From contig CAZCYO010000004.1 in the NCBI GenBank assembly GCA_964503265.1, forward strand, positions 162,157-226,156: a stretch of DNA of 64,000 nucleotides. Direction: 5' to 3'. Both the position numbers and the translations under genes were made by a program. Shown one piece after another: positions 1 to 64,000 of this stretch; position 1 is the stretch's first letter, and each line of letters opens with the position of its first letter. This DNA is from an uncultured Gammaproteobacteria bacterium. Lineage in GTDB: Bacteria > Patescibacteriota > Microgenomatia > Levybacterales > UBA12049. The notes beneath the pieces are model-generated. The model was not told the DNA's origin, searched no databases, and saw only the letters and a program-made list of their open reading frames with translations.

Positions 1-24
1 AGATCGCTAAGAAAAGATATTTCT

Positions 25-1287
25 TCATGTCTCTTTCTTTTTTTTCTTACTAACAAAAGCGATAATACTAGCACAAATGACATAATAACCTATCACGAGA
101 CTGACAGGAAATAGTGTCACCGTCAGGGTAAGATTGTACTTCCCTAGGTATTCAACCACAGAGGTAAAGTACCAGAGAAAAGGGAAAGACAAATATAAAA
201 AAGGTATCGCAAGTGGCCGAAGCAGTATGCCAAGTAGTGCTGCAAGTGATCCAAGAACCATGAGTGGTGGAATTGTCCAGAGCACCAGTGCATTAACGAG
301 CACTGAAAGCACTCCATACTGTCCAAAGGTGAGAAACATCACTGGAACTGTCGCAATTTGTGCTGCTACTGTCGTTGTTACATCTTCTAGAAACACCCAT
401 TTCTTTTCAAGAGAAACAAATAATGGCTTTATCACGAGAATGCCAAGGGTTGAGAGAAATGATAGCTGAAAACCGACATCTTCAATAAGAACTGGCTTCC
501 AAAGAAGGAGTAGATATCCGGTTATTCCAAGCGTAAGAAACGCTGTATGTTGCCTACCTAGAATACTAGCTGAAAACACGAGGATACCCATGATCGACGC
601 ACGGAGAATGGATGGCTGTAACCCACTTAATACTGCATAGAAAAGCACACCGAGAATACTAATAATTACAGCATGCTGGCGTTTACATACCTTTCCAAGG
701 AGAAAAAAGAGTGCGCCAGCAACCATAGAAACGTTCATACCAGATGCTGCGATAACATGAAGTACTCCGCCTGATTTAAGGGATGCATGAAAGTCATCTG
801 GTAATCCTTCATTTATCCCAAACACAATTCCCATCAGCAGACTATCGGCCGGTTGAGGAAGATATGCATGAAACGTTTCTGAGACATTTTGACGAATGAA
901 ACGCGCATATGTAACAAGAAAGTTACTCGAATTAGAAGAACGTATAATTTTTGGATAATCCAATGAATAGATTGTCTTTTCAACCCCTATGCTTTTTATG
1001 TTTTTTGCTTTAAGCGTTCCTTTGACTAGTAAACTGTCACCATAATGATACTGTGGAAATCTCCCCGATGTAACAAAAATTCGCCAATGATTTCTATAAT
1101 ACAGGATGAACGATTGTTGATTTCCTGATAGCTTTGGTTCTGTGAGAAGCGTTGCAGTCAGGGTAATTGATTGACCATTAGTTAGAACCTCCCCGGGTCG
1201 ATAAAATACGAGATACCGTCCAGCAAGTAAGAGAAATAACCCGATAAATATAATAATATAACTATTTCTAGCCATAGCCACCATCAA
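25..1287 (-). CDS. comEC: ComEC/Rec2-family DNA internalization channel, competence domain only; no C-terminal metallo-beta-lactamase domain evident
   Basis: 420-aa polytopic membrane protein. Motif LHVIAASGMNVSMVAG resembles the ComEC competence-domain signature. comEA lies immediately upstream on the same strand. Confidence 0.6.
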   Translation of the reverse strand: MMVAMARNSYIIIFIGLFLLLAGRYLVFYRPGEVLTNGQSITLTATLLTEPKLSGNQQSFILYYRNHWRIFVTSGRFPQYHYGDSLLVKGTLKAKNIKSIGVEKTIYSLDYPKIIRSSNSSNFLVTYARFIRQNVSETFHAYLPQPADSLLMGIVFGINEGLPDDFHASLKSGGVLHVIAASGMNVSMVAGALFFLLGKVCKRQHAVIISILGVLFYAVLSGLQPSILRASIMGILVFSASILGRQHTAFLTLGITGYLLLLWKPVLIEDVGFQLSFLSTLGILVIKPLFVSLEKKWVFLEDVTTTVAAQIATVPVMFLTFGQYGVLSVLVNALVLWTIPPLMVLGSLAALLGILLRPLAIPFLYLSFPFLWYFTSVVEYLGKYNLTLTVTLFPVSLVIGYYVICASIIAFVSKKKKKET

Positions 1288-1347
1288 TCTCCTGAAAAAA
1301 CCTGCAGTTTCACAGCGAGTCTTGAAGTGTTCCGAGTATAAAACTCA

Positions 1348-2085
1348 CTACTGCACCGTAATCTTATCTTTCAATTTTTCATACGTAGCCTGACCGACTG
1401 CTTTTTTCGTAACGAGATCTTCTGGATGTGAATATGGTCGACTGGAAATAATTTTACTCGCAGTAACAGACCCTACACCTGGCAAGCTATCAAGTTCTTC
1501 TGTTGAGGCTGTATTGATGTTTATCAGACCAGACGACCTAGTGCTTGCTCCAAGTACAGTCTGCCCCGATTGAATCGGGGTCTGCTGACCAACTGAGGCT
1601 GTCAAATCTTCTCCAAGAAATGGAATATATATTTTCATACCATCTGAGAGTTTTTCAGCTAAGTTAAGACCTTTCGCTACTTTTTCATGGTCTACAGTCC
1701 TACTCAGTCCTCCAGATTTCGTTATCAAATCCTGTAATCGTGCAGTACTCTCAAGGTGATATACACCTGGTCGTACAACTGCTCCTTCGATATCAACGAC
1801 AATTTCAGAAATCTGAGTTGGAGAGATCGTACCAGTAGCTACAGGTTGGTCTGAGGTCTGAAACGTAACATCTTCAACAGATGGCTTATGCATAAACTGA
1901 ATCAAACCATACATAAAGACTACTAAACCAATCAGGAAGAGGCCAATCACTAAGCCATATTGTTTAAGAAGTAGTAGGGGCTGAACAGTTCCCTCTTCCA
2001 TAAAAAATACTGTTATACGAGATGCTGAAACAAATTCAGCAGCAACACTATATTTACCGTAGCAACAAACACCAGAGCTTTGCAA
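1348..2085 (-). CDS. comEA: ComEA-like competence DNA-binding protein with N-terminal membrane anchor and C-terminal helix-hairpin-helix
   Basis: C-terminus NINTASTEELDSLPGVGSVTASKII matches the ComEA HhH motif. A TM segment lies near the N-terminus. The true start may be the internal Met at about 2001. Confidence 0.6.
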   Translation of the reverse strand: MQSSGVCCYGKYSVAAEFVSASRITVFFMEEGTVQPLLLLKQYGLVIGLFLIGLVVFMYGLIQFMHKPSVEDVTFQTSDQPVATGTISPTQISEIVVDIEGAVVRPGVYHLESTARLQDLITKSGGLSRTVDHEKVAKGLNLAEKLSDGMKIYIPFLGEDLTASVGQQTPIQSGQTVLGASTRSSGLININTASTEELDSLPGVGSVTASKIISSRPYSHPEDLVTKKAVGQATYEKLKDKITVQ

Positions 2086-2093
2086 TACGTAAT

Positions 2094-4634
2094 TTAGGAG
2101 ACGACGAAGTTAAGAATTTTACCAGGAACGTAGATAACTTTTCTGATTTCCTTATCACTAATATATTCAGAGACACGAGTATTTGACTGTGCAATCTGCC
2201 TAACAGCTGCCTCATCAGTACTTTCCTTACTTCCAACCGTTATAACCACACGAACTTTCCCATTTACTTGAACGGCTATAGAACATGAATCCTCTATTAA
2301 GTACGTCTCGTTAACCACAGGCCATGATTGGCTATGAACTGAATCAGTATGAGCAAGTACACTAGTCCATAATTCCTCTGCCATATGAGGGGCAAATGAA
2401 GCTAATAATAACACCATCACTTCATACTCCTGAGTGCTAACCTTTTCCTTCTTACTAAGCGCATTGAGCCATTCCATAAGCGATGCAATAGCCGTATTAA
2501 ACTTCAACTCAGCAATATCTTCCCCCACCTTTTTAATCGTTCTATGCATAATTGATAGATCATCAGATGATACATTAGTTCTACCTTCTAACTCCTCACT
2601 ACTAACTGCTAACTTCCCTTGTAAGTCCCATACGCGTTTTAAGAAACGATAGGAACCGTACACACCGTGAGTATCCCAGGGAAGATCCTGACTCCATGGT
2701 CCCATGAACATTTCATACACACGAAGCGTATCAGCACCAAATTCACGTACGACATCATCTGGATTAATGACATTACCAAAGCTCTTACTCATTTTCCTTC
2801 CATCTGGCCCTCCAACAATCCCGACGCGTCTGAGCCGTGCAAATGGTTCAATAATATTAGTCATTCCACGATCTACAAAGACTTTCTGCCAAAATCGTGC
2901 GTATAAAAGATGCAGGACAGCGTGTTCTGCTCCTCCTAAATACCAGTCAACAGGCATCCACCGCTCTGCGGAATCTCCAATTTCCAATTTCCAATTTCCA
3001 AGGTTTGGAATAATATCCTTATTCAATTCTGCGTTTCTTGCAAAAGCAAGAAAATACCATGAACTGCCTGCCCAATTAGGCATGGTGTCAGTCTCGCGTG
3101 TTGCAGGTCCACCACATGTTGGACATGTCGTGTTAACCCATTCCTTCATGGTTGATAACGGAGATTGACCATTATCTGTCGGTTCATACCGCTGTACGTC
3201 AGGAAGAGTGATTGGCAACTGGTCTTCTGGGATCAACACGACTCCATTCTCATCACCACATGTTGCGCAATACACAAATGGAAATGGTTCGCCCCAGTAT
3301 CGTTGTCGTGAAAAAATCCAATCACGCAACTTAAATGTTACTTTTTTTGATCCTTTTTTATTTATTTCGAGATATTCTGATATGTTCGTTATTGCTTCTT
3401 GTGATGTTTGACCAGTAAATTCACCTGATGAAACCAACGTTCCATATTCAGTCGTTGCTTTAGTTAGCTCTGATTCCCCAGCTGTATTTTTCGTCGCAAT
3501 AACTTCAACGAGTGGTAAGCTATATTTTTCAGCGAAAGCAAAATCTCTTGTGTCATGTGCTGGGACTAACATCACTGCGCCATGTCCATACCATCCGATC
3601 ACATAATCAGCGACCCAAACTGGAAGCTTCTCCCCAGTAATAGGATGACTTGCATAGATCCCTGTGAAAACACCTGTTTTTTCTTTCTCAAGCTGTGTTC
3701 GCTCCATTTCAGATTTTCGACTCGCACTTTTGACATATTCCGATACATTTTCAACCACTCCACTGTCATTTATGGCACTACCTGAGAGCAGATCCTTCAC
3801 TAATTGATGTTCTGGAGCCACCACTATCGCAGTCACACCAAACAATGTATCGGCTCGAGTTGTAAAAACCTTGATTCTTGATTCTTGCTTGTCCGCCGAA
3901 GCTTCAGCGAAGGAGGAATCGTTCACGGCAAACTCAATTTCCGTCCCTTCACTTTTGCCTATCCAGTTTCGTTGCATCTCTAAAATTCCCTCAGGCCAGT
4001 CAAGTCCTTCCAAATCAGTAAGCAGTCGATCGGCATATGCCGTAATTTTCATAATCCACTGAGGCATTTCACGTTTTTCAACAGGCGTACCACAGCGCTC
4101 ATGACGTCCATCTGCCAAGACTTCCTCATCAGCCAGACCTGTTAGACATTTGGGACACCAGTTCATAGGGATTGATTTACGGTATACTAAGCCTTCTTTA
4201 TAGATTTGCTGGAATAGCCATTGAGTCCATTTGTAGTAGTTAGGATCAGTTGTATTCACTTCTTTTTTCCAATCATACGAGAAGCCAAGTGATTGCATTT
4301 GTGACTTAAATGTAGCAATATTTTGCGTAGTTGCCTCCTGAGGCTTGATGCCTGTTTTAATTGCGTAGTTTTCAGTTGGCAAACCAAAAGCATCCCATCC
4401 CATCGGATAGAGCACTGACTTACCTTGCATGCGATAATATCGAGCGAGCACATCTGTTGCGGTATAAATACGTACATGCCCGACGTGAAGCCCCGCACCT
4501 GATGGATACGGGAACATGCCTAACACATACGTTTTACTTGTCCCTGATTTTGTTGCATAGAGATCAGATGACTCCCAGAACTGTTGCCATTTTGGTTCAA
4601 TATCTTTAGGGATATATTTCTTCGTAGTATTCAT
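2094..4634 (-). CDS. leuS: leucyl-tRNA synthetase
   Basis: 846 aa. HIGH-type motif PYPSGAGLHVGHV, KMSKS motif KMSKSFGNVINP, and LeuRS-typical length and editing-domain region. Confidence 0.92.
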   Translation of the reverse strand: MNTTKKYIPKDIEPKWQQFWESSDLYATKSGTSKTYVLGMFPYPSGAGLHVGHVRIYTATDVLARYYRMQGKSVLYPMGWDAFGLPTENYAIKTGIKPQEATTQNIATFKSQMQSLGFSYDWKKEVNTTDPNYYKWTQWLFQQIYKEGLVYRKSIPMNWCPKCLTGLADEEVLADGRHERCGTPVEKREMPQWIMKITAYADRLLTDLEGLDWPEGILEMQRNWIGKSEGTEIEFAVNDSSFAEASADKQESRIKVFTTRADTLFGVTAIVVAPEHQLVKDLLSGSAINDSGVVENVSEYVKSASRKSEMERTQLEKEKTGVFTGIYASHPITGEKLPVWVADYVIGWYGHGAVMLVPAHDTRDFAFAEKYSLPLVEVIATKNTAGESELTKATTEYGTLVSSGEFTGQTSQEAITNISEYLEINKKGSKKVTFKLRDWIFSRQRYWGEPFPFVYCATCGDENGVVLIPEDQLPITLPDVQRYEPTDNGQSPLSTMKEWVNTTCPTCGGPATRETDTMPNWAGSSWYFLAFARNAELNKDIIPNLGNWKLEIGDSAERWMPVDWYLGGAEHAVLHLLYARFWQKVFVDRGMTNIIEPFARLRRVGIVGGPDGRKMSKSFGNVINPDDVVREFGADTLRVYEMFMGPWSQDLPWDTHGVYGSYRFLKRVWDLQGKLAVSSEELEGRTNVSSDDLSIMHRTIKKVGEDIAELKFNTAIASLMEWLNALSKKEKVSTQEYEVMVLLLASFAPHMAEELWTSVLAHTDSVHSQSWPVVNETYLIEDSCSIAVQVNGKVRVVITVGSKESTDEAAVRQIAQSNTRVSEYISDKEIRKVIYVPGKILNFVVS

Positions 4635-4810
4635 GCTGTATATTATACAGTATAGTTATTCATTTGTACCAAGTGTCTCTATAATTACTGACAACTTCTC
4701 ATCTTTTTTCCCTAAACACAGTCACTCTTCACATATAACATACACTCATGGACGTTTTGTCAGTTTCCGCCTCTCATTGACAAGTTTTTGAAAATATCAA
4801 TTAGATTGAT

Positions 4811-5680
4811 TTGTCAGTCTTTTTCTTATTATTTTTGTATCTATTTTTCTATGTTTTTTCAGTGACAGTAAAAGTACCGCAAAGAATGTATAACATCGCC
4901 CATGAGTCGATTAATGATACTTTGATACATATTCTTTTGCGATATAAACGAATTACCGAACACTATTCATTGACGATATATCATTCACGTTTAGATAATT
5001 TCCTTGATTCTTCTGAGGTGATTGATTATTCTAGTAGTATGTTCGTTTCTGCCCAATTACTTTCACTTATCATTCCATACCTGGCACTTGTCGTTATTAC
5101 GACAACACCCATTTCAGAATTTCACGTTCCCATTCTAGGATTAGTCACGTTCTTTTATCTTCTTTTTTCTTTTATCTCGCGTAAGAAAACTCATTCAGAT
5201 AACCAAACGCAAAATCTTACAACCTCAGCAATTATTCTTTTTTTAGTACTCTCTGTAATATCGCTTACGGGCGGAACCGCTTCGTTATTTTTCTTTCTTC
5301 TCTATTTTATGGCCTTTTTAATTGCTTTCACAGCACCACCTGAAGCTGTGTTCGTCTTTGCAGCCACGACTGTATTATTCTACCTTTTCTTGGAAGGACG
5401 AACTGTTGAATCGTTCTCCCTCTCACTCCATCTTATGTCTGTCGTTCTACTTTCCCCGCTTGCATACTTTTTTGGGAAAGAATTTCAAGAACAAGCAAAA
5501 CAAAAAGTAGAACATGATCGAAATGAGCAGAAGAAAGAGAGTGCAACGACAAATATAAGCAATGACGTGATAGAAGTGCTAAAAGATAACAGAGCCACAC
5601 TAAGTGATGAAAGTGTCGAAAAACTTAATGATATCCTCGAAGAAGCAGAAGAAATACGAGAAATTGATGGCATCAAGTAG
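4811..5680 (+). CDS. hypothetical polytopic membrane protein with acidic coiled-coil C-terminus
   Basis: Long ORF with several hydrophobic helices; no recognisable family. Confidence 0.35.
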   Translation: MSVFFLLFLYLFFYVFSVTVKVPQRMYNIAHESINDTLIHILLRYKRITEHYSLTIYHSRLDNFLDSSEVIDYSSSMFVSAQLLSLIIPYLALVVITTTPISEFHVPILGLVTFFYLLFSFISRKKTHSDNQTQNLTTSAIILFLVLSVISLTGGTASLFFFLLYFMAFLIAFTAPPEAVFVFAATTVLFYLFLEGRTVESFSLSLHLMSVVLLSPLAYFFGKEFQEQAKQKVEHDRNEQKKESATTNISNDVIEVLKDNRATLSDESVEKLNDILEEAEEIREIDGIK

Positions 5681-6449
5681 TATGTATAGAGTAGTATGTA
5701 TCATTACTTATCAGGCGAAATTATTAATTCTTCTTGTCCTACTTGCGACATGCTACTTGCTACTTGCTACAATACAATCCCATGCATTTACCATGAGTAA
5801 TGGGAATTGGATTATCCAGATGGGAAACCTTAATTCGGCAGCAGGAAAACCATCAAATAGCAACTTCAAGCTTGGAGTGACAGTCGGAGAAAATGGTCGA
5901 GGGCTTTATACGGGAACGAATTACAAAGTACGAGCAGGATTCCAATATATTAGTTCGATTATTCGATTTAGGTTTAGTATTTCAAACCTCCTTATCGACT
6001 TTGGAACACTCACACCAACTAATCCTGTTAAAAGAACGAATACATTGACAGTCACTAATGGCTCTGCAAACGGATATGCTGTAACCGCATTTGAAAACCA
6101 CCAACTCCTCGTTCCGGCCTCAGGGGTACTCATACCAGATACAACGTGTGACACTGGGCTCTGCACCGAAAGCACCGCTGCCTCATGGCCTGATTCAAGT
6201 ATTCTTGTGTATGGATTTGGCTATCGTTGTGATAACCTCTCAGGCACAGATTGTAGTACCTTCTCGACTGACTATTATAAGCAGTTCGCTGATGATTCAA
6301 AAGCAGAGACGCCACAGACTGTTATGTCTAGTCTTCTGGTGGGCAAAAATCGACAGGCGCAAATAACGTACAAAGTAAACATATCAGGTACACAGGCAGC
6401 TGGAAGGTACTCAAATGTGATTACCTATATCGCAACACCGACATACTAA
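5661..6449 (+). CDS. secreted protein, short member of the C-terminal ...TYIATPTY family (paralog of the three large proteins downstream)
   Basis: Signal-peptide-like N-terminus (LLILLVLLATCYLLLATIQSHA). C-terminus GRYSNVITYIATPTY parallels YRTMFTYVATATF in the downstream genes. Start chosen at an internal Met; the ORF track starts at 5604. Confidence 0.4.
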   Translation, partial: KLMASSSMYRVVCIITYQAKLLILLVLLATCYLLLATIQSHAFTMSNGNWIIQMGNLNSAAGKPSNSNFKLGVTVGENGRGLYTGTNYKVRAGFQYISSIIRFRFSISNLLIDFGTLTPTNPVKRTNTLTVTNGSANGYAVTAFENHQLLVPASGVLIPDTTCDTGLCTESTAASWPDSSILVYGFGYRCDNLSGTDCSTFSTDYYKQFADDSKAETPQTVMSSLLVGKNRQAQITYKVNISGTQAAGRYSNVITYIATPTY

Positions 6450-6507
6450 TGTGCGGAGTTAGTAGATAAAAGTTGGGAGTTAGGAGTTAGAATAATTACT
6501 AATACAT

Positions 6508-7530
6508 ATGAAAAAAATAATATTGTTTCTTTTTCTATCTCCTATCTCCTATCTCCTATCTCCGATGCCTTCAGCTTTCGCCGAAGGCATTGATCTTGGC
6601 ATCTATCCTCCAATTATTCAAATAGATAGTACTCCTCCTTCTAGTATAAAAGCTCCTCTGGCTATAGAAAATAATAGTGAATCAGATGTAACTGCGACAA
6701 TCCAATATAAACTCTTTCGTCCCTCTAAAGATGAAAACGGTACTATTACGTATCTAACAGGAAAAGAAGCCGTGCCATCCCCAGATCCCCTTCTGTTTCA
6801 AAAAGTCCAAGTGATGGAAAATGATCATGTCGTCACAGCGGTCAAACTCGCTCCTGGTCAACAAAAAAACCTTGAGGTTCATATCGGCATTGATAAAGCT
6901 GCAGTTCCAGCCGATTACTACTTTTCAATCGTTTTTTTAGCCAAACAATCAGATACATACCAAAGTAGTAGTGACACTAGCCTCGATAATCAAAATGCGA
7001 CGATAACAACTGGTGGAGTTGCGACAAATGTTCTCCTCTCAATTGGTCCAAAAGGCAAACCAACTGGTAAAATTAGTGAATTTTCGAGCTCACCATTTGT
7101 CAGTAGTGGACCTCTCCCCTTTACGCTTAGAGTTGAAAACACGAGTAATCATAGCATTGCACCAAGTGGGTCTATCTTTATTAAGAATATTTTTGGTCAG
7201 TATGTTGGGAAAGTCGATATCTTACCTGCAACTATTCTTTCTCACAGTACCCGTGCACTCACTGATACAAAAAGTATTGATGAAAATACCGCATCTAGTT
7301 TTTACCAGGCAAATCATCCAAATCAAAAACCTATCATGTTGTGGCCAGAAACATTTTTAGTCGGGCCATATACAGTCGGTGTCTATGTAAAACTTTCAGA
7401 TGAAGGCCCAATCATTACAAGAACACTCTATTTTTTTGCATTCCCCTGGCAAGGTGTAATCGTACTCATAATACTCCTTCTAATGGGCATCATTGTACGT
7501 GAAAAAGTGAAAAAAAGACTACACGGTTAA
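6508..7530 (+). CDS. cell-surface protein with signal peptide and C-terminal transmembrane anchor (CscA/DUF916-like architecture)
   Basis: N-terminal signal peptide and a C-terminal hydrophobic helix followed by a basic tail (IVLIILLLMGIIVREKVKKRLHG). Paralog of 9034..10110. Confidence 0.5.
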   Translation: MKKIILFLFLSPISYLLSPMPSAFAEGIDLGIYPPIIQIDSTPPSSIKAPLAIENNSESDVTATIQYKLFRPSKDENGTITYLTGKEAVPSPDPLLFQKVQVMENDHVVTAVKLAPGQQKNLEVHIGIDKAAVPADYYFSIVFLAKQSDTYQSSSDTSLDNQNATITTGGVATNVLLSIGPKGKPTGKISEFSSSPFVSSGPLPFTLRVENTSNHSIAPSGSIFIKNIFGQYVGKVDILPATILSHSTRALTDTKSIDENTASSFYQANHPNQKPIMLWPETFLVGPYTVGVYVKLSDEGPIITRTLYFFAFPWQGVIVLIILLLMGIIVREKVKKRLHG

Positions 7531-7537
7531 TTCATCC

Positions 7538-7572
7538 TTGACAAGTTAATTCTTTTATCGCAATACTGGAGT
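7538..7572 (+). promoter_or_regulatory. sigma70-like promoter (TTGACA-N17-CAATAC) directly abutting the start codon of 7573, possibly a leaderless mRNA
   Basis: TTGACA at 7538..7543; A/T-rich -10-like hexamer about 17 nt downstream. Confidence 0.4.
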
Positions 7573-8994
7573 ATGTTAAGAAATATTATATCTAAGATTG
7601 TGCTTGTATTGACACTTCTGCCTTTACTAGGTGTCTTCGTTCATACCGCAGAAGCAGCGACATTGTCAGCAGTTAAAGATACCATTACTACTTCTCGCCC
7701 ATCAGCTTCATGGTATCTCTCAAGTGACTATGCCACGACAGACACGACTGTTTCAATGACCGGTAATTCTACTTCACGCTATCTTGCCTCAGATTCTGCT
7801 CGACTCATTAGTGGCAATGGAACACCTCTTGGAAGCGCTGTAGTCGTTGCTTCACAATCTGCAGACTTAAAAACAGTGTATCTGGCCAACAGTAGTGGAA
7901 CTGCTGCTAAAACACCTTCAGATATCTTAATCGTACCGATTACAGCTAAACATACCTTTGTCTTTACGACTGTTACTTCTGTTGCATCTACTGGAAAGAT
8001 TGTCATCACCTTTCCTGGGTCTGGATCTAACATTGCTTCTCCCTCTGCTTCCACCTTCTCTTTTAATGGTCTTGCGAGTGCCAACATTAACACCACGTTT
8101 AGCTCAGGCACAACCACGTGTGGATCATATACCATCAGTGCTCCAACTATTACGTGTAACTTAGCTACTGCTGGTATTAACCCAGGTGTTACTGTCACGA
8201 TGGTTATTGGTAATTCAACCCCTGCCCTTATTAACCCTACTAAGTCAAATACTGCAGGTAGCAACGATTCGTGGAGAGTTACTGTGCAAACAACAGATAG
8301 TGGTGGCCTTGTGCTTGATGATGCGAAAATTGCGATTGGCACGATTGACTCTGTTAAAGTTACGGCTGATGTCGATCCATCACTTACGTTTACCATTGCG
8401 GGTGTAGCACCAGGCACAACGTTAAGTGGTATTAGTTCAACGACGAGTGTGTGTGGAGACACGACTACGGCTGGATTGCCAGCTGCAACAGCAACAGAAG
8501 TGAACCTAGGCTCACTTCGTAATGCAGCGATTAGTATAGCTGCACAGCGATTAACAGTCTCAACCAATGGTGCACAAGGATACACGATCTCTGCTACCTC
8601 TAGTGGCCGTATGATTAATCCTGCTACTGGTTTCTGGCTCTATGGATTAAATGGTGACACATTGCTCTCAGCTAATGATACCCCTGTCCCAGCAACCTTT
8701 AGGGCATCTGGATTTGAGGGCTTTGGCATCTCAGCATGTGGATCTCACTCAAGCACAATTGTGAGTAGCCAATGGGGTGGTAATGCATGTGCAACAGGAT
8801 TTTCAAGTGGCTGTAAGTATTCTAATCCGTACAATGTAGGAACAGCATCATTCTACTCAACAATCACATCCTATACTGGTGGCGCCGTCTCCTCTGATGA
8901 CACGATTGTAAAGTATGCAGGCACCGTCTCAGGAACCACACCTCCAGGTACGTACCGAACGATGTTTACTTATGTTGCCACTGCGACGTTTTGA
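7573..8994 (+). CDS. secreted Ser/Thr-rich surface protein with conserved C-terminal domain (FWLYGL ... YRTMFTYVATATF), possible WxL-like wall-binding protein
   Basis: Signal peptide. Near-identical paralog at 10191..11624 and more distant paralog at 11684..13093. C-terminal motif sits at the extreme C-terminus. Confidence 0.55.
   Translation: MLRNIISKIVLVLTLLPLLGVFVHTAEAATLSAVKDTITTSRPSASWYLSSDYATTDTTVSMTGNSTSRYLASDSARLISGNGTPLGSAVVVASQSADLKTVYLANSSGTAAKTPSDILIVPITAKHTFVFTTVTSVASTGKIVITFPGSGSNIASPSASTFSFNGLASANINTTFSSGTTTCGSYTISAPTITCNLATAGINPGVTVTMVIGNSTPALINPTKSNTAGSNDSWRVTVQTTDSGGLVLDDAKIAIGTIDSVKVTADVDPSLTFTIAGVAPGTTLSGISSTTSVCGDTTTAGLPAATATEVNLGSLRNAAISIAAQRLTVSTNGAQGYTISATSSGRMINPATGFWLYGLNGDTLLSANDTPVPATFRASGFEGFGISACGSHSSTIVSSQWGGNACATGFSSGCKYSNPYNVGTASFYSTITSYTGGAVSSDDTIVKYAGTVSGTTPPGTYRTMFTYVATATF
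8097..8840 (+). repeat. about 745-nt block essentially identical to 10727..11470 (offset 2630 nt) inside the tandem paralogs. Flanking parts of the two genes are clearly diverged.
   Basis: Identity begins at tttagctcaggcacaaccacgtgtggatc in both copies and decays near ggaacagc(a/t)tcattctactc. Confidence 0.8.
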
Positions 8995-9033
8995 TCTATT
9001 GCAACAATCTAAGATACTTGTAAGAATAATAGT

Positions 9034-10110
9034 ATGATTCAAATAACTGCCCAGTCAAAAGAATTACTAAAACAACCTGTTATGTCGACATTTAAAGTTG
9101 GAATAACTGTTGGTTTTATGGCAGTAACGCTCTTAGCTGCTTCACCATTTGCAATGTCTCTTTCCCCTTCTTCACAAGCTCATGCTCAATCAGTTAGAAC
9201 CATGACAATTGTTCCACCTACCGTTCAACTAGAACTAAATCCTGGGGAGACAACAGAAGGCACGATGAAGATTATTAATGATAGTGATGAGCCTCTTGAT
9301 CTTTCAGTCATGATGCAAGATTTTATCGTGGATAATAAAAATAGTATCCCAAATATCTTAACGCCTGATACTCTTTCTAATAAATATTCTGCGTCTGCCT
9401 GGATTGGTATTGATCAAATGCTTTTTAGTGTCCAACCGACAAAAACACAGCAACTCCACTACTATGTTCAGGTCCCTAAAAATGCTCGTCCTGGAGGCCA
9501 TTACGCTGCGAGTATTTTTAGTCCAAAGACTGAGAGCCAAGCAAATGGATCAGGAGCTGTCGTTAATTCACAAATAGGAACTCTTTTCTATATTACAGTC
9601 AAAGGTCCTGTTACCCAAAAAGCAACAGTTGAATCATTTACTGCACCAGGATTCTCCGAATACGGTCCTGTGGCTATTACCACAAATATTAAAAACAGTA
9701 GCGATATTCATATTCAACCAAACGGTATGATTACTGTTAAAAATATGTTTGGTCAAACAAGAGAACAGCTCTCTTTTAGCGGGAAAAATATTTTTCCTGA
9801 AGCTGTTCGTGAATTCGTCCATGAAGCAGGTAAAAAATCATTTATGATTGGACGATACACAGCCACTCTTAATGCATACTACGGTAGTAATCATGATCTC
9901 CCACTTGTCGCAACTGTTGCTTTCTGGGTTATCCCATGGAAGATTATCGTCGTGATTACACTTGCAATTATTGCAGCTGTACTTGGCTATCTCGCTATGA
10001 AGAAAAGAAATACAACACCAGAGGAACCAAAAGAACAGCAACCAACTGAATCAGCTACTCACGAAGAAGGAATAAAATCTCAAACAGATGCAGCTCCACA
10101 ACATGAGTAA
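9034..10110 (+). CDS. cell-surface protein with signal peptide and C-terminal TM anchor plus Pro/Glu-rich tail (paralog of 6508..7530)
   Basis: Signal peptide AVTLLAASPFAMS and C-terminal helix IIVVITLAIIAAVLGYLAMKKRN. Domain order shared with 6508..7530. Confidence 0.5.
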   Translation: MIQITAQSKELLKQPVMSTFKVGITVGFMAVTLLAASPFAMSLSPSSQAHAQSVRTMTIVPPTVQLELNPGETTEGTMKIINDSDEPLDLSVMMQDFIVDNKNSIPNILTPDTLSNKYSASAWIGIDQMLFSVQPTKTQQLHYYVQVPKNARPGGHYAASIFSPKTESQANGSGAVVNSQIGTLFYITVKGPVTQKATVESFTAPGFSEYGPVAITTNIKNSSDIHIQPNGMITVKNMFGQTREQLSFSGKNIFPEAVREFVHEAGKKSFMIGRYTATLNAYYGSNHDLPLVATVAFWVIPWKIIVVITLAIIAAVLGYLAMKKRNTTPEEPKEQQPTESATHEEGIKSQTDAAPQHE

Positions 10111-10154
10111 TCGGGTTATAAATTCTCCAAAGGTTAAATAAATGTCTTAAATCC

Positions 10155-10190
10155 TTGACCAAAATATACATTTTCTGTTTAGATTAGTAT
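10155..10190 (+). promoter_or_regulatory. sigma70-like promoter (TTGACC-N17-...TAGATT) upstream of 10191
   Basis: Positional analogue of the 7538 promoter in front of the duplicated gene. Confidence 0.35.
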
Positions 10191-11624
10191 ATGCGTTTTT
10201 ATTCAAACTCACTTATACTGAGCTTTCTCAGTATAATAGTACTTTTTCTCGGTGTTCACCCAGTAGAGGCAGCGACATTATCAGCAGTAAAAGATACTAT
10301 TACTACTTCCCGCCCATCAGCTTCATGGTATCTCTCCAGTGACTATGCAAGTACCGATACAACAGTATCTCTAAGTACTAATAGCTTATCCCGCTATCTC
10401 GCGTCTGACTCTGCTCGGCTTATCTCCCCTGGAACACCCGCAACAGGAGCGGTTCCTCTTGGAAGTAGTGTCGTTATCGCTTCTCAATCTGCAGATTTAA
10501 AAACAGTGTATCTAGCCAACAGTAGTGGAACTGCGGCAAAAACACCTTCAGATATATTAATAGTACCGATTACTGCCAAACATACAGTTGTCTTTACCAC
10601 GGTTACTTCTGTTGCATCTACCGGAAAAATCGTCATTACATTCCCAGGAAGTGGTTCTAACATTGCATCACCATCTGCATCAACATTTTCCTTTAACGGA
10701 TTAGCAAGTGCTAACATTAGTACGACCTTTAGCTCAGGCACAACCACGTGTGGATCATATACCATCAGTGCTCCAACTATTACGTGTAACTTAGCTACTG
10801 CTGGTATTAACCCAGGTGTTACTGTCACGATGGTTATTGGTAATTCAACCCCTGCCCTTATTAACCCTACTAAGTCAAATACTGCAGGTAGCAACGATTC
10901 GTGGAGAGTTACTGTGCAAACAACAGATAGTGGTGGCCTTGTGCTTGATGATGCGAAAATTGCGATTGGCACGATTGACTCTGTTAAAGTTACGGCTGAT
11001 GTCGATCCATCACTTACGTTTACCATTGCGGGTGTAGCACCAGGCACAACGTTAAGTGGTATTAGTTCAACGACGAGTGTGTGTGGAGACACGACTACGG
11101 CTGGATTGCCAGCTGCAACAGCAACAGAAGTGAACCTAGGCTCACTTCGTAATGCAGCGATTAGTATAGCTGCACAGCGATTAACAGTCTCAACCAATGG
11201 TGCACAAGGATACACGATCTCTGCTACCTCTAGTGGCCGTATGATTAATCCTGCTACTGGTTTCTGGCTCTATGGATTAAATGGTGACACATTGCTCTCA
11301 GCTAATGATACCCCTGTCCCAGCAACCTTTAGGGCATCTGGATTTGAGGGCTTTGGCATCTCAGCATGTGGATCTCACTCAAGCACAATTGTGAGTAGCC
11401 AATGGGGTGGTAATGCATGTGCAACAGGATTTTCAAGTGGCTGTAAGTATTCTAATCCGTACAATGTAGGAACAGCTTCATTCTACTCAACAATCACCTC
11501 CTATACTGGTGGTGCTGTCTCAGCTGATGACACGATTGTAAAGTATGCAGGCACAGTATCCGGCACCACACCTCCAGGTACGTACCGAACGATGTTTACC
11601 TATGTTGCCACTGCGACATTCTAG
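10191..11624 (+). CDS. secreted surface protein, tandem paralog of 7573..8994
   Basis: About 745 nt (10727..11470) are essentially identical to 8097..8840 at nucleotide level. C-terminus PPGTYRTMFTYVATATF. Confidence 0.55.
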   Translation: MRFYSNSLILSFLSIIVLFLGVHPVEAATLSAVKDTITTSRPSASWYLSSDYASTDTTVSLSTNSLSRYLASDSARLISPGTPATGAVPLGSSVVIASQSADLKTVYLANSSGTAAKTPSDILIVPITAKHTVVFTTVTSVASTGKIVITFPGSGSNIASPSASTFSFNGLASANISTTFSSGTTTCGSYTISAPTITCNLATAGINPGVTVTMVIGNSTPALINPTKSNTAGSNDSWRVTVQTTDSGGLVLDDAKIAIGTIDSVKVTADVDPSLTFTIAGVAPGTTLSGISSTTSVCGDTTTAGLPAATATEVNLGSLRNAAISIAAQRLTVSTNGAQGYTISATSSGRMINPATGFWLYGLNGDTLLSANDTPVPATFRASGFEGFGISACGSHSSTIVSSQWGGNACATGFSSGCKYSNPYNVGTASFYSTITSYTGGAVSADDTIVKYAGTVSGTTPPGTYRTMFTYVATATF

Positions 11625-11683
11625 CTACAAATAGCCAACCAGAATCTAGCAAAAAGAGATAACTTACGTTACTATAATTAGGT

Positions 11684-13093
11684 ATGGTAAAAAAATCTTT
11701 TTCTGTTATAGCAACCGTATCTGTTAGCTTCGTTCTACTACTTTTATGTACCCCTTTTGCCCATGCTGCAACGCTGTCTGCTGTCTCTGATAAACTGTCC
11801 ACATCCAGACCTTCAGCTTCAGCATATATAAACGCTGCATATGGATCAAGCGACTCAGTTGTAACGATTGTTAACAACGGTTCGCGATATCTTGCTTCTG
11901 ATTCTGCACGTATTATTGGCTCGCCTGGAAATGTGATTGGCAATCAAGTCACAGTCGCGTCACAATCTGCTGATTTAACAGGTGTGTATCTTGCTAATAG
12001 TACAGGCACTGCTGCTGGCTCCAGTACGTATAAAGATCTTCTGATTGCTCCTATCACCGCCAAGCACACTATTAGTTTTACGACTATTAATGCTGTGGCT
12101 GCAGGTGGAAAGATTGTCATTACATTCCCGGGTACAGGCTCTAATATAGCCTCTCCATCCGCATCAACGTTCTCATTTAATGGACTTACTTCTGGAAATA
12201 TTAGTTACTCTCCAAGTGCAGGATCAAGTACTTGCTCCTCATTTGTGATTAGTGCACCAAGCATTACCTGTACGATAGCTACGGCAACGCTCGATGCAGG
12301 AGTGACGGTGACACTCACGCTTGGCAGTTCAACGCCAGCACTGATAAATCCAACTAAATCAGGTACAGCAGGCACGAATGATGCATGGACAATGACTATT
12401 CAAACAACTGATTCAGGAGGAGTTACCATTGATGATGCGAGAATTAGTATTGGTACGATAGAGACAGTCAAAGTCTCAGGAGATGTTGATCCATCACTCA
12501 CCTTTTCAATCGCCGGAATCGCTGCTAGTACCTCATTTTCATCTCAAGTAAGCTCATGTAATGGTTCAGATTCCACTCAAAATACTCCTTCTTCATCAGC
12601 TACTGATGTTAGTCTGGGTTTCTTACGAAATGGCTCTATCAATATCGCAGGCCAAGTGCTAACAGTGTCTACGAACGGTTCTCAAGGATATACAATTTCA
12701 GCCACAAGTAGTGGTCAGTTTATCAATCCGTCAACAGGCTACTGGATTTATGGACTCAACAGTGATACAGCCTTAAGTGGGAACGATACGCCTGCCCCAG
12801 CTACATTTCGAGCAAGTGGACTTGAAGGGTTTGGATTATCAGCGTGTGGAAGTAGAGTAACAGCTGGGACATGGGGTGCGACTAACTGTACAACTGCGTT
12901 TAGTAGTGGGTGTAAATACTCAAACCCATTTAATACAGGCACTAACTCGTACTATGCAACCTTAGCAAGCTACTCGGGTGGCGCAATCTCAAACGAACAA
13001 ACAGCAGTTAAGTACGCAGGTAGTATTTCAGGAGCCACAGCACCGGGAACCTACAGAACCATGGTTACGTATGTCGCCACTGCTACATTCTAA
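11684..13093 (+). CDS. secreted surface protein, third paralog of the FTYVATATF family
   Basis: Same length and architecture, signal peptide, YWIYGL motif, C-terminus YRTMVTYVATATF. Confidence 0.55.
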   Translation: MVKKSFSVIATVSVSFVLLLLCTPFAHAATLSAVSDKLSTSRPSASAYINAAYGSSDSVVTIVNNGSRYLASDSARIIGSPGNVIGNQVTVASQSADLTGVYLANSTGTAAGSSTYKDLLIAPITAKHTISFTTINAVAAGGKIVITFPGTGSNIASPSASTFSFNGLTSGNISYSPSAGSSTCSSFVISAPSITCTIATATLDAGVTVTLTLGSSTPALINPTKSGTAGTNDAWTMTIQTTDSGGVTIDDARISIGTIETVKVSGDVDPSLTFSIAGIAASTSFSSQVSSCNGSDSTQNTPSSSATDVSLGFLRNGSINIAGQVLTVSTNGSQGYTISATSSGQFINPSTGYWIYGLNSDTALSGNDTPAPATFRASGLEGFGLSACGSRVTAGTWGATNCTTAFSSGCKYSNPFNTGTNSYYATLASYSGGAISNEQTAVKYAGSISGATAPGTYRTMVTYVATATF

Positions 13094-13149
13094 GTAATCT
13101 ATCACTTCAAAGCATAGTGTGCTAATCACGTTTTTGGTCAAGAGAACTT

Positions 13150-14091
13150 TCAATATCCCACAAACCAGGCATGATGTAATAGTTTCCGTGGTTTTCCGCT
13201 AATAAAATAGACTAGCCTATTACTATATATCCATGTGAAGCGTTCAGGCCATATTCTAATGATAAGCAGTGGGATAAGAATAATAAATGGAAGAGCCAAC
13301 CATAATGCGCCAAATGGAATACCAATGAGAAATTTCCATACTTTATCTAGCAGTTCACGCACCCATTTGATAAATTGCTCCCATAGAGGCAGTGATTTAA
13401 GCGTGAGAGTTCGACTTGGTTGCTCTGAGTCTTTTCCATTATATGTAGCATCAGCAAAAAGTGAATAACTCCCGGCTGGAACGTTATCGATAATCACTTC
13501 GTAGTAACCATCGGAGTCAGCTCTCGTCGTAATAATCTTGCCATTAATATGAAGCCGTACAAGGGCTAATGGCATAGTATACCCATACGCCTTTGCATTG
13601 GTGCCAGATGCAATCTCTGCACGCTCTAGCGCCAACGTAGGCGGCAGGAAGATATCTTTCATGGTAATATCTCCAGTTGCAGGTGGAAAGGTAAAACAAG
13701 TGAATGATTCACCTATGTTATGGTAGTCTTTGGCTAAAATACAAAATCCTGAAAACCCAATTTTTATTTGAATACCACTTAACGAGAAGTTACCAAATTT
13801 ATCTGCAACAGTAGAACGATAAAAAACCCCATTTGACGTTAATACGAGTGACGCATATGGTGAAATAAAACCAGACACATTAAGGAAGTACTCACCCACT
13901 GTCGCACTTACCGTAACAGGTGGTGATGTCAGTGAACGCTTAGCAGCAAGCGACAGAGAAGAAGTTATATGAAGGAAAAAAGAAAGAAGAATACAGGCAA
14001 GGACTACCGATGAAATCCCCTTTTTCTTGCTTACGTCTGGTGAACTACTAGATTCATTCCTATTGAAAAATCCCATAATATAATTAGGCAT
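13150..14091 (-). CDS. membrane-anchored surface protein with carboxypeptidase-regulatory-like beta-sandwich segment
   Basis: N-terminal TM, DSDGYYEVIIDNVPAGSY-type motif, C-terminal TM helices. Confidence 0.35.
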   Translation of the reverse strand: MPNYIMGFFNRNESSSSPDVSKKKGISSVVLACILLSFFLHITSSLSLAAKRSLTSPPVTVSATVGEYFLNVSGFISPYASLVLTSNGVFYRSTVADKFGNFSLSGIQIKIGFSGFCILAKDYHNIGESFTCFTFPPATGDITMKDIFLPPTLALERAEIASGTNAKAYGYTMPLALVRLHINGKIITTRADSDGYYEVIIDNVPAGSYSLFADATYNGKDSEQPSRTLTLKSLPLWEQFIKWVRELLDKVWKFLIGIPFGALWLALPFIILIPLLIIRIWPERFTWIYSNRLVYFISGKPRKLLHHAWFVGY

Positions 14092-15350
14092 CTCCTATAG
14101 TTCAAGGCTGGCGCTATGTTTAATCCTTCGCATATAAAGAAACATAGCCCTCTCTAAAGACCCTACTATCATTGTGACAAAGGAGATCGCAAAGAGCAAG
14201 TATTTTGAATCAAAATCATGCCTAATGAAGGGATTTTCATGTGGTGTTCAGCAGTAATAACACCTAAGTAGATACTCAGCAATTACTCATGATATAAAAT
14301 TTTACACCAGTTTTAGGCGACTACTAATTTTAGATTGATAAATCAATCTAAATAAATCTTGTTGTTTACCCCATCTAATTGCTAAAACAGCATTATTTTC
14401 TTTTTGACTATATTTGATGTAGTTAATAAGCCAGAGGTTCTGTGGATGTTAAAAAATAGCACTTTTTTCTACAAATGATTTAGGGGAAATGTATTAGTAT
14501 CAAAGTATATCTTAGCATAGCAAGATTATATTTCGCTTCTTATGAAAATACCTATTTACTACTTTTGTTTCACAGCAATTGAATTATGAAAGCATTTCCA
14601 GAGAAGATCAAGAAACATAATTCCCGAATCATGGCTGATTGACACAGTTTTATCCTCTTTGATCACTCACATCTTAAGAAATCAAATTAGATAAAATTAA
14701 CAAAATATACGAAAATTACCACCCTTTATGTCGCTTCACGGTTATTCCTACTTTTTTCTGTCTAGAATTAATACATCAATTAATATCAAAGAGTGTCAAA
14801 AATATGATACTATAAGGTATTGACAAGGCTAATTCCCTACCTTCACAATGAGTATAGATCTTTTACATTTTCGTTCCATGCTTTCGAGATAATCCGTATA
14901 ATGCGTATAATCTCGAAGCTGAGACGGAAATAACTGAGAAAGCAAAACATAACGTTCTCATTGTGAAATTTAAAAACATTTTTTCACAGGATACGTGAAA
15001 ACTGCCATTTCTCTTTTCACAAACAATCATGAAAGGATTTAAAGTCGGACACGACGCATCACTCACAATTAGTCACAAACATGTGTCAAAGATACAGGAG
15101 AACCTTCCACGTTGGTTTTGGTATCTGACAGCTCTTCCATTGAGTTTTGTACTTAGTGAAGCGTATTTACTCTTTTTCACAAAATAACTCCATGAACAAT
15201 TCTGCCCTTTATCAAGACCAAAAAAGCGCCGTTATATATATACATATATTAATTAACGGCATTATCGCCAGATTATCCCCCGTATAGCCACGCAATGTAT
15301 AAAAAGCAACTAGTCCTTCAGGCAAGAAGACCACAAGCGCTCAGTAAACA

Positions 15351-18300
15351 ATGAATTACATACAGCAATTTAAATCATATCTAGAGACTTCACAAAAGGC
15401 CTCTGTAGCTACAGTGAAGAATTATCTGAGTGATATCCGTAAATTTCAACACTGGCTAGAGACAAAGTCTGGTGAAGCATTTAATCCAACACTCGTTACC
15501 TCAGGGCGTATTGAGGAGTTTAAAGCTGAGATGAGAGAGTTATCTGTTAACTCATCTGATCGATACATCTCCTCCCTGCGAAAGTTTTATGCCTATCTGA
15601 TGACTGAAAACCTCGTGAGTAGTAATCCATTTGCAAGTGAAGATACAAAACAAAAAACTCTCACAAGTGATCCGTATCATCTCAAAGGGTTTAAGAATAG
15701 TTTGTATGAAGCAAACGCTTCTGAACCTACGATCAAAAACTATCTGGCTGATGTTAACCAATTTCTCATGTGGGGTGAGGAAGTTGCGATTAACAAGCAA
15801 TCACATATCGAAAGTGATAAAAACCTTCTTTCCAAGCTCAGCACAAAACTGATTGAAGAATATAAACAACGTCTTCATCACACAGCACATCTCTCACCTG
15901 TTTCTATCAACCGCAAACTCTCCTCTATTCGCAAATATCTAGCCTTTCTGCTAAACCAAGGCGTTGTTGATGCTGTCCCATTTGTGATAAATGCAAAACA
16001 GCACGAATTTTCACAAGAAGAAACTGCAGGGATAAGCGATAATCCCACAGAGGCATCGAGCTCGATAGAATCCAACATAAATGGAAATTCTATCCAGCCA
16101 CTCCAGAAGGAAAAGCTTGATCAAGAAGATCTTAACGTTAATCGCTCTCCTCTAAACCCCTCTAAGACATACTCTTCTTTTGGCCCACTTCGACTCTTCC
16201 AACGAATTGGCGGCCTTAGCAATTTCATATTTGATTTGCTAATGATCTTGCCTCTTGTGAAAATTATTGAGCATGCTCAATACCTATTCGTTAAATTGTC
16301 GGGAAAAGGTATTTTCACAGCAGCTGAAGCTAATATGCAATCAGCTAGTCTAGCTAGCAGAACGGCTGTTAAAGCGATAAATACAGTAGAAGAACTGATA
16401 TCTCAAAGAGCAAGTAGATCTCAAGTAAAAGGAATTCACCATTTCATTACCAGAGATAAAAAAACACTTGCTGATTTTGGATTCCGTGTTTCAAACCTCC
16501 CAAAAGAGATGTATGCGCCAATTTCTTTAACAAATCTTCCCTTTCATAAAAAAATGTGGCACCACATACGATTTACTCGCCCAAACTGGTATCGAAAATA
16601 TCATTCCTATGCGATTACTCACTACTTTCACTTCGCAATTTTAATGATCGTCGTAACAACACTTGGTGTTGGTGTGTATAATGGCGTCTTTAATAAAGCA
16701 CGGGAAACCAAAACGCTCGCTGCTCCCCCTACTGCGCCGCCGCGAATCCTCTCATTCCAAGGGAGACTGACTGATGCATCTGATAATCCAATAACCGCAA
16801 CTACCAATTTGCGGTTTACGATTTATAATGACCTCTCTGCATCAGGCTCAGCAAAACTTTGGGAAGAGGTCAAAACGACTACTCCAGACACTGATGGTAT
16901 TTTTAATACGTATCTGGGACAAGGAACTGTCATTCCTTCAACTGTTTTCACAGATAATGCATCACTTTACCTGGGTATCACAGTCGGCACGAACGATACT
17001 GAGCTGACACCTCGACAACAAATTGCAACTGTTGCATTCGCCGCAAACTCAGAAACACTCCAAGGTCTTCTTCCAAGTACTGGGGCCGGTGCGGGAACGA
17101 CTAATGTTGTGTTGGCGCTCGACTCATCGGGGAACCTTACGATTGGTGGTTCTGCTACCCCTACGTTTCAAGCAAGCGGCGGTCAGTTCACCCTTTCGGG
17201 TACTGTTCTTAAGCTAACGACAACCACTGGTTCAAACAGTAATATACAAATCACACCTGATGGCCTGGGTAAAATCGATATTCAGAAAGCAATGTATAAT
17301 GGCACTCTCTTCTCTCAATTGCCAACTGCGGCTGGAGCTGTCAACGTCGACGATCTCTTCGCAGTAAATGCGACATCTTCTGGTCAATCTGCATTCACGT
17401 TAAATCAGAACAGCACAGGACCATTAATTAGCGCTTCTGTCTCAGGAGTTGCCAAATTTACTGTCGATAATGCAGGAGCTGGAACATTTGCGAGTGATTT
17501 GGCTGTAAACGGAACAAGCATAACCACAAGCCAGAGTTCATTTAATTTATTAAACACAAACGCAGGAACACTTAACTTCGCTGGAGCATCGACAACCCTG
17601 ACGATTGGCGGGACAACTGGCACACTCGCGCTAAGGAACCCCGCTATTACACTTGGAGGTGGTTCAGCTACAACGATTCAAACGGCAAGTAGCCAAACCT
17701 TAACAATTGGAGGAAGCACAACCGGAGATATCATCGTTGGCCCACAGAACGGTGCTGCAGGCGGAACGCTTCGCCCTTCGACAAATAATGCAGTTGATTT
17801 AGGTACTGCTTCATTTGCCTATCGAAATCTCTATGTAAATAACATTATTGGCGCCTCAACTGGAGTCAATGGCTATTGGCAAAGAAATGCAAATGCTATC
17901 TCCCCTGCTAATATAACTGATGATGTACTGATCGGCGCAATTGCAACGAGTTCAGCTAAAATCCGTCTCGGAGGGACAACAAATGCAGACTCTTTCTTCA
18001 ATACAGGAGGAAATGTAGGGATTGGTACCACAACGATTGGATCAAAACTGACTATAGATGCCGGTGCTCTCCGCTTTACTGGTACAGGAGCATTCGGTAC
18101 GGGTACGGATGCTGGCGTTGTGGGAACCGGTGGTATTTCGGGAAGCCTTCAGTTCATTACGGCTGGTAATACGGCTGGCACAATTACAAATGCTGGTAAC
18201 CTCGGTATTGGTACGACCATAGTCAACTCGAAACTCCAAGTATATGGAACAACGAGTGGTAATGCGCTGGCTATGTTCGACCAACGAACGCTTAATGCTG

Positions 18301-21300
18301 ATGTATTAACAGCATCAGCATCTGGCACTTCGCTTTTTACTGTACGTTATAACGGCAATATAGGAATTGGCACATCTATCCCAGCAAGTATGCTTGATTT
18401 ACGTGGCACCACTACTGGTAATGCGCTTGTTTCTTTTGTACAAAATACAACGAATGCAGACATACTTACAGCTTCAGCAGGCGCAACAACCAAGTTGACA
18501 CTCAGACAAAACGGAAATCTTGGGATTGGCACCTCTCTCCCAGCTAGTCTTCTAGATATTAGAGGTACCACCACTGGTAATGCACTCGCCACACTCGTAC
18601 AGAACACAAGCGCAGATATCTTTACCGCTTCAGCTGGTGCTACAACACGATTTGTCATCCAAAATGCTGGCAACGTCGGTATTGGAACTAGTCGCCCAGC
18701 GCAACTCCTTGATGTTCAAGGTGGCGCTGGAATTGTCGCTCAATTCTCAGGAAGAGTGGTTGGAGCTAACGCTGCTGCTTCTAATGAATTTATCACTCTC
18801 TCTCAGCTTAACTCTTCAAATTACTGGCAACTAAATAGTGGGAGTATCTCTCCCTTCTCTAATACGCTTGATATTTTAGCTGGAGGAACTGCAACCGATA
18901 GTGCCAAATTTGCGGTATTAAATATGATAGGCTCTGGTACGCCAACGGCGTCTGTCTCAGCACAAAATGCCGGTGGACAGGCTCTCGTCTTAGCTGGGGA
19001 TGGTTCGATTCAATCCGTCAGAAAGAATACTCTAGTTATTGGAGGATCGACGACGGGAAATATAGACCTTGGTGCTGATGCAAATGCTCGACTCGTAACT
19101 CTGGGTAATACGACCGGAACAAGCTCACTAACACTTAACTCAGGCACGGGAAATATAGGTATCGGAACCAGCATTGCAAAAACCATTACAATTGGAAATG
19201 TCACTGGTGCGACAGCGCTCGCACTAAACGCTGGCACAGGTGGAATCGCACTTGCGTCAACATCAACAGGAGACATCACACTTGCCTCATCAGATACACT
19301 TCTTCTTGATGCGGCAGGAGTACTCGAGCTTAACTCTTCAGGCGGAGTTATTTCAATCGGCAATGATGCAGTAGCACAAAACATAAATCTGGGGACAGGT
19401 GCAGCGGCTCGAACGATTACCTTGGGAAATGTCACTGGTGCAACTGCAGTAAATGTTAACTCTGGTACAGGAGGAATAGCGCTTGCTTCTACGAGTACAG
19501 GAGATATAACCGCAACTTCATCAGACACACTTCTTCTCGACGCTGCAGGAGTTCTTGAACTCAATTCGTCAGGTGGAGTTATCTCGATTGGTAACGATGC
19601 TGTGGCCCAGAACATTAACCTAGGCACTGGTGCAGCGGCTCGAACGATTACTATCGGGAATGTTACTGGTGCAACCGCAGTAAATCTAAACGGTGGTACA
19701 GGTGGCATCTCGCTTGCCTCGACAACAACAGGCGACATTACACTCCTCTCTTCAGACCAGCTTCTCCTTCGATCAGCCAAAGCCGCAGGAGCGACGACAA
19801 CAGAAGCAATTCAACTCGCATCGACTGCAGATTTAGGAGCAACTGATGAGCTTCTTCAGATCAGCGATAGCGCGGGTACGTTCTTCACTGTCATGGGAAA
19901 TGGAAGTATCGGTGTTGGAACAACCACCCCCCTTGCCACACTTGACCTTCGAGGCAATTTAGGCACTACTCCATTTGCTTCTATCTCTGGTCAGAGTTCA
20001 TTTGCCGGCCTCATCGTAGATAACACTGGGGTTGGAGATCTCTTTACTGCGTCGAAGTCTGGTGCGACAAAGTTCACTATTAAGAATACTGGAAATGTCG
20101 GGATTGGGACTTCTCAACCAGCCCAACTCTTTGATGTTCAAGGTGGTGCAGGTATCGTCGCTCAATTCTCTGGAAGAGTTGTGGGTGCTAATGCTAGCGC
20201 TTCAAACGAGTTCGTTACTCTCTCACAGTTGAACGCGACTAACTATTGGCAGCTTAATAGTGGGACAATTGAACCATTTAGTAATTCACTTGATTTACTA
20301 GTTGGTGGCACTGCTACTGCTTCAGCGAAATTTGCTTTTATTAATAACATCGGATCAGGAGCTCCAACAGCGTCTATATCAGGTAATCTCGCAATTGCTG
20401 TTCCAACTGGTGCTAATCCTGCAACCACCTATTCTGCATTTAATGGTGGAACGGTAAACTTTAGAACGAGCGTCGGTGGGGACGCTGGAGCAACATCTCG
20501 ATTATTCATCGCAAATAATGGGAACGTCGGTATTAATACGACAACCCCTGTATATAAACATGAAGTCGACGGCACATTCTATGCTGGAGGGGCAAATGCA
20601 GGCATCGTCATTAGTGGACAGACCATCTTAGGAGGCACATCAGCATTTGGTTCAGTTGTCGACCATAATCTCGTTATCAATGCGAACAGTCTGGCTGGAA
20701 CACTTGCTCTTCAAGCTGCGAGCACAACTGAAATTTTCTTAGATGGAAATACTGGAAACGTCGGACTCGCTGGAGTAACAGCCCCAAATAACTTCCCTAT
20801 CGAAAGTGGAGGAAGTATCGGCCCAACAACTACTAATACCTATGACCTCGGCTCTTCATCACTCCAGTGGCGCAATGTTTATGGTCAGAACTTTTATCAA
20901 AACGGAACACTCGTTAATTTAACTAACTACTGGCAGCGAGCCCTAGGTGTCATCGCGCCATCAAATATAACTGATGATCTTGTTCTCGGTGGTATAGCTA
21001 CATCATCAGCAAAGGTTAGACTTGGAGGAACCACAAACGCAAATTCATTCTTTAATACTGGGGGCAGTCTCAGTATTGGCACCACTACCCCACTTGCCAC
21101 ACTTGATGTCAGGGGGAATCTCGCTACGACGCCTACAGCATCCTTCTCTGGCTCATCTACATTTGCTGGACTACTCGTTGATAACAACGGCACTGGGGAC
21201 CTCTTTACTGCTTCTAAATCTGGTGCGACGAAATTCACTATCTTAAATAACGGGAATATTAAAGCTGCTAATTATACAACCAATGGCGGGATTCTCTACA

Positions 21301-24300
21301 CGGACGCAACAGGTGTATTTAATCAGTCTGCTGCAGGCTCACCGGGACAATGCTTGGCATCTGCCGGTGGGGGTGCTCCAACGTGGAGTAGCTGTGGAGG
21401 AACTAACTATTGGAATCAGGTTAGTGGCATTGGTGTTAGTACTGGTGGTATTACCTACGTTGGCAATACCACGACTGATTTACTTATCGGTGGTACAGCC
21501 ACGACTTCAGCGAAATTTGCCTTCATCAATGTGCTAACTGGCAATCCAACACTTCGAGTATACAGCTCAAACAGCTCGCAATACATCCAAATGAATCATG
21601 ATGGCACAAACGGTAATATCACTGCATCAACTGGAACGATCCAAATTGGAACTGGTGGAGGCACACTATATGTTGAAACAGATATTATTAATGATACGAC
21701 GAGTAATAACGGCTATGTACAGGTATCAGATAAGTTTAAAGTAAATGGTACTGAGTCAGCCGGAAATGCACTGGTCGTTCTCAATAACGCAGGAGCTGGA
21801 GATCTCTTTACCGCGTCAGCTTCAGGTATCCCAAAATTCACTATTCGCACCGATGGCACTGCATCATCTGCTGGAAATCTTACCTTTACAACGGCTGCAA
21901 GTATCCAGACCACATCCGCTCAGAGCTTAACAATCGGTGGAAATACAACTGGAAGTATCATTCTTAACCCAAGTAATGCAGTCGCAGGAGGTGCTGTTCT
22001 CCCAGCAGTAACGAACGTTACCGATCTAGGCACATCAGCACTGCAGTTTAGAAATATTTATGGTCAGAACCTTTATAGTAACGGTGCATTGCTCTCTAAC
22101 TATTGGCAGAGAAATAGTAACGCACTTGCACCACTTAACATTACCGATGATATTTTACTTGGTGCGATAGCTACATCATCTGCGAAAATTAGACTTGGAG
22201 GAACAACGAATGCAGACTCCTACTTTAATACTGGTGGGAATGTGGGAATCGGAAGCACAACTCCTGGAGCAAAGCTTGATGTAGCGTTTGGAACAGTTAG
22301 TACAACAGCATTCAAAAGTATCTCGAACGTCGGCACAATTGCAACAACAGGCGTTTCTAACACGGGGTATGGTATCTATAACAGTATTACAAATACACCG
22401 ACAACTAACGCAAATACCGCATACGGCTTGTACAATTTAGTAACAGATAGTGCCTCTACAGGTAATACTGCCTATGGTGTCTTTAGCCAAGTAGACAGCA
22501 CGCAAAATATAAGTAAAAACCAATATTCAGGTTACTTCACTAACTCGAATACTTCTACGGTTGGAGGGAATATTTTTGGAGTATCTGGTGTTGGTCATGC
22601 AGCAGGAAACCTCGCTTCTGGAACATTTACTATTAAAGGAGGAGATTTTGCAGGTCTAGGAGTTGGGACAAGCACAGGTGGTACACGAAATGTCTATGGA
22701 CTAGATATTCGAGCAAGCACATCTAACGGAAATGGTTCTACAGATACAGTCTACGGCATTAAAGTAACTGGTGGCGGCACACTTACAACAGGAACATTAG
22801 CCACATACGGATTATACATAGCAAATGGAACGATGAATACTACGGGAACAACTACCAATACCGGACTATATGTAGAATCAATAACTGGAGCAGATACCAA
22901 TTACGCAGCGATCTTCGCTGGTGGGAACATCGGTATCGGAACTACTGCTCCACTGACCACGCTCGATGTTCGTGGTCAAACTGCTACCACTCCTATCGCC
23001 TCTTTCTCAGGCACGACGAACTGGGCGGGGCTGCTCGTTGATAATAATAATGCGAACGGGGATCTTTTTACTGCGTCAAGATCGGGTTCAACAAAATTTA
23101 CACTTAATGGATTTGGTGATCAGACGGCTGGCCAAACAGTGCTCGATGGTACAACCACAGCTAACGGAGCTGGTACGAACTCAACCACACTGATCTTAAC
23201 GAGTGCTGCGAGTTTTGATATCGGTAATTACGTTATGGTTTCCTCCACCAACTGTGTGACGGGTGTTAACATCTGTTACGCAAAAATCACCAACAAAGTG
23301 AGCAATACTCTCACTATCTCCCCTGCTATTTCCTGGGCTACGTCTTCTGTCGTCTCAGAACTACACATCCCAGAAATTGGCGGAACTGACCTGGCTCAAA
23401 CCTCAAAATTCCGCTATGGCCGCGGCTACTTCATAGACGGTATCGTGACAGGAAACGGCTCAACCTACTACTCAGATAAAAGGATTACGTTAACTGAAGG
23501 CGATCTTGGAATCGTGGGTGGAAACGTCGGTATCGGGACAGCGACACCGTCTGCACGACTGGCGATCAGACAGGATACCGCAGGAGACCTCCTCTCGATC
23601 AGAGATGGAAATAGTGGCAATGCATTCCAGATCGCCAGTGGTAGTGCGATCGTCTCCAAAGCCACCGGCTTTACAAAAGTTCTTTCCTGTGTGGGCGCTT
23701 CCTGTTCATCAAGTGATACTGGTACGTTCACAGATAGCACCGCTGAAGCATCGACATCAGCTGGAGTACTTCCATCAGCTCTCCTTACAGCTGCGGTAAC
23801 CACAGGAAGCTTCTATGTCGGACTTGATAAACCATTCTCAAGTGTCTACTTTAATATCAGTACTCCAGGCACGAATGTCTCTCTCGTTCGCCAGTACTGG
23901 AACGGCTCTGCATGGACAGCTATGCCAGCCAACACAGACAACACGGAGAGCCTCAAATTTAGTGGCGCAGTCTCATTCCCGTTCGTTCCAGCTACCTGGG
24001 CTCCAACTACCGTTAACGGAACCACCGGTCTCTACTGGATCAAATTCACGACGACGAGTGCTCCAGGCGTCGCACCAAACGTCTTTTCAGTCTCACCAAG
24101 TACCGGAAGCAGATTTACGCTGTATGCACAGAATGGAGATACAACCCCAGCTCTCACTGCGTCTGACTCAGGGTATATCGGGATTAATACAACCAATCCG
24201 ACCGATCGACTAGCAGTAAATGGAAATATCCAAGCATCCATTTTTAGGGACTTAGAAAACCCTGCATATTATATCGATCCGGCAGCTACAGGAAACTCAC

Positions 24301-27300
24301 TTATAGTTAATGGGAATGTCGGTATTGGTACAACTACTGCACAATCAAAGCTTGAAGTATACGGCTCGACACCTGTTGTCATAAATAGGAATACTTCATC
24401 AACTGGTTATGCTAGTTTTAGAGCATATAATGATCAAAATAGCAGTGCGCGATCCCTGGAGATTGATTATTCAGGTAGTGCCTATGCAAGCTCCCTTCTG
24501 ACAAGTGGCGTTACAGGAGAAGCAGCGTCCATTACCACCACTGGCGCCTTCCCGCTCATGTTTGGAACGACTAATACAGCAAGAATGACAATTTTAAGTG
24601 GTGGAAATGTCGGGATAGGAACGACTACTGCACCAGCCCTACTTACTGTTGGGGGTAATATCGGTTTGACTGGTGCAACATCAAATACTATTTTTTATGG
24701 AACTACTGGTGTCGCTGCGCCAGGAGCAGGAAGTGCTGGACAAAAAATTCAGCTTTATGGTACAGCTGGGACTATAAGCTCTACAGATTACGCATTAGGC
24801 ATTGAATCAAATAATCTATGGTTTAACACGGGCGGAACAGGATTCAAGTGGTATGCCTCATCTTCTCTAGTAGGTACACTCAGTAGTGCGGGACTCTTAA
24901 CATTAGCATCAGATATAAATATTCAAGGTCAAGACCTCCAGTTTAACGGGACAGTCCGCATGTCTGATTCTGTATCGTCTTCCTATACAGCTATCTCGCC
25001 ACAGAGTAATACGTTAATTGTCTATAATGGCTCTGCTGATCAAACATTTAGAGTTTATAATAGTGCTGGAAGTCACAACATAAGCCTCGCCTATTCTAGT
25101 ACTAATTATGGAGAACTCGCGACAACAAACCATTTAATCCTGACAGCTGGTAGTGGGAATATAGGAGTCGGAACAACAGCTCCTACAAGAAAAATTTCTG
25201 CATGGACTTCACTTACTGGTGGGTCCCCTTACTCCATGATAAATTATGCAGGTAGCGATGATGCAAACGAGGGAGTTCTACTTATGGGAATTAAACATAC
25301 CACAACAACAAATACTCGATTTATCAAATTCTTCAAAGGTATTAGCAATACCAGTGATAGCTATGCTGGAGCTACTGGTATAGGAAATATTCATGCAAAT
25401 AATACAAACGTTGTGTTCGATACAACTGGAACTGCTGACTTAGGAGAGTATATGTATATGGGAGAATCTGTTGAGGCTGGTGATATTATCTCTCAAACAT
25501 CTACGAATGGAATGAAAGCGACCACAAATAGCAATATTATGGGTGTGATCTCGCGAACTACTAGCTTTATGGGAAGTAGTGGTATCGCTAATGAACCAAA
25601 TACAGATATCGTTGGGTACGTTGGAAAGATTCTTACAAAAGTGTCAACAGTAAACGGCCCAATTCGTAATGGCGATGTCATCACAGCAAGTGTTATTCCA
25701 GGTGTTGGACAAAAAGCGACGAAGGCTGGACAAGTAGTTGGTAAAGCATTAGAAGATTTTGACCCCAATAATAACCCAGATGCATTCTCCTGTCCGGCTG
25801 GAACAGACTCAAACGTAAAATGCGGTAAAATTCTCTTATATGTAAATGCTTCTTGGTATGACCCAGACGTTTACATCACCGATACAGGTAATTTAAATAT
25901 TCAGACAGACGCAGGTGGTAACTTCGTAGCCTTTAATGCTGGAGATGCAGTCTCACGAATTGGTAGTTTTGCTTCAGCAGTTATCGCAAATCTTCAAGTA
26001 GGCGCGATCGATGCTCAGAAGATAACGACACAATCGTTCGCACTTGGCACAGAGAATATGACCGTAGCAGGTCAAAGTCTTAAGAATTATATTCTCTCAG
26101 TAGTTACTCAGGCAAATCTCGGTGGTGGACCTGGAAATAATCTTCCTGAGCTCACCGTAGGTAATCTAAAAACGAACCTCATCTCCCCACTCGCATCAGA
26201 ATCTGCAGTTGTTATCAGTGGTCGAGTCTTTATCGCAGGGAATCCTCTAAGTAACCAAGCTTCACTTGAAGTAACAGGAGATGCATCTATTTCAGGCACA
26301 CTTCGAGTTAAAAAAATCATCGCAGATGATATCGAGGGATTATCTGCGAAATTCGCAACACTCTCTGCCACAACTATCATTAACAACTACAATATAGCTT
26401 CAGATTCCGGTCAAGTCGTGATCCCGTCAAACGGGACCGGAATGACAAATAATTCAGCTTCAGGTTCAGGCCAGATTGAGCCTGCGTATCAGAACGGGAT
26501 TCCGACGCTTCTCTCTGGAAGTATCCAGACGAATTATGCAAATATTGCTTCCCTATCTGGCCAATTCGCCCAGACGAATAATCTCCAGGCAGAATTTGGT
26601 CAGTTTAACCAGGGACTCATGAGCTTGGGTCCGACTTCCCTCTCAGACACATCAGTCATAGGACAGTTATCAGTTGGCGGGAACATGATCCTCGCTGATA
26701 ATACGATTAATGTTCTCGGAGCAGATCTTCAGATCCAGCCACTTCGCCAAGGAGGCGTATCATTTGAAGGCGGACTTGTCGCGATCAATACAGATGGAGA
26801 CTTAACTGTAGGCGGAAGTGCAGTATTTAATCGAGATGTGACGATCAAAGGAGTACTCGCAACGAATATCATCTCCCCTGTTCCTGGTAGTAATTTAACG
26901 ATACGACTTGGAACAGATGTCTCAGATCCAACAAAAGATGGAATCTTTGAGATACAGAATGCTTCTGGATCAGGAGTACTCGCAGTAGATCAAAAAGGCA
27001 ACCTGACAGCGAGTGGTTCTGGCTTCTTTAAAGAGGTGGCTAGTAATCTCTTTAATATCGTTCGAGGTGCCCAGGCAGACACCTCAGTCACAGAAACGAC
27101 TGCTTCTGCTTCTGCGGGAACTGCAGTAATTAAAAGATACTATACAGAGCGAACTATTTTCTCACCATATGTATCTGAAAAATCCCTGATCTATGTCACA
27201 GCTACATCAGATACTCAGGGCCAGACTCCATATATCGCTCGCCAAACAGCTGAAGACCCAGGAACAGGAACGAAGGGATCTTTCACCATCCAAATACCTA

Positions 27301-27347
27301 CTACCGTATCACAGGATATCAAAATTAACTGGTGGATCGTGAATTAA
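15351..27347 (+). CDS. giant (3998 aa) membrane-anchored surface fibre protein; N-terminal cytoplasmic region has two tandem tyrosine-recombinase core-binding (integrase N-terminal SAM-like) domains, then one TM helix, then a huge repeat-rich extracellular region
   Basis: Residues 1-95 and about 110-210 fit the XerD/integrase N-terminal pattern (F..YL....S..T...Y..D...F..WL, LR.FY.YL, ..NPF). TM helix ITHYFHFAILMIVVTTLGVGVY at about residue 425. Many GNVGIGTTTP..LDV.G and NYWQR..ITDD..LG.IATSSAK.RLGGTTNA repeats. No catalytic recombinase domain. Confidence 0.8.
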   Translation: MNYIQQFKSYLETSQKASVATVKNYLSDIRKFQHWLETKSGEAFNPTLVTSGRIEEFKAEMRELSVNSSDRYISSLRKFYAYLMTENLVSSNPFASEDTKQKTLTSDPYHLKGFKNSLYEANASEPTIKNYLADVNQFLMWGEEVAINKQSHIESDKNLLSKLSTKLIEEYKQRLHHTAHLSPVSINRKLSSIRKYLAFLLNQGVVDAVPFVINAKQHEFSQEETAGISDNPTEASSSIESNINGNSIQPLQKEKLDQEDLNVNRSPLNPSKTYSSFGPLRLFQRIGGLSNFIFDLLMILPLVKIIEHAQYLFVKLSGKGIFTAAEANMQSASLASRTAVKAINTVEELISQRASRSQVKGIHHFITRDKKTLADFGFRVSNLPKEMYAPISLTNLPFHKKMWHHIRFTRPNWYRKYHSYAITHYFHFAILMIVVTTLGVGVYNGVFNKARETKTLAAPPTAPPRILSFQGRLTDASDNPITATTNLRFTIYNDLSASGSAKLWEEVKTTTPDTDGIFNTYLGQGTVIPSTVFTDNASLYLGITVGTNDTELTPRQQIATVAFAANSETLQGLLPSTGAGAGTTNVVLALDSSGNLTIGGSATPTFQASGGQFTLSGTVLKLTTTTGSNSNIQITPDGLGKIDIQKAMYNGTLFSQLPTAAGAVNVDDLFAVNATSSGQSAFTLNQNSTGPLISASVSGVAKFTVDNAGAGTFASDLAVNGTSITTSQSSFNLLNTNAGTLNFAGASTTLTIGGTTGTLALRNPAITLGGGSATTIQTASSQTLTIGGSTTGDIIVGPQNGAAGGTLRPSTNNAVDLGTASFAYRNLYVNNIIGASTGVNGYWQRNANAISPANITDDVLIGAIATSSAKIRLGGTTNADSFFNTGGNVGIGTTTIGSKLTIDAGALRFTGTGAFGTGTDAGVVGTGGISGSLQFITAGNTAGTITNAGNLGIGTTIVNSKLQVYGTTSGNALAMFDQRTLNADVLTASASGTSLFTVRYNGNIGIGTSIPASMLDLRGTTTGNALVSFVQNTTNADILTASAGATTKLTLRQNGNLGIGTSLPASLLDIRGTTTGNALATLVQNTSADIFTASAGATTRFVIQNAGNVGIGTSRPAQLLDVQGGAGIVAQFSGRVVGANAAASNEFITLSQLNSSNYWQLNSGSISPFSNTLDILAGGTATDSAKFAVLNMIGSGTPTASVSAQNAGGQALVLAGDGSIQSVRKNTLVIGGSTTGNIDLGADANARLVTLGNTTGTSSLTLNSGTGNIGIGTSIAKTITIGNVTGATALALNAGTGGIALASTSTGDITLASSDTLLLDAAGVLELNSSGGVISIGNDAVAQNINLGTGAAARTITLGNVTGATAVNVNSGTGGIALASTSTGDITATSSDTLLLDAAGVLELNSSGGVISIGNDAVAQNINLGTGAAARTITIGNVTGATAVNLNGGTGGISLASTTTGDITLLSSDQLLLRSAKAAGATTTEAIQLASTADLGATDELLQISDSAGTFFTVMGNGSIGVGTTTPLATLDLRGNLGTTPFASISGQSSFAGLIVDNTGVGDLFTASKSGATKFTIKNTGNVGIGTSQPAQLFDVQGGAGIVAQFSGRVVGANASASNEFVTLSQLNATNYWQLNSGTIEPFSNSLDLLVGGTATASAKFAFINNIGSGAPTASISGNLAIAVPTGANPATTYSAFNGGTVNFRTSVGGDAGATSRLFIANNGNVGINTTTPVYKHEVDGTFYAGGANAGIVISGQTILGGTSAFGSVVDHNLVINANSLAGTLALQAASTTEIFLDGNTGNVGLAGVTAPNNFPIESGGSIGPTTTNTYDLGSSSLQWRNVYGQNFYQNGTLVNLTNYWQRALGVIAPSNITDDLVLGGIATSSAKVRLGGTTNANSFFNTGGSLSIGTTTPLATLDVRGNLATTPTASFSGSSTFAGLLVDNNGTGDLFTASKSGATKFTILNNGNIKAANYTTNGGILYTDATGVFNQSAAGSPGQCLASAGGGAPTWSSCGGTNYWNQVSGIGVSTGGITYVGNTTTDLLIGGTATTSAKFAFINVLTGNPTLRVYSSNSSQYIQMNHDGTNGNITASTGTIQIGTGGGTLYVETDIINDTTSNNGYVQVSDKFKVNGTESAGNALVVLNNAGAGDLFTASASGIPKFTIRTDGTASSAGNLTFTTAASIQTTSAQSLTIGGNTTGSIILNPSNAVAGGAVLPAVTNVTDLGTSALQFRNIYGQNLYSNGALLSNYWQRNSNALAPLNITDDILLGAIATSSAKIRLGGTTNADSYFNTGGNVGIGSTTPGAKLDVAFGTVSTTAFKSISNVGTIATTGVSNTGYGIYNSITNTPTTNANTAYGLYNLVTDSASTGNTAYGVFSQVDSTQNISKNQYSGYFTNSNTSTVGGNIFGVSGVGHAAGNLASGTFTIKGGDFAGLGVGTSTGGTRNVYGLDIRASTSNGNGSTDTVYGIKVTGGGTLTTGTLATYGLYIANGTMNTTGTTTNTGLYVESITGADTNYAAIFAGGNIGIGTTAPLTTLDVRGQTATTPIASFSGTTNWAGLLVDNNNANGDLFTASRSGSTKFTLNGFGDQTAGQTVLDGTTTANGAGTNSTTLILTSAASFDIGNYVMVSSTNCVTGVNICYAKITNKVSNTLTISPAISWATSSVVSELHIPEIGGTDLAQTSKFRYGRGYFIDGIVTGNGSTYYSDKRITLTEGDLGIVGGNVGIGTATPSARLAIRQDTAGDLLSIRDGNSGNAFQIASGSAIVSKATGFTKVLSCVGASCSSSDTGTFTDSTAEASTSAGVLPSALLTAAVTTGSFYVGLDKPFSSVYFNISTPGTNVSLVRQYWNGSAWTAMPANTDNTESLKFSGAVSFPFVPATWAPTTVNGTTGLYWIKFTTTSAPGVAPNVFSVSPSTGSRFTLYAQNGDTTPALTASDSGYIGINTTNPTDRLAVNGNIQASIFRDLENPAYYIDPAATGNSLIVNGNVGIGTTTAQSKLEVYGSTPVVINRNTSSTGYASFRAYNDQNSSARSLEIDYSGSAYASSLLTSGVTGEAASITTTGAFPLMFGTTNTARMTILSGGNVGIGTTTAPALLTVGGNIGLTGATSNTIFYGTTGVAAPGAGSAGQKIQLYGTAGTISSTDYALGIESNNLWFNTGGTGFKWYASSSLVGTLSSAGLLTLASDINIQGQDLQFNGTVRMSDSVSSSYTAISPQSNTLIVYNGSADQTFRVYNSAGSHNISLAYSSTNYGELATTNHLILTAGSGNIGVGTTAPTRKISAWTSLTGGSPYSMINYAGSDDANEGVLLMGIKHTTTTNTRFIKFFKGISNTSDSYAGATGIGNIHANNTNVVFDTTGTADLGEYMYMGESVEAGDIISQTSTNGMKATTNSNIMGVISRTTSFMGSSGIANEPNTDIVGYVGKILTKVSTVNGPIRNGDVITASVIPGVGQKATKAGQVVGKALEDFDPNNNPDAFSCPAGTDSNVKCGKILLYVNASWYDPDVYITDTGNLNIQTDAGGNFVAFNAGDAVSRIGSFASAVIANLQVGAIDAQKITTQSFALGTENMTVAGQSLKNYILSVVTQANLGGGPGNNLPELTVGNLKTNLISPLASESAVVISGRVFIAGNPLSNQASLEVTGDASISGTLRVKKIIADDIEGLSAKFATLSATTIINNYNIASDSGQVVIPSNGTGMTNNSASGSGQIEPAYQNGIPTLLSGSIQTNYANIASLSGQFAQTNNLQAEFGQFNQGLMSLGPTSLSDTSVIGQLSVGGNMILADNTINVLGADLQIQPLRQGGVSFEGGLVAINTDGDLTVGGSAVFNRDVTIKGVLATNIISPVPGSNLTIRLGTDVSDPTKDGIFEIQNASGSGVLAVDQKGNLTASGSGFFKEVASNLFNIVRGAQADTSVTETTASASAGTAVIKRYYTERTIFSPYVSEKSLIYVTATSDTQGQTPYIARQTAEDPGTGTKGSFTIQIPTTVSQDIKINWWIVN
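19190..19885 (+). repeat. three tandem 231-nt (77-aa) coding repeats inside giant gene 1
   Basis: TITIGNVTGATA..NAGTGGIALASTSTGDIT..SSDTLLLDAAGVLELNSSGGVISIGNDAVAQNINLGTGAAAR occurs three times with few substitutions. Confidence 0.8.
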
Positions 27348-27351
27348 CGCT

Positions 27352-30300
27352 ATGAAATTACTCCGACGATTACGTATAATAATAGTATATATGATGAAAG
27401 CTGCCCAGCATGTTTTATCAACTCTAAAAAACCCTCTGCGCAGACGTAAACACCTTCGTCTTATCCAGGTTGAACAGCATATTATTGAGAAGTGTCTCAT
27501 GGTTGGAATCTTCGGTGTTATCATCATCCCCCTCATAGCTTTCTGGCTATCGTTTTCGATTCCGAAATATAATAAAACACTCAAGGTTGATACCTATACA
27601 GCTAAAGACCTGGAGTTTCGACATCCAAAAACATCATTTAGTGTCAAAGAGAAACCTACATTTAAGGTATATGTGGGTGAAATCAAACATGTCGATAATT
27701 CTCCGAAAGCTCGGCTTTTACGCACGCTCACCCTAGTCCCTCGAGCTGAAGCGGATGATACCAAGCTTCCTGACATAGACGTCACACTCCATCACATAGT
27801 TCGTGAATCTGATACAGAAGAAGTCGTTATTCGTCAGTCTGGACCAGATGAGGTAGAGATAGCAGTAGCAGATATTAAAACGTTTAAGCCTGGCAAATAC
27901 CATATAAGTATTACAAGTGGTAAAAGAAATATTGAACAAGATTTTACTTGGGGTGTTTTGGCTGTTAATACAAACAAATCGATCTATTCTCCTGGTGAAA
28001 CTGCGAAAATTGGCATGGGCTTACTTGACGATATCGGACGCACAAAATGTTTTAATTACCCCGATCCACTTATTCATGGCGAGGTTTGGTTAACGATAAC
28101 CGATCCACATGGGAAGCGAACAGAGCTTTCTACCAAAAATGGCTTAGTAACAGGAAGTGAGAACTGTGCTGAGCATTCTGTTACGAACGATGCTGATTTT
28201 CAGACTTCATATAAAACCACTACTCCTGGTATGTATCAGATGCATATGATTGGTGAAAACCAAAATGGGAAGAGAACACTTGATGATTACTTTGAAGTTA
28301 CGGAAAACCAAGACTACGTAGTGGAAAGAACCTCTCTCCCAACGCGTATTTATCCATCAGCTATTTATACGAACACACTAACCGTATCGACAAAATCTGC
28401 ATTTAAAGGACAAATTAAAGAAACCACTCCAGCCTCTTTTCATATTACCTGCGATTCCTGTGAAGTACAGGGAGCTGACTCACTGAATAATGCAAAAGAG
28501 CCTGCGGATAAAAAAGCTACCCACACTATTATTTGGAACGTGGACTGGAGTACAGGAGGGACTCATACACTCACCTACTCTTTCGACCCTCCTCGAATCA
28601 GTCCCGAATTCTATATACTAGGACCTCTTACTATAGCAAATAGCAGCAATACTGTTTTCACGGAAGCACGCCCGTGGCAGATAGCATCTGATGCTGTCGT
28701 TACGTGGAATGGAAACGGCGTTGATAATAACTGGAACACAGCTGGCAACTGGGCAGGCGGTGTGGCATGTACAGCAGCGGCTAATGACTGTACATTTGAT
28801 GGAAGTAATCCAACCAATGGACAGAAAAACGCATCAATTAACGTATCGATCTCTGTTAACACGATAAGTATGCTTGCAACCGGAGGTGGATCAGGGTATA
28901 CGGGAATTATCACCCAAGGAGCAGCTACTACAGTAACAACAGCTGGAACTGGTGGAATTACCGTGTCCGCTGGGACGTTTACGGGAAGTGCCGCCACAAT
29001 TACGATGAATACAGCAGGGGTTCTGACAGTTAGTGGTGGTACCTTTAACGCGGGTACAGGCACATTTACTGCTAGTACAGCTAGTAATACGTATCGTATC
29101 GTCGTATCTTCTGGTACATACACAGGATCAGCAAGTGGCACGCGTACACTGTCAGGTGGAGGTATTCAGGTAACTGGCGGCACTTTTACTGGTGGAGGTG
29201 CAACGTATAACCTCTCAAGTACTGGTTCAAACGCCGGTCTAACAGTATCAGGTGGCACATTTGATGGAGGCTCTGGTCCGTGGACCCTCTCTAGCACAAA
29301 CGCTACAACTAGCGGCGTCTCACATTCGGCTGGATCATTTACTGGTGGTAGCGGAGCCTGGAGTTTGTCTGGTGCGACGGGAACAGGCTATCTGGTGACA
29401 GGTGGAACAGACCACACAACAACGACAAGTACTCTTTCTATCGTAACCAATCTAACTGTGACAGGTGTGACAACCTGGACGAATAGTGCAAGTAGTATTA
29501 CCTTTGCAACGGGTGGTAATTCTACTACGTCATGTGATCGTGTCATAGGAACGAATTTTATACTTACGAAAACTTCAGGAACTCCAACCTATACAAATGG
29601 CGCAAGCTGTTCACTCACCTTTGCCACCTGGAGTGGTTCGACTACACTAGCCTCTTTTACTAATAACGGTATTGCGACAAGTAGTGCAGGCGCAGGGACA
29701 CTCACTATGGGAGATAGTACTATTACAAATGATCGTGAACTTACAAACAACGCTACAATTAATTTCCAAAGAACGTTTAATAACAGCCGAGGCATACTCA
29801 CGAATAGTGGTACTATTACCCATAGTACAAATGCCTCAACGGATGCTGGAGCTTTTACTTGTCAAAATACGATTGGTGGAACATTTAATATGTCAGGCGC
29901 GAACTCCAGTACCTTTACGATATCTGATGGAGCTGGTGGTGATTGTGTTATTACTTCAATTACCATTGTGAGTGGAAACTATACTACATTTACAAATGCG
30001 GGCACTATTACCTTAGGTAGTGGGACATTAATTATTAGGAATGGTGCAGCTGGTGCTACTGATGGTGATGTCATAAATACAGGCTCCCTCACCATAGGGG
30101 CAAGTGCGACGTTAAATATTGAACGTGACTTTGACAGCAGCACTGGTACACTCGTGAATAGTGGAACCTTAAGTTTTCAAGATAACGCCACAGATGATAA
30201 TGGGATTCTTAGCTGTAGTGCTAGTACCACACTAAATGGAACTGTGGGCTTAGATAAAGATAATGGTACAGCTACATTTACCATTGGGACTAACTGTACG

Positions 30301-33300
30301 ATTACTAATGGAGTTGCAATCGGCACAAGTAACAATGGTACGTTTACTGTTAATGGCTCGTTAACTGTAGCTAGCGGAACCCTTCTTATACGCGATTTTG
30401 ATCTCGTAGTTGGTGCTAGTGGAAGTCTCTCTATCGGCGCTAGTGGGACCATTCAAGCAGAACGAAATGTTACTGTTAGTGGTTCAATTAGTAATAGTGG
30501 AACGTTAAGTTTTGTAGATAATGCGTCAAATGATAGTGGAACATTTAGCTGTAGCAGCATAGTAAATGGCACTGTCAATTTAGATAAAGATATTGGGGCT
30601 ACTACTTTTACGCTTGGGAGTGGGTGCACCATTACAAATGCTGTAGCAATCGCCTCAAGTAACAATGGCACCTTCACTATTAACGGTTCATTAACCTTAG
30701 CAAGCGGAACACTCCTGGTTCGTGATGCCAACCTAGTAATAGGCTCGTCTGGAGCATTTACGATTAACTCCGGGGCTGTTGTCAACGCGGAGCGAAACTG
30801 GACTGAAAGTAGTGGTTCAGTCACAACAAATAACGGTACGATTAGATTTATTGATAATGCATCATCTGATAGTACGACATTAACGTGTGGCACAGGCAGT
30901 AATCTGGGGAAAGTTGATCTTAATAAGGTTACTGGTGGTAATACATTCGTTCTTGGAAGTGATTGTACTACCGGTAATTTCAACCGCATCTCTGGAATAA
31001 TTAGTAACCCAGCATCAGCATATACATTAAAAGTCCAAGGCAACCTCATGATGAGTAGCACGACAAATATGGGTGGTGCAAATATGACAGTCTCAATGGA
31101 AGGAAGTGGCTTTCAATTTATTAACTTCGCGGCCACGAGTACCACATTCGTCTCTAAATTCCAAGTCAACAAGACTGGTGGATCAGCGATGTTACTGACA
31201 AACAATTTCACGGTAACAGGCCAAGCATGTACTGTCGCTGCTGGAACGTTTGATATAAATGGTCTCACATTTGTCTGCAATACGACAGGTCTCACCGTGA
31301 GCAGTGGCGGCAATCTCCAGCTCCAAGGAGCTGAGACGATCACACTTCCTGGAAATCCAACACTAAGCGCTGGCTCAACTGTCACCTATGCTGGAAATAA
31401 AAATGCTGGAGCAAATACGTATGCACTCAAGAGCTGGTCGTATTCTAATCTCACTATTAGTAGTAGTGATAGTGCGACAGATATTTTCCAACCCGCTGCT
31501 ACCCTTTCTGTAGGTAATGACTTAACGAACACTGCTGGATCACTTGATGCGAAATCTGGTAGTGATTTTGCGATGAATGTCACCAGAGACTTTTCTAACT
31601 CAGGCACCTTCCTCGCCCAGGGAGGAACACTTACTGTGGGGCGAAACTTTACCAATAACGGGACATTCACTGCTGGGACAGGAACACTTACTCTTAACAC
31701 GACGACGACTGCTACACTCGCAGGTTCAGGCTCCCCTGCTGTGACTCTTAATAATCTGACGATTGCGACAAGTGATAAAACAGTTCAATTTACCGCTGGT
31801 CAAACATTTAGAACAAATGGTCTTCTGACAATTACTGGTACTAGTGGACACAATGTCATTATTAACTCAACAACCTCTTCTCAGTGGTTTATTAATCATC
31901 AAGGCACAGAAGCGATAACCTATGCAACGATTACCTACTCTGGCTGTGATGGTGCTAGTACAGATATTACACTTGCTTCTAGTGATACAAATGGTGGCAA
32001 TAACGGAGCATGCTGGTTATTCGTCGCAGACATGTCAGGCACAATTTATACCGATGAAGGAACTACACCATATGATTGCTCTGCAAATAACTTAACAATA
32101 AATTTGTCGGTAAATGGAGGGTCTAATGCCACCACCACCTGTACGCTTAATACTGGTGTGTTTTCTTTTACCAGTGTGACCGGTCCAAGTGATGGGACAC
32201 CCTTTACCGTCTTTATAGACAGCACCGAAACACCCAAGGCAACACTTGTCATGCTCGGTGATGGATCAGCGATAATTACCGGCCTTAAGCTCTATGTTAG
32301 CCACGTTACATTATCACATTTGAATGCCGGCCCAATCACGAATGCAAATCTCGCAACAGCAGATAATGCGGATGCGGGCATTCGCTATAGTGTGGCAAGT
32401 AGTAATCTCACTGTCGATTCTGGAATGGAACTGTATGTGTTAAATTCCAAAACATACACTCCTGGTGGAACCGTCACCACTCAGGGATCTTCTGACTTTC
32501 AACTCGCAAGTAGCGCCACATCTACTCTTGATACTGCCACCAACACAATTGATGGAGATATAGTCGTTGATACAGGCGCAACGCTTAACATCAATACGAC
32601 GACATCAATTAATGGAGGCGCTATGACGACGGCCGGAACTGGCGTTATCACGACAACCAGTGGCACACCAACAGTTACTATTTCTGGAACTGGTACTATC
32701 GGAGGCGGCGGTACAGTCACTGTCTACGCCCTCACCGTTAATGGGACGCAAACCCTCGCTTCTGATACAACAATTAGTAATACTGCCAATGTCGCAGCAG
32801 GAGGCTCACTTGATCTAGGAAGTAAAAACATGACTGTAAGCGGTGGATCGTTTACAAATACATCGACCGGTATTATCGCATGTTCAGGTTGTAGTGCAGG
32901 AACACTGACAATGTCTGGAACAGGAACACTCGGTAGTGGCAATGGAAATATTACGATCTATAACCTGACAACCTCAGGGACAGGAACTACCACATTTTCT
33001 GGTGGCGGAACGAATACGATTAGCAATAACGTAACCGTCGGAACAGGCACGACTCTCAACATCAATTCCACCACAGCCATAACTGGCAGCTTAGCCAATA
33101 CAACAACGGGAATCATTGGAACAACAAGTGGAACGCCAACTGTTACAGTCTCTGGAAGCACCATCGGTGGCGGTTCTGGCGCACTCACATTTTATAACCT
33201 CACCAAAGCAGGCGCTGGTACCACAACCTTCTCTGGAAGTGGAACAAATAGCATAACGAACAATTTAAGTATATCTAATGGTACATTTACACAGTCAAAC

Positions 33301-36300
33301 ACACTCACTATTACCGGGACAGTGGCTGTCTCAACGGGTGCGACATATAATAATAATGCAGATTTGAACATTAACGGAGGCGCATTTACAACAGCTGGGA
33401 CAGGTGTCATTAATACGACAAGTGGCACTCCGACTGTCACTATTTCAGGAACGGGCAATCTGGGCAGCGGCAACGGAAATATTACGCTCTACAACCTCAC
33501 CACGACTGGTACGGGCACCACTACCTTCTCTGGTGCAGGTACAAATACGATAAATAATAACGTATCTGTGGGTGCAGGGACGACACTCAATATTAACTCG
33601 ACCGTTGGCATTACGGGAAGCTTAACGAATACAACATCAGGTATTATCGGCACGACATCAGGAACTCCCACAGTTACCGTTTCAGGAACAAGTATTGGAG
33701 GCGGGACGACAGGTGCGATCACCTTCTATAATCTCACCAAGGCCGGAGCCGGCACGACCACATTTTCAAATGGTGGAACAAATACTATCAATAATAATCT
33801 TTCTGTCTCAAATGGCACACTCACCCAAAGTAGTGCACTTACTGTCACCAATGATATTTCCGTCTCAACTGGTGCGACCTTTAACACCAATGCAACACTT
33901 ACTGTAAACGGTGGAGATATGACTACAGCTGGAACTGGTGTCATCAGTACAACCGCTGGAACAGCGACGGTTACAATGACCGGCACAGGAAATATCGGGG
34001 GTGGTGGTGCGGTCACTGTCTATAGCTTGACCAGTAGCAGCGGAACACAAACCATCTCGAGTACTACAACAATCAATAACACACTGACTGTTAATGGGAC
34101 AATTAATGGCTCTTCAAACCTCACAGTCAACGCAGACTTTACAGGAACTGGAACCGTAACAATGAGTGGTGGAACAACAGAACAGCGAGTCGGCGCTGCT
34201 CAAAACTTCGGAACCGATACCGGAAGTAATAACTGGTCATTTGCAACACTTATCTTCTCAAACTCAACTGGCACGTCAAAAACAGTGACGACACAATCTG
34301 GTGGATCTGGCGGAATTACAGTGTCGACACTTCTTCAAGTCGGCAAAGGTGGAGACAGTGCTGTAACGGTTCTTGACGCTGCGAATAGAACATGGACACT
34401 AACAGGTACAAGTGGTACTCCATTTACCGTGCCAAACGGAACATTTACCGCTAGCACATCAACCGTGTCCTATACTGGCAACAATGGTGCTGGGAACACA
34501 ACCATTCGAGATGTTACTTATAATAATTTGACTGTCAATAACGGCTCTGAAACATGGAACCTAGCTTCTTCTCCATTAAACGTCAATGAAAATTTAACAG
34601 TTAGTGCAGGTACGCTAGATTTACAAACAAATAGTGCAAATATCGGTTCAACGGGTGTTGCGAACTCGGGTGGAATATCTGTTTCTGGAACAATCACCCA
34701 AAGCAGTGCTGGAACGACTACTGTTAAAACATCTGCCAGTGGAACAGCCAGTATTGGCGGCTCAGGAACTATAACATTCTATAACTTAACTATAGCACCC
34801 ACGGCTACAAGCACCACGATTATACTAGGAACAGCAGGATCACAAACAATCACAGTTAGTAATAATCTTAGTGTCGGTGACGGGTCAAACGCAGTTACGG
34901 TCAGTGCAAGTACATATAATCCAATTATTGATGTCAATGGTTCTTTTACGACAAATGCAAGTGGAACATTCGTCGCTCCCCAATCCACCTCATTTACGAT
35001 CGCTGGAAGTATGACGAATAACGGAACGTTTAACCACAACTCTGGCACTGTCACACTCGATACCACAGCGACTGCAACACTTGCTGGATCAGGTAATCCT
35101 GCAATTACCTTTAATAATCTCACTGTTACTACACCAAATAAAACCGTTCTTTTCACGTCTACTGAAACATTTCAAACCAATGGGCTACTCACGATAACCG
35201 GAACAACTGGGAATCCAGTGACTATTGATGCAACCACTAATGGAAACCAATGGTTCATTAACCACCAGGGAACTGAAAGTATTACGTATGCAGCTATCCA
35301 AGACTCTGGCTGTGATGGAAGTAGCACCACAATTACCCTTATTACCACAAATACCGATAACGGAACTAACGGAACATGTTGGGCATTTTCAAGTGATATT
35401 TCAGGCGTTATCTATTCTGATGAAGGATCAACCCCATTTGACTGTTCAGGAGCAAATTTAACTATCGATCTGTCAGTTAACGGTGGAACTAACTATACTG
35501 CAACCTGTACATTAAATACTGGTGTCTTTTCTTTCTCAACTATTCCTCAACCAGCAAGTGGAACACCACTAGCATTCTTCGTCGATAATGCAAATGTCGC
35601 ATCAGCCAAAGCAACGACAATTACAAGGGCCCCAACCCCTTCAACTTCTATTACTGGTATCAAACTCTATAAAGATCATGTCGTGTTAACGCATCAGGAT
35701 GCCGGCCCAATCACGAATGCAAACCTCGCAACAGCAGATAATGCGGATGCAGGCATTCGCTATAGTGTGGCAAGTAGTAATCTCACTGTCGATTCTGGAA
35801 TGGAACTGTATGTGTTAAATTCCAAAACATACACTCCTGGTGGAACCGTCACCACTCAGGGATCTTCTGACTTTCAACTCGCAAGTAGCGCCACATCTAC
35901 TCTTGATACTTCGACTAATGCTATTGCTGGTAACGTCGTTGTCGATACCGGGGCAACACTTACCATTAACGCAGATACTACAGTAAGTGGTGGCGGATTA
36001 ACAACTGCGGGAACCGGCATTATTACAAATAGTAGTAACACACCAACAGTTACTGTTTCAGGAACCGGCACTATTGGTGGTGGTGGTGCGGTAACAATTT
36101 TCAACCTAACCAGTAGCAGCGGAACACAAACGCTCTCATCAACGACTCTGATTACCAATACCTTAACTGTTAACGGAACACTTAGCGGCTCTTCCTCACT
36201 TACTGTGTATGGAAATCTGGTTGGTACTGGAACTGTTAGTCATACTGGCACAACCGAACAGCGAATCTCTGGTTCACAAAATTTTGGGACAACAAGTGGC

Positions 36301-37515
36301 AGTAATGCATGGTCGTTTGGAACGCTCATTTTCTCAAATGGCGCTGGGTCATCAAGAACTGTAACAACCCAAACCGGTGGAAGTGGAACAATTACTGTCT
36401 CAACACTTCTGCAAATTGGTAAAGGTGGAGACGCTGCCGTAACTGTGCTTGACGCTGGGAATAGAACATGGACACTCTCGGGAACAAGTGGCACACCATT
36501 TACTCTCCCCCAAGGAACGTTTACTCCTAATACATCAACTGTTAGTTATACCGGAAATAACAGTGGCGGAAATACGACATTTGCGAATACGACATATAAT
36601 AACCTCTCCTGTAATAATGGTTCTGAAACATATAACGCTGCTGCTTCTCCACTCAATGTAAGTGGAGATTTGACAGTAACTGCAGGGACACTTGATATGC
36701 AAACCAACTCACTTAATGTTGGCTCAACATCTGTCGCAAATTCAGGTGATATCGCAGTTGCTGGAACACTCACACAAAGTGCATCGGGAACGACAACTGT
36801 TAAAACATCAGCGGGTGGAACGGCAACTATCGGTGGTGCTGGAACACTCACGTTTTATAATCTTACGATCGCACCAACAGCAGCTGGTGGAACCATCACA
36901 TTAGGCTCTGCGGGAGGTCAAACACTTTCTGTATCCAATAATTTATCTATAGGCGATGGTGCCAATGCTTCAACTATCACAGCAGATGTTAATACACCTA
37001 TTATTGATGTAAATGGATCTTTCACAATAAATGCCAGTGGGATATTTGTCGCTCCTCCCTTCTCTGCATTTAGAATCGCTTCAAATATGACAAATAACGG
37101 CACGTTTACTCCAAACGGTGGGACGGTAACATTTGATACAACAGGTACAAGTATTATCGCTGGATCAGGAAATCCAGCAGTCAATTTTTATAATCTATCT
37201 TCAACTACTGCTGGGAAAACGCTGCAATTTACAGCTGGTGAAACGTTCCAAACAGATGGTAATATAACAATTACTGATGTGAGTATCAACTCGACCAGTA
37301 GTTCACAATGGTTCATTAACCATTTAGGCTCAGAATCAATAACAGGCACCGTCACCATTACGTATTCTGGATGTGATAGTGCCAGCACAAACGTAAGTGC
37401 GATCATCGCAACAGATGGTGGAAATAATGGATCATGTTGGAAATTTGCCGGTCAGGAAGTCGGAAAAAGAATTAAAGGAACTTCAACAATTAATGGAAAC
37501 GTACGGTTTAAATAA
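27352..37515 (+). CDS. giant (3387 aa) Gly/Thr/Ser/Asn-rich surface protein with N-terminal TM anchor and beta-helix-like repeats, including a roughly 1100-aa module present about three times
   Basis: Starts 4 nt after the previous stop, so probably co-transcribed. TM helix MVGIFGVIIIPLIAFWLSF. Repeated GTGTTTFSG, LTIGGTxGTLTxxN and WFINHQGTE..ITY..I.YSGCDG motifs. Confidence 0.8.
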   Translation: MKLLRRLRIIIVYMMKAAQHVLSTLKNPLRRRKHLRLIQVEQHIIEKCLMVGIFGVIIIPLIAFWLSFSIPKYNKTLKVDTYTAKDLEFRHPKTSFSVKEKPTFKVYVGEIKHVDNSPKARLLRTLTLVPRAEADDTKLPDIDVTLHHIVRESDTEEVVIRQSGPDEVEIAVADIKTFKPGKYHISITSGKRNIEQDFTWGVLAVNTNKSIYSPGETAKIGMGLLDDIGRTKCFNYPDPLIHGEVWLTITDPHGKRTELSTKNGLVTGSENCAEHSVTNDADFQTSYKTTTPGMYQMHMIGENQNGKRTLDDYFEVTENQDYVVERTSLPTRIYPSAIYTNTLTVSTKSAFKGQIKETTPASFHITCDSCEVQGADSLNNAKEPADKKATHTIIWNVDWSTGGTHTLTYSFDPPRISPEFYILGPLTIANSSNTVFTEARPWQIASDAVVTWNGNGVDNNWNTAGNWAGGVACTAAANDCTFDGSNPTNGQKNASINVSISVNTISMLATGGGSGYTGIITQGAATTVTTAGTGGITVSAGTFTGSAATITMNTAGVLTVSGGTFNAGTGTFTASTASNTYRIVVSSGTYTGSASGTRTLSGGGIQVTGGTFTGGGATYNLSSTGSNAGLTVSGGTFDGGSGPWTLSSTNATTSGVSHSAGSFTGGSGAWSLSGATGTGYLVTGGTDHTTTTSTLSIVTNLTVTGVTTWTNSASSITFATGGNSTTSCDRVIGTNFILTKTSGTPTYTNGASCSLTFATWSGSTTLASFTNNGIATSSAGAGTLTMGDSTITNDRELTNNATINFQRTFNNSRGILTNSGTITHSTNASTDAGAFTCQNTIGGTFNMSGANSSTFTISDGAGGDCVITSITIVSGNYTTFTNAGTITLGSGTLIIRNGAAGATDGDVINTGSLTIGASATLNIERDFDSSTGTLVNSGTLSFQDNATDDNGILSCSASTTLNGTVGLDKDNGTATFTIGTNCTITNGVAIGTSNNGTFTVNGSLTVASGTLLIRDFDLVVGASGSLSIGASGTIQAERNVTVSGSISNSGTLSFVDNASNDSGTFSCSSIVNGTVNLDKDIGATTFTLGSGCTITNAVAIASSNNGTFTINGSLTLASGTLLVRDANLVIGSSGAFTINSGAVVNAERNWTESSGSVTTNNGTIRFIDNASSDSTTLTCGTGSNLGKVDLNKVTGGNTFVLGSDCTTGNFNRISGIISNPASAYTLKVQGNLMMSSTTNMGGANMTVSMEGSGFQFINFAATSTTFVSKFQVNKTGGSAMLLTNNFTVTGQACTVAAGTFDINGLTFVCNTTGLTVSSGGNLQLQGAETITLPGNPTLSAGSTVTYAGNKNAGANTYALKSWSYSNLTISSSDSATDIFQPAATLSVGNDLTNTAGSLDAKSGSDFAMNVTRDFSNSGTFLAQGGTLTVGRNFTNNGTFTAGTGTLTLNTTTTATLAGSGSPAVTLNNLTIATSDKTVQFTAGQTFRTNGLLTITGTSGHNVIINSTTSSQWFINHQGTEAITYATITYSGCDGASTDITLASSDTNGGNNGACWLFVADMSGTIYTDEGTTPYDCSANNLTINLSVNGGSNATTTCTLNTGVFSFTSVTGPSDGTPFTVFIDSTETPKATLVMLGDGSAIITGLKLYVSHVTLSHLNAGPITNANLATADNADAGIRYSVASSNLTVDSGMELYVLNSKTYTPGGTVTTQGSSDFQLASSATSTLDTATNTIDGDIVVDTGATLNINTTTSINGGAMTTAGTGVITTTSGTPTVTISGTGTIGGGGTVTVYALTVNGTQTLASDTTISNTANVAAGGSLDLGSKNMTVSGGSFTNTSTGIIACSGCSAGTLTMSGTGTLGSGNGNITIYNLTTSGTGTTTFSGGGTNTISNNVTVGTGTTLNINSTTAITGSLANTTTGIIGTTSGTPTVTVSGSTIGGGSGALTFYNLTKAGAGTTTFSGSGTNSITNNLSISNGTFTQSNTLTITGTVAVSTGATYNNNADLNINGGAFTTAGTGVINTTSGTPTVTISGTGNLGSGNGNITLYNLTTTGTGTTTFSGAGTNTINNNVSVGAGTTLNINSTVGITGSLTNTTSGIIGTTSGTPTVTVSGTSIGGGTTGAITFYNLTKAGAGTTTFSNGGTNTINNNLSVSNGTLTQSSALTVTNDISVSTGATFNTNATLTVNGGDMTTAGTGVISTTAGTATVTMTGTGNIGGGGAVTVYSLTSSSGTQTISSTTTINNTLTVNGTINGSSNLTVNADFTGTGTVTMSGGTTEQRVGAAQNFGTDTGSNNWSFATLIFSNSTGTSKTVTTQSGGSGGITVSTLLQVGKGGDSAVTVLDAANRTWTLTGTSGTPFTVPNGTFTASTSTVSYTGNNGAGNTTIRDVTYNNLTVNNGSETWNLASSPLNVNENLTVSAGTLDLQTNSANIGSTGVANSGGISVSGTITQSSAGTTTVKTSASGTASIGGSGTITFYNLTIAPTATSTTIILGTAGSQTITVSNNLSVGDGSNAVTVSASTYNPIIDVNGSFTTNASGTFVAPQSTSFTIAGSMTNNGTFNHNSGTVTLDTTATATLAGSGNPAITFNNLTVTTPNKTVLFTSTETFQTNGLLTITGTTGNPVTIDATTNGNQWFINHQGTESITYAAIQDSGCDGSSTTITLITTNTDNGTNGTCWAFSSDISGVIYSDEGSTPFDCSGANLTIDLSVNGGTNYTATCTLNTGVFSFSTIPQPASGTPLAFFVDNANVASAKATTITRAPTPSTSITGIKLYKDHVVLTHQDAGPITNANLATADNADAGIRYSVASSNLTVDSGMELYVLNSKTYTPGGTVTTQGSSDFQLASSATSTLDTSTNAIAGNVVVDTGATLTINADTTVSGGGLTTAGTGIITNSSNTPTVTVSGTGTIGGGGAVTIFNLTSSSGTQTLSSTTLITNTLTVNGTLSGSSSLTVYGNLVGTGTVSHTGTTEQRISGSQNFGTTSGSNAWSFGTLIFSNGAGSSRTVTTQTGGSGTITVSTLLQIGKGGDAAVTVLDAGNRTWTLSGTSGTPFTLPQGTFTPNTSTVSYTGNNSGGNTTFANTTYNNLSCNNGSETYNAAASPLNVSGDLTVTAGTLDMQTNSLNVGSTSVANSGDIAVAGTLTQSASGTTTVKTSAGGTATIGGAGTLTFYNLTIAPTAAGGTITLGSAGGQTLSVSNNLSIGDGANASTITADVNTPIIDVNGSFTINASGIFVAPPFSAFRIASNMTNNGTFTPNGGTVTFDTTGTSIIAGSGNPAVNFYNLSSTTAGKTLQFTAGETFQTDGNITITDVSINSTSSSQWFINHLGSESITGTVTITYSGCDSASTNVSAIIATDGGNNGSCWKFAGQEVGKRIKGTSTINGNVRFK
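32326..32535 (+). repeat. about 210-nt segment nearly identical (about 99%) to 35701..35910 within giant gene 2, the core of a larger duplicated module
   Basis: gccggcccaatcacgaatgcaaa(t/c)ctcgcaacagcagataatgcggatgc...caactcgcaagtagcgccacatctactcttgatact appears at both sites. Confidence 0.8.
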
Positions 37516-37518
37516 CAC

Positions 37519-38181
37519 CTACCCACTATCCCCTCTAAGCACTACTGCTTTTTGATACAGGAGTTGCATATTATCACGAGCCGTCTCAAGCGCTTCTTCT
37601 CTTATGGCATGTGCAATTGGAAGTGGATATGTATTCATTTTTATCTGATTTATGTTTATGGCAGGAGTAAACGTCACAAATCCTTCACCACTCAGAGAAA
37701 AAAAATAGCTGAAGAGGTCAATAATAGGATCATTCGTAAGTCTGCCGTCCCGTTCATAGAGTGCTTGACGAAGTTCCATCTCACGCGTAGCAGAAACCGC
37801 TTTCCCCACCTCTAATTTATATGGTGTTTTTACCTTAGCTTCAACACCTATATCGTTCATTTCAGGTACACGATAGAAACTAAATGAAGCAGTAGACACA
37901 TCAGGAGTTGCCCCTGGACTATGAGTAATTTTATAGCGAAATGGTAGTCGATCAATTCCCTTTTTTTTATCATCAACGGTACTAAGATACGAGATTTCCC
38001 CAAGTAATCCCCCGCAATCACGCATTAAAGAAGCAATAGCTTTCACTCGTTCAGGTATTGATAGTTGTACCAGCTCTGGTCGAGGGAAAAGAGAGTCGTT
38101 ATCTGGAAAAATCCATGCGTGAGATGCAAGCTTGCGAGAAATATACTCACCATATTCCGATTCGTGTTCAAAGGAAGACAT
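37519..38181 (-). CDS. hypothetical cytoplasmic protein
   Basis: 220-aa ORF convergent with the giant gene; no recognisable motif. Confidence 0.35.
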   Translation of the reverse strand: MSSFEHESEYGEYISRKLASHAWIFPDNDSLFPRPELVQLSIPERVKAIASLMRDCGGLLGEISYLSTVDDKKKGIDRLPFRYKITHSPGATPDVSTASFSFYRVPEMNDIGVEAKVKTPYKLEVGKAVSATREMELRQALYERDGRLTNDPIIDLFSYFFSLSGEGFVTFTPAININQIKMNTYPLPIAHAIREEALETARDNMQLLYQKAVVLRGDSG

Positions 38182-38217
38182 GAGCGTATTATACGATAGT
38201 TTTTATTTCGAAGTTAC

Positions 38218-40386
38218 TTATGGAGTTGCTGTAGTAACAGGAGTTACAGAGGAAGTACCTGTTGGAGTTGGTGTTGTACTGACTTTTGGTGTTGGAGACA
38301 CTGTCGGACCTGGAATTTGGACTTTCGGATTTCTCTCTGGAAGCTGAGCAGCTGGTTTATTTACATCAAGTTGTGATTGATCTGTACCTGTTTGTGTTTG
38401 TGCTGCAGCAGATTGCTGTTGTCCTGTTTTAATTTTTTGCTCAAGAACAGCAATTTCTTCAGTTATTTTCTTTAATGAATCAGCATCATTCGAAATTAAT
38501 TGTTTAACAGCTTGATATGCTTGCAGTGCGTTTGGAAGATCGCCTTTTTCTTCAAGTGCATGTCCTAAGTTATAATACGCATTTGCATAATCAGGTTTTA
38601 GTTGCAGTGCTTGTTGGAATGCATTTTGTGCTTGGTCCCACATGCGTAATTGATAATAAATCCCACCGAGATTTATATACTGTTGTGGATTCGTGTTATC
38701 AAGTGAAATAGCTTGTTGGTTAGTGAGAATCGCAAATTGATCAGCGTTTTGTCCAAATCCAATCAAACTTCTATATACTCCTGACAAGTTATTCCAATTA
38801 GCCACATTTAATGGTGATACTGTTGCAGCAGAGCGACCTGCGTTAATGGATTGCTGAATCAAGGTTAAGATTTGCTGCTGTACCTCAGCTGATGGGCTTG
38901 AGTTTTTCTGTGCTTGAATATTACTACTCAGTGAGTTAGCAAGTGCTAAATTAGTCTGTGAGAAAATACGATAATACGCATCGCGATACGGAAATTGTTG
39001 AATTGCTTGGGTTTGTAACTGATACGTTTGTGCTCCATTATTTGCATTCGCTGCGACAAGTGAACGCTGGAATGTCATATCTGAGAGTACATATGTTCCA
39101 GATAAGTATCCCAGACCACCAACGAGTGCAATCATGACAATAAAGAGTAAGACAGGGAAAATTTTCGCATAACTACTTTGTGTTCTTTCCCCTTCTTCAC
39201 TTGCATGAATAAGACCTCGTTTTAAGGTTACGAAATAAAACTCTAAATCAGCAAAATGTTTTGGATGCGCTTCTGCTTCACGAGCGGCAAATAATGCAAG
39301 AAGCACAAAAAGCAATGTCTGTAAAACAAACGAGAACGGTAAAATAAATGATGTAATAAATGCAATAACAAGTGGGAGATAGAGCACCTTACTTCGAACA
39401 AATCGATAGATAATAAGTCCGTACCCTAACACACCTAAAAAACCAGTCGTAGCAAGGAGCTCTAACACAAAACTACTTGATCTAAAGAACGTAAATGTCC
39501 AGAGTGTCGAATCATTGTTAAACGATGATTGTTTAAAGCGAGTAAAATCTGTCAAATAGGTTCCATATCCTGAACCAAAGAGAAAACTCTTCATCACACG
39601 CCCTGCGTCTTGAGAGATTGCCGCGAAAGCAGTTTGAAATCCAGTAACATACGGGAGGATATATGGTTTTTGAAGTACCACTAACATATACACTGATGCT
39701 AATAATCCGACGAGTACTAAAATCGTTGCAACGGCAAATCCTACTGCGACTCCTTCAGCTGTCTCCTCTTCTCGGCTTCCAAAGACTTTTTGTGCCTTAC
39801 TTGAGATATTTCCGACAAGTGATGATGCAAAATATGCACCAATTGGAAGAACGAAGGCTAAATACAATGATTGATCAAGTAACGAACCCACGGGTGTGAA
39901 GGTCTGGACATGGGTGTATTGCATAGGCAGAATATAAATCTTGAGAAGTGATAATACAGAAATAGCACTTGAAAGTACTCCTCCTCCGACCAAACATGCC
40001 GAGACATACAACAATGCTTTTTGTCCACGAACAGTATTCACAAAAACAAAATACAATAACACAGCAAAAAGGAGTGGAACATATGCAATTAGCGCATCAA
40101 ATCGATTAACTGATAAATATGATGAAACAAAAACAATAACAGTAAAAAGTAACAAAGGTAAATCAAATGGTGTTGTTCGAAGTCGGACTTTTCCCTCAAT
40201 AATCATCCGTACTCCAAAAAGGATAAGCGATACAAAAACGATGCCCCCTAATAATATCTGTTTAGGAAGAATAAACGCATCTGTTGTAATAGTTAAGAAC
40301 AGTAATGGAAAGACCAGGAGCGATACTCCAAGAAGAAAGAGCGATAAGTTCTCTAAGTAGGATAACACTTCGTTTTTCGTATTCAT
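38218..40386 (-). CDS. polytopic membrane protein of O-antigen ligase/polymerase (Wzy_C-like) type with C-terminal TPR repeats and Thr/Pro-rich tail
   Basis: About 10 TM helices in the N-terminal 400 aa. TPR-like repeats (YYNLGHALEEKGDLPNALQAYQ, INLGGIYYQLRMWDQAQNAFQQALQLKPDYANAYYNLG). PT-rich C-terminus. Confidence 0.5.
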   Translation of the reverse strand: MNTKNEVLSYLENLSLFLLGVSLLVFPLLFLTITTDAFILPKQILLGGIVFVSLILFGVRMIIEGKVRLRTTPFDLPLLLFTVIVFVSSYLSVNRFDALIAYVPLLFAVLLYFVFVNTVRGQKALLYVSACLVGGGVLSSAISVLSLLKIYILPMQYTHVQTFTPVGSLLDQSLYLAFVLPIGAYFASSLVGNISSKAQKVFGSREEETAEGVAVGFAVATILVLVGLLASVYMLVVLQKPYILPYVTGFQTAFAAISQDAGRVMKSFLFGSGYGTYLTDFTRFKQSSFNNDSTLWTFTFFRSSSFVLELLATTGFLGVLGYGLIIYRFVRSKVLYLPLVIAFITSFILPFSFVLQTLLFVLLALFAAREAEAHPKHFADLEFYFVTLKRGLIHASEEGERTQSSYAKIFPVLLFIVMIALVGGLGYLSGTYVLSDMTFQRSLVAANANNGAQTYQLQTQAIQQFPYRDAYYRIFSQTNLALANSLSSNIQAQKNSSPSAEVQQQILTLIQQSINAGRSAATVSPLNVANWNNLSGVYRSLIGFGQNADQFAILTNQQAISLDNTNPQQYINLGGIYYQLRMWDQAQNAFQQALQLKPDYANAYYNLGHALEEKGDLPNALQAYQAVKQLISNDADSLKKITEEIAVLEQKIKTGQQQSAAAQTQTGTDQSQLDVNKPAAQLPERNPKVQIPGPTVSPTPKVSTTPTPTGTSSVTPVTTATP

Positions 40387-40541
40387 GAGCAGAATAATTA
40401 GTATGAACCGTTTCCCTATTCAAAGTAAAGAGATATAGTAAAAACGTGTACGGCTTAATCAGGCTTTAGATTGAAAAACCGTATAAATCTACTCTAACAA
40501 AGAGGAAATAACACTGTCAAGTTTTCGGTGTTTTTTTTGGG

Positions 40542-40612
40542 TGGACCCGAAGGGAATCGAACCCTCTATTTCTCCATGCCATGGAGATGTGTTACCGGTA
40601 TACCACGGGCCC
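40542..40612 (-). tRNA. tRNA-Ala (anticodon GGC)
   Basis: Minus strand reads GGGCCCG-TG-GTAT-ACCGGTA-ACAC-A-TCTCC-ATGGCAT-GGAGA-AATA-GAGGG-TTCGATT-CCCTT-CGGGTCC-A. It has a G3:U70 Ala identity pair, T-loop TTCGATT and anticodon loop AU-GGC-AU. The D-stem has one mismatch. CCA is not encoded. Confidence 0.6.
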
Positions 40613-40691
40613 AAGAGTAGGAGTGAGAAGAAAGCAGTTATTAGCTAGAATAGTTCGCTAACTCCTAGCTTTTATACTCTATCTCCTCTCC

Positions 40692-41870
40692 TTATGGAAG
40701 GTAGCTCAATGGATTAACAAGTGCACCGTTGGCACGTACTTCGAAGTGAAGATGTGCTCCAGTCGTACGTCCAGTTAAGCCTACCCAGCCGATAATCGTT
40801 TGACCAGCCACTGTTCGTTGTCCGGCTGAGACATTGGCTGCTTGCATATGACAGTAATGAGTCGCTACGCCTGCTCCGTTATCAACCCAAACATTATTTC
40901 CATATCCCCCGTCCCACCCGCCAATACTAACCACAGAGACTGTACCATTCTGTGCTGCATAAATAGGTGTTCCAAGCGGTGCAGTGATATCAAGCGCCAT
41001 ATGATACCACGATGCGTACTGTGAAATACCTGAGTTGCCAGGAAGTGGGAATACCATTCCTCCACCACCAACCACAGGAACGTTACTATCACGAGCAATG
41101 TATTGCTTCTGCAGCGGCCTAATCACAGGCTTTTCAGATGGCTTAACTCCATCTGGTACGATCAATATCTGTCCTTCAACGAGTGAGAATGTCTCGGGAT
41201 TAGCAAAGTCGTTAAACGGAAAATCTACGATCTTCTGAGCGTCTGTTCCAAATTTTTCTGCAATTGTATAGACAGTTTCACCCTTACTTACTTTATGAAC
41301 GATTCCAGAAACAGGCGGGATCTGGAGCTGATCGCCTATCGCAACATCATCACTCGTTAGGTTGTTCGCCCATTTAATGGTGTCAACCGTAATTTCATTA
41401 CTTGGATTTGAGAATTTTTTCGCGATGCTACTCATCGTATCTCCACGCTCTACTGTATATGTCACAAGTTTTGAGCGTAAATTTGAGGATCTATCTGTTT
41501 GGAACACGCTATCTGACACTTCAATTGATTCTTGGATAGGCGCAGCATTGGCAGAAAGAGATGAAGGGGTATTTCCCGTTAAGATCGGGTAGGTTTCAGC
41601 GAGGTACGGAGCAATAAAAATACCTATTCCGAGTACTCCCATCGTCGTGATATGTAGAAACGGTCGAGCATACCGCCCTCGTTTCATTAAAAAGAATTTG
41701 ACGAGAAGATTTTTATTTTTTTCAAACGTTCGACTAGCTGTAAGTACTTTCTTTTTAGCATATGCGTAGAAGAACTCAGCAAATAGACGGAGTTCTTTCC
41801 ATGAAGCTTGAGAGAATCTCTCAAGATATGTGCGGATTGTACTCATACGAGTGAGCAAGTAGCATAGCAA
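40692..41870 (-). CDS. M23-family peptidoglycan endopeptidase with two LysM domains and N-terminal TM anchor
   Basis: LysM-like segments (GDTMSSIAKKF..., GETVYTIAEKFGTDAQKI). M23 metal-binding region HMALDITAPLGTPIYAA ... TGRTTGAHLHFEV. Confidence 0.8.
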   Translation of the reverse strand: MLCYLLTRMSTIRTYLERFSQASWKELRLFAEFFYAYAKKKVLTASRTFEKNKNLLVKFFLMKRGRYARPFLHITTMGVLGIGIFIAPYLAETYPILTGNTPSSLSANAAPIQESIEVSDSVFQTDRSSNLRSKLVTYTVERGDTMSSIAKKFSNPSNEITVDTIKWANNLTSDDVAIGDQLQIPPVSGIVHKVSKGETVYTIAEKFGTDAQKIVDFPFNDFANPETFSLVEGQILIVPDGVKPSEKPVIRPLQKQYIARDSNVPVVGGGGMVFPLPGNSGISQYASWYHMALDITAPLGTPIYAAQNGTVSVVSIGGWDGGYGNNVWVDNGAGVATHYCHMQAANVSAGQRTVAGQTIIGWVGLTGRTTGAHLHFEVRANGALVNPLSYLP

Positions 41871-41975
41871 ACGAGCGTAAGAAAGTCAAAACCGGAGGCT
41901 AGAAGTAAATTATTGAATCACGAAGTATGAAAATTTATCTAATTAGATAGAATAATAAGCTTTCTTGATTCAAGC

Positions 41976-43301
41976 TTAGGATTTCCCGAGGTTATTGATG
42001 AAATCTTCGTTATTTTTGGCTTCAGTTAATTTTTCGACAAAGATTGCTGTTCTTTCATCTGGATTTAACATATCCATCATACGTCGCATTGTAACGATCT
42101 TCTTATAGTTAGCATCGGTAAGAAGTAATTCTTCTTGGCGAGTCCCTGATCTTTCGATATTGATCGCTGGATAAATCCTACGCTCTGCAAGTCGTCGATC
42201 AAGATGCAATTCCATGTTCCCTGTTCCTTTAAACTCTTCATAGACGAGATCGTCAAGTCGTGAACCTGTGTCTACAAGTGCGGTTCCGATGATGGTTAAT
42301 GATCCGCCTTCACTACAGTTACGTGCTGCGCCAAAGAATTTTTTAGCAGGCCAGAGAGCTGCTGGGTCAAATCCTCCAGTTAAGGTTCGTCCACTTGGTG
42401 CAACTGATAAATTGTACGCACGAGCAAGACGTGTAATTGAATCAAGAAGCACAATAACATCTTTTCCCATTTCGACAAGTCTTTTTGCGCGTTCAAGGGT
42501 AATTTCTGCAACTCTCGTCTGGTTTTCTGGTGGTTCATCGAAATTAGATGCGATTACTTCTCCTTTAACAGACATCGATAAATCAGTTACTTCCTCTGGT
42601 CGCTCACCGATAAGAGCAGCCATGAGATGGACTTGTGGGAAATTCTGTGTAATACCTGAAGCAATTTCTTTAAGAATAGTTGTCTTACCTGCTTTTGGTG
42701 GAGAAACGATCATTCCACGCTGCCCAAATCCGATAGGAGCAACTAAATCAATAATACGAGTCGAAAGTGGACGTTCCCCTGTCTCAAGTACTACCATTTT
42801 CTTTGGATAAATCGGAGTTAGATCATCAAACCATGGTCGTTTCATTGACTCTTCTGGTGTTAACCCATTTACTTTCTCTACTTTTAAGAGACCATAATAT
42901 CGCTCTGTGTCTTTAGGTGGACGTGCTACTCCATCGACTGCATCTCCAGGACGAAGCATAAAACGGCGAATCTGTGATTGGGAGATATAAATATCACGAG
43001 CAGATGGCAGAAATTTAGGACGTAAGAATCCGTGTCCTTCTGGTTGGAGATCTAAATATCCCATAACTTCTTCTGTTGGCTGTGAGTTAACTTGATTAAA
43101 GTATGGTTGGTTAGACCCATATCCACCTTGGTCCATACCAGAATCCATTTGCTGATCAGATTGCATCCCATTCATGGGCATAGGTGCACCCATTTGTGAC
43201 TCATCAGGCGCAGCAGAACGAGCACGAGTAGAACGTACTGGTGCTTTACTTACAAACTCAGAGACTGAGGAAGTAGATGGTGCTTTGCGGGTATATGGCA
43301 T
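41976..43301 (-). CDS. rho: transcription termination factor Rho
   Basis: Walker A PPKAGKT. Rho-characteristic block VLLDSITRLARAYN and C-terminal GGSLTIIGTALVDTGSRLDDLVYEEFKGTGNMELHLDRRLAERRIYPAINI. Confidence 0.9.
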   Translation of the reverse strand: MPYTRKAPSTSSVSEFVSKAPVRSTRARSAAPDESQMGAPMPMNGMQSDQQMDSGMDQGGYGSNQPYFNQVNSQPTEEVMGYLDLQPEGHGFLRPKFLPSARDIYISQSQIRRFMLRPGDAVDGVARPPKDTERYYGLLKVEKVNGLTPEESMKRPWFDDLTPIYPKKMVVLETGERPLSTRIIDLVAPIGFGQRGMIVSPPKAGKTTILKEIASGITQNFPQVHLMAALIGERPEEVTDLSMSVKGEVIASNFDEPPENQTRVAEITLERAKRLVEMGKDVIVLLDSITRLARAYNLSVAPSGRTLTGGFDPAALWPAKKFFGAARNCSEGGSLTIIGTALVDTGSRLDDLVYEEFKGTGNMELHLDRRLAERRIYPAINIERSGTRQEELLLTDANYKKIVTMRRMMDMLNPDERTAIFVEKLTEAKNNEDFINNLGKS

Positions 43302-43499
43302 AGAAGTTAGATCAAAATTAAATTGTAAAAGTCAAAAAAATTTGTTTTTTGGATATCCTTTCTAAAATAGAAACGTAAGGTTACAAACCTGGGAAAACGT
43401 ATGGTTAGAAGCTCGTCAATAACCGTAATTGTTGACATTACACCATATTTCGCCTTATTTGTCAATAAGCAATCCCTAGACAAAGCGCTACTCTTGAGC

Positions 43500-43529
43500 T
43501 TGACAAGGTCCTATAGGTATTGATATACT
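43500..43529 (+). promoter_or_regulatory. conserved promoter module cTTGACAAggtcctataggtattgaTATACT (-35/18 nt/-10)
   Basis: One of at least seven copies of the same about 32-nt module (43500, 47628, 48903, 50132, 56620, 57520, weaker 57821). Confidence 0.6.
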
Positions 43530-43554
43530 CACACCTCTAGCGAGGTAATTTCAA

Positions 43555-44295
43555 ATGGCAAATCTCAAATTTCAAATAGTATTATTACTTATTACTAGCT
43601 ACTTACTACTAGCTTCCACTCCTGTGGCACTTGCAGCAACTACTCCAACGCCTACCTGCAAACCACTCTTTGGAGGTGGCATCTATAATTGTAATGGAAG
43701 TAAACTCACCGTTGATAAAACTGTTCAGGACGTTCAATCAGGCTCATTTGTCCAAAATCTCGGTGTTAACGATGCTCACTACTCTCCAGAAAGCACAGTC
43801 GCATTTAGAATCGTCGTTAAAAACCCAAGCTCAGATACCATAAAAAATATTACGGTAAAAGATACGTTACCACAATACGTTACCTATGCTACTGGAGACG
43901 GTAAGTACGATAGTGCGACAAAAAGCCTAACTATCACACTCGCATCTCTACCTGGTGGCAAAACCCAAACATACGATATAAAAGCAAAAGTTGCAAACAT
44001 TAAAGATCTTCCCCAGGACCAAGCTGTGATGTGTTTAACAAACCAAGTAATCGTTAAAAATGCAGATCAAACGATTTCTGATAACGCACAATTCTGTATT
44101 CAACGACAAGCGACAGTCGGTAACACGACACAGACTACACAAAACACCAGTAAGGGCGGCCAAGTCGTTTATCCTGTAACCGTTAACCAAACAGTCAAAA
44201 AAACGCCACCAACTGGACCTGAAGCACTTGCCTTAATCGCCCTCGCACCTGCAGGATTATTCGGCGCATTCCTCAGACGAAAAGCTGGAAAATAG
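43555..44295 (+). CDS. secreted DUF11/CARDB-like surface protein with C-terminal sorting-signal-like tail (PPTGPE + hydrophobic segment + RRK)
   Basis: Signal peptide. ITVKDTLPQYVTYATGDG repeat-domain motif. C-terminus KTPPTGPEALALIALAPAGLFGAFLRRKAGK. Paralog at 56657..57349. Confidence 0.65.
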   Translation: MANLKFQIVLLLITSYLLLASTPVALAATTPTPTCKPLFGGGIYNCNGSKLTVDKTVQDVQSGSFVQNLGVNDAHYSPESTVAFRIVVKNPSSDTIKNITVKDTLPQYVTYATGDGKYDSATKSLTITLASLPGGKTQTYDIKAKVANIKDLPQDQAVMCLTNQVIVKNADQTISDNAQFCIQRQATVGNTTQTTQNTSKGGQVVYPVTVNQTVKKTPPTGPEALALIALAPAGLFGAFLRRKAGK

Positions 44296-44508
44296 GTAAC
44301 GATTTATCAACTCTTCTCTAATCCCCCTCCTATATCGTATAATCCCTTCACTCTTATGATCTCTTTGTCACACATGCGATAAAAAAGAACTGAGAGTATT
44401 CGTTCTTTAACAGTGTACAGAGAGACAATTTCAAGGATCACACGTTGTAATGAAGTGTTTCATCACAATGTGTGGTTCTTGACTTTATTTCAGTCAAAGG
44501 AGGTAGAC

Positions 44509-45021
44509 ATGATCTGGCGATTTTCACTGGTAGCATTACTACTAGCGGCACTTTCAGGGTGTGGTAACCCTACCCCGACAGCACAACCGCCGACTGTAGC
44601 AATCACACCGACTATCCTCGCGTCGTCGCCAATCCCGACATTCACTCCGACTCGAGTGCTGCCATCCCAGATCCCCACGTTCACACCGACTGTGATGAGG
44701 ATCAGCGAGCCTTACTGCGTCGAAAACGTCCCGAATACAACCCAGTATGAGGCGACAGCTCAGGAAGTTAAGATCTCCATTACCATCAGCAACTGCGGCG
44801 TAAATCCTTGGGAAAACACACGAGCGATTCGTGTCAGTGGCACAACAGTCTTTCCCACCCCTCTGGATACTATTCCGTTCACAAAATCTGGAGAACAACG
44901 CCGGTTAACACTGCGAGGAAAGAAACCCAAAGTTGGCTTCTATGAGGCCACTTACACTATCTCTGGTCCGTTGGGGACTTCTCAAAGCTTCTTCACCGTG
45001 AACTTTGAGATTAAACCCTAG
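44509..45021 (+). CDS. small lipoprotein with Pro/Thr-rich linker
   Basis: AAGGAGG 7 nt upstream of the ATG at 44509. Lipobox LLAALSGC. Noticeably higher G+C than neighbours. Confidence 0.5.
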   Translation: MIWRFSLVALLLAALSGCGNPTPTAQPPTVAITPTILASSPIPTFTPTRVLPSQIPTFTPTVMRISEPYCVENVPNTTQYEATAQEVKISITISNCGVNPWENTRAIRVSGTTVFPTPLDTIPFTKSGEQRRLTLRGKKPKVGFYEATYTISGPLGTSQSFFTVNFEIKP

Positions 45022-45084
45022 GTTCAAATGAACTGATGTAGGAGGAGATAGAAAGTATGCTAAGGCATGCTTCTGAGAGCAGGG

Positions 45085-47373
45085 CTATTTGGCTCTATCT
45101 TGATCGCCTTGCGGCGGCCCAGGTCTTTGTTCTCTCTGTACACTATCTTCCCTATCCCTATCTGCTTGCTCTTCTCTATCCCTCTCAGGTGTCGCTCGAT
45201 CAAGTGTCGTCATTACCTTTGTATAGCGTTCTTTCGAAAGTCGTTTTACTTTATCCATATTCTGTGACTTAGATCTCGGAAGAGGTAGTGTATAGCAATG
45301 GAATGGTGACTGGGTAATACCATCAATATATAATTTAATAATTGCTTGATAATTTCCAAGTGCAAGTAAATCCTCAGGTTTAAACCGCTCTGAATATTCT
45401 TTTCCTAAATACTGCGCATCATCTGCGCCTACTAAAAATGTCATTAATGTGCCTGCATTTCCGAAAATAGCTGCTCGAACATCTTCTGGGATTTGGGCGA
45501 TATACTGATTCGCTAAGATCAAACAGAGACGGAATTTTCGTGCCTCAGACAGAATTTTAATGAACGACGTCGTAGCAAAGTTTTGAAACTCGTCCACATA
45601 CAAAAAGAAGTCTCGTCGCTGTTCCTCAGGAATTGACACGCGGTTCATCGCGGCCAGCTGTACTTTCGTGATGATCATGGCTCCAAGTAGCGCTGCATTA
45701 TCCTCTCCGAGGTACCCCTGAGACAGATTAAGAATAAGAATCTTTCCTTCATTCATCACTTTCTCAATATCAATACTCGACTTTGGATGCCCGATGATGT
45801 TTCGAATTCTGGTACTACTCGTGAACTGTCCGACTTTATTCTGAATTGGTGAAATAGCCTCAACACGGAGTTTATCTGTCATCTTTTCAAATTCATTTAC
45901 CCAGAAACTATGGAGAACTGGATCTTTCAGTCGTTCAATTACTTTCGCACGAAATGTCGGATTTCCAAGCATTTCAGGGACCATAAGAAGTGTGGGATTT
46001 GGCATCTCAAGGACCGATACGATCGTGTTACGGAAAATATACTCTAAGCGTGGACCCCACGAATCACCATATAACTTCTTAAAAATCGCGATAATACCTG
46101 ATGCGACGAGTTCTTTCTGGGATTCATCAGTAATCTCAAGTGGATTTAAGGCAAATGAGCGCTCATTATCGGCTGGATCCATGTAGACGACATCATTTAC
46201 TCGGTATGACGGAATGTACTGGAGAATATGCTCGCATAAATCACCGTGTGGATCGATGACACACAGTCCTTCCCCATTTCGAATGTCTGAGATCGCCATA
46301 TTTGCGATAAACGTAGACTTCCCAGTTCCTGATTTTCCGATGACATAAACGTGGCGGCGACGATCAGTTCGTTTGATGCCAAAGACTGATTGTTTATTTT
46401 TATATTCAGTTCTCGCAAAAAAATTAACATCTTTTTTCTCTTCTTCAGTCATTGACTCGGCCACGGGCAAGTTTTCCGGCGCTTGAGAGAGAATCGTTTT
46501 GTGCCAGGAAATGTTCGGGATCGTCGATAGCTTCATGGTCGGGAAATGAAACAGTGTGGCTAATTCCTGGACATTGAAGACATGAATATTCGTCATAATA
46601 CTTTTCTTACGATGAAGCATTTCATTCACAAAACGAGTTTTCTCCCATGGAAGCACTTTTCGAATCACTAACCCATTTCCTGAAGGATGATTAAACGATG
46701 AGAAACTCGTCCCTACTTCATATAGATAGTGGGCTGAGCGTTCCTTCGTCTCAGCATTTACTGCGACACGAATGGATACTCCAAATCCAGCTGACGCTGC
46801 TTTTTGGGTGATTATTGCCGCATATGGATTGGCAACTGCTGCACCACTGCCGTCAGTATGTTTGGCTGAAGCTGTCGAATTCGCTGCTTTTTGCCAAGAC
46901 TGAGAAATGGGAACGAGTAAAAATTGAACTGAAACTGTATCTCCCATCTGGCTTTTCGCGAGTATCCCAAGCACTGATGAGAGTGGATCCACTTCTTTAA
47001 ACTCACTAAAGTAGCGAATCGGATAGACATAACTATGCGTCGTTTTAAGCCACGCTGTCGAGAGTGTGTCCTTTTTCGCAAACATTTCAGGCAAGTAATC
47101 TGGGACTTTCGCAAGCATAGCTTTTGTATATTGGGAGATAAGTTGGCTTTCGATAAATGATTGGTAGGCAGTCGGCACAGAAACGTAGAAATGGATAATT
47201 TGCTCTGATACTGCTATTTCAAGCGTTAGTGGAATTCCTTTTTTCCATAACAAATAAAAGCGGTGACGCATGTTCGTCAAACTCGCTAAAAATTGCACCA
47301 TGGATTCAGGCGTTTCCTCACCAGTACGAGATGTTTTAATCTCAAGCAGAACTCGATCAGTTGGAGTAGGCAT
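45085..47373 (-). CDS. TraD/VirD4-like P-loop ATPase (type IV coupling-protein / DNA-transfer family) with acidic Arg/Asp/Glu-rich C-terminal tail
   Basis: Walker A VIGKSGTGKST. Downstream blocks YVDEFQNF (Walker B-like) and LILANQYIAQIPEDVRAAIFGNAGT typical of TrwB/TraD/VirD4-type ATPases. A HerA/FtsK-like ATPase cannot be excluded. Confidence 0.5.
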   Translation of the reverse strand: MPTPTDRVLLEIKTSRTGEETPESMVQFLASLTNMRHRFYLLWKKGIPLTLEIAVSEQIIHFYVSVPTAYQSFIESQLISQYTKAMLAKVPDYLPEMFAKKDTLSTAWLKTTHSYVYPIRYFSEFKEVDPLSSVLGILAKSQMGDTVSVQFLLVPISQSWQKAANSTASAKHTDGSGAAVANPYAAIITQKAASAGFGVSIRVAVNAETKERSAHYLYEVGTSFSSFNHPSGNGLVIRKVLPWEKTRFVNEMLHRKKSIMTNIHVFNVQELATLFHFPTMKLSTIPNISWHKTILSQAPENLPVAESMTEEEKKDVNFFARTEYKNKQSVFGIKRTDRRRHVYVIGKSGTGKSTFIANMAISDIRNGEGLCVIDPHGDLCEHILQYIPSYRVNDVVYMDPADNERSFALNPLEITDESQKELVASGIIAIFKKLYGDSWGPRLEYIFRNTIVSVLEMPNPTLLMVPEMLGNPTFRAKVIERLKDPVLHSFWVNEFEKMTDKLRVEAISPIQNKVGQFTSSTRIRNIIGHPKSSIDIEKVMNEGKILILNLSQGYLGEDNAALLGAMIITKVQLAAMNRVSIPEEQRRDFFLYVDEFQNFATTSFIKILSEARKFRLCLILANQYIAQIPEDVRAAIFGNAGTLMTFLVGADDAQYLGKEYSERFKPEDLLALGNYQAIIKLYIDGITQSPFHCYTLPLPRSKSQNMDKVKRLSKERYTKVMTTLDRATPERDREEQADRDREDSVQREQRPGPPQGDQDRAK

Positions 47374-47627
47374 ACAATATAATTTACAATTCCTAATTTC
47401 TAATTTCTAATCAATACAAGACACAGTAAACAGCTACAGGTAAATCATTTGAGTTTGATTAAAAATTTTACATGTTAAATTATAAATTCTGTCTTTATTC
47501 TACTCTACTCCCCATTATTTGACAAACGTTTGGCCAATTGAAAACAACCAACCAGGTAATCCCCCTCTTGCATTTTTGATTTATATAGTATAAACATAAT
47601 ATACATTACCAGGTTTATCTGATGAGC

Positions 47628-47655
47628 TTGACAAAGTCCTATAATATGCTATACT
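47628..47655 (+). promoter_or_regulatory. conserved promoter module copy (TTGACA-16-TATACT) driving the leader that contains element A and the SLH gene
   Basis: gcTTGACAaagtcctataatatgcTATACT. Confidence 0.55.
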
Positions 47656-47710
47656 CTGCTGACGTACGCTAAATCATTCTCTCCTCGTGAGGGATTTTTT
47701 TATCGCTACT

Positions 47711-47825
47711 GCACATTAACCCTCCTACGCTTAAAGCTACGGAAGGGTGAACATGCTAAAGTACCATTTTGCTAATAAGAAAGGGCTTGCCCTCTCGAAG
47801 CTTTAGCGAAGTGGGGCACATTAAC
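47711..47825 (+). repeat. element A of the gcacattRac-bounded repeat family (about 96-nt body between 10-nt direct repeats), in the 5' leader of the SLH gene
   Basis: gcacattaac at 47711..47720 and again at 47816..47825. Body is ccctcctacgc-[gcttaaagc hairpin]-tacggaagggt...gggcttgccctctcgaagctttagcgaagtgggg. Confidence 0.6.
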
Positions 47826-48034
47826 AAGAGAGAGTGTATTTTAGAAAAGAATAGTTTTCTAGGTACTACCTGCAGTGTTTCGAATCCACTTCGAGATAGC
47901 GCTGGTGGTGCCTGGAAAGGAGCTAGCAAAGAAAGGAGGAAACATTAGATACGACAAGTCGTCGCATCTTATTCCCTGCTTTCCACGCGCCACTAACTAA
48001 CGTCGTTACTGTATAAATTCGGAGGCGCCAAATT

Positions 48035-48667
48035 ATGTTTCGCCGATTCGCACCCCTAGCGCTCGCGTTGATCCTCACCCTGGGTACTGTTACATCCGCA
48101 CTCGCGGGTGGCTTATACCCGGACGTGTCGGACAACGACAGCCGCATAGTGGCGATCCAGTGGATCACCTCTATGGGAGCCATGACTGGTTACACCGACA
48201 AGCGGTTTGGCGTTAATGACAACGTCACCCGCGGGGAGATGGCAAAAATCCTCGGGGTTATCCTCGGCGTTCAGCCCCAAATCGGGGCTACGTGCTTCAA
48301 CGATATGGGATCCTACGATCCTACGCTGCGAGCGTACGCCTGTAAGCTGGCCCAAATGGGCCTACTGAAAGGCTATGCCGACGGCCGATTCGGGCCAAAC
48401 GATCCAATCTCGCTAACGCAGATGATATCACTCATCGTGAGGGCGAAAGTCGCCTCTGGCGACTGGGTAGCCGTCACGACGGATGATCCCTCGATCTACC
48501 CGAACGTAACGACCATGAGTACCAGGCTCGAGATACTGACGTATCTCGAGCATCAGATTCAGGTGCCCAAGTCGCCCAATGTCCACGGGAATCTGAATGG
48601 AGCGTACGCACCGGTGACTCGCGGCGATGCCGCTTGGTACTTAATGCTTAGCTTCTACAAGACGTAA
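48035..48667 (+). CDS. secreted protein with S-layer-homology (SLH) domains; first gene of the high-GC mosaic region
   Basis: Signal peptide ALALILTLGTVTSALA. SLH-like segments GYTDKRFGVNDNVTRGEMAKIL and GYADGRFGPNDPISLTQMISLIVRA. G+C far above the window background. Confidence 0.6.
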   Translation: MFRRFAPLALALILTLGTVTSALAGGLYPDVSDNDSRIVAIQWITSMGAMTGYTDKRFGVNDNVTRGEMAKILGVILGVQPQIGATCFNDMGSYDPTLRAYACKLAQMGLLKGYADGRFGPNDPISLTQMISLIVRAKVASGDWVAVTTDDPSIYPNVTTMSTRLEILTYLEHQIQVPKSPNVHGNLNGAYAPVTRGDAAWYLMLSFYKT

Positions 48668-48678
48668 GTTCACGGCTA

Positions 48679-48722
48679 GTCCGCCACATAGTGGGGCCTA
48701 CCGGCTCTACTGTGTGGCGGAC
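48679..48722 (+). terminator. long terminator-like hairpin after the SLH gene
   Basis: gtccgccacatagtgg / ctactgtgtggcggac forms a roughly 15-bp stem 12 nt after the stop codon, followed by a C/T-rich tract. Confidence 0.5.
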
Positions 48723-48902
48723 AACGCCACTTTCTTCTCTAAATACAGATTTTTAATACCTTTCTATGAACGAGTAATAATTGCATTACTCCCTTCAAAC
48801 AAAAACTAAATAAAATCGAGTTACTCCTCTCTCTTGTTATAATTTTCCTCATTTGACATCACTTCTCCTCTTTTCTATGCTTATTCTAGGTAGTATTTTC
48901 TT

Positions 48903-48932
48903 CTTGACAAAGTCTTATAGGAGATACTATAC
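48903..48932 (+). promoter_or_regulatory. conserved promoter module copy (TTGACA-18-TATACT)
   Basis: tcTTGACAaagtcttataggagatacTATACT. Confidence 0.55.
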
Positions 48933-49024
48933 TGCCGCTACGTTTTATTATCACTGAATATCTTCATTGCTTGATATATCCGTGACATAAAACAGCATCG
49001 TTACCACCAGCTCAAGCTAAATAA

Positions 49025-49093
49025 GGTTTACCCCTAACGTAGCTTTAGCCCCGATTGAATCGGGGTTAGCGAAGTGGGGCTCTTTAACAAGGC
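49025..49093 (+). repeat. element B, a 3'-half copy of the same family carrying an inserted 16-nt palindrome
   Basis: ggtttacccctaacgtagctttagc[cccgattgaatcggggttagc]gaagtggggctctttaacaaggc. Compare the 3' half of C. Confidence 0.5.
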
Positions 49094-50131
49094 ACACAGA
49101 TTGATATTTTTTGTTTTCGAGAGGAAAACGAGAAAAGGATGACATATTCCCCGTCAGCTAGTAGCTTACAAAGTTGTGTAAATTACTAGCTGATTTGTGG
49201 GAGTATACGATTTGGCGTGATCGTCTACGATCCCAGATCAGTAGAGACTGTCCCCAGCCTCTTCTCCATCCATCCTTCCTCCTCATTTCCTCCTCTATCC
49301 GGGAAGCAGGGAACCCAACCCTGCTTCCCCCCCCTTCTCTTTTGAGAAGATTTACGGCTTAGGAGGTGCCACACTCCGAAAGCTTCAAAAGTAATTTCAT
49401 TACTTTTCCAAGTGTATAAAGGCACTTGTTATTCATATCTGGCTTCTTGCTAGATATGGTGTGTGGGCAGGTGGTTCCCGACACCTGCCCCACTCTTTTC
49501 TGCCATCTTCTTCTCGCCCCGGCGTGGTTTTTACCAAAGCCGGGACGAGATTATACATACTGAGGACCTTCTCATCACTCTATCCATTAGACTCGCACCG
49601 CGGGTCAGGATGGCGGGTTACGACCCGTTACGATGAGAAGTCCTCAGAAGGCCCGGATTCGTCCGAACGATCCCCGGGGGAGTTTTTTCCCCGGAGATTA
49701 GCCTGTTTCAGCTTTCGGAGACAATATCGTCACCGGAGCTGGACTTGTATCTAGCAGGAACTTCTCGCATCACGAGAAACGCACCGGCATAGTAGCCGGT
49801 ACTTTCTCACGTGAGTGAGACCTGCACCTATCTGACGTCGTCAGGAATCCTGGGGTCGGCCTTCTGGCCGACCCCACAATCTCTTACGAGAAGCGAAAGA
49901 AAAAAACGATCTATCATCTGTGTGCCTTACTTTTTTATAACCCCACGCTTCAATTACCGCCTATTTCCCGAATTACGGCCATTATTTGGTACGTTTTCCC
50001 CGACTCGGAGATTTTCATCATAGTCGGTCAGCTATAGCTTTTCTTCTGGTATTCCGTAACGCTCCCCGCCTCGATCATCTTTACTATATAGAAATTTACT
50101 CGTCTCACCACAAGAGCAGAAACCGGACGAC

Positions 50132-50160
50132 TTGACAAAACTATAGGACTGTGATATGCT
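50132..50160 (+). promoter_or_regulatory. conserved promoter module copy (TTGACA-17-TATGCT)
   Basis: cTTGACAaaactataggactgtgaTATGCT. Confidence 0.45.
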
Positions 50161-50464
50161 TCATTTCTAGTTGTGGTTTGGGATATGTGTTGGAGTATCA
50201 GATAACCCTCACGACTTTATAACAGTAAAACGCCCAACATATATCCCCCGACCGTAACAGGCGGGTTTTTTTGTACCTTTTTGCATTTGCGCAGAAAGAA
50301 AACAAATAACTCGGAGCACTTTAACAAGGCAACGGATAAAAAATTAATTGATACTTCTTTACTAAAAGGAGTTCCTGATGCGTACTGTCCACAATATGAT
50401 GGTGCGCGCCAGGAGCTCCTGAATGTGAGGGAGCTAGACAGAAAACTCTTGAAAGGAGTTACTC

Positions 50465-50704
50465 GTGAAAAACATACTCTCAGTTCTCCACTTCATCGCT
50501 GCATTTCTTGCGGTGATCGCAGTGTCGGGAACAATATTCCTCATACTCTTTGGTATTCATGTAGAAGTCCATATTGTCTGCTTTACCGCAGGAATATCAG
50601 GGCTATTCGCTTTCACGATCACGCTTCTCTATGTAGTGTTCGCACTGCCATCTGGAAACCTGGTGTCATCGGAAGTTCCGACCGCGCCTGATAACTCCCG
50701 GTAG
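50465..50704 (+). CDS. small two-TM membrane protein (high-GC)
   Basis: GAAAGGAG upstream. A GTG at about 50462 may be the true start. Two hydrophobic helices. Confidence 0.35.
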   Translation: MKNILSVLHFIAAFLAVIAVSGTIFLILFGIHVEVHIVCFTAGISGLFAFTITLLYVVFALPSGNLVSSEVPTAPDNSR

Positions 50705-50733
50705 TTAGAGCCGCACAGAAAGGATAGAGACAC

Positions 50734-51195
50734 ATGCCACATCCAACATCGAGGCCAACAAGCAGGTTCGCGCTCGTCGCGAGCGTGTTTGCCTTAGTCG
50801 CGAGTATCTCAGTCTTCATCTTTTCCTTCAACGCTAACACAGCCGCGAAGGAGGAATATAACCGCGTCGCAGCACATGCCACGGAGGTCTCCTCTCGGCT
50901 GTTTGAAAACCGCATTAGCGGTAATCTGACTAAGGGGGTGCTCCTCCAGTACTGTGCTATCAGCTGTGATAGCGCCGACTTTACGGAGATCACAGTAGAT
51001 GGCTTCACCGTCGTCAAGTACACGCCTCCCTTTCGGGGAGCATGTGCGCAGATCAGGCGAAGCGGATACATTATCACAGCGCCCTCAATTTCGGTTGAGA
51101 GTCGAGATATGTATCCCCTCAATGAACCACAAATCGCTTACTGCGGGACGTGGTTCTTCGGAGCCAAATTTCCGGAACAGCCAGTACGCAAGTAG
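50734..51195 (+). CDS. membrane-anchored Cys-containing extracytoplasmic protein (high-GC)
   Basis: RBS AAAGGA. N-terminal TM ALVASVFALVASISVFIF. Confidence 0.4.
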   Translation: MPHPTSRPTSRFALVASVFALVASISVFIFSFNANTAAKEEYNRVAAHATEVSSRLFENRISGNLTKGVLLQYCAISCDSADFTEITVDGFTVVKYTPPFRGACAQIRRSGYIITAPSISVESRDMYPLNEPQIAYCGTWFFGAKFPEQPVRK

Positions 51196-51273
51196 CGATA
51201 CTGCTGTTTTCACCCTCTCTAGAGACCCGCGTGGGGGATCTACCGACACACTATCTCTATTCTAGGAGGTCAC

Positions 51274-51483
51274 ATGCAACCATCCGCACAACAAAAACCT
51301 ACTCCCGCAGTGACTGCGGGTAGGATCGCCGAGACGGCGATCCAGACCTGCGCCATACATGGCATTCAAATGCAACCCATAAGGGGTTGGTGGAATGCCA
51401 CTAAGCGTGAGTATGTCAGCGGTGATGTGTGCCCGGAGTGCGAGAAGAGCGAAGGCATCTACACGCCAAAGCTCGTCCAGTAA
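51274..51483 (+). CDS. small Cys-containing protein (possible zinc ribbon, CAIHG...CPEC)
   Basis: RBS TAGGAGG 5 nt before ATG; high-GC. Confidence 0.35.
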   Translation: MQPSAQQKPTPAVTAGRIAETAIQTCAIHGIQMQPIRGWWNATKREYVSGDVCPECEKSEGIYTPKLVQ

Positions 51484-52100
51484 CCCTCAGGAGGCAACAT
51501 GCTATTTCTTGCACTGACGACAGACCCAGAGTATATCCCGATTGATTCGGGAGAAACTCTCGTGTACGCCCTTGGTGTCCTCTTGGTTTGCTGGCTCTTT
51601 TACGAGATCGGCCACTACCGCCGTTAGCATACGGTGGGATGAAGGCTCGTTCTGGTTAACATATCCGTTGCCTTCATCTCTTATTAGTACAATACTGTAA
51701 CGATAAGAGATGAAGTTTTTATGAGAAATAGCTATGATTTCTTCTTCAATTGCGAAGAATGGAAGACTAGTTATTTCATTGCACATTTACAAGGCAACCT
51801 TATACGTATAACTAACTCTCTTCAGATACAAAAAGAGGGCTCATATATGCCGCTTTTACTGTTCTCGGGAAACCAGCAGTACTCCAAAAGCGGCAGGTAT
51901 GAGTCCTCAGAAATGGTCTGGGGAAAAGAAGAAAGGATACCTTCGTGTTCGTGCCGTTTGACCTGATTTCATCGAACTCAGGCACGGATTCTCAAGTGTA
52001 TCTCCTCGTGCTCGCTGCACTAGGAGCATATCTGACAATCGAAGACATCATTCGGAATTGGCGCAAGTAGCGCTAAGAAGACATCTCTACAAGGAGGCAC

Positions 52101-52576
52101 ATGACCACAAAGCAGATGCTCATCATCGCGGCCGTGATCGGTACGCCGATCGGGCTCTGGCTGATCTTCGCGATCATCATCTTCGATGTGTTGACGAAAA
52201 AAGCCCTGAAAGGGTTTGAATTCGTCATCCGACACGCGATGGGCGGCCACTAGCCGTTAGAAAGGAGCATACTATGCCCGACACTGTGAGCATCCTACTC
52301 ACGATCGCGATCGCAGCCATCATCATCGTGGCAATTTGTTTGTTTCGATCTGAAGATGTGAGTAATACCTCACACATCAGCGGCGCTGAGAAGCGCTAAA
52401 GAAAGGAGCGACCCATGTTCGCACGAATCTGGCTGTGGCTCGCACTCGCCCTCGGCCTCGATGACGGCGTGATCTACTCGGATCCTGGGGTGAATTTGGG
52501 CTACGGCTCAATCAACCCCACTCCTGTCAAGTGGAGCGACTCACTTCGTGAGCTGCTCGACGACGGAAAAATCTAG
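52101..52576 (+). other. array of three consecutive small hydrophobic-peptide ORFs (52101..52253, 52274..52399, 52415..52576; 50, 41 and 53 aa), each with its own AAGGAG(G) RBS
   Basis: Each ORF has a strong SD at -6 to -9, one predicted TM helix, high G+C and tight spacing. Confidence 0.35.
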
Positions 52577-52837
52577 CCTTCCTTTCTTCACCATGTTATA
52601 CCTAACTCATTTTCCAACACCCTTTTCCCTAAGACCGAGGCATTTTCGCTTCGTTTCACTGCAGTTTTCTGTAGCGATTTCTTCCGGATTGGGGGGATGG
52701 CAGATGTTTCAGGTTGCCTTACCCCCTATGGCGAGAAATCATTCTCGATATAGGGGGTGAATTTATTAGATTAGAATTGTTTTCTTACTTCTTCAATTGC
52801 GAAGAAAAAGAAAACGGTTATTTCGCACATTAACCCT

Positions 52838-52967
52838 CCTACGCATAAATTCTAAACAGAATTTAGCTACGGAAGGGCAAGACAGTACGCCATTAAGCTA
52901 CTTCTTTGATAGGTTTACCCCTAACGAAGCTTAAGCGAAGTGAGGCACATTAACAAAGCATACGAAT
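52838..52967 (+). repeat. element C, a full copy with an extended hairpin (taaattct-aaac-agaattta)
   Basis: gcacattaac at 52838..52847 and 52958..52967. Upstream conserved hairpin cttcttcaattgcgaagaa at 52790..52808. Confidence 0.6.
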
Positions 52968-53106
52968 ACAGATTTCAGCGCGAGGAGAGGATATCTATCA
53001 CCTCTTTCCGCTGAAATCTGAAAAAATCAGATGAACGATCACTTCGTGAAAGGACTGCCTATGGCTGACTGATCTACTGTCGGATTGTTTAGATAAGGAG
53101 GTTCAC

Positions 53107-53682
53107 GTGTCTTCTCGAAAGGCTCACGCACTCTTTGCTATACTTCTGCTCCTGATCGCATTCATGCCAAGTCCGGCCGCAGCGAGCAACGATGCTCAAT
53201 TCGGTCGGCCGATCGTCGCTCCACAAATCTTGTGGCGCGAAGCGCAGCTCACAACCTGCGCGAACGTCTCTTCGGCGACACCGACATGTATCGTCATCGA
53301 CCTCATGGTCGATAACGATGGCAGCCACATTCAAGAGTTCTCGCTTACCCGCGAGGACGCTCGGAAGAATCGCCGGGCGATCCAAGTTTCGGTGTCTGAG
53401 GACACTAAAGGACTTCGGATCACGGACACCAGCGCGACATTTTCTCGCACCATCAACGCAAAAAATGCCGTGGACGGCAAGGAGATCAAGATCAAAGTCG
53501 ATCTCACCTGGCGTCAGTCAGGACCAGAACGCCCCTTCGAAGGGCCACAGATTCCTGAAGAACCCCGCTTCTTGCGTCAAGCACGCGTGAGCGGGACAAT
53601 CCAGATCGGATCTGAAAAACCGATCACCGTCTCAAGCAACGCTGGCGTTCTCATCCGGTGCATCGCGACACCGGCACAATAG
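53107..53682 (+). CDS. secreted hypothetical protein (GTG start, high-GC)
   Basis: RBS AAGGAGG. Signal peptide ALFAILLLLIAFMPSPAAAS. Confidence 0.45.
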   Translation: MSSRKAHALFAILLLLIAFMPSPAAASNDAQFGRPIVAPQILWREAQLTTCANVSSATPTCIVIDLMVDNDGSHIQEFSLTREDARKNRRAIQVSVSEDTKGLRITDTSATFSRTINAKNAVDGKEIKIKVDLTWRQSGPERPFEGPQIPEEPRFLRQARVSGTIQIGSEKPITVSSNAGVLIRCIATPAQ

Positions 53683-53880
53683 CCTGAAGCTTCAGGTGCA
53701 GATACGATTTGTAAGACAGTGCTGTCTTATATGGGTCAATGACGACCCGTCGTATCTCACTTGTGAGGCCAAAAGGTACATATATTCGTATGCTTTCTGT
53801 CTTCCGATAACATCGGGACTGATGAGTTCTATTCACTGCAAATGCGTAGTGATGAGAACGAAACAGAATTTGATTTACTA

Positions 53881-53945
53881 TCCACTCAATAAACTCGAAG
53901 GGCTCGCCCCTCGAAGCTTTAGCGAAGTGGGGCACTTTGACAAGG
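53881..53945 (+). repeat. element D, a 3'-half copy
   Basis: tccactcaataaactcgaagggctcgcccctcgaagctttagcgaagtggggcactttgacaagg is nearly identical to the 3' half of E. Confidence 0.5.
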
Positions 53946-54086
53946 TATACAGGATTTAACATTCTTTCACGCAAGTGAAAGAGTTGTCTTATATTTTTTT
54001 AACGTGCCGCGAAGTAGGGAGAGGAATACTCCCCTCTCTCTTCTTCGCGGCACTGATAATTGATCGATACGCCTAAGGGGGTAAAG

Positions 54087-54476
54087 ATGCTCAAGGAACT
54101 CCTCAAAAACGATCTGGTCTGTTATGCACTGTCGATCCTCGTTTTCTGTCTTCTCTGGCTGGTAGCAAGGTTGTTACCATCGAAGCTCATGGACGACTAC
54201 AATCCGGATTCAGTCGAGCAATAAAGGAGGTTTATCTATGGTCGACCTGTTAGCTCCACTATTCTTCTTCGGAGGAAGTGGGCTCATCATCGTTCTCATC
54301 TTTCTCACCATTCCTGGACCAGTTCCAGCGTGGTGGGTGGATTTTATTGAGCGGTTTCACCGCACATAAGGAGGACAGGTATGGACGGTCGTACAGTCGA
54401 GCTGATTTTCATCATCGTATGGATCGTGCTCAGCTACCCAGCATACTGCTGGATTCGTGGCGAGCGCATACCGTAA
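54087..54476 (+). other. second array of three small hydrophobic-peptide ORFs (54087..54224, 54238..54369, 54381..54476; 45, 43 and 31 aa), each with an AAGGAGG-type RBS
   Basis: Same organisation as 52101..52576. Each product has one TM helix. Confidence 0.35.
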
Positions 54477-54591
54477 GGAGGCTAATACATGCCTACTGCG
54501 CGTTCACCCCCAGACGAGCGTATGATCCCGTTTCTTTTTCATCTCCCGGCGAGTGCCGGGAGCTCTGAGAGAGAATATCAAGAGAGGTCCG

Positions 54592-55767
54592 ATGGACAAA
54601 ATCTCATGGATTCTCATGATCTTCGGTGTGATCCTCGCGATCATGGTCGTTCCCTACGCCAGGAGGCGTTCGGAACGCAGTCACGAAATGCGTGACCGCA
54701 TCATGCGGTCAACATTGATCCTCGGGATTGCCATCATGGGCGCCCAGGGTCTCGCATTCATTCACCCGGCTTCAGCCGGGGCAGAGCCCTACTATCCGAC
54801 ACAGGTTCACACCTTCGTTCGGAGCGAGGCGCTCCCGCAAAGCTTCAGCTTCACGCCTAATGGCGTGCAAGACTGTGGTTGCGGCGGACTCGCCTCGCTG
54901 AACATGCCACAAGGAAATGTGGCACTAAGCGAACAAGGTCTTCCTTTGGCAACTCGCTACGGCGGGGTACTCACAGTCGTGTTCGGCGAGTCGACCAAAT
55001 TCCGGGTTTCAAGCCCGGATGCCGAGTTGACAATGCAGGTGGACGGGAAACCGTTCGCCAAGACGTTCTATCTCACAGAGATCGGAAAAACCTTGACCCT
55101 GGACATCAAACCAGGTGACAAGGTTGACCGCCTCATGGTGGAGCTCAAGTCGAGCTTCCCCATGGTGAACATTTACGCTGATGAGGCACCCATCCCTGGC
55201 AGCATCTATTTCCCGCAGACCCGGCATAACATCGCCAAGGTATTCCAGTCTTACTGGGAGAACCATGGCGGCGTGAGCGTGAACGGCATGGCCGTCACCA
55301 CGAGTGGGTACGAGCGAAACGGTCCAAATATCTACCTGGTGCAATACTTCGAGCGCGTCCGCCTGGAGTACCACCCGGAGAACACTGAGGAAAAGTACAA
55401 GATCTTGCTCGGCCAGTTCGGCGTCGTGATTCACGGTGGAATCGATCCACCTATTGCGAAGCCTACTCCGAGCCAATACGACGACAGTATCCGGTACTTC
55501 CCTGAGACTGGGCACACCGTCGCGGGACGCTTCCTAACATACTGGAATACCCAAGGCGGGTTGAGCCAGTTCGGCTACCCGATCACCCAGGAATTCTACG
55601 AGCGCCTCGATGACGGGGTATCGCACACCGTGCAATACTTCGAACGCGGGCGCATGGAATTCCACAGCGAGAACAGGGAGCCCTATATGGTGCTGCTCGG
55701 CCAATTCGGCCGGCAGATGGCCGCTATCACAGCGGCTGATCGCGACAGCACCAGCACCCACCGCTAG
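54592..55767 (+). CDS. membrane-anchored extracytoplasmic protein with tandem ~45-aa repeats (F..YW...GG....GYP...EF.ER......HTVQYFERGR.E.H.EN.....LLGQFG)
   Basis: TM near the N-terminus. At least two copies of the repeat, which is shared with 61085..61903; high-GC. The ORF track starts earlier, at 54553. Confidence 0.5.
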   Translation: MDKISWILMIFGVILAIMVVPYARRRSERSHEMRDRIMRSTLILGIAIMGAQGLAFIHPASAGAEPYYPTQVHTFVRSEALPQSFSFTPNGVQDCGCGGLASLNMPQGNVALSEQGLPLATRYGGVLTVVFGESTKFRVSSPDAELTMQVDGKPFAKTFYLTEIGKTLTLDIKPGDKVDRLMVELKSSFPMVNIYADEAPIPGSIYFPQTRHNIAKVFQSYWENHGGVSVNGMAVTTSGYERNGPNIYLVQYFERVRLEYHPENTEEKYKILLGQFGVVIHGGIDPPIAKPTPSQYDDSIRYFPETGHTVAGRFLTYWNTQGGLSQFGYPITQEFYERLDDGVSHTVQYFERGRMEFHSENREPYMVLLGQFGRQMAAITAADRDSTSTHR

Positions 55768-55874
55768 TCGACTGTGATTACTGATAGCATGGTACCCAGG
55801 ATTCACCTGGAGGGAGCTTAGCTCCCCCATGCTCGATGGTCATTGAACTTTTCTTTCTACAAGGAGGGTAACCA

Positions 55875-56168
55875 ATGTCCACGATCGATCTCATCAATAC
55901 CCGCTGGGACGCATACACTCCCAGCACTGAGGAGCCTCCTCGCCCGCTGAACCTTCGATGGTTCTGGCGAACGCTTCTCGCCGTCCTGGATGGCATTATC
56001 GTCATGCGGGACTGCCTCAGCCTCGGGCTGAGCATGCTGATCGTTTTCTTGGAATGGACACACGTCCTAACCAAAGGAAAACGTCGGATCGTGCCTACAA
56101 TCGGCGGGATCTGGATCATGGTGGCCATCACGGTCACCATTCTCGATCACATGTTCTACCCTCGATAA
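55875..56168 (+). CDS. small polytopic membrane protein (high-GC)
   Basis: RBS AAGGAGGG. Three hydrophobic helices. Confidence 0.4.
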   Translation: MSTIDLINTRWDAYTPSTEEPPRPLNLRWFWRTLLAVLDGIIVMRDCLSLGLSMLIVFLEWTHVLTKGKRRIVPTIGGIWIMVAITVTILDHMFYPR

Positions 56169-56619
56169 GACAACGAACCCACGCGAGCCACCCCGCTCAC
56201 ACCCATACTACGGCCTCTGCGCTGTGGAACATGTGCGTGAGCTGACGTAACCCGCCGAGTGTGGATCAAGTAACTGAAAGGAGATTTGGAATCGATATCT
56301 ATCGATTACCGTCTCCCGCCAGAGACTTCCAAATCCCCTCCTGTATACCTTGATCCATACCTTCTCAATAGTATAATTTTTAATTTGAAATTCGAAATGT
56401 TAAATCACTGTTTAAAAATTCAATTTAGTAATACATTTAGATTTGATTAAAAATTTAACATAGTAAATCTACAATTAAAGCAAGCTATAGGCTTATTATG
56501 GCGTGTCCCTTTATTTTTCGTAATAAGTCTATCAATACTAATATCACTACTTCTTATCTGCTTTGTTTTCAGCCTTTTTTACTCTTCAGTAGCATATAAA
56601 AGTACTCTTGCAATTACTA

Positions 56620-56649
56620 TTGACAAAGTCTTATAAGATATGCTATACT
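56620..56649 (+). promoter_or_regulatory. conserved promoter module copy (TTGACA-18-TATACT) 7 nt before the ATG of 56657, predicting a leaderless transcript
   Basis: atTGACAaagtcttataagatatgcTATACTcccatttATG. Confidence 0.55.
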
Positions 56650-56656
56650 CCCATTT

Positions 56657-57349
56657 ATGTTAACAACAAAAAACATTTTACTCGCTACAGGCCTTACTCT
56701 TGGTCTTCTTTCTATGTCTACAACAGCATTTGCTGATTATGGCAATTGCCAAACAACCTATGGTCAATACGGTGGACAAAACTGTAATCCATCAATTAAT
56801 CTGTCAATTGATAAGAAAGTACAAAATCCTTCAGACAATTCATTCGTCGATAACTTAGGCGCAAACGAGACGAAGTACAATGCGTCATCTCCTATTACCT
56901 TTCAGATTAAAGTTACCAATACTGGAACAATCGCTGCTACAAACGTCGTTGTAAAAGACACGCTCCCAGCAACTGTTGATTATGTATCTGGACCTGGATC
57001 TTTCGATACTAACAGTAAAGTATTCTCATATACTCTCGGACAGATTAATCCTAATGAAACGAAAGTGTTTACTATTACTGCAAAAACTCCAAGTGAAGAT
57101 AAATTTGCTTCAAACCCAACCTGCATGACTAACACTGCAACTGTGACTGGTAACAGTGCAAACACTGCGACAGATACAGCTCAATTCTGTGTCCAAAAAG
57201 GAAATCCTACCACGAAAGGTGGAACTCCTGTCTATCCAGCACCTACTGTTAAAAACACACCATCAACTGGACCTGAAATGCTCCCACTGATCGGACTTAT
57301 CGGAAGTGGCTTTATCGGCTCACTTCTTCGAAAACGAACGAGTAAATAA
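56657..57349 (+). CDS. secreted DUF11/CARDB-like surface protein with PSTGPE sorting-signal-like C-terminus (paralog of 43555..44295), low-GC host-type gene embedded in the mosaic region
   Basis: Signal peptide. VVVKDTLPATVDYVSGPG motif. C-terminus KNTPSTGPEMLPLIGLIGSGFIGSLLRKRTSK. The same promoter module as 43555 lies upstream. Confidence 0.65.
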   Translation: MLTTKNILLATGLTLGLLSMSTTAFADYGNCQTTYGQYGGQNCNPSINLSIDKKVQNPSDNSFVDNLGANETKYNASSPITFQIKVTNTGTIAATNVVVKDTLPATVDYVSGPGSFDTNSKVFSYTLGQINPNETKVFTITAKTPSEDKFASNPTCMTNTATVTGNSANTATDTAQFCVQKGNPTTKGGTPVYPAPTVKNTPSTGPEMLPLIGLIGSGFIGSLLRKRTSK

Positions 57350-57379
57350 GCACGTATATTGCCAAAACGACTCGTTCAC

Positions 57380-57403
57380 ATCCTGCGAAAGCAGGATTTT
57401 TTG
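57380..57403 (+). terminator. intrinsic terminator after the DUF11 gene
   Basis: atcctgc-gaaa-gcaggat hairpin followed by TTTTTTG, about 30 nt after the stop. Confidence 0.75.
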
Positions 57404-57519
57404 TATAAAGAGAGAAAAGATCAAACATTGCAAAGCATTACCTTTTCAAATAGGAAAATAAAGGACTCATTTATCATAAAAAATGGAGTAAATTTATAGC
57501 TATGAAGGAGCCGTGAGAC

Positions 57520-57548
57520 TTGACAAATCCTATAGGATATGATATAGT
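57520..57548 (+). promoter_or_regulatory. conserved promoter module copy (TTGACA-17-TATAGT), immediately upstream of a MITE
   Basis: cTTGACAaatcctataggatatgaTATAGT. Confidence 0.45.
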
Positions 57549-57585
57549 TCAGGCACATTCGCACGTTTTAATAAAAATATCTAAC

Positions 57586-57673
57586 GTGTCATCCTCGACC
57601 TGATCGAGGATCTATTAGATAACTCCTTATAAAGGAAATCTCTAATAGATTCCCGTTTTCACGGGAATGACAA
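57586..57673 (+). mobile_element. MITE-like element with GTCAT termini and three hairpins (non-autonomous relative of the GIY-YIG element)
   Basis: tgtcatcctcgacctgatcgaggatc...ctattaga-[loop]-tctaatag...gattcccgttttcacgggaatgaca. Terminal inverted repeats of about 12 nt. Confidence 0.6.
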
Positions 57674-58048
57674 ATTATGTTTACGACCAGAGATAAGACA
57701 AGACTCATCCTCTTCTCTTTTCTCCGAGCGTAAGCCCCGATTAAATCGGGGTAAGCCCGGAATACGAATAGATCGTTCTTTTCTCAATTGCGAGATCAGA
57801 ATATATATATCCGTAGTTCTTTGACAAGGTACGCAATTTTTTAGAAACGCTAATAACTAGTTTGAGAAAGCTTAGAGTTAGATACTGCACGCTCTTCTGA
57901 GGGCGTGCGATACCTAACTCTAAGGTGGTTCGGATAGTGAAATTCATCAGAATTTCTTTTTCTATCCAGCCACCTCTCAAACAACTCTCACGGAGCAGTA
58001 ATGCTTCGTGTCGTCGGATATATTCTTCTCACATCTGAAGGAGGTGCT

Positions 58049-58441
58049 ATGTCCTGGAAAGGTCGATTGGTAGCTTTGCTCCTCGGAGCAGGGTTACTCT
58101 GTCTGGCCCTCTGGGGCCAACCCTCCGACAGGGCGGGTCCCACTCGGGAACCGCCGTTGAGGAGAGTCTCTGATCGTCGTCAACAACAATTCAAGGAGGA
58201 CACATCGATGGATAAGAAGCCCGCACTCAACTGGCTGACCATCGTTCTCGCGATCGTGAGTGCCCTCGGCACTCTGATCTTCGTTCCGCTCGTCATCGTC
58301 CTGATGATGCTCACGGATCAGGCCACCGTCACGGTGGCTATGTTCGTCGGCCTCGTCTACGTGTCGATCATCGCGCACATCGCGCTGCTCTTCGCCATCG
58401 GCTTCCGCAAGAAGTCGGAGGTGGTTAGCCGCGTTCCGTAG
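58049..58441 (+). CDS. small membrane protein (high-GC); may be two cistrons, a signal-peptide peptide and a two-TM protein starting at 58208
   Basis: RBS GAAGGAGG before 58049 and CAAGGAGG before the internal ATG at 58208. Confidence 0.35.
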   Translation: MSWKGRLVALLLGAGLLCLALWGQPSDRAGPTREPPLRRVSDRRQQQFKEDTSMDKKPALNWLTIVLAIVSALGTLIFVPLVIVLMMLTDQATVTVAMFVGLVYVSIIAHIALLFAIGFRKKSEVVSRVP

Positions 58442-58490
58442 TTCCAGTGCACAGTTCGTGCACTATGATACTCACAGGAGGAACACTAGA

Positions 58491-59294
58491 ATGAATGCCC
58501 GACGCCGACCGTTCGCGATCTTCGCCGCCATGTTGGCGGTGTTGGTCTTGCTCGCAGGATGCTCGTTCGGCACCGCGACGCCGACCCCCTCGGGGGCCGC
58601 GCCCGCAGCCACAACGGATCCCACCGCACCCGCGGCGACGACCGTCCCGGTCACGCCAAGCTCCGCGCCCAGCGCGGCGCCGACGTTGACCCCGTATCCG
58701 ACCCAGGTTCCGTTGCCAACCCAGGCACCGCTACCGACACTCACCCCCTACCCCACGCAGGCACCGCCCGCGGCGGCCATCGCGCCGACCGCAACCGCGG
58801 TTCCCTCGCAACCGGGTGGGACTAAGCCATCTGCCGCTCCGGCGGTCAAGACCCTCCCCGAGGGTGTCACCGACCTAGGCAATGGTGTCGGGTGCGTTGA
58901 CCCGAAGGTCGTCGCCAAGATCATCAACCGCTATCACGCGGCTGGTAACGATCCCGGTCCGGCGGCCCGCGAACTCGACACGCTGTTCGACCAGAGCGCC
59001 TCGCAAGGGGTGTTCATTGGTCAGCATGCTGCCGACGTCAACTTCACCTTCCGCCCGGCCCCCCAAGAAGGTGGTTCGGGCAGCATCGTCTTCTGGCACA
59101 ACGCCCTCAATGGCGGGCCCAACAAGCTCGACACCGGGCCGAACGCCAAGATGATGGGACTGTTCCTGCAAGGCACCTACGGGATCTACGGCGCGTGGGA
59201 TACCCACGTGAAGCTCGTCAACAATGACGGGCGGTCCGCGTGGACCTGCAGCTACCTGAATCCCGAGCAGATGCTGGATTACTGGGGCAAGTAG
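58491..59294 (+). CDS. lipoprotein with long Pro/Ala/Thr-rich linker (very high G+C, roughly 70-78% in places)
   Basis: RBS CAGGAGG. Lipobox LLAGCS. PT/PA-rich low-complexity region typical of proteins from high-GC Gram-positive or Chloroflexi-like donors. Confidence 0.5.
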   Translation: MNARRRPFAIFAAMLAVLVLLAGCSFGTATPTPSGAAPAATTDPTAPAATTVPVTPSSAPSAAPTLTPYPTQVPLPTQAPLPTLTPYPTQAPPAAAIAPTATAVPSQPGGTKPSAAPAVKTLPEGVTDLGNGVGCVDPKVVAKIINRYHAAGNDPGPAARELDTLFDQSASQGVFIGQHAADVNFTFRPAPQEGGSGSIVFWHNALNGGPNKLDTGPNAKMMGLFLQGTYGIYGAWDTHVKLVNNDGRSAWTCSYLNPEQMLDYWGK

Positions 59295-59337
59295 CCCCTT
59301 TCAGCATCGCGTTTCTATCACCCGCGTACCCTAGTCA

Positions 59338-59368
59338 TCGGGGTCGGCGATTAATTTCGCCGACCCCA
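59338..59368 (+). terminator. terminator-like GC hairpin after the lipoprotein gene
   Basis: ggggtcggcg-attaattt-cgccgacccc has a perfect 10-bp stem and no U-tract. A similar stem ggggtcggcc-ttct-ggccgacccc occurs at 49849..49872. Confidence 0.4.
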
Positions 59369-59419
59369 GTTCCCTTGTAGAGAAGCATTTGTTTCTCTCC
59401 AGAGGTACTGTCTATTTTC

Positions 59420-59548
59420 ACTGTCATTCTGGATTTACCTGTCATCCTCGACTCGATCGAGGATCTATATGATACATCCTATAAGGAACTATCCAAAAGA
59501 TTCTCGTTTTCACGAGAATGACAAATCTAAGAATCAGGATGACAAATA
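59420..59548 (+). mobile_element. nested or composite MITE of the same family
   Basis: Outer termini ctgtcattctgga...atcaggatgacaa enclose inner tgtcatcctcgactcgatcgaggatc...ttctcgttttcacgagaatgacaa. Confidence 0.5.
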
Positions 59549-59563
59549 TTTAGAAAGGAGCAT

Positions 59564-59809
59564 ATGAATACTAATAACAACATCGTTTTAATCGCAGGAA
59601 GTTTCGTAGTCGCAGTGATAATCGCAGCGTTTACATTCTCTTCTGTAAATAAAAGTGAAGCTAAGCAGCAAGCAGTAACATCTTGTATGCAGGTTGCACA
59701 AGTACAGTCACAAACAGCTAAAACAGCTGATGACACTGTCTATACGACCACGTACAAACTTCCTATCGAGGAATGGTACAAGCGTTGTATGAAAGAAAAA
59801 GGATATTAA
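59564..59809 (+). CDS. small secreted/membrane protein (low-GC, host-like)
   Basis: RBS GAAAGGAG. N-terminal hydrophobic helix. Confidence 0.4.
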   Translation: MNTNNNIVLIAGSFVVAVIIAAFTFSSVNKSEAKQQAVTSCMQVAQVQSQTAKTADDTVYTTTYKLPIEEWYKRCMKEKGY

Positions 59810-59993
59810 TAGACGGAAAGCGTAAGGGATTTTTCCTTTTCGCTTTCCGATCTGTCCGCTGCCCCCGCGACATGCTCGGAGAAGAAAGCATGAAATACCT
59901 TTTTTCAGCTCTCTTCCCCAAGCGTTTATTCGCCAGGGGATTTTTTTTGTCTAAGCCTATGCATTTGCGCAAAGGCAGAAGACATAAAAAATC

Positions 59994-60123
59994 GCACATT
60001 GACCCTCCTTCGCATAAATTCTAAAAAGAATTTAGCTACGGAAGGGTAAATGTAATTTAGTACCCACTCAATAAACTCGAAGGGCTCGCCCCTCGAAGCT
60101 TTAGCGAAGTGGGGCACATTGAC
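59994..60123 (+). repeat. element E, a full copy whose two bounding repeats both read gcacattGac (co-varying with each other)
   Basis: gcacattgac at 59994..60003 and 60114..60123. Hairpin taaattct-aaaa-agaattta. Confidence 0.6.
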
Positions 60124-60194
60124 AGTACGAGAGATTAATTTTTAAAAACTCCAATAAGAGTTTATGGACCTCTCCGTTGTGGATATAACTAACA

Positions 60195-60260
60195 CATTGT
60201 CATTCCGGCTTGTCCGGAATCAGATTCTGGTAAAGCTTTCACTTTTCCAGAATGACATGT
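60195..60260 (+). mobile_element. short variant MITE (acattgtcattccgg...ccagaatgacatgt) with two hairpins
   Basis: Terminal inverted repeat tgtcattc/gaatgaca. Internal hairpins cattccgg-cttgt-ccggaatc and attctgg...ccagaat. Confidence 0.45.
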
Positions 60261-60287
60261 TATTTCTACTACGGAGAGGAGTTCTCC

Positions 60288-60512
60288 ATGAACTTCACGG
60301 AGGGTACAGCCATCAACGGCTCGAACCTTTCCCCGGAAATCCGGGATCACGGCCGCCGAATAGGCACGTACTGGGCTGCGCTGATTCTCAAAGATCTGTG
60401 TGTGCGAGGGCTCAATTGGGCCAACGCTCACCTCGATCCGAGGGATCAAGTGAAGCTCCAGATACCGTCCAGGCCGCAACCGCGCAAGCGGACGCGGCGG
60501 AAGACACCCTAG
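60288..60512 (+). CDS. small basic protein (high-GC)
   Basis: RBS GGAGAGGAG before the ATG at 60288. The ORF track extends to 60252. Confidence 0.3.
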   Translation: MNFTEGTAINGSNLSPEIRDHGRRIGTYWAALILKDLCVRGLNWANAHLDPRDQVKLQIPSRPQPRKRTRRKTP

Positions 60513-60578
60513 TCCAAGGATCCCAGGCAAGGGTCGGCCACTTGGCCGGCCCTCACTGCACATACGGAGGAGGCATCC

Positions 60579-60809
60579 ATGTTCGCACGCCTACGTGACC
60601 TGACACCGGAACAACGATACGACATTTTCCGCCTCGGTGGAATCGGCGTACTCGCCGGCATCATCGCGGTGCTCTCAGAAGTGCAGGCGATCTGGACCAC
60701 ACAACGTCCAGCCCGACCCGCACCCGAGCAACACCCGCTCGCGGCACGCACCGCTCCCACCGAATCGGTGGAACTAGCGCGCCAGGAAGTTCCGATCAAC
60801 GAAGCATAA
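60579..60809 (+). CDS. small membrane-associated protein (high-GC)
   Basis: RBS GGAGGAGG 6 nt upstream. Confidence 0.35.
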   Translation: MFARLRDLTPEQRYDIFRLGGIGVLAGIIAVLSEVQAIWTTQRPARPAPEQHPLAARTAPTESVELARQEVPINEA

Positions 60810-61084
60810 GGAGGACAGTAATGTCATCTATTCGCCCGCCTCCACTATTCCCGTTCAGGTTGAACGGGATGAAGGAAGAAAGAAGGAGAAAGCTATAATG
60901 CCAATCTTGATCGGAGTTGTCTCGCTCGCGACTGCGTACCGTGGTTGGTTGATCTACAAGCAACTGGAGCACACGCTCCCACGCTTGGCCAACCAGCTCA
61001 AGAAGCAGTTCGCCAAGTAGGTCTCTCCGCCACCTTAAAAGGCGGAATTGACTCATGTTCACACTCTACTCCAGGAGGAACACA

Positions 61085-61903
61085 ATGCGACGAATACTGA
61101 CTAGTCGGTTGTTAACAATCGTACTCACGATGTTGCTCACCCTGGGCGGCGTTGCCGTCCAGGGCCTCAACGCGCAAGCGCTGAGCAGCAACAACATCGC
61201 GACCGTCTCTGCTACGCTGAACATCGTCTTCCCGACTCGCCCTGACATCCAGGTGATCTCCAGCCTCTCCGAGGCTGAGTTCTCTGTGACGAAGGCTTCG
61301 CTCACCGCTCCCAGCGACTTCTGTTTCCCCGAAACGGGCAACTGTATCACTGGGCGCTTCGCCGAGTATTTCTGGGCCATGGGAGGCGTGCCGGTCTTCG
61401 GCTACCCCATCTCGGGGGAGTTCAAAGAGACTAGCGTCACCGATGGCAAGGATCATACCGTCCAGTACTTCCAGCGCAACTTGTTCGAGGCTCACGCCGA
61501 GAACGCGAAGCCGAACGACGTACTGAGCGCGCTCCTCGGTCTCGAGGAGTACAAGTCGCGATACTTCTTCGTCGACGTCAGCCGGATGCTCGAGTTGTAC
61601 TACGGGAAGTTCACCACATCCCCAAATGACATCGGGCCGTTCATCAAGGCGCTCGATGTCGAGTTCAACAGTCGCCTCGGCCACGCCGGGGAAGACATTC
61701 CAAACACCGGTGCTACCGTCAAGGCCGGCTCGGTGTTCTGGACGAACACGGGTGGCAAGCCGATCGGCGGCAGCTACACTGCACTCGCGCAGAACGGCAC
61801 GGTCATCGTGGGTTATGCCCACACCGACGTCTTCGTTCCCACTGGGGGACGCTGGCTTCGCATCTACGGGTTCTTTGACCCGCGGATGATGATCGACAAG
61901 TAG
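61085..61903 (+). CDS. secreted protein carrying the same F..YW..GG..FGYPI...HTVQYF.R repeat as 54592..55767
   Basis: RBS CCAGGAGG. Signal peptide LLTIVLTMLLTLGGVAVQGLNAQA. Repeat CITGRFAEYFWAMGGVPVFGYPISGEFKE...HTVQYFQRNLFEAHAEN...LLG. Confidence 0.5.
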   Translation: MRRILTSRLLTIVLTMLLTLGGVAVQGLNAQALSSNNIATVSATLNIVFPTRPDIQVISSLSEAEFSVTKASLTAPSDFCFPETGNCITGRFAEYFWAMGGVPVFGYPISGEFKETSVTDGKDHTVQYFQRNLFEAHAENAKPNDVLSALLGLEEYKSRYFFVDVSRMLELYYGKFTTSPNDIGPFIKALDVEFNSRLGHAGEDIPNTGATVKAGSVFWTNTGGKPIGGSYTALAQNGTVIVGYAHTDVFVPTGGRWLRIYGFFDPRMMIDK

Positions 61904-62004
61904 TCGGCACAATCTCTCGTCACTGTCTGGACCGGTCCGTCACCTGACGGATCGGTCCCAGACCTAGTGTGAAGAAACAGTTTTCTTCATAGTAGATCTG
62001 TTGA

Positions 62005-62089
62005 CCCGTCATTCTGGAGCCCCGATGTCCATCGGGACGATAGAATCCCAAATAATGTGAGATCCTATCGCTTCGCTCCAGGATGACAA
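62005..62089 (+). mobile_element. variant MITE (gtcattctggagc ... gctccaggatgac) with internal cccgatg-tcc-atcggg palindrome
   Basis: Inverted termini; internal palindrome related to the mobile 16-nt palindrome family. Confidence 0.45.
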
Positions 62090-62117
62090 CGTACAATAAT
62101 CACGCTACACTTACTCT

Positions 62118-62933
62118 ATGACTACTCCACGTATTTCAATCCTTATCCCCGTTTATAACGGCTCTCGTACTATTACGGAAACTATCGATTCTGTGTTTAA
62201 AAGCACCTACACGAACTTTGAAGTGCTTCTGATCAATGACGGAAGTACTGATGACAGCGGAAAGATTTGTGAGGAGTTGGCAAAGACGCATTCTCAGATT
62301 CGTTTTTTTAATCACACAGTCAATCGTGGATTATCTGGCACACTTAATTTCGGGGTCTCTGAAGCCAAAGGAGAATATATCGCACGAATTAATCAGGATG
62401 ACGTCATGACACCAGATCGACTTGAAAAACAGCTCGATTTTTTAACTGCTCATCCAGAGGTAGTGTGTGTCGGTGGTGCGATTGAGCTTTTTACTGACTC
62501 TGGTAAGATAGTTGACCTCGTTCGCTTCCCTCTAACGGATAAAGAACTTAAAGCCAAATGGCTGTATTTAAGTCCATTCTCTGATCCGACAGTCATGTAT
62601 CGGACCGAAACTGTAAAGAAAACAGAGGGCTATACCCAGAAATTCTGGCCAGTGGACGATGTGCATATGTGGTACCAACTAGGAACTATCGGGAAGCTCG
62701 CTAATCTCAAAGACATCGTCACAAAGGTTCGCTGGCATGAAGAAGCAGGGTCAATTAAATCACATAGAACACAAATGAATAAACTTTACGAGCTTCATCT
62801 CTGGGCAGCGACACATATCGAAAAACCCTCACTCTTCGTTCGAACATTTTGGTTTTCCCAGTATATGGCAGGGATTATTTTCCCACCGAAATTTAATTGG
62901 TTTATCTACCGTATCTTAAAGAAATTTAAATAA
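62118..62933 (+). CDS. family-2 glycosyltransferase
   Basis: N-terminal ISILIPVYNGSRTITETIDSV...FEVLLINDGSTDDS...RFFNHTVNRGLSGTLNFG is a typical GT2 GT-A fold signature. Low-GC. Confidence 0.8.
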   Translation: MTTPRISILIPVYNGSRTITETIDSVFKSTYTNFEVLLINDGSTDDSGKICEELAKTHSQIRFFNHTVNRGLSGTLNFGVSEAKGEYIARINQDDVMTPDRLEKQLDFLTAHPEVVCVGGAIELFTDSGKIVDLVRFPLTDKELKAKWLYLSPFSDPTVMYRTETVKKTEGYTQKFWPVDDVHMWYQLGTIGKLANLKDIVTKVRWHEEAGSIKSHRTQMNKLYELHLWAATHIEKPSLFVRTFWFSQYMAGIIFPPKFNWFIYRILKKFK

Positions 62934-62939
62934 TATCTA

Positions 62940-63294
62940 CCTGTCATTCTCGACTCGATCGAGAATCTATAAGATAGCACCATATAAATCTTTAAATTCT
63001 GGATTCTTTGCCTCGATTAACTCTAATTTCCAAGCACGGTTCCAATGCTTCAACTGTTTTTCTCTTACAATTGCATCATGAACATTCTGATATTCTTCAA
63101 AATATAATAGCTTTGTAATGGTATATTTATGTGTAAAACCTTCCGTAAATTTATGTTTATGTTCGTAGATTCTTGTAATTAAGTCGTTTGTTACTCCTAT
63201 ATAGAGTGTTTGGGGTTCACTTCCTAGAATATAGACAAAATACATAAGTATATGGAATTATCTAAGAGATTCCCGATCAGGTCGGGAATGACAG
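62940..63294 (+). mobile_element. full-length hairpin-bounded element encoding the GIY-YIG protein, presumed autonomous parent of the GTCAT MITEs
   Basis: Left end ctgtcattctcgactcgatcgagaatctataagatag and right end tatctaagagattcccgatcaggtcgggaatgacag match the MITE arms at 57586 and 59440. The GIY-YIG ORF replaces the central loop. Confidence 0.6.
62967..63245 (-). CDS. GIY-YIG nuclease-domain protein (UPF0213/YhbQ-like), carried inside a hairpin-bounded mobile element
   Basis: MYFVYILGSEPQTLYIGVTNDLITRIYEHK contains the GIY-(10)-YIG motif; 92 aa. Flanked by the GTCAT-type terminal hairpins of the MITE family. Confidence 0.7.
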   Translation of the reverse strand: MYFVYILGSEPQTLYIGVTNDLITRIYEHKHKFTEGFTHKYTITKLLYFEEYQNVHDAIVREKQLKHWNRAWKLELIEAKNPEFKDLYGAIL

Positions 63295-63296
63295 TA

Positions 63297-63959
63297 CTAA
63301 TTATTTTTCTTTTTAACAATCCATCGTCCAAAAAAGAATATCCCCCCGATCGTCACTATCCAGCCTAGTACCATGAGGCGCTCTGGGGTATAAAATACGT
63401 AGAGGGTTTTACTGCCGGTTACTCCGCTCATTTCATAACAGTTCGCAAAACCGTCACATTTACTTGAGGAGTAGGATTTCCCTAGGCCGAAGAGCACTCC
63501 CATCCAGCTATCATAGAGCTTCCACTGGGAATCAAATCCTTCGTTAAAAAGAAGCATGCTTTTTTCGTTCGCCTTAAGGTTCGTTACTGACAATTTCCAC
63601 AGGGATGGTAAGAGATGTGTGCTTTTAGTGACATCAGCAACATGATAGGTAGCAGTCGTATTACCTGGACTGAGTGACAACTCTTTCCAGGCACTCGGAT
63701 ATGGCTGAAAAGAAAAGCCGCTAAGAAGCATCATTCCTTCGTTTTCAGAATCTTGGTGGATCGAAATCTCTTTCATCGCGGTATCAGAAAGGCCAGGAAT
63801 TCCTCCGAAATAGCCATATGCTGTTTGTAACGGTGCTTTTTCAAGTTGACTGGTTATTTTTTCATTTGTTCTGGTCTGAAAAAGAGAGTCGTACCATAAT
63901 TCTGGATTTTGGTATGTTTTAAATCCTGGCACATCGGGATATCCCTGCTGAAGCGACAA
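63297..63959 (-). CDS. hypothetical extracytoplasmic protein with C-terminal TM anchor
   Basis: C-terminal helix LGWIVTIGGIFFFGRWIV followed by KKKNN. The N-terminus may extend beyond the window. Confidence 0.35.
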   Translation of the reverse strand: MSLQQGYPDVPGFKTYQNPELWYDSLFQTRTNEKITSQLEKAPLQTAYGYFGGIPGLSDTAMKEISIHQDSENEGMMLLSGFSFQPYPSAWKELSLSPGNTTATYHVADVTKSTHLLPSLWKLSVTNLKANEKSMLLFNEGFDSQWKLYDSWMGVLFGLGKSYSSSKCDGFANCYEMSGVTGSKTLYVFYTPERLMVLGWIVTIGGIFFFGRWIVKKKNN

Positions 63960-64000
63960 ATATTCATCGGCGTATGAATAAAATTGATCAGCGACGAGTA

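Follow-up and report, generated by a model that had tools for sequence, protein, structure and literature searches.

The locus lies in a stretch of 64,000 nt, hereafter the window. Here a Rho gene (41976-43301) precedes a run of surface-protein genes, small ORFs, leader elements, and cassettes, in which one short promoter module occurs six times (Table 1). Neither nusB nor rpsJ is encoded within the window. Three assemblies, from two sample accessions, are concordant on the low-GC/high-GC junctions. Relatives and metagenome contigs used for comparison carry L numbers.

Table 1. Promoter modules, leader elements, cassettes, and ribozyme of the island (positions in the window)
Feature	Position	Strand	Sequence elements	Unit or content
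Module copy 1	43500..43529	+	TTGACAAGGTCCTATAGGTATTGATATACT; -35 TTGACA, 18-nt spacer with CCTATAGG, TG, -10 TATACT	DUF11a (43555-44295), then cassette C0; orthologous modules in L036 and L040
Module copy 2	47628..47655	+	TTGACAAAGTCCTATAATATGCTATACT; 16-nt spacer, TG, TATACT	Start of SLH-protein unit (cassette C1)
Module copy 3	48904..48933	+	TTGACAAAGTCTTATAGGAGATACTATACT; 18-nt spacer, without TG	Start of cassette C2
Module copy 4	50132..50160	+	TTGACAAAACTATAGGACTGTGATATGCT; 17-nt spacer, TG, TATGCT	Conserved leader RNA and cassettes C3-C6; orthologues in L036 and L040
Module copy 5	56620..56649	+	TTGACAAAGTCTTATAAGATATGCTATACT; 18-nt spacer with palindrome TCTTATAAGA, TG, TATACT	Would drive DUF11b (56657-57349)
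Module copy 6	57520..57548	+	TTGACAAATCCTATAGGATATGATATAGT; 17-nt spacer with palindrome TCCTATAGGA, TG, TATAGT	B-type leader and cassettes C7-C8
A leader element	47709..47831	+	A1 hairpin and A2 hairpin, boxA at end	
A copy	49006-49111		A2 only	
A copy	52802-52995			
A copy	53867-53947		A2 only	
A copy	59971-60161			
57821 site	57816..57851	+	boxA-like GTTCTTTGACA and 5' arm of C7 helix; reads GTTCTTTGACAAGGTACGC	
C0	44402..45145	+	boxA GTTCTTTAACA (11/11); 5' arm AGTGTACAGAGAGA (44412); 3' arm TCTCTCTGTACACT (45131)	ORF end 45021; cassette conserved in L036 and L040
C1	47816..48840	+	boxA GCACATTAACA; 5' arm TAACAAGAGAGAG (47822); 3' arm CTCTCTCTTGTTA (48827)	SLH gene 48035-48667
C2	49079..49929	+	boxA GCTCTTTAACA (11/11); 5' arm AAGGCACACAGAT; 3' arm ATCTGTGTGCCTT (49916)	
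C3	50316..51675	+	boxA GCACTTTAACA; 5' arm AAGGCAACGGATA; 3' arm TATCCGTTGCCTT (51662)	Three small ORFs
C4	51781..52721	+	boxA-like GCACATTTACA; 5' arm AAGGCAACCT; 3' arm AGGTTGCCTT (52711)	Small hydrophobic ORFs
C5	52945..53797	+	boxA GCACATTAACA; 5' arm AAAGCATACGAATA; 3' arm TATTCGTATGCTTT (53783), abutting hammerhead	ORF 53107-53682
Type III hammerhead (predicted)	53794..53869	+	Core GUC, CUGAUGAG, and CGAAAC all present; 32.3 bits (below gathering score), E 2.4e-05	C5/C6 boundary
C6	53932..56356	+	boxA GCACTTTGACA; 5' arm CAAGGTATACAGGA; 3' arm TCCTGTATACCTTG (56339)	Five ORFs including a 404-aa protein, 54553-55767
C7	box at 57816	+	5' arm within 57816-57851; helix partner 59308-59337	
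C8	60114..61928	+	boxA GCACATTGACA; 5' arm GACAGTACGAGAGATT; 3' arm AATCTCTCGT(C)ACTGTC (61910)	ORFs to 61903

The -35 of the six modules is close to TTGACA and the -10 close to TATAAT, with spacers of 16, 17, 17, 18, 18, and 18 nt. An earlier note on this DNA had described consensus hexamers at 16-18-nt spacing, co-oriented with what follows, and this holds, with 10-11 of 12 positions matched in all six copies. An extended -10 TG lies one base upstream of the -10 in every module except that at 48904, while among the other sites listed only 1 of 32 has it. Directly upstream of three modules, the preceding unit has terminator-like hairpins (48714-48730, 57380-57397), and a second promoter-like site, TTGACA-17-TATGCT, lies at 48853, 50 nt upstream of the 48904 copy. 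We conclude that the six modules are sigma-70-type (housekeeping-sigma) promoters with an extended -10, from which initiation is predicted.

How far does this set exceed chance? A gapped exact pattern gave four matches, compared to none in 100 shuffles, and a three-block scan allowing up to 3 mismatches returned exactly the six modules (shuffle mean 0.04, maximum 1, over 100 shuffles). The same scan detected no further module in the remaining 50 kb of the window, and a slightly different pattern detected none in the 10.8 kb past its right end. Between 43 and 63 kb, five modules are the only sigma-70-like sites at 11 of 12 positions and the 50132 copy is one of seven at 10 of 12; the six stand among the nine top sites (10-11 of 12) in these 20 kb. 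The earlier note had set intergenic against random placement: all six modules are non-coding, intergenic, on the + strand, and in the direction of the downstream gene or element, and their excess is far over chance. Because of 1-2-nt indels between copies, the ungapped consensus as first written has zero matches, even with 3 mismatches allowed. Seven copies had been claimed, of which those at 43500, 47628, 48904, 50132, 56620, and 57520 stand. The weak seventh copy at 57821 was rejected as a promoter, as it has only TTGACAAGG and no -10.

Two modules (43500 and 56620) precede paralogous DUF11 surface genes, as originally described. At 56620, the ATG of DUF11b, which opens a good signal peptide, lies 7 nt past TATACT; the mRNA is therefore predicted to be leaderless, in agreement with the original proposal. 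Orthologues of DUF11a in two relatives start 9 nt past their own -10, without a Shine-Dalgarno sequence. From this spacing, we read the DUF11 surface-protein units as transcribed with no or almost no leader.

Paralogous modules are 77-90% identical over about 28-35 nt, while the 40-nt flanks on each side are 25-33% identical. Orthologous modules from three related Patescibacteria genomes are 66-90% identical, with 25-55% identity in the upstream 40 nt and 23-40% in the downstream 40 nt in five of six comparisons. Their positions are retained in L036, L040, and L043. The orthologue of the 47628 module in L036/L037 is 89% identical, versus 25% upstream, and the region 50128-50434 shows 84% identity to relatives. 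L043 is a more distant relative, with Rho identity of only 75%; there, DUF11b is preceded by a module 86% identical to the 57520 copy. The -10 drifts among three orthologues of the 50132 promoter (TATGCT, TATAAT, TACGAT), while TTGACAA..C(C)TATAG is constant. A spacer core, C-Y-TATA-R, is present in 12 of 12 copies from four genomes, while adjoining spacer bases and even the -10 drift; it often reads TCCTATAGGA or TCTTATAAGA and lies 10, 12, or 13 nt from the -10. The spacer conservation reported earlier is real in orthologous promoters with randomized flanks, although part of it, (T)G n TATACT, is simply the extended -10. Since the core is kept while flanks are randomized among genomes with 75-90% Rho identity, these alignments indicate that it is under long-term purifying selection, beyond recent copying.

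Four modules open structured leaders of 150-300 nt that terminate in a boxA-like box. The "non-coding repeat elements" originally placed behind modules are these leaders, predicted to be transcribed, rather than unrelated repeats. GYTCTTTAANA is an experimentally derived functional boxA consensus (PMC5725501). A relaxed boxA pattern gave 8 matches where 0.8 were expected, all intergenic and on the + strand. The GYTCTTTAANA consensus, which is gamma-proteobacterial and may not be that of the host, is matched at 11 of 11 positions at 44402, 49079, and three boxes in L036. Measured against the same gamma-proteobacterial sequence, 50316 and 57816 match at 10 of 11 positions and 47816, 52945, 53932, and 60114 at 9. 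Several boxes depart from it at 1-2 positions (for example, GCACATTAACA), and the consensus of the window's own box family is GYWCWTTRACA. In some leaders a T-run hairpin precedes boxA (47678-47700, 50250-50275); such hairpins would end transcription before the box unless they are boxB-like or act as attenuators. Compared with L036, the A element at 47709-47831 is an insertion of 122 nt, with a direct repeat of 10 nt, GCACATTAAC, on either side, at a boxA. Homologues of the A leader occur on 12 metagenome contigs. On one contig only, L025, which carries the same A2 leader family, there is an rRNA leader in which a promoter, a hairpin with a T-run, and GCACCTTAACAAC precede the 16S gene.

The nine cassettes have nine different arm pairs. 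In each, the 5' arm comes right after the box and its complement right after the last ORF; therefore, each cassette RNA could close on itself. Seven cassettes have perfect 10-14-nt complements that begin 6-10 nt into or after boxA, and in the remaining two the helix, in its expected position, is interrupted. The predicted helix of C2 reaches 34 pairs. The longest ORFs of this cassette measure 57-97 aa, none more, and each opens with GTG or TTG. When the boxes of the window and 12 loci were pooled, 17 of 27 had a downstream partner of at least 10 nt, compared to 2 in the upstream control, both of which are neighboring L036 cassettes with identical arm sequence. The C4 arms differ on both sides from those of the L036 orthologue (GGCAACGGAT/ATCCGTTGCC), so that pairing is maintained by compensating changes. 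From the arm pairs, the partner counts, and these changes, we class the flanking arms as predicted stalks. Summed helix energy is equal for the sense and antisense strands (-264.6 and -266.8 kcal/mol), and thus wobble pairs do not show + strand RNA to be the folding strand.

The putative ribozyme at the C5/C6 boundary has the GUH triplet, CUGANGA, GAAA, and three stems with stem III open, as expected of a type III hammerhead. Owing to its long stem II it falls below the Rfam gathering score of 48.5, as does, for the same reason, a copy in L043 (3838-3964, 35.8 bits). As read by eye, stems I and III of the L036 hammerhead, located in the same place, differ by compensating changes. In L043 the hammerheads come after 3' arms, and only some cassette ends carry one.

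We consider it probable that one promoter family with an extra spacer core heads expression units built like rrn operons, with a boxA leader and a closing stalk. Each module would begin a transcription unit of its own; the units make up a variable island of cell-envelope genes, higher in GC, on a Patescibacteria (candidate-phyla-radiation) chromosome. By analogy with rRNA operons, lambda nut, and E. coli suhB, the box would load NusB/NusE, so that RNA polymerase would resist Rho while transcribing long C-rich RNA that is not translated. The cassette RNA would close on itself through its arms, in the manner of the processing stalks of 16S and 23S. Some cassettes would end in a hammerhead and others in a terminator, followed by the next module. 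For the cassette RNAs, we infer Nus factor binding, stalk formation, and stalk cleavage.

What does the spacer core do? A bound regulator, one of the options in the earlier note, is possible. Our first choice is an operator for a dimeric co-regulator, with a polymerase or DNA-shape element nearly as likely. We tentatively favor a dedicated dimeric transcription factor, which would make the six promoters one surface/cassette regulon, switched as a group, and is compatible with rrn-like units. The cores at 57520 (TCCTATAGGA) and 56620 (TCTTATAAGA) are perfect 10-bp palindromes a symmetric double change apart, and the presence of the core in every copy despite drift of the -10 and neighboring bases would suit an operator. 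Its distance to both hexamers varies by 1-3 nt, a variation that an occluding repressor tolerates. Other promoter-like sites in the window, for example those at 7538 and, on the - strand, 41889, lack the core, and there are no more modules in about 60 kb outside the island. However, most copies depart from a perfect palindrome (TCCTATAAT, TCTTATAGG, A-CTATAGG), and a palindrome of 6-10 bp is short for an operator. Moreover, no DNA-binding protein gene or candidate regulator was recognized in the window. Patescibacteria have few regulators.

Polymerase-contacted spacer elements are known in E. coli. It is possible, short of likely, that the core is intrinsic to the promoter: a polymerase contact, or a flexible TA-rich segment aiding an over-long 18-nt spacer, with the likeness among copies arising from selection for strength and no regulator involved. 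The 18-nt spacer found in most copies is slightly long, and in 7 of 12 copies TATA stands 12 nt ahead of the -10. Promoters of a similar form, TTGACA-N-(C/T)CTATAA(G/T), are present on metagenome contigs that have A-type leaders (L021, L033, L035) and also in unrelated Firmicutes and CPR genomes. Yet a distance to the -10 that varies among 10, 12, and 13 nt is loose for a polymerase contact, and the core is missing from other strong-looking promoters of the same genome and from the L025 rRNA promoter.

The earlier note had also suggested that the promoter belongs to a portable or mobile module. In the stretches fetched from relatives, which exclude the units after 57520, L040 lacks the 47628 and 48904 units and L036 lacks the 48904 unit, and each missing block takes its own promoter module along. 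Whole units, promoter included, are thus present or absent between relatives, but mobility does not extend to the module itself. No inverted repeat of at least 8 nt flanks any module within 150 nt, and there is no consistent target duplication at the modules, flanking direct repeats of 5-8 nt being inconsistent. Since the module has neither kind of boundary repeat, it is no mobile element in itself. Nor is all of the DNA behind the modules newly acquired: the SLH, C3, C4, and C6 leaders are common to a relative with 90% identical Rho. The 48904 unit is found only in the window. One cargo protein has a domain typical of high-GC Chloroflexota.

Could the similarity of the modules result merely from recent duplication, through a promoter-bearing mobile element (MITE-like, cf. 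Correia) or segmental duplication, with the spacer unselected? This would fit the gain and loss of promoter-containing units among relatives, the paralogy of the two DUF11 genes, and the 80% likeness of 47440-47480 to 56428-56468, upstream of 47628 and 56620. We nevertheless judge it improbable: likeness stops abruptly at the module edges, falling to 25-33% in the 40-nt flanks; terminal inverted repeats of at least 8 nt and consistent target duplications are absent; and orthologous cores are kept amid randomized flanks at 75-90% Rho identity.

A still less credible view takes the modules and the boxA-like and arm sequences as DNA recombination sites of an integron-like cassette system rather than transcription signals. 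An array of short cassettes of varied GC with similar repeats between them, cassette content that varies among relatives, and an A element with a 10-nt direct repeat at boxA all recall such a system. However, no integrase or recombinase was found in the window (island ORFs and flanking genes) or in the 10.8 kb to its right, apart from a 92-aa GIY-YIG ORF, and the R''-L''/L'-R' symmetry that a single attC site shows is missing from the repeats. An attC site is a 60-140-nt imperfect palindrome (RYYYAAC ... GTTRRRY), one to a cassette, whereas the ends of A are direct (GCACATTAAC) and the inverted arms stand at the two ends of each cassette. The inverted arms, 0.5-2.4 kb apart and cassette-specific, fit RNA pairing rather than a protein site; hammerheads, which act only as RNA, lie at cassette ends; and all boxes share one orientation, that of transcription. 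Hardly worth entertaining is a phage-type single-subunit RNA polymerase promoter (T7 class: ...CACTATAGG) in CTATAGG, overlapping the bacterial one: the 50132 copy reads AACTATAGGAC and others CCTATAGG, sharing 7-8 nt with the T7 promoter initiation region, but upstream positions are unlike T7, T3, and SP6, TATAAT or TATAAG replaces TATAGG in several copies, the window has no phage-type polymerase or phage gene, and the motif has no match in viral contigs.

As promoters heading boxA leaders and stalked cassettes, the modules resemble extended -10 (TGn) sigma-70/sigma-A promoters in their TTGACA, 16-18-nt spacer, TG (five of six), and intergenic, co-oriented placement. They add the mid-spacer C-Y-TATA-R, kept across species and outside the standard model. 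For putative mobile promoters, the definition asks for 80% identity or more across a stretch of 50 nt or longer between -150 and -50 of non-paralogous genes (Matus-Garcia, Nijveen and van Passel 2012, PMC3575422). Like these, our modules are near-identical promoters upstream of non-homologous genes with no recognizable mobile element; in contrast, their 77-90% identity is limited to some 30-35 nt, no farther than the polymerase footprint, and their reuse is bound to one island and to whole expression units.

Integron arrays with a Pc promoter likewise consist of tandem short cassettes of mixed composition whose content varies between strains. In the island, by contrast, neither an integrase nor sites of the attC type were found, a promoter stands before several individual cassettes, and the boundaries appear to behave as RNA signals. 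Type III hammerheads flank genes in prophages (Perreault et al. 2011, PMC3088659). In both settings they separate genes that share a transcription unit; this implies that long transcripts may be cut into gene-length RNAs. The difference is the absence of a prophage context in the window, where the ribozyme follows a 3' arm and such ribozymes alternate with boxA leaders.

BoxA-dependent Nus regulation of non-rRNA genes is known from CRISPR arrays. The suhB-type boxA regulation of E. coli and Salmonella (PMC5725501) shares with our units a boxA in the 5' UTR or before long untranslated RNA and a host with Rho. In the window, by comparison, the box occurs at least 9 times in 16 kb, is coupled to a long-range helix, and lies 100-250 nt from the first start codon rather than at most 50 nt.

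The rRNA operon leader offers the parallel of a strong promoter, hairpins, a GYTCTTTAANA box, and one helix strand, with the partner strand after the "gene"; on L025, a contig with the same leader family, the rRNA leader has the promoter, the hairpin, and GCACCTTAACAAC. Our cassettes differ in that they encode proteins (an SLH protein and small membrane and secreted proteins) and form many tandem units, each with its own arm sequence, for which Nus binding and RNase III cleavage are predictions. Leaders built like those of ribosomal RNA operons would be an unusual mode of expression for protein genes.

What are the six sites of about 30 nt at 43500, 47628, 48904, 50132, 56620 and 57520? All are intergenic, lie on the plus strand, and carry a perfect TTGACA, a 16-18-nt spacer and then TATACT, TATGCT or TATAGT. 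An earlier note had claimed seven copies of this promoter module; these six stand, while the seventh, at 57821, lacks a -10 and falls into a boxA-like family (GTTCTTTGACAAGG). The rigid consensus proposed there, searched ungapped with up to three mismatches, matched nowhere because the copies differ by indels, and gapped patterns were used in its place. A gapped exact pattern matched four of the six modules and nothing in 100 shuffles. A three-block scan picked out these six sites alone, where shuffled sequence gave 0.04 on average, and the 50 kb that make up the rest of the window yielded no module; a slightly different pattern detected none in the 10.8 kb past its right end. When 43-63 kb was scanned independently for consensus matches, the modules made up six of the nine best-scoring sigma-70-like sites, and five of them are the only sites to reach 11/12. 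An extended -10 TG is present in five of the six versus one of 32 other listed sites. Identity among modules is 77-90%, compared with 25-33% in the 40 nt on either side, and similarity ends at the module edges. Judged by their sequence, the promoter reading of all six is well supported. A second promoter-like site (TTGACA-17-TATGCT) lies at 48853-48881, 50 nt upstream of the 48904 module, and the stretches 47440-47480 and 56428-56468, upstream of the 47628 and 56620 promoters, are 80% identical.

A motif scan of GTDB representative genomes gave 17 single hits and no genome with several. The hits are spread over unrelated Clostridia, Erysipelothrix, candidate phyla radiation (CPR) and other genomes, and we regard them as generic strong promoters, with the exception of a repeat in Erysipelothrix. 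Four genome bins of the latter (L007, L014, L015, L018) hold four near-identical copies of CAGACTGTTGACAAAGTCTTATAAGGATAAGATATAGTTTTATCGAATAATCT at contig ends, which we take to be an unrelated repeated promoter-bearing element found by the scan. Viral contigs matched neither the promoter pattern nor the core of the A element, one of two repeated leader families, and nothing here points to a phage link for either.

Is the conserved spacer more than a trace of recent copying? Syntenic loci were fetched from relatives via their Rho proteins, which are 90% (L036-L039), 88% (L040) and 75% (L043/L044 and L041) identical to that of the window; the island is absent from L041. Orthologous places in relatives keep the promoters of DUF11a (the surface-protein gene after 43500), of the SLH unit after 47628, and of 50132, and in L043 a copy 86% identical to 57520 precedes DUF11b, the gene that follows 56620 in the window. 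Orthologous modules are 66-90% identical versus 25-55% in the adjacent 40 nt upstream. Among the three orthologues of 50132 the -10 has drifted (TATGCT, TATAAT, TACGAT) and TTGACAA..C(C)TATAG is unchanged. Retained modules, diverged upstream flanks and a drifting -10 together show that the spacer core (CCTATAGG; consensus form C-Y-TATA-R) is under purifying selection and is more than a copying trace. The proposal that conservation extends into the spacer therefore holds for this core, kept across relatives, and part of what had been noticed is simply the extended -10 TG.

The core sits 10-13 nt from the -10. Its forms TCCTATAGGA and TCTTATAAGA are perfect 10-bp palindromes, interrelated by a symmetric double change, and neither is accounted for by the standard promoter model. 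The core may be the operator of a regulator or, nearly as probably, a polymerase or DNA-shape element. An inner TATAAT/TATAGG serving as the -10 of a second promoter was rejected, since in none of the copies does a -35-like hexamer stand 15-19 nt upstream of it. Readings of the modules as integron, MITE or phage-polymerase features were rejected as well. Between Rho and DUF11a, the block 43390-43450 (GGAAACGTATGGTTAGAAGCTCGTCAATAACC...) is nearly invariant across three genomes and is probably the minus-strand leader of the rho mRNA.

The modules had also been suggested to be portable, which holds for whole expression units: it is these that are gained and lost among relatives, and no transposon-like ends were found on the modules themselves. 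L043 contains Rho, DUF11a, the coupling protein, DUF11b, two boxA cassettes and a glycosyltransferase. In this genome DUF11b lies immediately next to the coupling-protein gene, which suggests that the 9-kb island was inserted into that intergenic region. In L040 the coupling-protein gene directly adjoins the 50132 promoter; L036 has the SLH unit in addition, and the window adds the 48904 unit to the content of L036. Every added block reaches from about 80 nt upstream of its own promoter module to a little past its own 3' arm. Leaders are more conserved than cargo, which makes them useful markers for such islands in metagenomes. Cargo ORFs have lost DNA similarity, although kinship is still recognisable, as the small-protein tails DDYNPDSVEQ and EDYDPDSVDP illustrate.

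Two modules, 43500 and 56620, do head paralogous DUF11 genes, whose products both have a signal peptide and a C-terminal anchor-like tail. The DUF11b ATG lies 7 nt past the -10, and in L036 and L040 the DUF11a ATG lies 9 nt past it without a Shine-Dalgarno; these distances support the earlier prediction that 56620 would give a leaderless mRNA. The 43500 copy of the window has lost that ATG and instead uses a 25-nt leader containing GAGG.

Downstream of each of the other four modules comes a repeated, structured, non-coding stretch of 150-300 nt. Every family A repeat after a promoter terminates in GCACATTAACAAG, GCTCTTTAACAAGG or GCACTTTGACAAGG. The corresponding boxA-like motif, GYWCWTTRACA, has eight matches against 0.8 expected, all intergenic, on the plus strand and within 44.4-60.1 kb; a ninth box, at 51781, is a TTTACA variant. 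The functional gamma-proteobacterial boxA consensus is GYTCTTTAANA (PMC5725501); two window boxes and three L036 boxes match it at 11/11 positions. A hairpin, TTCTTC AATTGC GAAGAA, occurs at 51744-51762, 52788-52806 and 57783-57800, and also in L036; it stands 19 nt before the box at 51781, 16 nt before 57816 and 17 nt before the box-like A start at 52823, and may serve boxA as a boxB-like partner.

Rfam at gathering thresholds reported tRNA only, and at relaxed thresholds the hammerhead alone was credible; the A element, the B element and the leader after 50132 matched no described family. A-element homologues occur in 12 metagenome contigs. Relative to L036 5480-5520 (minus strand), the A element at 47709-47831 is a 122-nt insert exactly at boxA, flanked by the 10-nt direct repeat GCACATTAAC, and in the C6 leader A2, the second hairpin half, stands alone between hammerhead and boxA. 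The A element could be mobile, or a product of recombination between boxes. The B element has a closing stem TGTCAT/ATGACA and three hairpins, and its third copy is interrupted by a 277-nt insert bearing a 92-aa GIY-YIG nuclease ORF (62967-63245, minus strand). The region 50128-50434 is 84% identical to relatives versus 71-81% for neighbouring genes. Its segment 50165-50434, the leader after 50132, which may be a small RNA or attenuator, is ordered as a long hairpin (GGGATATGTGTTGG...CCCAACATATATCCC), a terminator-like T-run hairpin and boxA.

Directly 3' of each box lies an arm of 10-14 nt, and in C0-C6 its perfect reverse complement stands just past the last ORF of the cassette. Arm sequence differs in every cassette, and between C4 of the window and its L036 orthologue both arms have changed with pairing kept. 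Of the 27 boxes in the window and 12 loci, 17 can be matched with a downstream partner 10 nt or more in length; an upstream control gave two, both of them from neighbouring L036 cassettes with identical arm sequence. The design of box and closing arm is also present in L043 and in an unrelated metagenome contig (L035). Helix energies do not distinguish sense from antisense; reading the helices as RNA rests on their one-way orientation, the box and the ribozymes. In C2 no ORF exceeds 97 aa; its largest, of 57-97 aa, all start with GTG or TTG. C2 is absent from L036 and L040 and would be a non-coding RNA or else a cassette that has decayed.

Abutting the C5 3' arm is a type III hammerhead (53794-53869, plus strand) whose core is intact. 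L036 has one at the same place (about 1196-1261, minus strand) with compensating stem changes, and in L043, with hammerheads at 3838-3964 and about 2100-2280 (both minus strand), both cassettes end in a 3' arm and then a hammerhead. All core nucleotides are present; the long stem II keeps the scores, 32-36 bits, under the Rfam gathering score. Gene-flanking hammerheads have been described in prophages (PMC3088659).

Coordinates of cassettes (boxA to 3' arm; arms are the complementary flanking sequences) and other features
Feature	Start or 5' arm	End or 3' arm	Strand	Remark
C0 arms	44412	45131	+	
C1 arms	47822	48827	+	
C2 arms	49089	49916	+	
C2 whole	49079	49929	+	promoter, boxA, predicted 34-pair closing helix
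C3 arms	50326	51662	+	
C4 arms	51791	52711	+	
C5 arms	52955	53783	+	
C6 arms	53941	56339	+	
C7 arms	57821	59308	+	interrupted helix, expected place
C8 arms	60120	61910	+	interrupted helix, expected place
B element (about 96 nt), first	57580	57675		
B element, second	59433	59526		
B element, third	62935; 63254	62976; 63275		two parts
Rho	41976	43301	-	
Two adjacent giant ORFs	15351	37515	+	3998 and 3387 aa

The window is chromosomal, with about 40% GC, and encodes leucyl-tRNA synthetase, a VirD4-like coupling protein and a LysM/M23 peptidase. Its Rho has homologues that bear the names Patescibacteria or Levybacteria, which places the organism within the CPR. The neighbouring ORFs 7573-8994 and 10191-11624 have an identical 31-nt minus-strand stretch in common (at 8563 and 11193) and may be paralogues. 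From about 47.7 to 62 kb GC climbs to 0.47-0.63 and ORFs are short. Misassembly was rejected as the cause: junctions of low and high GC are covered at 43.5-50 kb and around DUF11b by the Logan assembly of SRR12487046 and around DUF11b by ENA assembly ERZ4216102, which may not be independent of the window's own assembly, and the same mosaic recurs in related species. The C-terminal repeat domain of a 404-aa cargo protein (54553-55767) is about 50% identical to Thermomicrobiales and Chloroflexia proteins, lineages that may be its host or donor; this likeness would fit an origin that was ultimately foreign and high in GC. This gene and the one at 61055-61903 have repeated DNA in common (55339-55389, 55630-55680, 61460-61510), read as a peptide motif near VQYFERxRxEYHPEN. 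No recombinase was found among window genes or in the flanking sequence searched.

In our view the main interest is in what directly follows the promoters. We think it likely that an rrn-like expression platform is reused here for envelope gene cassettes; it would comprise promoter, hairpins, boxA, a cassette-specific stalk, and a ribozyme or terminator. A bolder reading, tentative and short of probable, is that this Patescibacteria lineage expresses a set of fast-evolving, higher-GC envelope genes, partly Chloroflexota-like in origin, by a pathway copied from rRNA operons. Each unit would be started by a dedicated promoter carrying a spacer operator of its own; by analogy, polymerase loaded via boxA would be Rho-resistant and read through; a predicted 5'-3' helix would close each cassette RNA, which RNase III or the hammerhead might then excise; and promoter, leader, cargo and arms together would be the currency of island gain and loss. 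No description of such a platform for envelope cassettes was found in the searchable literature, which is absence of evidence only.

Why does this matter? To our knowledge, almost nothing is known of transcription signals in CPR bacteria, since they are rarely cultured. The locus offers a directly testable promoter family with an extra conserved spacer element, evidence for promoters travelling with whole expression units, and a repeated case, supported by comparative genomics, of boxA, long-range helix and ribozyme combined for protein-coding genes. It is also a system for asking how a Rho-bearing bacterium keeps long, untranslated, foreign-looking transcripts alive. If rrn-like processing is true, the role of Nus factors would extend well beyond rRNA, suhB and CRISPR arrays. 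The 48853 site and the 48904 module resemble the tandem arrangement of rrn P1/P2. The rRNA leader of L025, a metagenome contig with the A2 leader family, runs promoter, T-run hairpin, GCACCTTAACAAC, 16S, an order of parts shared with the cassette leaders. In a closer relative, L041, the rRNA sequence available comprised no more than the 5S and the 3' part of the 23S. The cassette helices are laid out like the processing stalks of 16S and 23S, here around protein-coding RNA.

Follow-up and report, generated by a model that had tools for sequence, protein, structure and literature searches.

Two small genes in a 64-kb stretch of DNA, referred to below as the window, raise the question of how their products are held at the cell surface. 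The proteins, W1 and W2, end in ...KKTPPTGPEALALIALAPAGLFGAFLRRKAGK (translation of 43555..44295) and ...KNTPSTGPEMLPLIGLIGSGFIGSLLRKRTSK (translation of 56657..57349), and in both a short motif is followed by some 17 hydrophobic residues and a basic hexapeptide, RRKAGK in W1 and RKRTSK in W2. The original prediction, made from the sequence of the window, took this arrangement for a C-terminal sorting signal, regarded the motif as neither LPXTG nor PEP, with TG-PE overlapping features of both, and suggested that it defines the recognition motif of a sortase-like transpeptidase of this lineage. Both reading frames translate exactly as quoted there, and the tails are as described. The questions pursued here are whether the tail is a conserved signal, to which class of sorting system it belongs and which kind of enzyme may act on it.

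Results

Two paralogous surface proteins with a tripartite C-terminus

W1 and W2 match the Pfam family PF01345 (DUF11, now CLIPPER) with 50.9 and 61.9 bits, respectively, against a gathering score of 24.6, and both have a hydrophobic N-terminus with an ALA/A or AFA/D site (the slash marks the predicted cut). At 39% identity (E 2e-41) they are paralogs, and their common tail was therefore inherited and did not arise independently. The pentapeptide starts 30 residues ahead of the stop in both proteins; in W2 it is followed by residues 206-224, PEMLPLIGLIGSGFIGSLL, and by RKRTSK at residues 225-230 (Table 1). A six-frame scan of the 64 kb for xPxTG followed by a hydrophobic segment and a basic tail returned W1 and W2 only, and the giant ORFs of the window (3998 and 3387 aa) have no such tail.

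The AF2 model of W1 (mean pLDDT 83.6) consists of a signal helix (residues 2-19), a small Cys-bracketed hairpin and a confident beta-sandwich (52-183), after which a disordered region (184-222) carries TPPTG and a helix (223-244) begins two residues past the Gly. A signal peptide, a motif in a disordered linker, a helix and a basic tail are all present, and the reading of the tripartite layout as a C-terminal sorting signal is upheld. By analogy with LPXTG, W1 would be cleaved between T220 and G221.

The top PDB match of the W1 model is 9IFR, a CLIPPER domain (E 2.5e-6, TM 0.66 on target); a profile of the 67-sequence family alignment A1 had no significant match among PDB sequences. The 9IFR domain adopts a CnaA-like fold in which a Lys and an Asn are joined by an intramolecular isopeptide bond (PMC12617251). 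Within the W1 domain, K55, N90, N163, C160 and C181 are invariant across the family and D103 nearly so (at least 90%). By analogy with the described domain (PMC12617251), K55, N90, N163 and D103, together with four conserved cysteines, would fit a Lys-Asn isopeptide bond and disulfides.

Table 1. Coordinates of W1, W2 and their parts in the window, with two neighbouring genes given for context.
Feature	Position	Strand	Basis and remarks
rho, conserved divergent neighbour of the family gene (context only)	41976..43301	-	Rho_RNA_bind and ATP-synt_ab domains; synteny
W1, small CLIPPER/DUF11 surface protein precursor with TPPTG sorting signal	43555..44295	+	246 aa; PF01345
W1 N-terminal signal peptide, residues 1-27 (MANLKFQIVLLLITSYLLLASTPVALA / A)	43555..43635	+	sequence reading; predicted cleavage site
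W1 CLIPPER (CnaA-like Ig) beta-sandwich, residues 52-183	43708..44103	+	pLDDT 96-98
W1 disordered linker, residues 184-216, with (T/S)KGG-x-V-(Y/F)-P element	44104..44202	+	pLDDT 49-59, no secondary structure
W1 pentapeptide TPPTG, residues 217-221, proposed sortase recognition/cleavage motif	44203..44217	+	P218, T220 and G221 invariant; T217 at least 90%
W1 P-E and hydrophobic membrane-spanning segment PEALALIALAPAGLFGAFL, residues 222-240	44218..44274	+	AF2 helix 223-244; E223 and G237 invariant
W1 basic stop-transfer tail RRKAGK, residues 241-246, and stop codon	44275..44295	+	L240 and R241 at least 90% conserved
VirD4/TrwB-like coupling-protein ATPase (DUF87), frequent downstream neighbour (context only)	45085..47373	-	domain match
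W2, paralogous CLIPPER/DUF11 surface protein precursor with TPSTG sorting signal	56657..57349	+	230 aa; PF01345
W2 pentapeptide TPSTG, residues 201-205	57257..57271	+	sequence reading
W2 P-E and hydrophobic segment MLPLIGLIGSGFIGSLL, basic tail RKRTSK, stop codon	57272..57349	+	sequence reading

Genomic context of W1 and W2

W1 is the positional ortholog of a Levybacteria family gene that is divergent from rho. In related loci with enough flanking sequence, rho adjoins the family gene upstream in 69 of 77 cases, and past rho the related contigs carry a LysM/M23 peptidase and a TPR protein. On the downstream side, 28 of 72 related loci have a DUF87 ATPase no more than 2.5 kb away, and the order DUF8128-DUF87-TrwB is also seen there. 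Two downstream ORFs of 331 and 332 aa (loci L071 and L072) were considered as processing enzymes and rejected, being mutually unrelated and having no Pfam match listed.

W2 lies inside a window-specific insertion of ~15 kb (about 47.4-62.1 kb), whose other ORFs have no counterpart in the related loci compared; a GT2 gene near W2 (62118..62933) does have homologs in them. The same ~15-kb stretch holds two high-GC blocks. A high-GC stretch at 48-56 kb was considered as an rRNA operon and discarded, since it had no Rfam match.

Conservation and distribution of the tail in the CLIPPER family

A search with W2 brought up 230 homologs, 120 of them listed, with lengths mostly of 210-275 aa. Where sources are named among these 120, they are Levybacteria or unclassified Patescibacteria (CPR/Microgenomates). 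In all 120, the C-terminus consists of [TSQ]P.TG[PA]E, then hydrophobic residues and finally a group of basic ones. In an alignment of 121 sequences, most of them ~40-50% identical to W2, the P, T and G of the motif and the Glu two residues past the Gly are invariant, as is one Gly within the membrane helix, and the first Thr of the motif is conserved at 98%. The sorting signal is a module conserved across the lineage. Mean column identity in the 67-sequence alignment is just 36%, so that the tail matches the domain's structural core in conservation; elsewhere in the protein only a few structural residues of that domain are comparably conserved. Counted over 256 tails, the first motif position is T in 226, A in 9, S in 7, N in 5, I in 4, Q in 3 and V in 2, and never L. 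The linker ahead of the motif contains a TKGG element in which T, K, G and G are each 92-97% conserved in the family (Lys 93%).

At the DNA level, a pattern for TPxTGPEM[LF] gave 68 matches in 596 Gb of species-representative genomes. Half of them (34) are C-terminal tails, 30 in ORFs with ~195-270 residues ahead of the motif and 4 cut by the end of the locus, and the titles of the MAGs concerned read Levybacteria/Levyibacteriota, Patescibacteria, 'bacterium' or 'uncultured Gammaproteobacteria'. The remaining 34 are scattered, about as numerous as expected by chance, and all lack a membrane helix with basic tail downstream of the match. The tail of the CLIPPER family is a conserved and strongly constrained module, not a chance resemblance. 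Names given to the homologs by their sources, where shown, are DUF11, TIGR01451-family or hypothetical, never LPXTG-anchored.

The tail as a portable module on other proteins

A 34-position profile of the tail alone was used in an exhaustive HMM search against 1.84 billion cluster representatives and returned 331 proteins at E <= 0.001. In each of the 150 listed matches the tail sits at the extreme C-terminus of a protein of at most 297 aa. Seventeen of the 144 newly returned representatives had no match to the CLIPPER domain, several of these being short and probably fragmentary.

One set of carriers, family 2 (P0141, P0230, P0259 and relatives), has an N-terminal domain without Pfam match, and in a profile-profile comparison (hhalign) only its last 45 residues align with the CLIPPER family. 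Its neighbourhood is different and likewise conserved, in the order trigger factor, DUF5660, DUF763, the family gene and LigT. With P0259 as query, 14 family-2 members were found, all 14 with T-P-x-T-G, and the two positions after the Gly vary among them, with A or P followed by E, G or D (AE, AG, AD, PE). Since P-E varies in family 2 while TPxTG is invariant, TPxTG is the core of the signal, and the P-E behind the PEP comparison of the original prediction is a family-level feature. Most family-2 members also have a TKGG-type linker element, which is missing from P0268-P0271 of this family and from family 3 (below); in some carriers the Lys of the element is replaced (RRG in P0230, AGG in P0274). 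An N-terminal hydrophobic segment was recognised with a hydrophobicity heuristic in 194 of 208 full-length CLIPPER-family members and in 13 of 13 full-length family-2 members.

The tail is also found on domain-less mini-proteins that consist of a signal peptide, a CxxYGGGxxC hairpin, a Pro/Thr linker and the tail. The P0259 search further brought in unrelated proteins with Pro/Thr linkers, among them family 3, with the tails TPKTGPEA (P0342), TPKTGPSA (P0310) and LPSTGAGA (P0294). P0342 and P0294 are full-length homologs (E 5e-24) in which TPKTG aligns column for column with the canonical LPSTG; this pair is the most direct evidence that TPxTG occupies the place of LPXTG. The N-terminal domain of family 3 as query returned two proteins only, and the distribution of LP and TP in this family therefore rests on one homologous pair and P0310, which by BLASTP shares just the tail. 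The same tail thus occurs on at least two unrelated passenger domains besides the domain-less mini-proteins, and the original expectation that other proteins share the C-terminal signal is borne out by many, non-homologous ones included.

Comparison with sorting-signal models and search for the enzyme

Isolated tails were compared with the NCBIfam sorting models. LPXTG_anchor was matched most often, by 18 of 54 tails (E <= 10, best 3.8e-4), followed by MYXO-CTERM (4 of 54), PEP_CTERM (3 of 54, best E 0.072) and cyano_PEP (2 of 54, best E 0.0021), and several further sorting models had one or two matches each. Full-length W2 reaches 9.1 bits with LPXTG_anchor (TIGR01167), under the curated cut-off of 15.9, full-length W1 has no match to this model and its sole sorting-model match is MYXO-CTERM at 10.2 bits, under the cut-off of 20, and none of 10 full-length carrier-family proteins matched LPXTG_anchor. 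Under a strict definition of LPXTG_anchor (cut-off score, Leu first), neither W1 nor W2 would be counted. Current LPXTG models under-call TPxTG proteins in CPR genomes.

The description of the motif as neither LPXTG nor PEP finds no support: the motif keeps the P, T and G of LPXTG without exception and differs from it just at the Leu, which gives way to Thr, and LPXTG_anchor is matched far more often than PEP_CTERM. A hybrid of LPXTG and PEP was likewise rejected on the variability of P-E in family 2, where TPxTG does not vary.

The observation that the window holds no sortase gene was confirmed in three ways: a regular-expression search of the 64 kb found no TLxTC-type catalytic motif, Pfam searches (E <= 0.001) of the 29 larger ORFs and segments of the window found neither a sortase nor another sorting-enzyme family, exosortase included, and Staphylococcus aureus SrtA as query had no phmmer match in the window. 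None was found either in ~1.5 Mb of related loci by the motif search and by phmmer with SrtA against ORFs of at least 110 aa, these loci sampling few neighbourhoods of the genomes. Nor did the related loci scanned contain a YPKN-type pilin motif or an adjacent class C sortase. There are few TPxTG carriers per genome neighbourhood, and a pattern of many substrates to one enzyme is not seen in these neighbourhoods.

We know of no CPR sortase that has been characterised biochemically. A literature search yielded no description of a CPR sortase motif or of the proteins that these sortases anchor, and nothing that links exosortase, archaeosortase or rhombosortase to CPR. The sortase family itself is reported from more than half of CPR genomes and as 'near ubiquitous in Microgenomates' (PMC6744442), and 'sortase motifs' on CPR surface proteins are mentioned in passing (PMC5220378).

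Discussion

The tails of W1 and W2 are probably LPXTG-class sortase signals in which Leu has given way to Thr, i.e., TPxTG signals that would serve wall anchoring in CPR of the Levybacteria type. TPxTG is read as LPXTG-class because its P, T and G are invariant, because the tail is reused on unrelated domains and because TPKTG aligns with LPSTG. The assignment to a sortase draws on how the signal is built and reused, on the exchange of LP for TP and on what has been published about where sortases occur; the enzyme itself, the site of cleavage and the link to the wall are putative. The precursor would be exported through Sec by means of its N-terminal signal peptide. Its C-terminal hydrophobic helix, together with the Arg/Lys stop-transfer tail, would then keep it in the membrane, so that TPxTG, in the extended linker, would come to lie on the outer side. 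There a sortase, itself bound to the membrane and encoded at another place in the genome, could cut the Thr-Gly bond and transfer the Thr carboxyl to a peptidoglycan precursor. In this way a single CLIPPER domain, which a Lys-Asn isopeptide bond and two disulfides probably stabilise, would become covalently attached to the wall.

The simplest competing account is a plain, uncleaved type-I membrane anchor, in which TPxTG[PA]E would be a conserved juxtamembrane element with another role, for instance in capping the helix, in glycosylation or in binding a partner, and the protein would remain tethered to the membrane. Membrane retention needs no more than a hydrophobic helix with a basic tail, searches of the window and of ~1.5 Mb of related loci yielded no sortase, and the invariant Glu and helix Gly suggest constraints that reach beyond the pentapeptide. 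We nevertheless consider this account unlikely, as it leaves unexplained the P, T and G that three unrelated passenger families keep invariant at a set distance from the helix, the LPSTG found at the same position in a homolog and the preferential match to LPXTG_anchor. Processing by another sorting enzyme (exosortase, archaeosortase, rhombosortase or a family yet to be described) could be proposed from the PEP-like G-P-E, from the weak matches of isolated tails to PEP_CTERM, cyano_PEP and MYXO-CTERM, and from W1, which matches only MYXO-CTERM and below its cut-off. MYXO-CTERM signals need an invariant Cys. That residue is absent from TPxTG tails, no second Pro follows the Glu, P-E is variable in family 2 where TPxTG is invariant, and the dominant match is to LPXTG_anchor; with no such enzyme in the Pfam scans of the window and no literature link to CPR found, this possibility appears very remote.

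A sortase might also polymerise these proteins into a covalent fibre, a minimal pilus with Thr-Lys joints, instead of or before anchoring them to the wall. The acceptor could be a Lys of the next subunit, for instance the Lys of the TKGG element, which is conserved in most of the CLIPPER family; the CnaA-like, isopeptide-type fold also resembles the folds of Gram-positive pilins (PMC12617251), and P0045 has a weak match (21.5 bits, cut-off 30) to the RrgB isopeptide fimbrial domain. Speaking against a fibre, neither a YPKN-type motif nor an adjacent class C sortase turned up in the related loci scanned, P0230 and P0274 have other residues in place of the TKGG Lys, the whole element is absent from P0268-P0271 and family 3, and in the proteins that do have it the Lys is only ~17 residues from the motif; polymerisation is judged improbable. 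It is tempting to extend wall anchoring by a TPxTG sortase to a broader scenario, in which a dedicated Levybacteria-type sortase has shifted its preference from Leu to Thr, its main client, the rho-linked, single-domain and isopeptide-stabilised protein, forms the principal covalent surface layer or a minimal fibre that contacts hosts, and TPxTG acts as a lineage-wide code orthogonal to LPXTG; as a whole, this scenario is a speculation with rather low odds of being correct.

With the TPxTG signal, likely sortase clients of one CPR lineage can be defined and searched for, and attention is drawn to a core surface protein of organisms whose presumed lifestyle is attachment to other cells. If the enzyme prefers Thr-Pro over Leu-Pro, it might be put to use as an orthogonal sortase in protein ligation, possibly with TPxTG as the tag. 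The signal is a lineage-specific spelling within a known kind of system. Its mechanism would be the expected one, and the same pentapeptide has precedents in Firmicutes.

Comparison with known systems

The closest known counterparts are the LPXTG signals (TIGR01167/PF00746), which have the same layout: a pentapeptide whose P, T and G do not vary, placed ~30 residues ahead of the C-terminus, an acidic residue soon after the Gly, a hydrophobic helix and a basic tail. LPXTG substrates likewise combine an N-terminal signal peptide with an Ig-like, isopeptide-type passenger. The CLIPPER-family signal, TPxTG[PA]E, differs in its first position, where Thr stands in 98% of cases, S, Q, A, N, I or V on rare occasions and Leu in none, and in its host, as it belongs to CPR/Patescibacteria. 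Canonical LPXTG signals require neither a Glu after the Gly nor a Gly in the helix, and the invariance of both in the CLIPPER family hints at extra constraints beyond those of LPXTG.

Pentapeptides of the xPxTG type without Leu, in the same tripartite tail, have been described in Firmicutes. SrtB of Clostridioides difficile uses (S/P)PXTG (PMC4155245), I/TPKTG motifs are reported from a conjugative-transposon island of C. difficile, along with an extra sortase encoded there (PMC6814731), and TPKTG was predicted as the anchor motif of the streptococcal ICE protein MGAS2096_Spy1156 (PMC1949102). These variants are sporadic, and the TPKTG and I/TPKTG cases lie on mobile elements, whereas TPxTG here belongs to a gene family that is core and syntenic within one CPR lineage, and to at least two other protein families.

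PEP-CTERM/exosortase signals are similar in having a tripartite C-terminus and a Pro-Glu near the helix. The W1/W2 family, in contrast, has G-P-E-[MAS] and no P-E-P, does not keep P-E across the carrier families and shows only sporadic sub-threshold HMM matches to PEP-CTERM (TIGR02595). As to the passenger, the fibrillar adhesins with CLIPPER domains (DUF11, PF01345; 9IFR) resemble the W1/W2 family in Pfam match, structure match and conserved Lys, Asn and Asp. In those adhesins the domain is repeated in tandem as the stalk of a giant protein, whereas W1, W2 and their relatives carry a single domain in a protein of ~230 aa, with an additional N-terminal CxxxYGGGxxC hairpin.

Variants of the family and further C-terminal motifs

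Some proteins of the CLIPPER family to which the surface proteins W1 and W2 belong carry, beyond the basic stop-transfer, a cytoplasmic C-terminus with the conserved sequence ...K(N/S)x(E/K)GGEK (proteins P0003, P0013, P0016, P0026, P0030, P0033, P0036, P0057 and P0120; loci L005, L007, L013, L022 and others). Four mini-proteins of 117-138 aa (P0160, P0203, P0253 and P0262) retain the signal peptide, the Cys-bracketed CxxYGGGxxC hairpin, the TKGG element of the linker and the TPxTGPE tail, with a Pro/Thr linker in place of the CLIPPER domain. P0229 has a core like theirs and an atypical N-terminus.

Pro/Thr-rich secreted proteins of related loci end in [LF]PPTGG, followed after about 10 residues by a membrane helix and a basic tail, which may represent a second sortase-type signal within the same organisms that use TPxTG. 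The L086 gene lies amid Pro/Thr-rich ORFs, directly downstream of the VirD4/TrwB-like ATPase gene. Another C-terminus, a conserved (F/Y)(L/W)PQYLEYLGF motif followed by a membrane helix and basic residues, belongs to a recurrent neighbour of ~920-1310 aa (L003, L007, L011, L030, L036, L052, L071-L077 and L142-L165), which has no precomputed Pfam match in the loci with gene tables and adjoins a glycosyltransferase in the annotated loci. In the window the GT2 gene is present and this neighbour is absent.

Taxonomic labels of the contigs

The Levybacteria-type family gene is also present on MAG contigs of GC 0.31-0.47 titled "uncultured Gammaproteobacteria bacterium" (L004, L005, L007, L011, L013, L015, L019, L027, L030, L034, L059 and L063). 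P0090, a protein of the L030 contig, shows rho-CLIPPER synteny on the JGI contig L071. The Gammaproteobacteria bin labels of these MAG contigs are probably wrong.

Genomic surroundings of W1 and W2

Coordinates of features in the window and in related loci
Feature	Location	Strand	Length or remark
Seven consecutive ORFs	window 4811..13093	+	281-477 aa
Giant ORF 1	window 15351..27347		3998 aa
Giant ORF 2	window 27352..37515		3387 aa
tRNA-Ala(GGC)	window 40538..40613	-	
202-aa ORF	window 44413..45021		between W1 and ATPase
Insertion-like stretch	window 47400..62100		
SLH-domain protein	window 48035..48667		within insertion-like stretch; Pfam match
GT2	window 62118..62933		
[LF]PPTGG protein	L086 16018..16968		
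[LF]PPTGG protein	L087 9239..10219		
[LF]PPTGG protein	L103 13651..14484		= L006 5999..6832
~920-1310-aa neighbour	L071 12614..16291		example

The seven-ORF run, flanked by leuS/comEA/comEC on one side and the giant ORFs on the other, gave no Pfam match at E <= 0.001. The N-terminus of giant ORF 1 is a phage-integrase SAM-like domain (Phage_int_SAM_1, E 1e-19), which is unusual as the start of a protein of ~4000 residues. Related loci have, at the equivalent place, proteins sharing this N-terminal domain, which measure 1372-1435 aa as called and read beyond the locus ends.

The tRNA gene, the sole RNA gene detected across the window, lies between genes for a TPR protein and a LysM/M23 peptidase. 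In the 202-aa ORF a lipoprotein-like signal (LAALSGC) occurs internally and one region is Pro/Thr-rich; homologs are absent from every related locus.

The stretch around W2 resembles an insertion when judged against other Levybacteria loci. Two blocks, 48-56 kb and 58-62 kb, have a GC of 0.48-0.56 (~0.41 elsewhere), and W2 itself, with a GC of 0.40, falls between them. Long ORFs are scarce here; apart from W2, none of the ORFs tested has a homolog in related loci, the SLH-domain protein alone among the ORFs scanned matched Pfam, and neither rRNA nor anything else from Rfam was found. The stretch may be of foreign origin, or it may be a chimera produced by the assembly; in the other Levybacteria loci, the gene order runs from the CLIPPER gene through the ATPase to GT2.

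Follow-up and report, generated by a model that had tools for sequence, protein, structure and literature searches.

Composition and start signals of the island

Why does the low-GC chromosome of a small-genome Microgenomatia bacterium (Patescibacteria, candidate phyla radiation) carry a run of GC-rich genes, and where could these genes have come from? In the 64,000-nt window analysed here (the whole stretch of DNA), GC-rich blocks (0.48–0.75) are interleaved with AT-rich spacers from 48.0 to 61.9 kb, against a window background of 0.42 (0.38–0.47 per kb). A first-pass annotation had put the blocks at 55–78% GC by eye. The elevation stands, but the range was somewhat overstated: in 200-nt windows these blocks lie at 0.48–0.63 and reach 0.70–0.75 only at 58.5–58.9 kb. 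Two blocks thought to begin at 50230 and 52080 actually start near 50600 and 52000, and an island-type gene for a 170-aa PT-linker lipoprotein (44509..45021, plus strand; AAGGAGG before the ATG at 44509; also 170 aa in a Logan contig) falls left of the proposed island edge. Its GC3 is intermediate (0.52, measured on the longer containing ORF 44413–45021).

The mosaic itself is real, both by composition and by codon-level GC. GC3 is 0.50–0.82 in the plus-strand block ORFs versus 0.25–0.43 in 22 native genes, with GC1 and GC2 almost equal between the two, and the reading frames are backed by phase-specific GC. Untranslated flanks and a non-coding hairpin block are also GC-elevated. The dinucleotide signature distance between the island and its own core is 121, compared with 46 between two halves of the core; distances from the window's island to those of other genomes are 52–107 (52–136 over all island pairs).

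Translation start signals separate the two gene sets even more sharply than had been claimed for the strong AAGGAGG sites of the blocks. Of 21 island ORFs, about 17 have a stretch matching AAGGAGG over 5 nt or more at 5–9 nt from the start. None of the 22 native genes has one; several have TATAAT 5–8 nt before the ATG, and several look leaderless. Sister loci repeat this contrast. The blocks carry foreign-type composition together with foreign-type translation signals, a conclusion that these data support.

Gene content and native anchors

The first block, on the plus strand like the coding blocks that follow, encodes a secreted 210-aa SLH-domain protein (48035..48667; Pfam SLH, E = 3.4e-20; GC3 0.70; GGAGG ribosome-binding site). 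The next, at 49100..50060, is non-coding: it lacks codon periodicity and consists of an array of many perfect GC-rich hairpins (about 1 kb; at least 12 by reading of the sequence). Its MFE z-score is −16.9 on the plus and −14.6 on the minus strand, with no Rfam match and no homologue in sister loci. Next come four ORFs (79, 153, 69 and 42 aa; 50465..51627; GC3 0.50–0.61) that have ribosome-binding sites but are less certainly coding, as codon periodicity is weak there. They are followed by three small hydrophobic peptides of 50, 41 and 53 aa, each with AAGGAG(G) (52101..52576; GC3 0.62–0.82), and a secreted 191-aa protein of unknown family with AAGGAGG (53107..53682; GC3 0.62).

The operon at 54.1–56.2 kb holds two small membrane peptides of 45 and 43 aa (54087..54369), a membrane-anchored 391-aa protein (54592..55767; GC3 0.72) composed of a family-specific N-terminal domain and two Chloroflexota-type LGFP-like repeats, and a 97-aa membrane protein co-conserved with it (55875..56168; GC3 0.71). 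Further right lie a 77-aa membrane protein with AAGGAGG (58208..58441; longest ORF from 58001) and a lipoprotein of 267 aa whose linker is rich in PT/PA and whose C-terminal domain, of a rare type, ends in DYWGK (58491..59294; the longer ORF 58458–59294 has GC 0.66 and GC3 0.80). The last block contains three short GC-rich ORFs (86, 76 and 40 aa; 60252..61020), of which two have ribosome-binding sites, and a secreted 282-aa protein with one LGFP-like repeat (61055..61903; family D19; GC3 0.81). Where a signal is readable (signal peptide, lipobox, membrane segment, SLH domain, PT linkers or Chloroflexota-type LGFP-like repeats), the block products look secreted, lipid-anchored or wall-binding. 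No structural match to an AlphaFold model (pLDDT 72) was found.

Native genes frame and interrupt these blocks, and the TraD-like gene, the tRNA-Ala (40538–40613) and the DUF11 gene at 56657 are all as first described. The conserved left anchor is a TraD/VirD4-type coupling ATPase on the minus strand (45085..47373; DUF8128 plus TrwB_AAD_bind; Pfam TrwB_AAD_bind 39.6 bits, DUF87, TraG-D_C), with homologues 49–65% identical at nine Patescibacteria loci. A second conserved anchor sits mid-island, where a low-GC DUF11 surface protein with a sortase-type C-terminus lies behind its native promoter (56620..57349, plus strand; TATACT ends 7 nt before the ATG). A low-GC 81-aa membrane protein with a ribosome-binding site (59564..59809, plus strand) resembles small genes adjoining the islands of sister loci L006 and L015, as judged by eye without alignment. 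The right border is formed by a GT2 gene (62118–62933) and a small GIY-YIG gene (62967–63245, within an element at 62938..63293 on the minus strand).

Promoters, repeats and a ribozyme in the spacers

Native promoters, a hammerhead ribozyme and MITE-like repeats of two families are found in the spacers. The promoter module, repeat family D20, occurs in four copies, at 43500, 47628, 48904 and 56620 (pattern search; 0.18 expected), all on the plus strand; two drive low-GC DUF11 genes and two precede blocks. The native copy at 43500..43532, TTGACAAGGTCCTATAGG...TATACT, stands before the DUF11 gene at 43555–44295. Those at 47628..47660 (TTGACA-16-TATACT, 11/12 matches) and 48904..48936 (found both as repeat family and by pattern search) read into the SLH block and the hairpin array, respectively.

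One MITE-like repeat, always on the plus strand, is present at 47711..47825 and 52825..52954, each time with two identical flanking 10-mers, GCACATTAAC, and at 59994..60123 with identical flanking 10-mers GCACATTGAC. Right-half copies lie at 49040..49088, broken by a 19-nt hairpin, GCCCCGATTGAATCGGGGT, and at 53880..53941, the latter kept together with the ribozyme in L006. The hairpin, at 49048, is identical to a copy at 1563 inside comEA. A leader motif without the repeat, GCACTTTAACAAGGCAAC (50316..50340, plus strand), is a candidate unoccupied target site; with its downstream flank it is 77% identical to positions 94–214 of L006. The other family comprises GTCAT elements, which have ends in common with the GIY-YIG element at 62.9 kb: two gene-less derivatives of 86 nt (57587..57672; TGTCAT...ATGACA ends, two hairpins) and 84 nt (59440..59523) share the termini that flank the GIY-YIG gene, and a short, divergent GTCAT-type element lies at 60198..60257. 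The spacers had been described as built of core-genome repeats. For the gcacattRac elements this does not hold in the window: they are confined to 47.7–60.1 kb, every one on the plus strand, with none at 1–47 kb.

The leader of the 54.1–56.2 kb operon contains a type III hammerhead ribozyme (53794..53869, plus strand; Rfam RF00008). Its match scores 32.3 bits, under the gathering score of 48.5, and the L006 copy scores 30.0 bits, with compensatory changes in all three stems.

Recurrence and divergence in related genomes

Comparable islands recur in sister genomes. At L013, L015 and L017 (genome GC 37–44%), blocks of 58–67% GC adjoin the TraD-like gene on its upstream side, and L021, L026, L028 and L031 contribute further examples. 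The locus behaves as a hotspot, as had been suspected: L013 and L017, whose TraD-like proteins are 79% identical, carry unrelated GC-rich genes at the same site. Sister genomes had been proposed as a check on the individual blocks, and block content does differ between relatives. The 391-aa gene is shared as an orthologue in conserved synteny by at least five low-GC genomes, with GC-rich orthologues at L006, L008, L012 and L021. Every full-length member of its family with readable context has low-GC flanks, and the family tree forms one clade in which L008 and L012 are nearest neighbours, as vertical descent predicts.

Between lineages, the four-fold sites of the 391-aa gene are saturated (33–37% identical versus 29–31% expected), and their GC nevertheless stays at 0.59–0.77. 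This argues against acquisition followed by amelioration, under which GC should have decayed, and such a simple course does not explain the persistent GC-richness. Between L008 and L012, nine low-GC genes are 80–98% identical in protein and 57–68% at four-fold sites, compared with 73% and 41.5% in protein and 36–39% at four-fold sites for the two GC-rich genes. Nucleotide identity is 83–93% in nearly all AT-rich 150-nt windows, spacers included (one at 81.6%), versus 59–79.7% in the GC-rich blocks. These comparisons between sister sequences show blocks that diverge or get replaced as units, far faster than the surrounding DNA. The island is lineage-wide and hypervariable, made of foreign-type genes and not specific to a single genome.

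Origin of the island

Recent piecemeal acquisition from an identifiable donor, as first proposed, is not borne out: no close donor turns up among 5.8–15 billion proteins, where no tested island protein has a close homologue, and the 391-aa gene is syntenic and GC-rich at saturation. The SLH protein matches nothing but itself, and 1.84 billion representatives yield 11 relatives for the 267-aa protein. Outside the sister genomes, the 391-aa protein is matched best at about 50% identity, over its repeat domain only. That domain is about 47–53% identical to Thermomicrobiales and Chloroflexia proteins, and its only matches in plasmid collections are Chlorohelix and Thermomicrobium replicons; the link to Chloroflexota stays at domain level. 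No recombinase or uptake signal linking the blocks to a capture mechanism was found. Uptake through ComEC/ComEA is at most a possibility, suggested by the presence of these genes in the same 64-kb window. The general outline survives, in that foreign-type DNA lies at a hotspot and native repeats colonised it afterwards; acquisition is neither recent nor donor-traceable nor restricted to one genome. Recent uptake from a GC-rich neighbour does not fully account for the start signals, the fast divergence and the recurrence in relatives.

We tentatively favour a genuine, lineage-conserved, hypervariable island of the Microgenomatia chromosome, exchanged as units and fed by a gene pool from GC-rich bacteria. 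It has the TraD/VirD4-type ATPase gene on one side and the DUF11 and glycosyltransferase genes on the other. Each unit is a block on the scale of one transcription unit, with a 5′ leader, ORFs that have ribosome-binding sites and a 3′ hairpin, set in native AT-rich spacer DNA. The spacers supply sigma-70-type promoters duplicated from DUF11 genes, the MITE-like repeats and the hammerhead ribozyme. With the conserved spacers and flanking genes as anchors, blocks may be exchanged through homologous recombination. The ORFs of the L026 island count against this reading, since not all appear secreted.

Possible, though on balance doubtful, is that GC-richness was made and is kept in place, in lineage-specific, fast-evolving genes without an external donor. 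The cause would be either GC-biased local hypermutation or, at a recombination hotspot, GC-biased gene conversion (for hypermutation, an example is error-prone or RNA-templated repair limited to island transcription units). Such an origin would fit the lack of a donor in very large databases, a 391-aa family resident in low-GC genomes only, with a tree fitting vertical descent and a GC-richness that outlasts synonymous saturation, the GC-elevated non-coding flanks and hairpin block, synonymous and non-synonymous divergence both raised exactly in the GC-rich blocks, and a GC-normalised dinucleotide signature common to islands of different genomes. However, a regional process should not spare the AT-rich spacers, which are neither GC-enriched nor hyper-diverged, some diverging at the ordinary genome rate. 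Mutational bias does not account for ribosome-binding sites or Chloroflexota-typical domain families, and the GC-biased conversion effects described in bacteria move GC3 by a few points, far from the 40 seen here. Substitutions in the blocks have an unremarkable spectrum (transition/transversion 1.20 versus 1.62 outside), whose sole standout is an A–C over G–T strand asymmetry that coding constraints could produce, and the window has no reverse transcriptase or special polymerase gene.

It is improbable, in our estimate, that the host-type "dialect" is itself functional, either because translation needs material from a GC-rich host (for example, tRNA), with island genes expressed only on the host, or because DNA or products are delivered to the host by type IV secretion, likened to T-DNA, with the coupling ATPase gene next to the island. 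Codon usage and start signals are host-type, the TraD/VirD4-type gene association is kept in at least six genomes, and a 2026 preprint on a cultured Microgenomatia strain reports type IV secretion-like pili at the parasite–host interface, host RNA uptake and codon usage "complementary" to the host. Yet neither a relaxase nor an origin of transfer or border repeats turned up, the products bear ordinary export signals, non-coding parts beyond the reach of codon selection are GC-elevated too, and synonymous divergence would not rise under codon-usage selection.

Still less probable is an integrated mobile element with its own composition, whether a prophage remnant, an integrative or conjugative element or an integron-like cassette array. 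Small co-oriented ORFs, mostly of unknown family, with repeats between them, an L026 island of such ORFs extending over at least 9.5 kb and the coupling-type ATPase at the border would suit one. Domain searches of the island ORFs, however, found no integrase, capsid, terminase, relaxase, integron integrase or defence-system domains, in line with the first-pass annotation, and phage and viral collections gave no matches. The inverted ends and duplicated 10-mers of the repeats are as in MITEs, unlike the attC structure of integrons; the TraD-like gene is low-GC and conserved across the clade, and native genes of conserved synteny interrupt the island.

An artefact in which assembly or binning fused reads of a GC-rich and an AT-rich organism is close to refuted, as had been argued: although the ENA contigs have only about 2× coverage and short-read contigs break at repeats, Logan and ENA contigs are 99.97–100% identical over the assembled parts and cross low-GC/high-GC boundaries, the joins are identical in three assemblies, joins of this kind recur at the same syntenic position in sister genomes from unrelated projects, and the blocks are interleaved with native promoters and repeats.

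For the hypervariable, unit-wise exchanged island that we favour, the gene pool would ultimately trace back to GC-rich bacteria with ribosome-binding sites, Chloroflexota being the most plausible source. The cultured strain of the 2026 preprint is reported as an ectoparasite of a GC-rich Chloroflexota filament, and the island products would then serve attachment to, or interaction with, a host envelope of that type.

GC-rich blocks with their own start signals

The first-pass annotation described a GC mosaic, and this is real: against a background of 0.38–0.47 per kb, the island at 48.0–61.9 kb alternates between 0.48–0.63 and 0.25–0.45, with a peak of 0.75 at 58.5–58.9 kb. GC3 was 0.50–0.82 in the block ORFs on the + strand versus 0.25–0.43 in 22 native genes, with GC1 and GC2 nearly equal, and the reading frames of the blocks were backed by phase-specific GC. 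Raised GC also extended into roughly 60–130 nt of leader and 3′ hairpin flanking the ORFs. On a GC-normalized dinucleotide signature, the island lay at a distance of 121 from its own core, compared with 46 between the two core halves; distances were 52–107 to the islands of other genomes and 78 to an unrelated genome of 70% GC.

Strong ribosome-binding sites had also been claimed for these genes, which was borne out: about 17 of 21 island ORFs carry at least 5 nt of AAGGAGG located 5–9 nt from the start, versus 0 of 22 native genes. Native genes (1–47000 and 62000–64000) have no ribosome-binding sites, and several have TATAAT or TATACT 5–8 nt before the ATG, which together suggests that translation in this organism is mostly leaderless. 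These hexamers stand close to the ATG at LeuRS (4634), the ORFs at 11684 and 38181 and the DUF11 gene at 56657. The GC-rich units are, in short, unlike the host genome in both composition and start signals. One PT-linker lipoprotein of the island type lies outside the mosaic, at 44509–45021, with DUF11a on one side and the TraD-like gene on the other. Its ATG is preceded by AAGGAGG and its GC3 is intermediate (0.52 for the longer 44413–45021 ORF), and it may be an older member of the class.

The low-GC part of the window codes for ComEC, ComEA, LeuRS, Rho, an M23/LysM peptidase, DUF11 surface proteins, a DUF8128-TrwB-type ATPase and two giant proteins of 3998 and 3387 aa. The giant ORFs (15351–37515) are rich in repeats, with internal repeats of 60–300 nt, and a paralogous pair within 7573–13093 (7825–8124 versus 10455–10754) is 84% identical. 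By its domains, the ATPase that anchors the island on the left (45085–47373, − strand) is a type IV secretion coupling protein (VirD4/TraD/TrwB), scoring 39.6 bits for TrwB_AAD_bind (threshold, 20.5) and 22.9 for TraG-D_C (threshold, 22); no relaxase or VirB-type genes were found beside it within 37–64 kb. Scanning for this ATPase with one genome per species yielded nine loci, assigned to Candidatus Microgenomates, Chisholmbacteria, Paceibacterota or 'Patescibacteria group' or, for four of the nine, to Gammaproteobacteria or Lysobacterales, which is evidently a mislabelling. Bins labelled 'uncultured Gammaproteobacteria' or 'Lysobacterales' (L012, L013, L015 and L017) hold loci that are syntenic with Patescibacteria genomes, and these public labels are probably wrong.

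The mosaic in related genomes

In two related loci, L008 and L012, the gene order is Rho, DUF11, ATPase, a 348–350-aa homologue of the 391-aa island protein (54592–55767, + strand), DUF11, glycosyltransferases and GIY-YIG. A third, L006, covers only the right-hand portion, from the 391-aa homologue onwards, with no Rho or ATPase gene in its locus. The homologues in these three loci have a GC3 of 0.60–0.66 amid genes at 0.20–0.43, and a further family member in L021 is 55–65% GC with flanks at 24–40%. Three more loci (L013, L015 and L017) each carry 2–2.5 kb at 58–67% GC (GC3, 0.75–0.85) immediately upstream of the ATPase gene, and their GC-rich genes are unrelated to those of the window island and to one another. 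Across sister loci, AAGGAGG-type sites occur in GC-rich genes and in none of the AT-rich genes. Presence of the blocks is variable, with most of those in the window missing from L008 and L012 and the 391-aa family shared. The mosaic is a property of a Microgenomatia clade, and the finding is both real and broader than the first-pass annotation had supposed.

Beside the GC-rich blocks of three genomes lies a gene for a small membrane protein that is itself low in GC, is preceded by a ribosome-binding site and ends in ...C(M/V)K(E/K)KGY, its likeness being judged by eye (window 59564–59809; L006 12472–12717; L015 6078–6305 and 6311–6778).

Search for a donor

The blocks had been hypothesized to come from a GC-rich donor. 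By sequence comparison, the part of this claim that stands is a tie to Chloroflexota at the domain level, and no donor was found. The 391-aa protein has 4178 database relatives, nearly all of which align solely to its C-terminal repeat pair at ~40–53% identity (repeat units for comparison were taken from BLAST alignments). The named relatives belong to the Thermomicrobiales and Chloroflexia, many with the Pfam LGFP repeat, and in a plasmid collection the protein matched Chlorohelix and Thermomicrobium replicons only. Its best full-length relatives come from sister low-GC genomes, with Chloroflexota matching only over the repeat domain, at ~50%. These full-length relatives (P0002, P0003, P0016, P0085 and P0089) share the N-terminal domain of the 391-aa protein. 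Neighbour-joining (no bootstrap) placed them in a single clade separate from Chloroflexota, in which L008 and L012 were nearest neighbours. For the 391-aa protein, an AlphaFold2 model (7-sequence alignment; pLDDT, 72) gave no PDB match better than E 0.2 in Foldseek.

The SLH protein (48035–48667, + strand), whose SLH domains score 72.2 bits over two stretches (Pfam threshold, 20.8), retrieved itself alone from the database, and the 267-aa lipoprotein (58491–59294, + strand) had one partial relative in a word-based search and 11 distant ones when 1.84 billion representatives were searched exhaustively. Phage records and viral contigs searched with the 391-aa and 267-aa proteins and the repeat gave no match. 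Pfam, PHROGs and PADLOC, applied to the island proteins of the window and sister loci, recovered only SLH and DUF11, and a defence island and a prophage were both rejected on these grounds; prophage signals from Pfam and PHROGs were limited to weak SLH or endolysin-domain echoes, and neither resource revealed capsid, terminase, integrase or relaxase genes in the island.

GC content persists beyond synonymous saturation

At four-fold sites under identical amino acids, the window was 33–37% identical to L006, L008 and L012, where saturation would be expected to give 29–31%, and at that saturation the four-fold GC of the 391-aa family was still 0.59–0.77. Between the close relatives L008 and L012, nine AT-rich genes were 80–98% identical as proteins and 57–68% identical at four-fold sites, compared with 73% and 41.5% (protein) and 36–39% (four-fold sites) for two GC-rich genes. 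At the DNA level, AT-rich 150-nt windows, spacers included, were 83–93% identical almost throughout (one was 81.6%), with identity dropping to 59–79.7% in GC-rich stretches and recovering where these end. The substitution spectrum in the blocks of this pair was ordinary, with no diagnostic signature. GC-rich units diverge or get replaced as units.

Genes of the island that are past synonymous saturation, and that as far as can be seen reside only in AT-rich genomes, have thus stayed GC-rich while diverging 2–3 times faster than their neighbours. Such persistence and speed point to one of three processes: import without pause from a pool of genes not yet seen, biased conversion of unusual strength, or mutagenesis that is targeted. 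Acquisition followed by amelioration fails as an explanation because GC is kept at four-fold saturation. The first-pass annotation had proposed piecemeal uptake through ComEC/ComEA, a mechanism that, taken as recent uptake from a neighbour, is unsupported as stated, given that no donor was found and that GC was kept past synonymous saturation. For TM7x and Actinomyces, the best-studied pair of this kind, the authors likewise noted no strong indication that genes had come from the host (PMC7427843).

We tentatively prefer, at a little under an even chance, a model of exchange from a foreign pool. Units would be swapped by recombination, for which the conserved spacers and the genes on either side would provide the anchors. 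Their source would be a gene pool that is GC-rich, relies on ribosome-binding sites and has ties to Chloroflexota, and their products would serve host interaction. According to a 2026 preprint, the first Microgenomatia strain brought into culture (~41% GC) lives as an ectoparasite on a Chloroflexota filament of ~65% GC (10.64898/2026.06.21.733656). Where the two meet, the same preprint reports type IV secretion-like pili, and it also describes host RNA uptake and 'complementary' codon usage (10.64898/2026.06.21.733656). These observations make a Chloroflexota-tied, host-interaction pool plausible.

The principal rival, to which we give perhaps a one-in-three standing at best, is a biased process acting in place, of which conversion or mutagenesis would be the form. 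It would account for both the persistence and the speed, but a purely regional process is hard to reconcile with these data because the spacers are unaffected. Codon selection alone is insufficient because non-coding GC and synonymous divergence are both raised. Rather unlikely, in our judgement, is the idea that Microgenomatia actively keep a class of genes in a second 'dialect' of GC-rich codons and ribosome-binding sites within genomes that are otherwise AT-rich and leaderless, as opposed to carrying it as a by-product of gene transfer. One route to such a dialect would be GC-biased diversification limited to these transcription units, whose evolution would outpace that of the genome several-fold. 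On the other route, expression would depend on the GC-rich host, for instance through tRNA or RNA obtained from it, or through delivery by the type IV secretion-type machinery next door. A functional host-dialect model as the explanation of the island seems decidedly improbable, and a small share of the probability goes to none of the models considered here.

Repeats in the spacers

Spacers of the island carry a promoter module, TTGACAAAGTCYTATAGG...TATACT, that is present in four copies: two before low-GC DUF11 genes and two before the SLH block and a hairpin array. They also carry the gcacattRac element of ~95–135 nt, which within the window is found only in the island and always on the + strand; three copies are complete (47711, 52825 and 59994) and two are right halves (49040 and 53880). 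Ten more copies were found in metagenome contigs, and four of these are followed by GC-rich DNA (L023, L026 with at least 9.5 kb, L028 and L031). The terminal inverted repeats are imperfect, with CCTCCTACGCATAAAGCTACG matching the reverse complement of CGAAGCTTTAGCGAAGTGGG at 16 of 21 positions on inspection, and two of five folds showed end-to-end pairing. Flanking 10-mers are identical within a copy in six of the seven complete copies and differ among copies (five variants), and so resemble a target-site duplication. The downstream flank GCACTTTGACAAGGYANACAGG is itself conserved, with a candidate empty site at 50316, and no transposase partner was detected in the window or the other loci analysed. 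From these features we read the element as a putative MITE that would target a conserved leader motif. Another reading, in which TTGACA would belong to a promoter and CGAAG direct repeats spaced by 11 nt would form an activator site, was discarded, as no −10 box is conserved downstream across 14 copies.

Two of the metagenome copies have distinctive surroundings. In L023 the copy (1308–1329, − strand) and a 16S rRNA gene (1860–3002, + strand) point away from each other, with the copy ~530 nt upstream of the gene, which is cut at the contig end, short of its anti-Shine-Dalgarno sequence. In L026, from another metagenome, a single copy precedes at least 9.5 kb of 53–61% GC (1–9500) with many small co-oriented ORFs, not all secreted-looking and all without a Pfam or PHROG match.

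GTCAT elements form a second family. They are gene-less, 84–86 nt long (57587–57672 and 59440–59523), with hairpin-bearing ends TGTCAT...ATGACA as found around a small GIY-YIG gene, and they align to both ends of the 356-bp unit (62938–63293) that encloses the GIY-YIG ORF; related sites lie at 60198–60257 and in L006 at 9817–9878. This suggests a mobile element carrying the GIY-YIG gene together with its miniature derivatives; GIY-YIG genes do not count as classical transposases. Both spacer families resemble MITEs in being short and multi-copy with inverted ends, to which gcacattRac adds a duplicated 10-mer and the GTCAT family, as in MITEs, ends shared with a longer, gene-bearing element. 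gcacattRac departs from MITEs in always sharing the orientation of the genes and in lying within a leader motif that is conserved. A palindrome said to be identical to one in comEA proved to be so: the 19-nt hairpin GCCCCGATTGAATCGGGGT occurs both in the comEA coding region (1563–1581) and in an island repeat copy (49048–49066).

A mobile element is a very unlikely explanation of the island, in whose scanned ORFs no integrase or transposase domain was found.

Candidate structured RNAs

The 54.1–56.2 kb operon has in its leader a candidate type III hammerhead ribozyme (Rfam RF00008), at 53794–53869 (+ strand), with a counterpart in L006 at 697–775. The intergenic leader (53797–54069) is 79% identical to that of L006, the adjacent proteins only 47%. 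The catalytic core is intact (CUGANGA, GAAA and the GUC cleavage triplet), reading CUGACGA in L006, with the variant base at what we take to be a variable position of the core. Stem I changes from CCGAU/AUCGG in the window to CCGGU/ACCGG in L006, stem III from U-A to A-U, and distal stem II is wholly different yet paired, a covariation drawn from these two distinct sequences. Rfam scores of 32.3 (window) and 30.0 bits (L006) fall below the gathering score of 48.5 because of a long stem II insertion, which, like the position in the leader of a bacterial surface-protein operon, sets the candidate apart from typical RF00008 members. A second hammerhead-like pattern, in L026, was rejected as merely a ribosome-binding site plus coding sequence.

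Behind a strong promoter at 48904 is a hairpin array of ~1 kb of non-coding DNA (49100–50060), in which at least 12 different perfect GC-rich hairpins can be read. This stretch has no codon periodicity and MFE z-scores of −16.9 (+ strand) and −14.6 (− strand), with no Rfam family and no homologue in the sister loci. It may represent either one large structured RNA or accumulated terminator-like hairpins. Across the repeats and the array, Rfam (gathering and E-value thresholds) gave no match, returning only the sub-threshold hammerhead.

Assembly integrity

Logan contigs (SRR12487046) reproduce window positions 35881–53911 and 53906–60093, ENA contigs (ERZ4216102) reproduce 47699–49073, 52568–56293 and 56335–59818, and jointly they cross several GC boundaries. 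Every protein that was looked up maps to a single NCBI contig of 236,902 bp. The earlier argument against an assembly chimera is upheld by this and, more strongly, by the same arrangement in related genomes, leaving an assembly artefact a negligible prospect. ENA contigs were considered as strain variants (87% identical protein, with indels), which was rejected: the 'indels' are N runs plus one 153-nt deletion that falls between two similar repeats and is possibly a collapse. These contigs therefore represent the same strain, and perhaps not independent read sets.

Comparison with known systems

Genomic islands, reported from Patescibacteria in general (PMC12455944), and hypervariable hotspots share with this mosaic an atypical composition and codon usage, a fixed position, varying content and unknown or surface genes. 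Here, however, the GC content is richer than that of the host genome, not poorer; there is no integrase, no tRNA-gene insertion (tRNA-Ala is 7 kb off, with conserved genes between it and the island) and no detectable donor; translation initiation is unlike that of host genes; and syntenic orthologues retain their composition through synonymous saturation. Integron cassette arrays are similar in their co-oriented, short, variable and mostly unknown ORFs parted by repeat copies. Unlike integrons, the island has promoters inside the array and conserved native genes interrupting it, its repeats differ from attC in preceding the ORFs, with TIR-like ends and identical flanking 10-mers, and no match to Phage_integrase (IntI) was found among the scanned ORFs of 43.5–64 kb (the larger ones and a selection of small ones).

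Hypervariable surface loci of episymbionts, of which a Gracilibacterium PTD-repeat gene is one example (PMC6851277), and loci of antigenic variation are alike in extreme local divergence and a possible matching of host surface motifs, but here whole genes diverge or are replaced, instead of repeat number changing, and this is coupled to a 30–50 point shift in GC3. Agrobacterium T-DNA offers a resemblance only, in codon usage and start signals of the putative host beside a VirD4/TraD-type ATPase gene; here there is no relaxase, border repeats or evidence of transfer, and the products have bacterial export signals. A limited search of the searchable literature turned up no account, for Patescibacteria, of hypervariable gene blocks that are GC-rich and carry ribosome-binding sites.

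Binning and decontamination tools would throw such blocks out as contamination. The split in start signals, with native genes leaderless and island genes equipped with ribosome-binding sites, can serve as a marker when other genomes are searched for such genes. Candidate-phyla-radiation bacteria account for a large share of bacterial diversity and live on other cells, and how they recognize their hosts is mostly obscure. The island, with a type IV secretion-type ATPase gene alongside, is a candidate host-interaction gene set whose products are secreted, bind the wall and evolve fast, in a class, the Microgenomatia, of which the first cultured member is reported to parasitize Chloroflexota.

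Follow-up and report, generated by a model that had tools for sequence, protein, structure and literature searches.

The Correia/NEMIS elements of Neisseria and the RUP and BOX elements of Streptococcus pneumoniae are co-transcribed bacterial MITEs which fold in mRNA. Like the family described here, they are ∼100 to 150 bp long, contain no ORF, carry terminal inverted repeats and a target duplication, are present at many intergenic sites, the ends being conserved and the middle variable or modular, and form hairpins in their transcripts. Insertion sequences of the IS1111-attC group and REP-targeting IS share with our family a specialization for a short, conserved site recurring in an array, a single orientation and, in our reading, mobility; they are autonomous, kb-sized elements which make little or no target duplication, whereas the element described here is ∼100 bp and has a 10-bp duplication. 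PATEs of the IS200/IS605 family and REPINs are also small and strand specific, with subterminal or doublet hairpins, but they make no target duplication. Finally, the DUF1874 motif is a structured motif in consecutive intergenic regions which has been discussed as a possible unusual attC (PMC5737381).

We analyzed a 64,000-nucleotide stretch of DNA (the window) from a Patescibacteria (CPR) genome, which holds three full (A, C, and E) and two partial (B and D) copies of a 95- to 140-base folded DNA/RNA module sitting at a conserved 10-base box, 5′ of foreign, high-GC gene blocks. This module is previously undescribed. It departs from Correia/NEMIS, RUP, and BOX in that it duplicates one specific, functionally conserved 10-bp box rather than TA or a loose target, occurs in a single orientation, is assembled from separable 5′ and 3′ modules, includes a ribozyme-bearing variant, and has no known partner IS. 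The first-pass annotation of this DNA had proposed a site-specific MITE, an att-like site, or a leader RNA; the first of these is favored here, while the analogy with integron attC drawn for the second does not hold in its anatomy. We consider the best reading, with a probability of about 0.5, to be a nonautonomous, MITE-like element that inserts site-specifically, duplicates 10 bp of its target, and is co-transcribed as a structured leader; the data favor it over both a functional leader RNA and an att-like module.

Copy A begins with the box GCACATTAAC (47711..47720; + strand, as are all boxes, module parts, HP-U hairpins, and promoters given below), continues with a 95-nt body (47721..47815) in which a linker joins the 5′ hairpin P1 (tip of 9 nt) to a 3′ hairpin, and ends with the same box (47816..47825). 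Copy C carries GCACATTAAC at 52825..52834 and again at 52945..52954, on either side of a 110-nt body (52835..52944) with a 25-nt hairpin at the P1 tip, and is preceded by a hairpin of the type termed HP-U (52789..52806). Copy E has GCACATTGAC at 59994..60003 and 60114..60123 and a 110-nt body (60004..60113); the HP-U-type hairpin before it (59946..59965; cctatgc ATTTGC gcaaagg, with one mismatch) was read directly from the sequence. The coordinates first assigned to A (47711..47825) and E (59994..60123) were correct, but copy C, originally placed at 52838..52967, lies 13 nt lower, at 52825..52954.

Exact matches to GCACATTRAC number six in the 64-kb window, all on the + strand, against 0.31 expected, and six or more were reached in 0 of 100 shuffles. 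They form three pairs, 47711/47816 (A), 52825/52945 (C), and 59994/60114 (E), and the search agreed with the earlier observation that E carries the G variant in both end repeats. When five full copies from other contigs (L034, L073, L079, L080, and L031) were counted with A, C, and E, the two flanking 10-mers were identical in 8/8 independent copies representing six box variants, one position having since mutated in L034. For the first seven copies, this identity was reached by 2 of 5040 permutations (independent-draw probability 6.5e-7); L031, the eighth, stands outside these statistics. The repeat is exactly 10 nt because the bases flanking it differ. Its variants in full copies differ at positions 3, 5, and 8 only, the positions at which unoccupied boxes vary, while the element ends stay constant. 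As a control, neighboring boxes in the window with a whole gene block between them were identical in 0/7 pairs. The end repeats are thus conserved beyond chance, and the proposal that they are a duplicated target is supported, as they vary among copies and not within one. The duplication has a fixed length of 10 bp in all eight copies; a compact full copy, L064, has no 5′ box. In L034, the last base of the 5′ repeat changed to T together with its P1 partner to A, keeping the helix and breaking the repeat identity, which supports a historical rather than a selected origin of box identity.

A single box, GYWCWTTRAC-AA, is a conserved leader motif heading high-GC blocks clade-wide, usually ∼30 nt 3′ of a hairpin with an AWWTGC loop (HP-U). 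Such single-box sites are common, and many blocks carry the box alone, the element being optional. The empty site suspected earlier is real: its box, GCACATTTAC (51781..51790), belongs to a site paralogous to the one that C occupies, and the HP-U hairpin upstream (51742..51759, loop AATTGC) is 78% identical to that before C. Two further unoccupied boxes are present in the window. One, GCACTTTAAC (50316..50325), follows an HP-U hairpin placed 31 nt before it (50277..50298, 8-bp stem, loop ATTTGC), and its upstream region is paralogous to that before E; the other, GTTCTTTGAC (57816..57825), heads a 63% GC block behind an HP-U hairpin with loop AATTGC (57782..57795). Filled and empty states were found only at paralogous sites, in two pairs with a common upstream hairpin and spacer, C with 51781 and E with 50316; between strains, the one close strain (L086, 98% identical) shows the same occupancy.

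In the MITE-like reading, the body (∼95–138 bp) would be an insert specialized for a single target, the 10-bp box GYWCWTTRAC, set in a conserved leader in the order HP-U hairpin or terminator, ∼10 to 30 nt, box, and AAGG..., a leader that heads the high-GC blocks of variable arrays within a small clade of Patescibacteria. An enzyme making a staggered cut at insertion would duplicate the box, so that one intact copy would keep its normal distance to the upstream hairpin and the other would stay joined to the downstream leader. Given that insertion is always sense-oriented, the element would be co-transcribed, its + strand folding as two hairpins, and in RNA it might, more tentatively, define or process the 5′ end of the cassette mRNA.

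The body features listed in the first-pass annotation were all present: a start ccctcc(t/a)cgc, a hairpin of 9 or 25 nt, gctacggaaggg, a middle that varies, and an end cgaagcttWagcgaagtgRgg. Bodies are 93 to 138 bp, noncoding and without an ORF, with several copies in the window, and alignment of the full copies showed conserved ends and a variable middle. The termini form imperfect inverted repeats (CCTCCTACGCATAAAGC versus CCCACTTCGC-TAAAGC), in which 13 of 17 aligned positions match, with a single gap. For A, L073, L079, and L080, this score was reached by 3 to 9 of 2000 shuffles; C, E, and L031 give a weaker signal, and L034 gives none. Copies are mosaic, as in E, which is 93% like C in its 5′ half and 93% like D in its 3′ half; these are the closest halves, and no copies are near-identical. 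The copies are old, and lacking near-identical members, the family shows nothing of recent movement.

The family was found in Patescibacteria-type contigs only, always in sense orientation at a transition from low to high GC, and the element matched no phage or plasmid. Several observations count against the MITE-like reading. Neither the 64-kb window nor the surroundings of 12 related loci yielded a transposase or recombinase, and no larger element with the same ends, as an autonomous partner IS would have, was seen in the window or related loci. The 3′ module stands alone at the same place in at least five loci (B, L076, L077, L081, and L033) and is joined there by a hammerhead in two more (D and L085), and the L064 copy without a 5′ box abuts the 3′ end of a tRNA-Ala. 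The restriction to one orientation and one target, to the nucleotide, across all copies is unusual for DDE-type MITEs, and the lack of near-identical copies and the selection on a single-stranded fold described below also weigh on this side.

The + strand folds as two hairpins, adjoining both boxes, with a few compensatory changes. In P1, CCUCC pairs with GGAAGG and inserts are tolerated at the tip; a C-G pair of P1 became U-A in L034, and the closing stem of the 3′ hairpin changed in compensatory fashion in L085 and L031. Roughly half of the positions never vary, among them a symmetric UAC/UAC internal loop. Such compensatory changes, together with the G.U pairs of the + strand, point to selection for the single-stranded fold, which is more than a selfish repeat needs. 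As annotated previously, each copy lies upstream of a high-GC block, in every case in sense orientation. The accompanying proposal of transcription as 5′ leaders gained from the consensus promoters located 56 to 90 nt upstream of A (TTGACA-16-TATACT, 47628..47655) and B (48904..48933) but was weakened by a terminator-like hairpin followed by T7 (47678-47701) between the promoter and A; L031 and L034 likewise have a tRNA-Ala gene and a terminator upstream of the element. With these terminators in place, transcription of the element as a leader is plausible and no firmer.

The partial copies had been described as 3′ halves, and both do carry the 3′ module, but with additions. B (49000..49078) is a 3′ module alone; its 3′ strand contains an additional, inserted hairpin (ccccgattgaatcgggg), and the box GCTCTTTAAC (49079..49088) follows. 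D comprises the linker and 3′ module (53870..53931, 93% identical to the corresponding part of E) and the box GCACTTTGAC (53932..53941), preceded, in place of the 5′ module, by a type III hammerhead ribozyme (53794..53869; match to RF00008), so D is not a simple truncation. The hammerhead has an intact CUGAUGA...GAAA core, three stems with stem III open, and a GUC site, with cleavage predicted after C53801. It aligned across the full RF00008 model (E=0.0012) at 32.3 bits, below the gathering threshold of 48.5 because of a 25-nt insert in stem II which ends in an HP-U hexaloop, a feature in which D differs from RF00008. L085, the second of two loci (and two genomes) with a hammerhead and 3′ module at the same place, has the same architecture and covarying stems: stems I and III contain one compensatory pair each, 93% of cells were paired versus 25 to 55% when partners were slid, and, by eye, distal stem II was wholly replaced (CACTGC/GTAGTG versus ACAAAGAC/GTCTTTGT). 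Only D and L085 share the full set of hammerhead features; A, C, and E have no ribozyme core and keep only the hairpin matching stem III, the 3′ strand of the C tip hairpin, AAACAGAATTT, also being the 3′ end of the D hammerhead. We conclude that the 5′ module of D is, by its sequence, a canonical type III hammerhead with predicted self-cleavage, and its occurrence at the P1 position in one lineage suggests that the module also acts in RNA.

The least unlikely alternative is a purely functional, nonmobile, cis-acting leader RNA whose two-hairpin module processes, stabilizes, or regulates cassette mRNAs. In making 5′ ends, a hammerhead or an upstream tRNA could then stand in for the module, its 5′ part could even be a new self-cleaving or RNase-recognized motif, and the second box would be kept because the upstream hairpin must be followed, and the cassette preceded, by a box. 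The sense orientation of all copies, the promoters upstream of A and B, the + strand fold with its G.U pairs and compensatory changes, and the invariant positions with their internal loop all accord with such a leader, as do the presence of a hammerhead or tRNA-Ala at the 5′-module position in other copies and the recurrence of the HP-U hairpin of leaders at the stem II tip of both hammerheads. However, this explanation leaves box identity in 8/8 copies unaccounted for while boxes elsewhere in the array differ. Pairing between box and linker is short and no better for cognate (-1.9 kcal/mol) than for noncognate (-1.3 kcal/mol) combinations, and leaders work without the element, single-box sites being common. 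The Rfam scan suggested in the first-pass annotation (4227 covariance models, with the DUF1874 motif included) returned nothing for the element, whether the gathering threshold or a limit of E = 10 was applied.

Less probable still is an att-like recombination module of a cassette-capture system, in which a site-specific recombinase would use the box as its crossover (overlap) sequence. The family does resemble integron attC sites and the DUF1874 motif, the latter offering a precedent (PMC5737381): a structured repeat recurs from one intergenic region to the next in an array of small genes of foreign composition, its variable stem sequences keep pairing, and the box acts as a module junction. 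An integron attC as such was rejected: the GYWCWTTRAC end repeats are direct rather than inverted R''/R′ (RYYYAAC/GTTRRRY), no GTTRRRY partner is present, and no integrase is nearby, so the earlier analogy fails on anatomy. No adjacent intI, attI, or Pc was found (PF00589 had no match in the window, the sole hit being the SAM-like N-terminal domain of a 3998-aa protein which lies 20 kb away), and instead of one site 3′ of each promoterless cassette, the element is optional, lies 5′ of genes, and accompanies units with their own consensus promoters. In a looser att-like arrangement, the body would be a cargo-less mini-cassette whose circle carries GCGAAGTGGGG-CACATTAA-CCCTCCTACGC, that is, 11-bp inverted arms on either side of an 8-bp spacer, and box identity would follow because the overlap requires homology. 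The variable box positions 3, 5, and 8 all fall within this putative spacer, and the nonidentical position 10 of L034 falls in an arm. In L085, the box is a breakpoint between modules, with homology to the window 51781 site upstream and to the window 50316 leader downstream; strains differ by the presence or absence of whole high-GC units, and copies lie next to tRNA-Ala, with a partial tRNA 3′ repeat in L034. Against this arrangement, neither the window nor the related loci contain an integrase, unoccupied sites lack the inverted arms, and the one strain-level indel mapped (L097 versus L098) does not have boxes at its limits. The boxes on the two sides of large blocks are nonidentical (the 0/7 pairs above), so the identity rule fails for real cassettes. 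Moreover, DNA stiffness disfavors double-stranded circles of ∼105 bp, which makes the required circle physically implausible.

We regard as doubtful, with a somewhat slimmer chance again, the broader proposal that CPR bacteria have a new gene-capture platform which works without an integrase and whose sites of landing and expression are marked by the box and HP-U hairpin, with the element optional. Such a platform would put foreign high-GC genes under native promoters, and the 5′ module of the element would represent a new RNA-processing motif, perhaps even a new class of self-cleaving ribozyme, for which the hammerhead and an upstream tRNA could substitute functionally.

A single-strand HUH/Y1-type element (IS200/IS605-PATE or REPIN-like), in which subterminal hairpins at both ends would be recognized on one strand and cleaved next to their feet, the 3′ box lying 10 nt beyond the 3′ hairpin foot, is very improbable. 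It would fit the hairpins that directly abut the boxes at either end, the strand specificity of folds with G.T/G.U pairs, the strictness of orientation and target, and the occurrence of single-hairpin units (the 3′ module alone; the compact L064 copy). In the IS200/IS605 family, however, the target is not duplicated and the right-end motif moves with the element, so that 8/8 identity with a variable target is unexpected. No guide-like complementarity was found between box and linker, cognate duplexes being no better, and neither the window nor the related loci showed a Y1 transposase or RAYT.

As a separate observation on the high-GC blocks, the best named relatives of their foreign genes are Chloroflexota, possibly a host lineage.

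The 10-mer GCACATTRAC occurred at six sites in the 64-kb window, all on the + strand, against 0.31 expected, and no shuffle reached six. These sites formed three pairs, at 47711/47816 (copy A), 52825/52945 (copy C), and 59994/60114 (copy E), each pair of boxes (general pattern GYWCWTTRAC) enclosing the body of one full element. The first-pass annotation had described A, C, and E in this way, and its description was borne out, including the A-to-G change in both box copies of E, apart from its coordinates for C, which were 13 nt too high. It had also listed B and D as 3' halves; both do carry the 3' part of the element alone (boxes at 49079-49088 and 53932-53941), except that in D this part follows a predicted hammerhead ribozyme at 53794-53869. 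The empty site it had proposed at 51771-51799 was confirmed, at 51781, as a single box followed by AAGG whose upstream hairpin and spacer are common with C; the single box at 50316, also followed by AAGG, shares these features with E, and a third such box lies at 57816. Box-like sites were limited to 47.7-60.1 kb of the window, and two further pattern matches, which fall in a duplicated coding segment, are chance matches.

We compared the direct repeats of eight independent full copies: A, C, and E, and those at related loci on other contigs (L073, L079, L080, L031, and L034). The flanking 10-mer is GCACATTAAC in A and C, GCACATTGAC in E, GCACTTTGAC in L073, GCACTTTAAC in L079, GCTCTTTGAC in L080 and L031, and GCTCTTTAA(T/C) in L034. 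At the variable positions 3, 5, and 8, the two 10-mers of a copy agree in 8/8 cases, and the adjoining bases on the outside differ, which sets the repeat length at exactly 10 nt. When the first seven copies were permuted, only 2 of 5040 arrangements did as well, and independent draws from the pooled box composition gave 6.5e-7. As a control, neighboring boxes across a whole gene block of the window were identical in 0 of 7 pairs. Unoccupied boxes vary at the same positions as those flanking elements, and the element termini (CCTCCTWCGC ... GCGAAGTGRG) show no variation in step with the repeat. We conclude that the pattern of the box pairs is as expected from target duplication. A single pairing partner, with the linker serving as internal guide for both boxes, was rejected as the cause of the co-variation because box-linker duplexes are weak, cognate combinations being no better than non-cognate ones; the only common extension is that, in most copies, 4-5 further pairs between the 5' box and the linker lengthen the 5' hairpin of the body (P1). 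A parse in which 3' module-box and box-5' module are the ends of a large mobile unit was also discarded, since boxes across large blocks are never identical.

The body is 93-138 nt long, and its ends form imperfect inverted repeats in which 13 of 17 aligned positions match, with one gap. On the + strand, P1 at the 5' end pairs ACCCUCC with GGAAGGGU around a GC/GC clamp and a UAC/UAC internal loop that never varies; its tip ranges from 5 nt (L073, L080) and 9 nt (A) to a 25-nt hairpin (C, E) and a 45-nt structure (L079). L034 shows one compensatory change in P1, from C-G to U-A, which involves the last base of the box. At the other end lies a 3' hairpin of ∼20 bp whose 3' strand, CGAAGCUUUAGCGAAGUGGGG, is almost invariant, and whose 5' strand differs between copies yet keeps its complementarity, in slightly different registers and with G.U pairs; its closing stem carries compensatory changes in L085 (CCUACU/AGUAGG) and L031 (CUAUUU/...GUGAG). 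In the compact copy of L064, the two termini pair with each other. A repeat finder gave 93% identity between C and E over the common 5' part (58 nt) and 93% between D and E over 76 nt of the common 3' part; E is thus a mosaic of a C-like 5' half and a D-like 3' half.

Just upstream of the 3' module of D, the type III hammerhead model of Rfam aligned end to end with 53794-53869 (+ strand), with E=0.0012 and 32.3 bits against a gathering threshold of 48.5, the score being lowered by an insert within stem II. Both the core CUGAUGA...GAAA and the GUC site are preserved, with cleavage predicted after C53801. The same ribozyme is present in L085, which is 79% identical to D across the region; stems I and III differ there by compensatory changes, and the distal stem II keeps its pairing in a completely different sequence. 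By its core, architecture, and covariation, we judge that D is predicted to contain a hammerhead, though one below the Rfam threshold. D and L085 have no P1, and degenerate box-like 10-mers, found by reading, lie just upstream. The tip hairpin of C and E has a 3' strand, AAACAGAATTT, that exactly matches the hammerhead of D at its 3' end, so the tip hairpin is probably a relic of stem III. A predicted self-cleaving ribozyme on the sense strand argues that the region is transcribed and that 5'-end processing matters. Standing in place of the 5' hairpin of the element, the hammerhead offers a concrete way to test how mRNA 5' ends are processed in these organisms, and also a setting in which a new RNA-processing motif might come to light.

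A miniature insertion element is the simplest explanation for exact 10-bp repeats that always match, for inverted termini, for ends that are conserved around a variable middle, and for the filled and empty paralogues. It would insert in a single orientation, through a cut at the box staggered by 10 bp, and duplication of the box would keep both of its relations, to the upstream hairpin (HP-U) on one side and to the leader of the gene block on the other, which would make the insertion tolerable. That the insert is also selected as a single strand, most probably as leader RNA, is shown by its + strand fold, by the compensatory changes, and by the ribozyme variant. We put the probability of this combined reading, an insertion element that is also selected as a single strand, at about one half. 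Against it stand the frequent copies with only the 3' module, the strict orientation and target, the box-less copy of L064, and the absence of young copies. These points keep three rivals in play. A functional RNA that never moved would account for the fold and its compensatory changes and is the most probable of them, though unlikely. Somewhat less probable still is an att-like recombination module. A circle or excision junction would read GCGAAGTGGG-box-CCTCCTACGC. We found no local recombinase or transposase in the window or in 12 related loci. The only integrase-related signal was an N-terminal phage-integrase SAM-like (core-binding) domain (E=7.7e-18) in a 3998-aa protein (15351-27347, + strand), in which no catalytic domain was detected; the architecture of this protein is syntenic in L087, L097, and L108. 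Integron attC was rejected, as the repeats of the element are direct, not inverted, and there is no intI; three defining features of attC were checked in the element and none was found. A likeness of the box region to Xer/dif sites, seen by eye, consists of a TGTTAA core and a TATACA hexamer in D in the wrong order for dif, and we take it as a coincidence. An HUH-type single-strand element, the third rival, is very improbable. The element works most like co-transcribed bacterial MITEs, but its target is exact to the nucleotide, its orientation is always the same, its modules are separable, and one form bears a ribozyme. The family is a clean case of a functional leader motif duplicated with nucleotide precision.

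An exact-pattern scan of a genome collection returned 69 matches in total, which is chance level, and re-screening them with a profile built from the full copies left four real loci (L031, L033, L034, and L064); a metagenome scan added eight more. All true loci are on low-GC, CPR-like contigs, where the element always sits at a rise in GC and points toward the high-GC side. Searches of viral contigs, phage records, and plasmids gave no true matches, and the proteins of the gene blocks were not phage-like by PHROGs. The element matched no Rfam model, whether at the gathering threshold or with E relaxed to 10, so that a known small ribozyme or any other Rfam family was rejected for the body of A, C, and E (221 nt searched at E=10); neither Rfam nor the literature searched describes this element family. 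The strain-level comparison of filled and empty sites yielded only strains in the same state (L082-L086). L033 (300-620, - strand) contains tandem, strongly diverged 5'-like and 3'-like modules without boxes, one with a hairpin inserted at the same point as in B, and the family is therefore broader than exact-pattern scans show. To our knowledge, CPR/Patescibacteria have hardly been explored for mobile elements or cis-regulatory RNAs.

The box and the hairpin upstream of it predate the element and are more widespread. In 25 non-redundant box sites, G1, C4, T6, T7, A9, C10, and A11 never vary and no conservation extends past position 12, which argues that the box is not a two-hexamer promoter; its use as a sigma-70 -35 hexamer (TTGACA) was likewise rejected, the promoter scan being negative at every box. 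HP-U has a hexaloop A(A/T)(A/T)TGC closed by C-G on stems of 4-9 bp that are all different. Many boxes have an HP-U 29-34 nt upstream, and in both hammerheads the tip of stem II is one; it was found in the window at 50277-50298, 51742-51759, 52789-52806, 57782-57795, 59946-59965, and 53833-53859, and in L085 at 47-68, 735-758, and 12145-12162. Elsewhere in the window, the hexamer was stem-flanked in 0/69 and 5/89 cases, a strong enrichment in the array, and HP-U is probably a recognition hairpin for some factor. In L085, the sequence upstream of one box is homologous to one window site and that downstream to another; this split homology marks the box as a junction where modules have been exchanged. 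Relatives without the element (L097, L104, and L110) still carry box-headed high-GC units. One complete unit (promoter, box, and genes) lies between the M23 peptidase and rho genes in L097 (5778-8273) and is absent from L098 (8256-8273) and L101; strains with and without it have an identical DUF11 protein, and its edges are not at the box and show no clean repeat. The element directly follows a tRNA-Ala(TGC) gene in L034 (7566-7643), L064 (4451-4527), and L031 (3885-3958, - strand); the 3' end of this gene is partly repeated at 7722-7745 in L034 and abuts the element in L064, where there is no 5' box.

The window comes from a Patescibacteria/CPR genome of ∼40% GC and encodes LeuRS, ComEC, Rho, an M23 peptidase, two giant ORFs, a VirD4-like ATPase, and DUF11 surface proteins whose homologues come from records naming Levybacteria or Patescibacteria. 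Eight + strand blocks of 47-63% GC span 47.8-62 kb; their genes, which have strong Shine-Dalgarno sites, code for small membrane and secreted proteins. Such blocks, here and in L078, L081, L097, and L110, are embedded in genomes of 30-40% GC, each with a native-type promoter and a box. A 404-aa protein (54553-55767) has a repeat domain ∼50% identical to Thermomicrobiales and Chloroflexia proteins, and this Chloroflexia-like domain together with the GC contrast suggests repeated acquisition of foreign, possibly host-derived, genes. The wider phenomenon indicated is one of strain-variable arrays of promoter-equipped, compositionally foreign blocks under one conserved box, and the main interest of the element is that it marks this system of apparently foreign, box-headed gene units in CPR genomes. 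The secreted and membrane proteins of the blocks are candidate players in how episymbionts interact with their hosts.

Consensus promoters (TTGACA-16 to 18-TATACT) were located by the promoter scan at 47628, 48904, 50132, 56620, and 57520. The first is followed, just before A (47628-47701), by a terminator-like hairpin and T7 (47678-47701) within ∼25 nt of the likely start, and the promoter at 50132 by a similar structured leader of ∼100 nt with a terminator at its end; these leaders may be attenuators or small RNAs. A mini-ORF, MRTVHN(M/L)MVRAR..., with its own Shine-Dalgarno site is kept in the post-box leader of both the window (50380-50424) and L085 (147-206), and the genes that follow it differ between the two. 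The block after B (49094-49900, + strand) has no convincing ORF and folds into an unbroken run of ∼15 near-perfect hairpins closed by long-range helices (MFE -364 kcal/mol versus -241 +/- 7.8 for shuffled sequences, z = -15.8). It matched nothing in Rfam and had no homologue in the other loci; a large structured ncRNA is one possibility, an array of palindromes another. Hairpin repeats that come in pairs (gtcatYctcga..tcgagRatc and cccgttttcacgggaatgaca) occur dispersed over the region at 57580-57675, 59433-59526, 62935-62976, and 63249-63311 and flank a GIY-YIG endonuclease gene (62967-63245). Elsewhere in the window, an identical 151-nt segment occurs at 8290-8440 and 10920-11070, within the paralogous ORFs 7573-8994 and 10191-11624.
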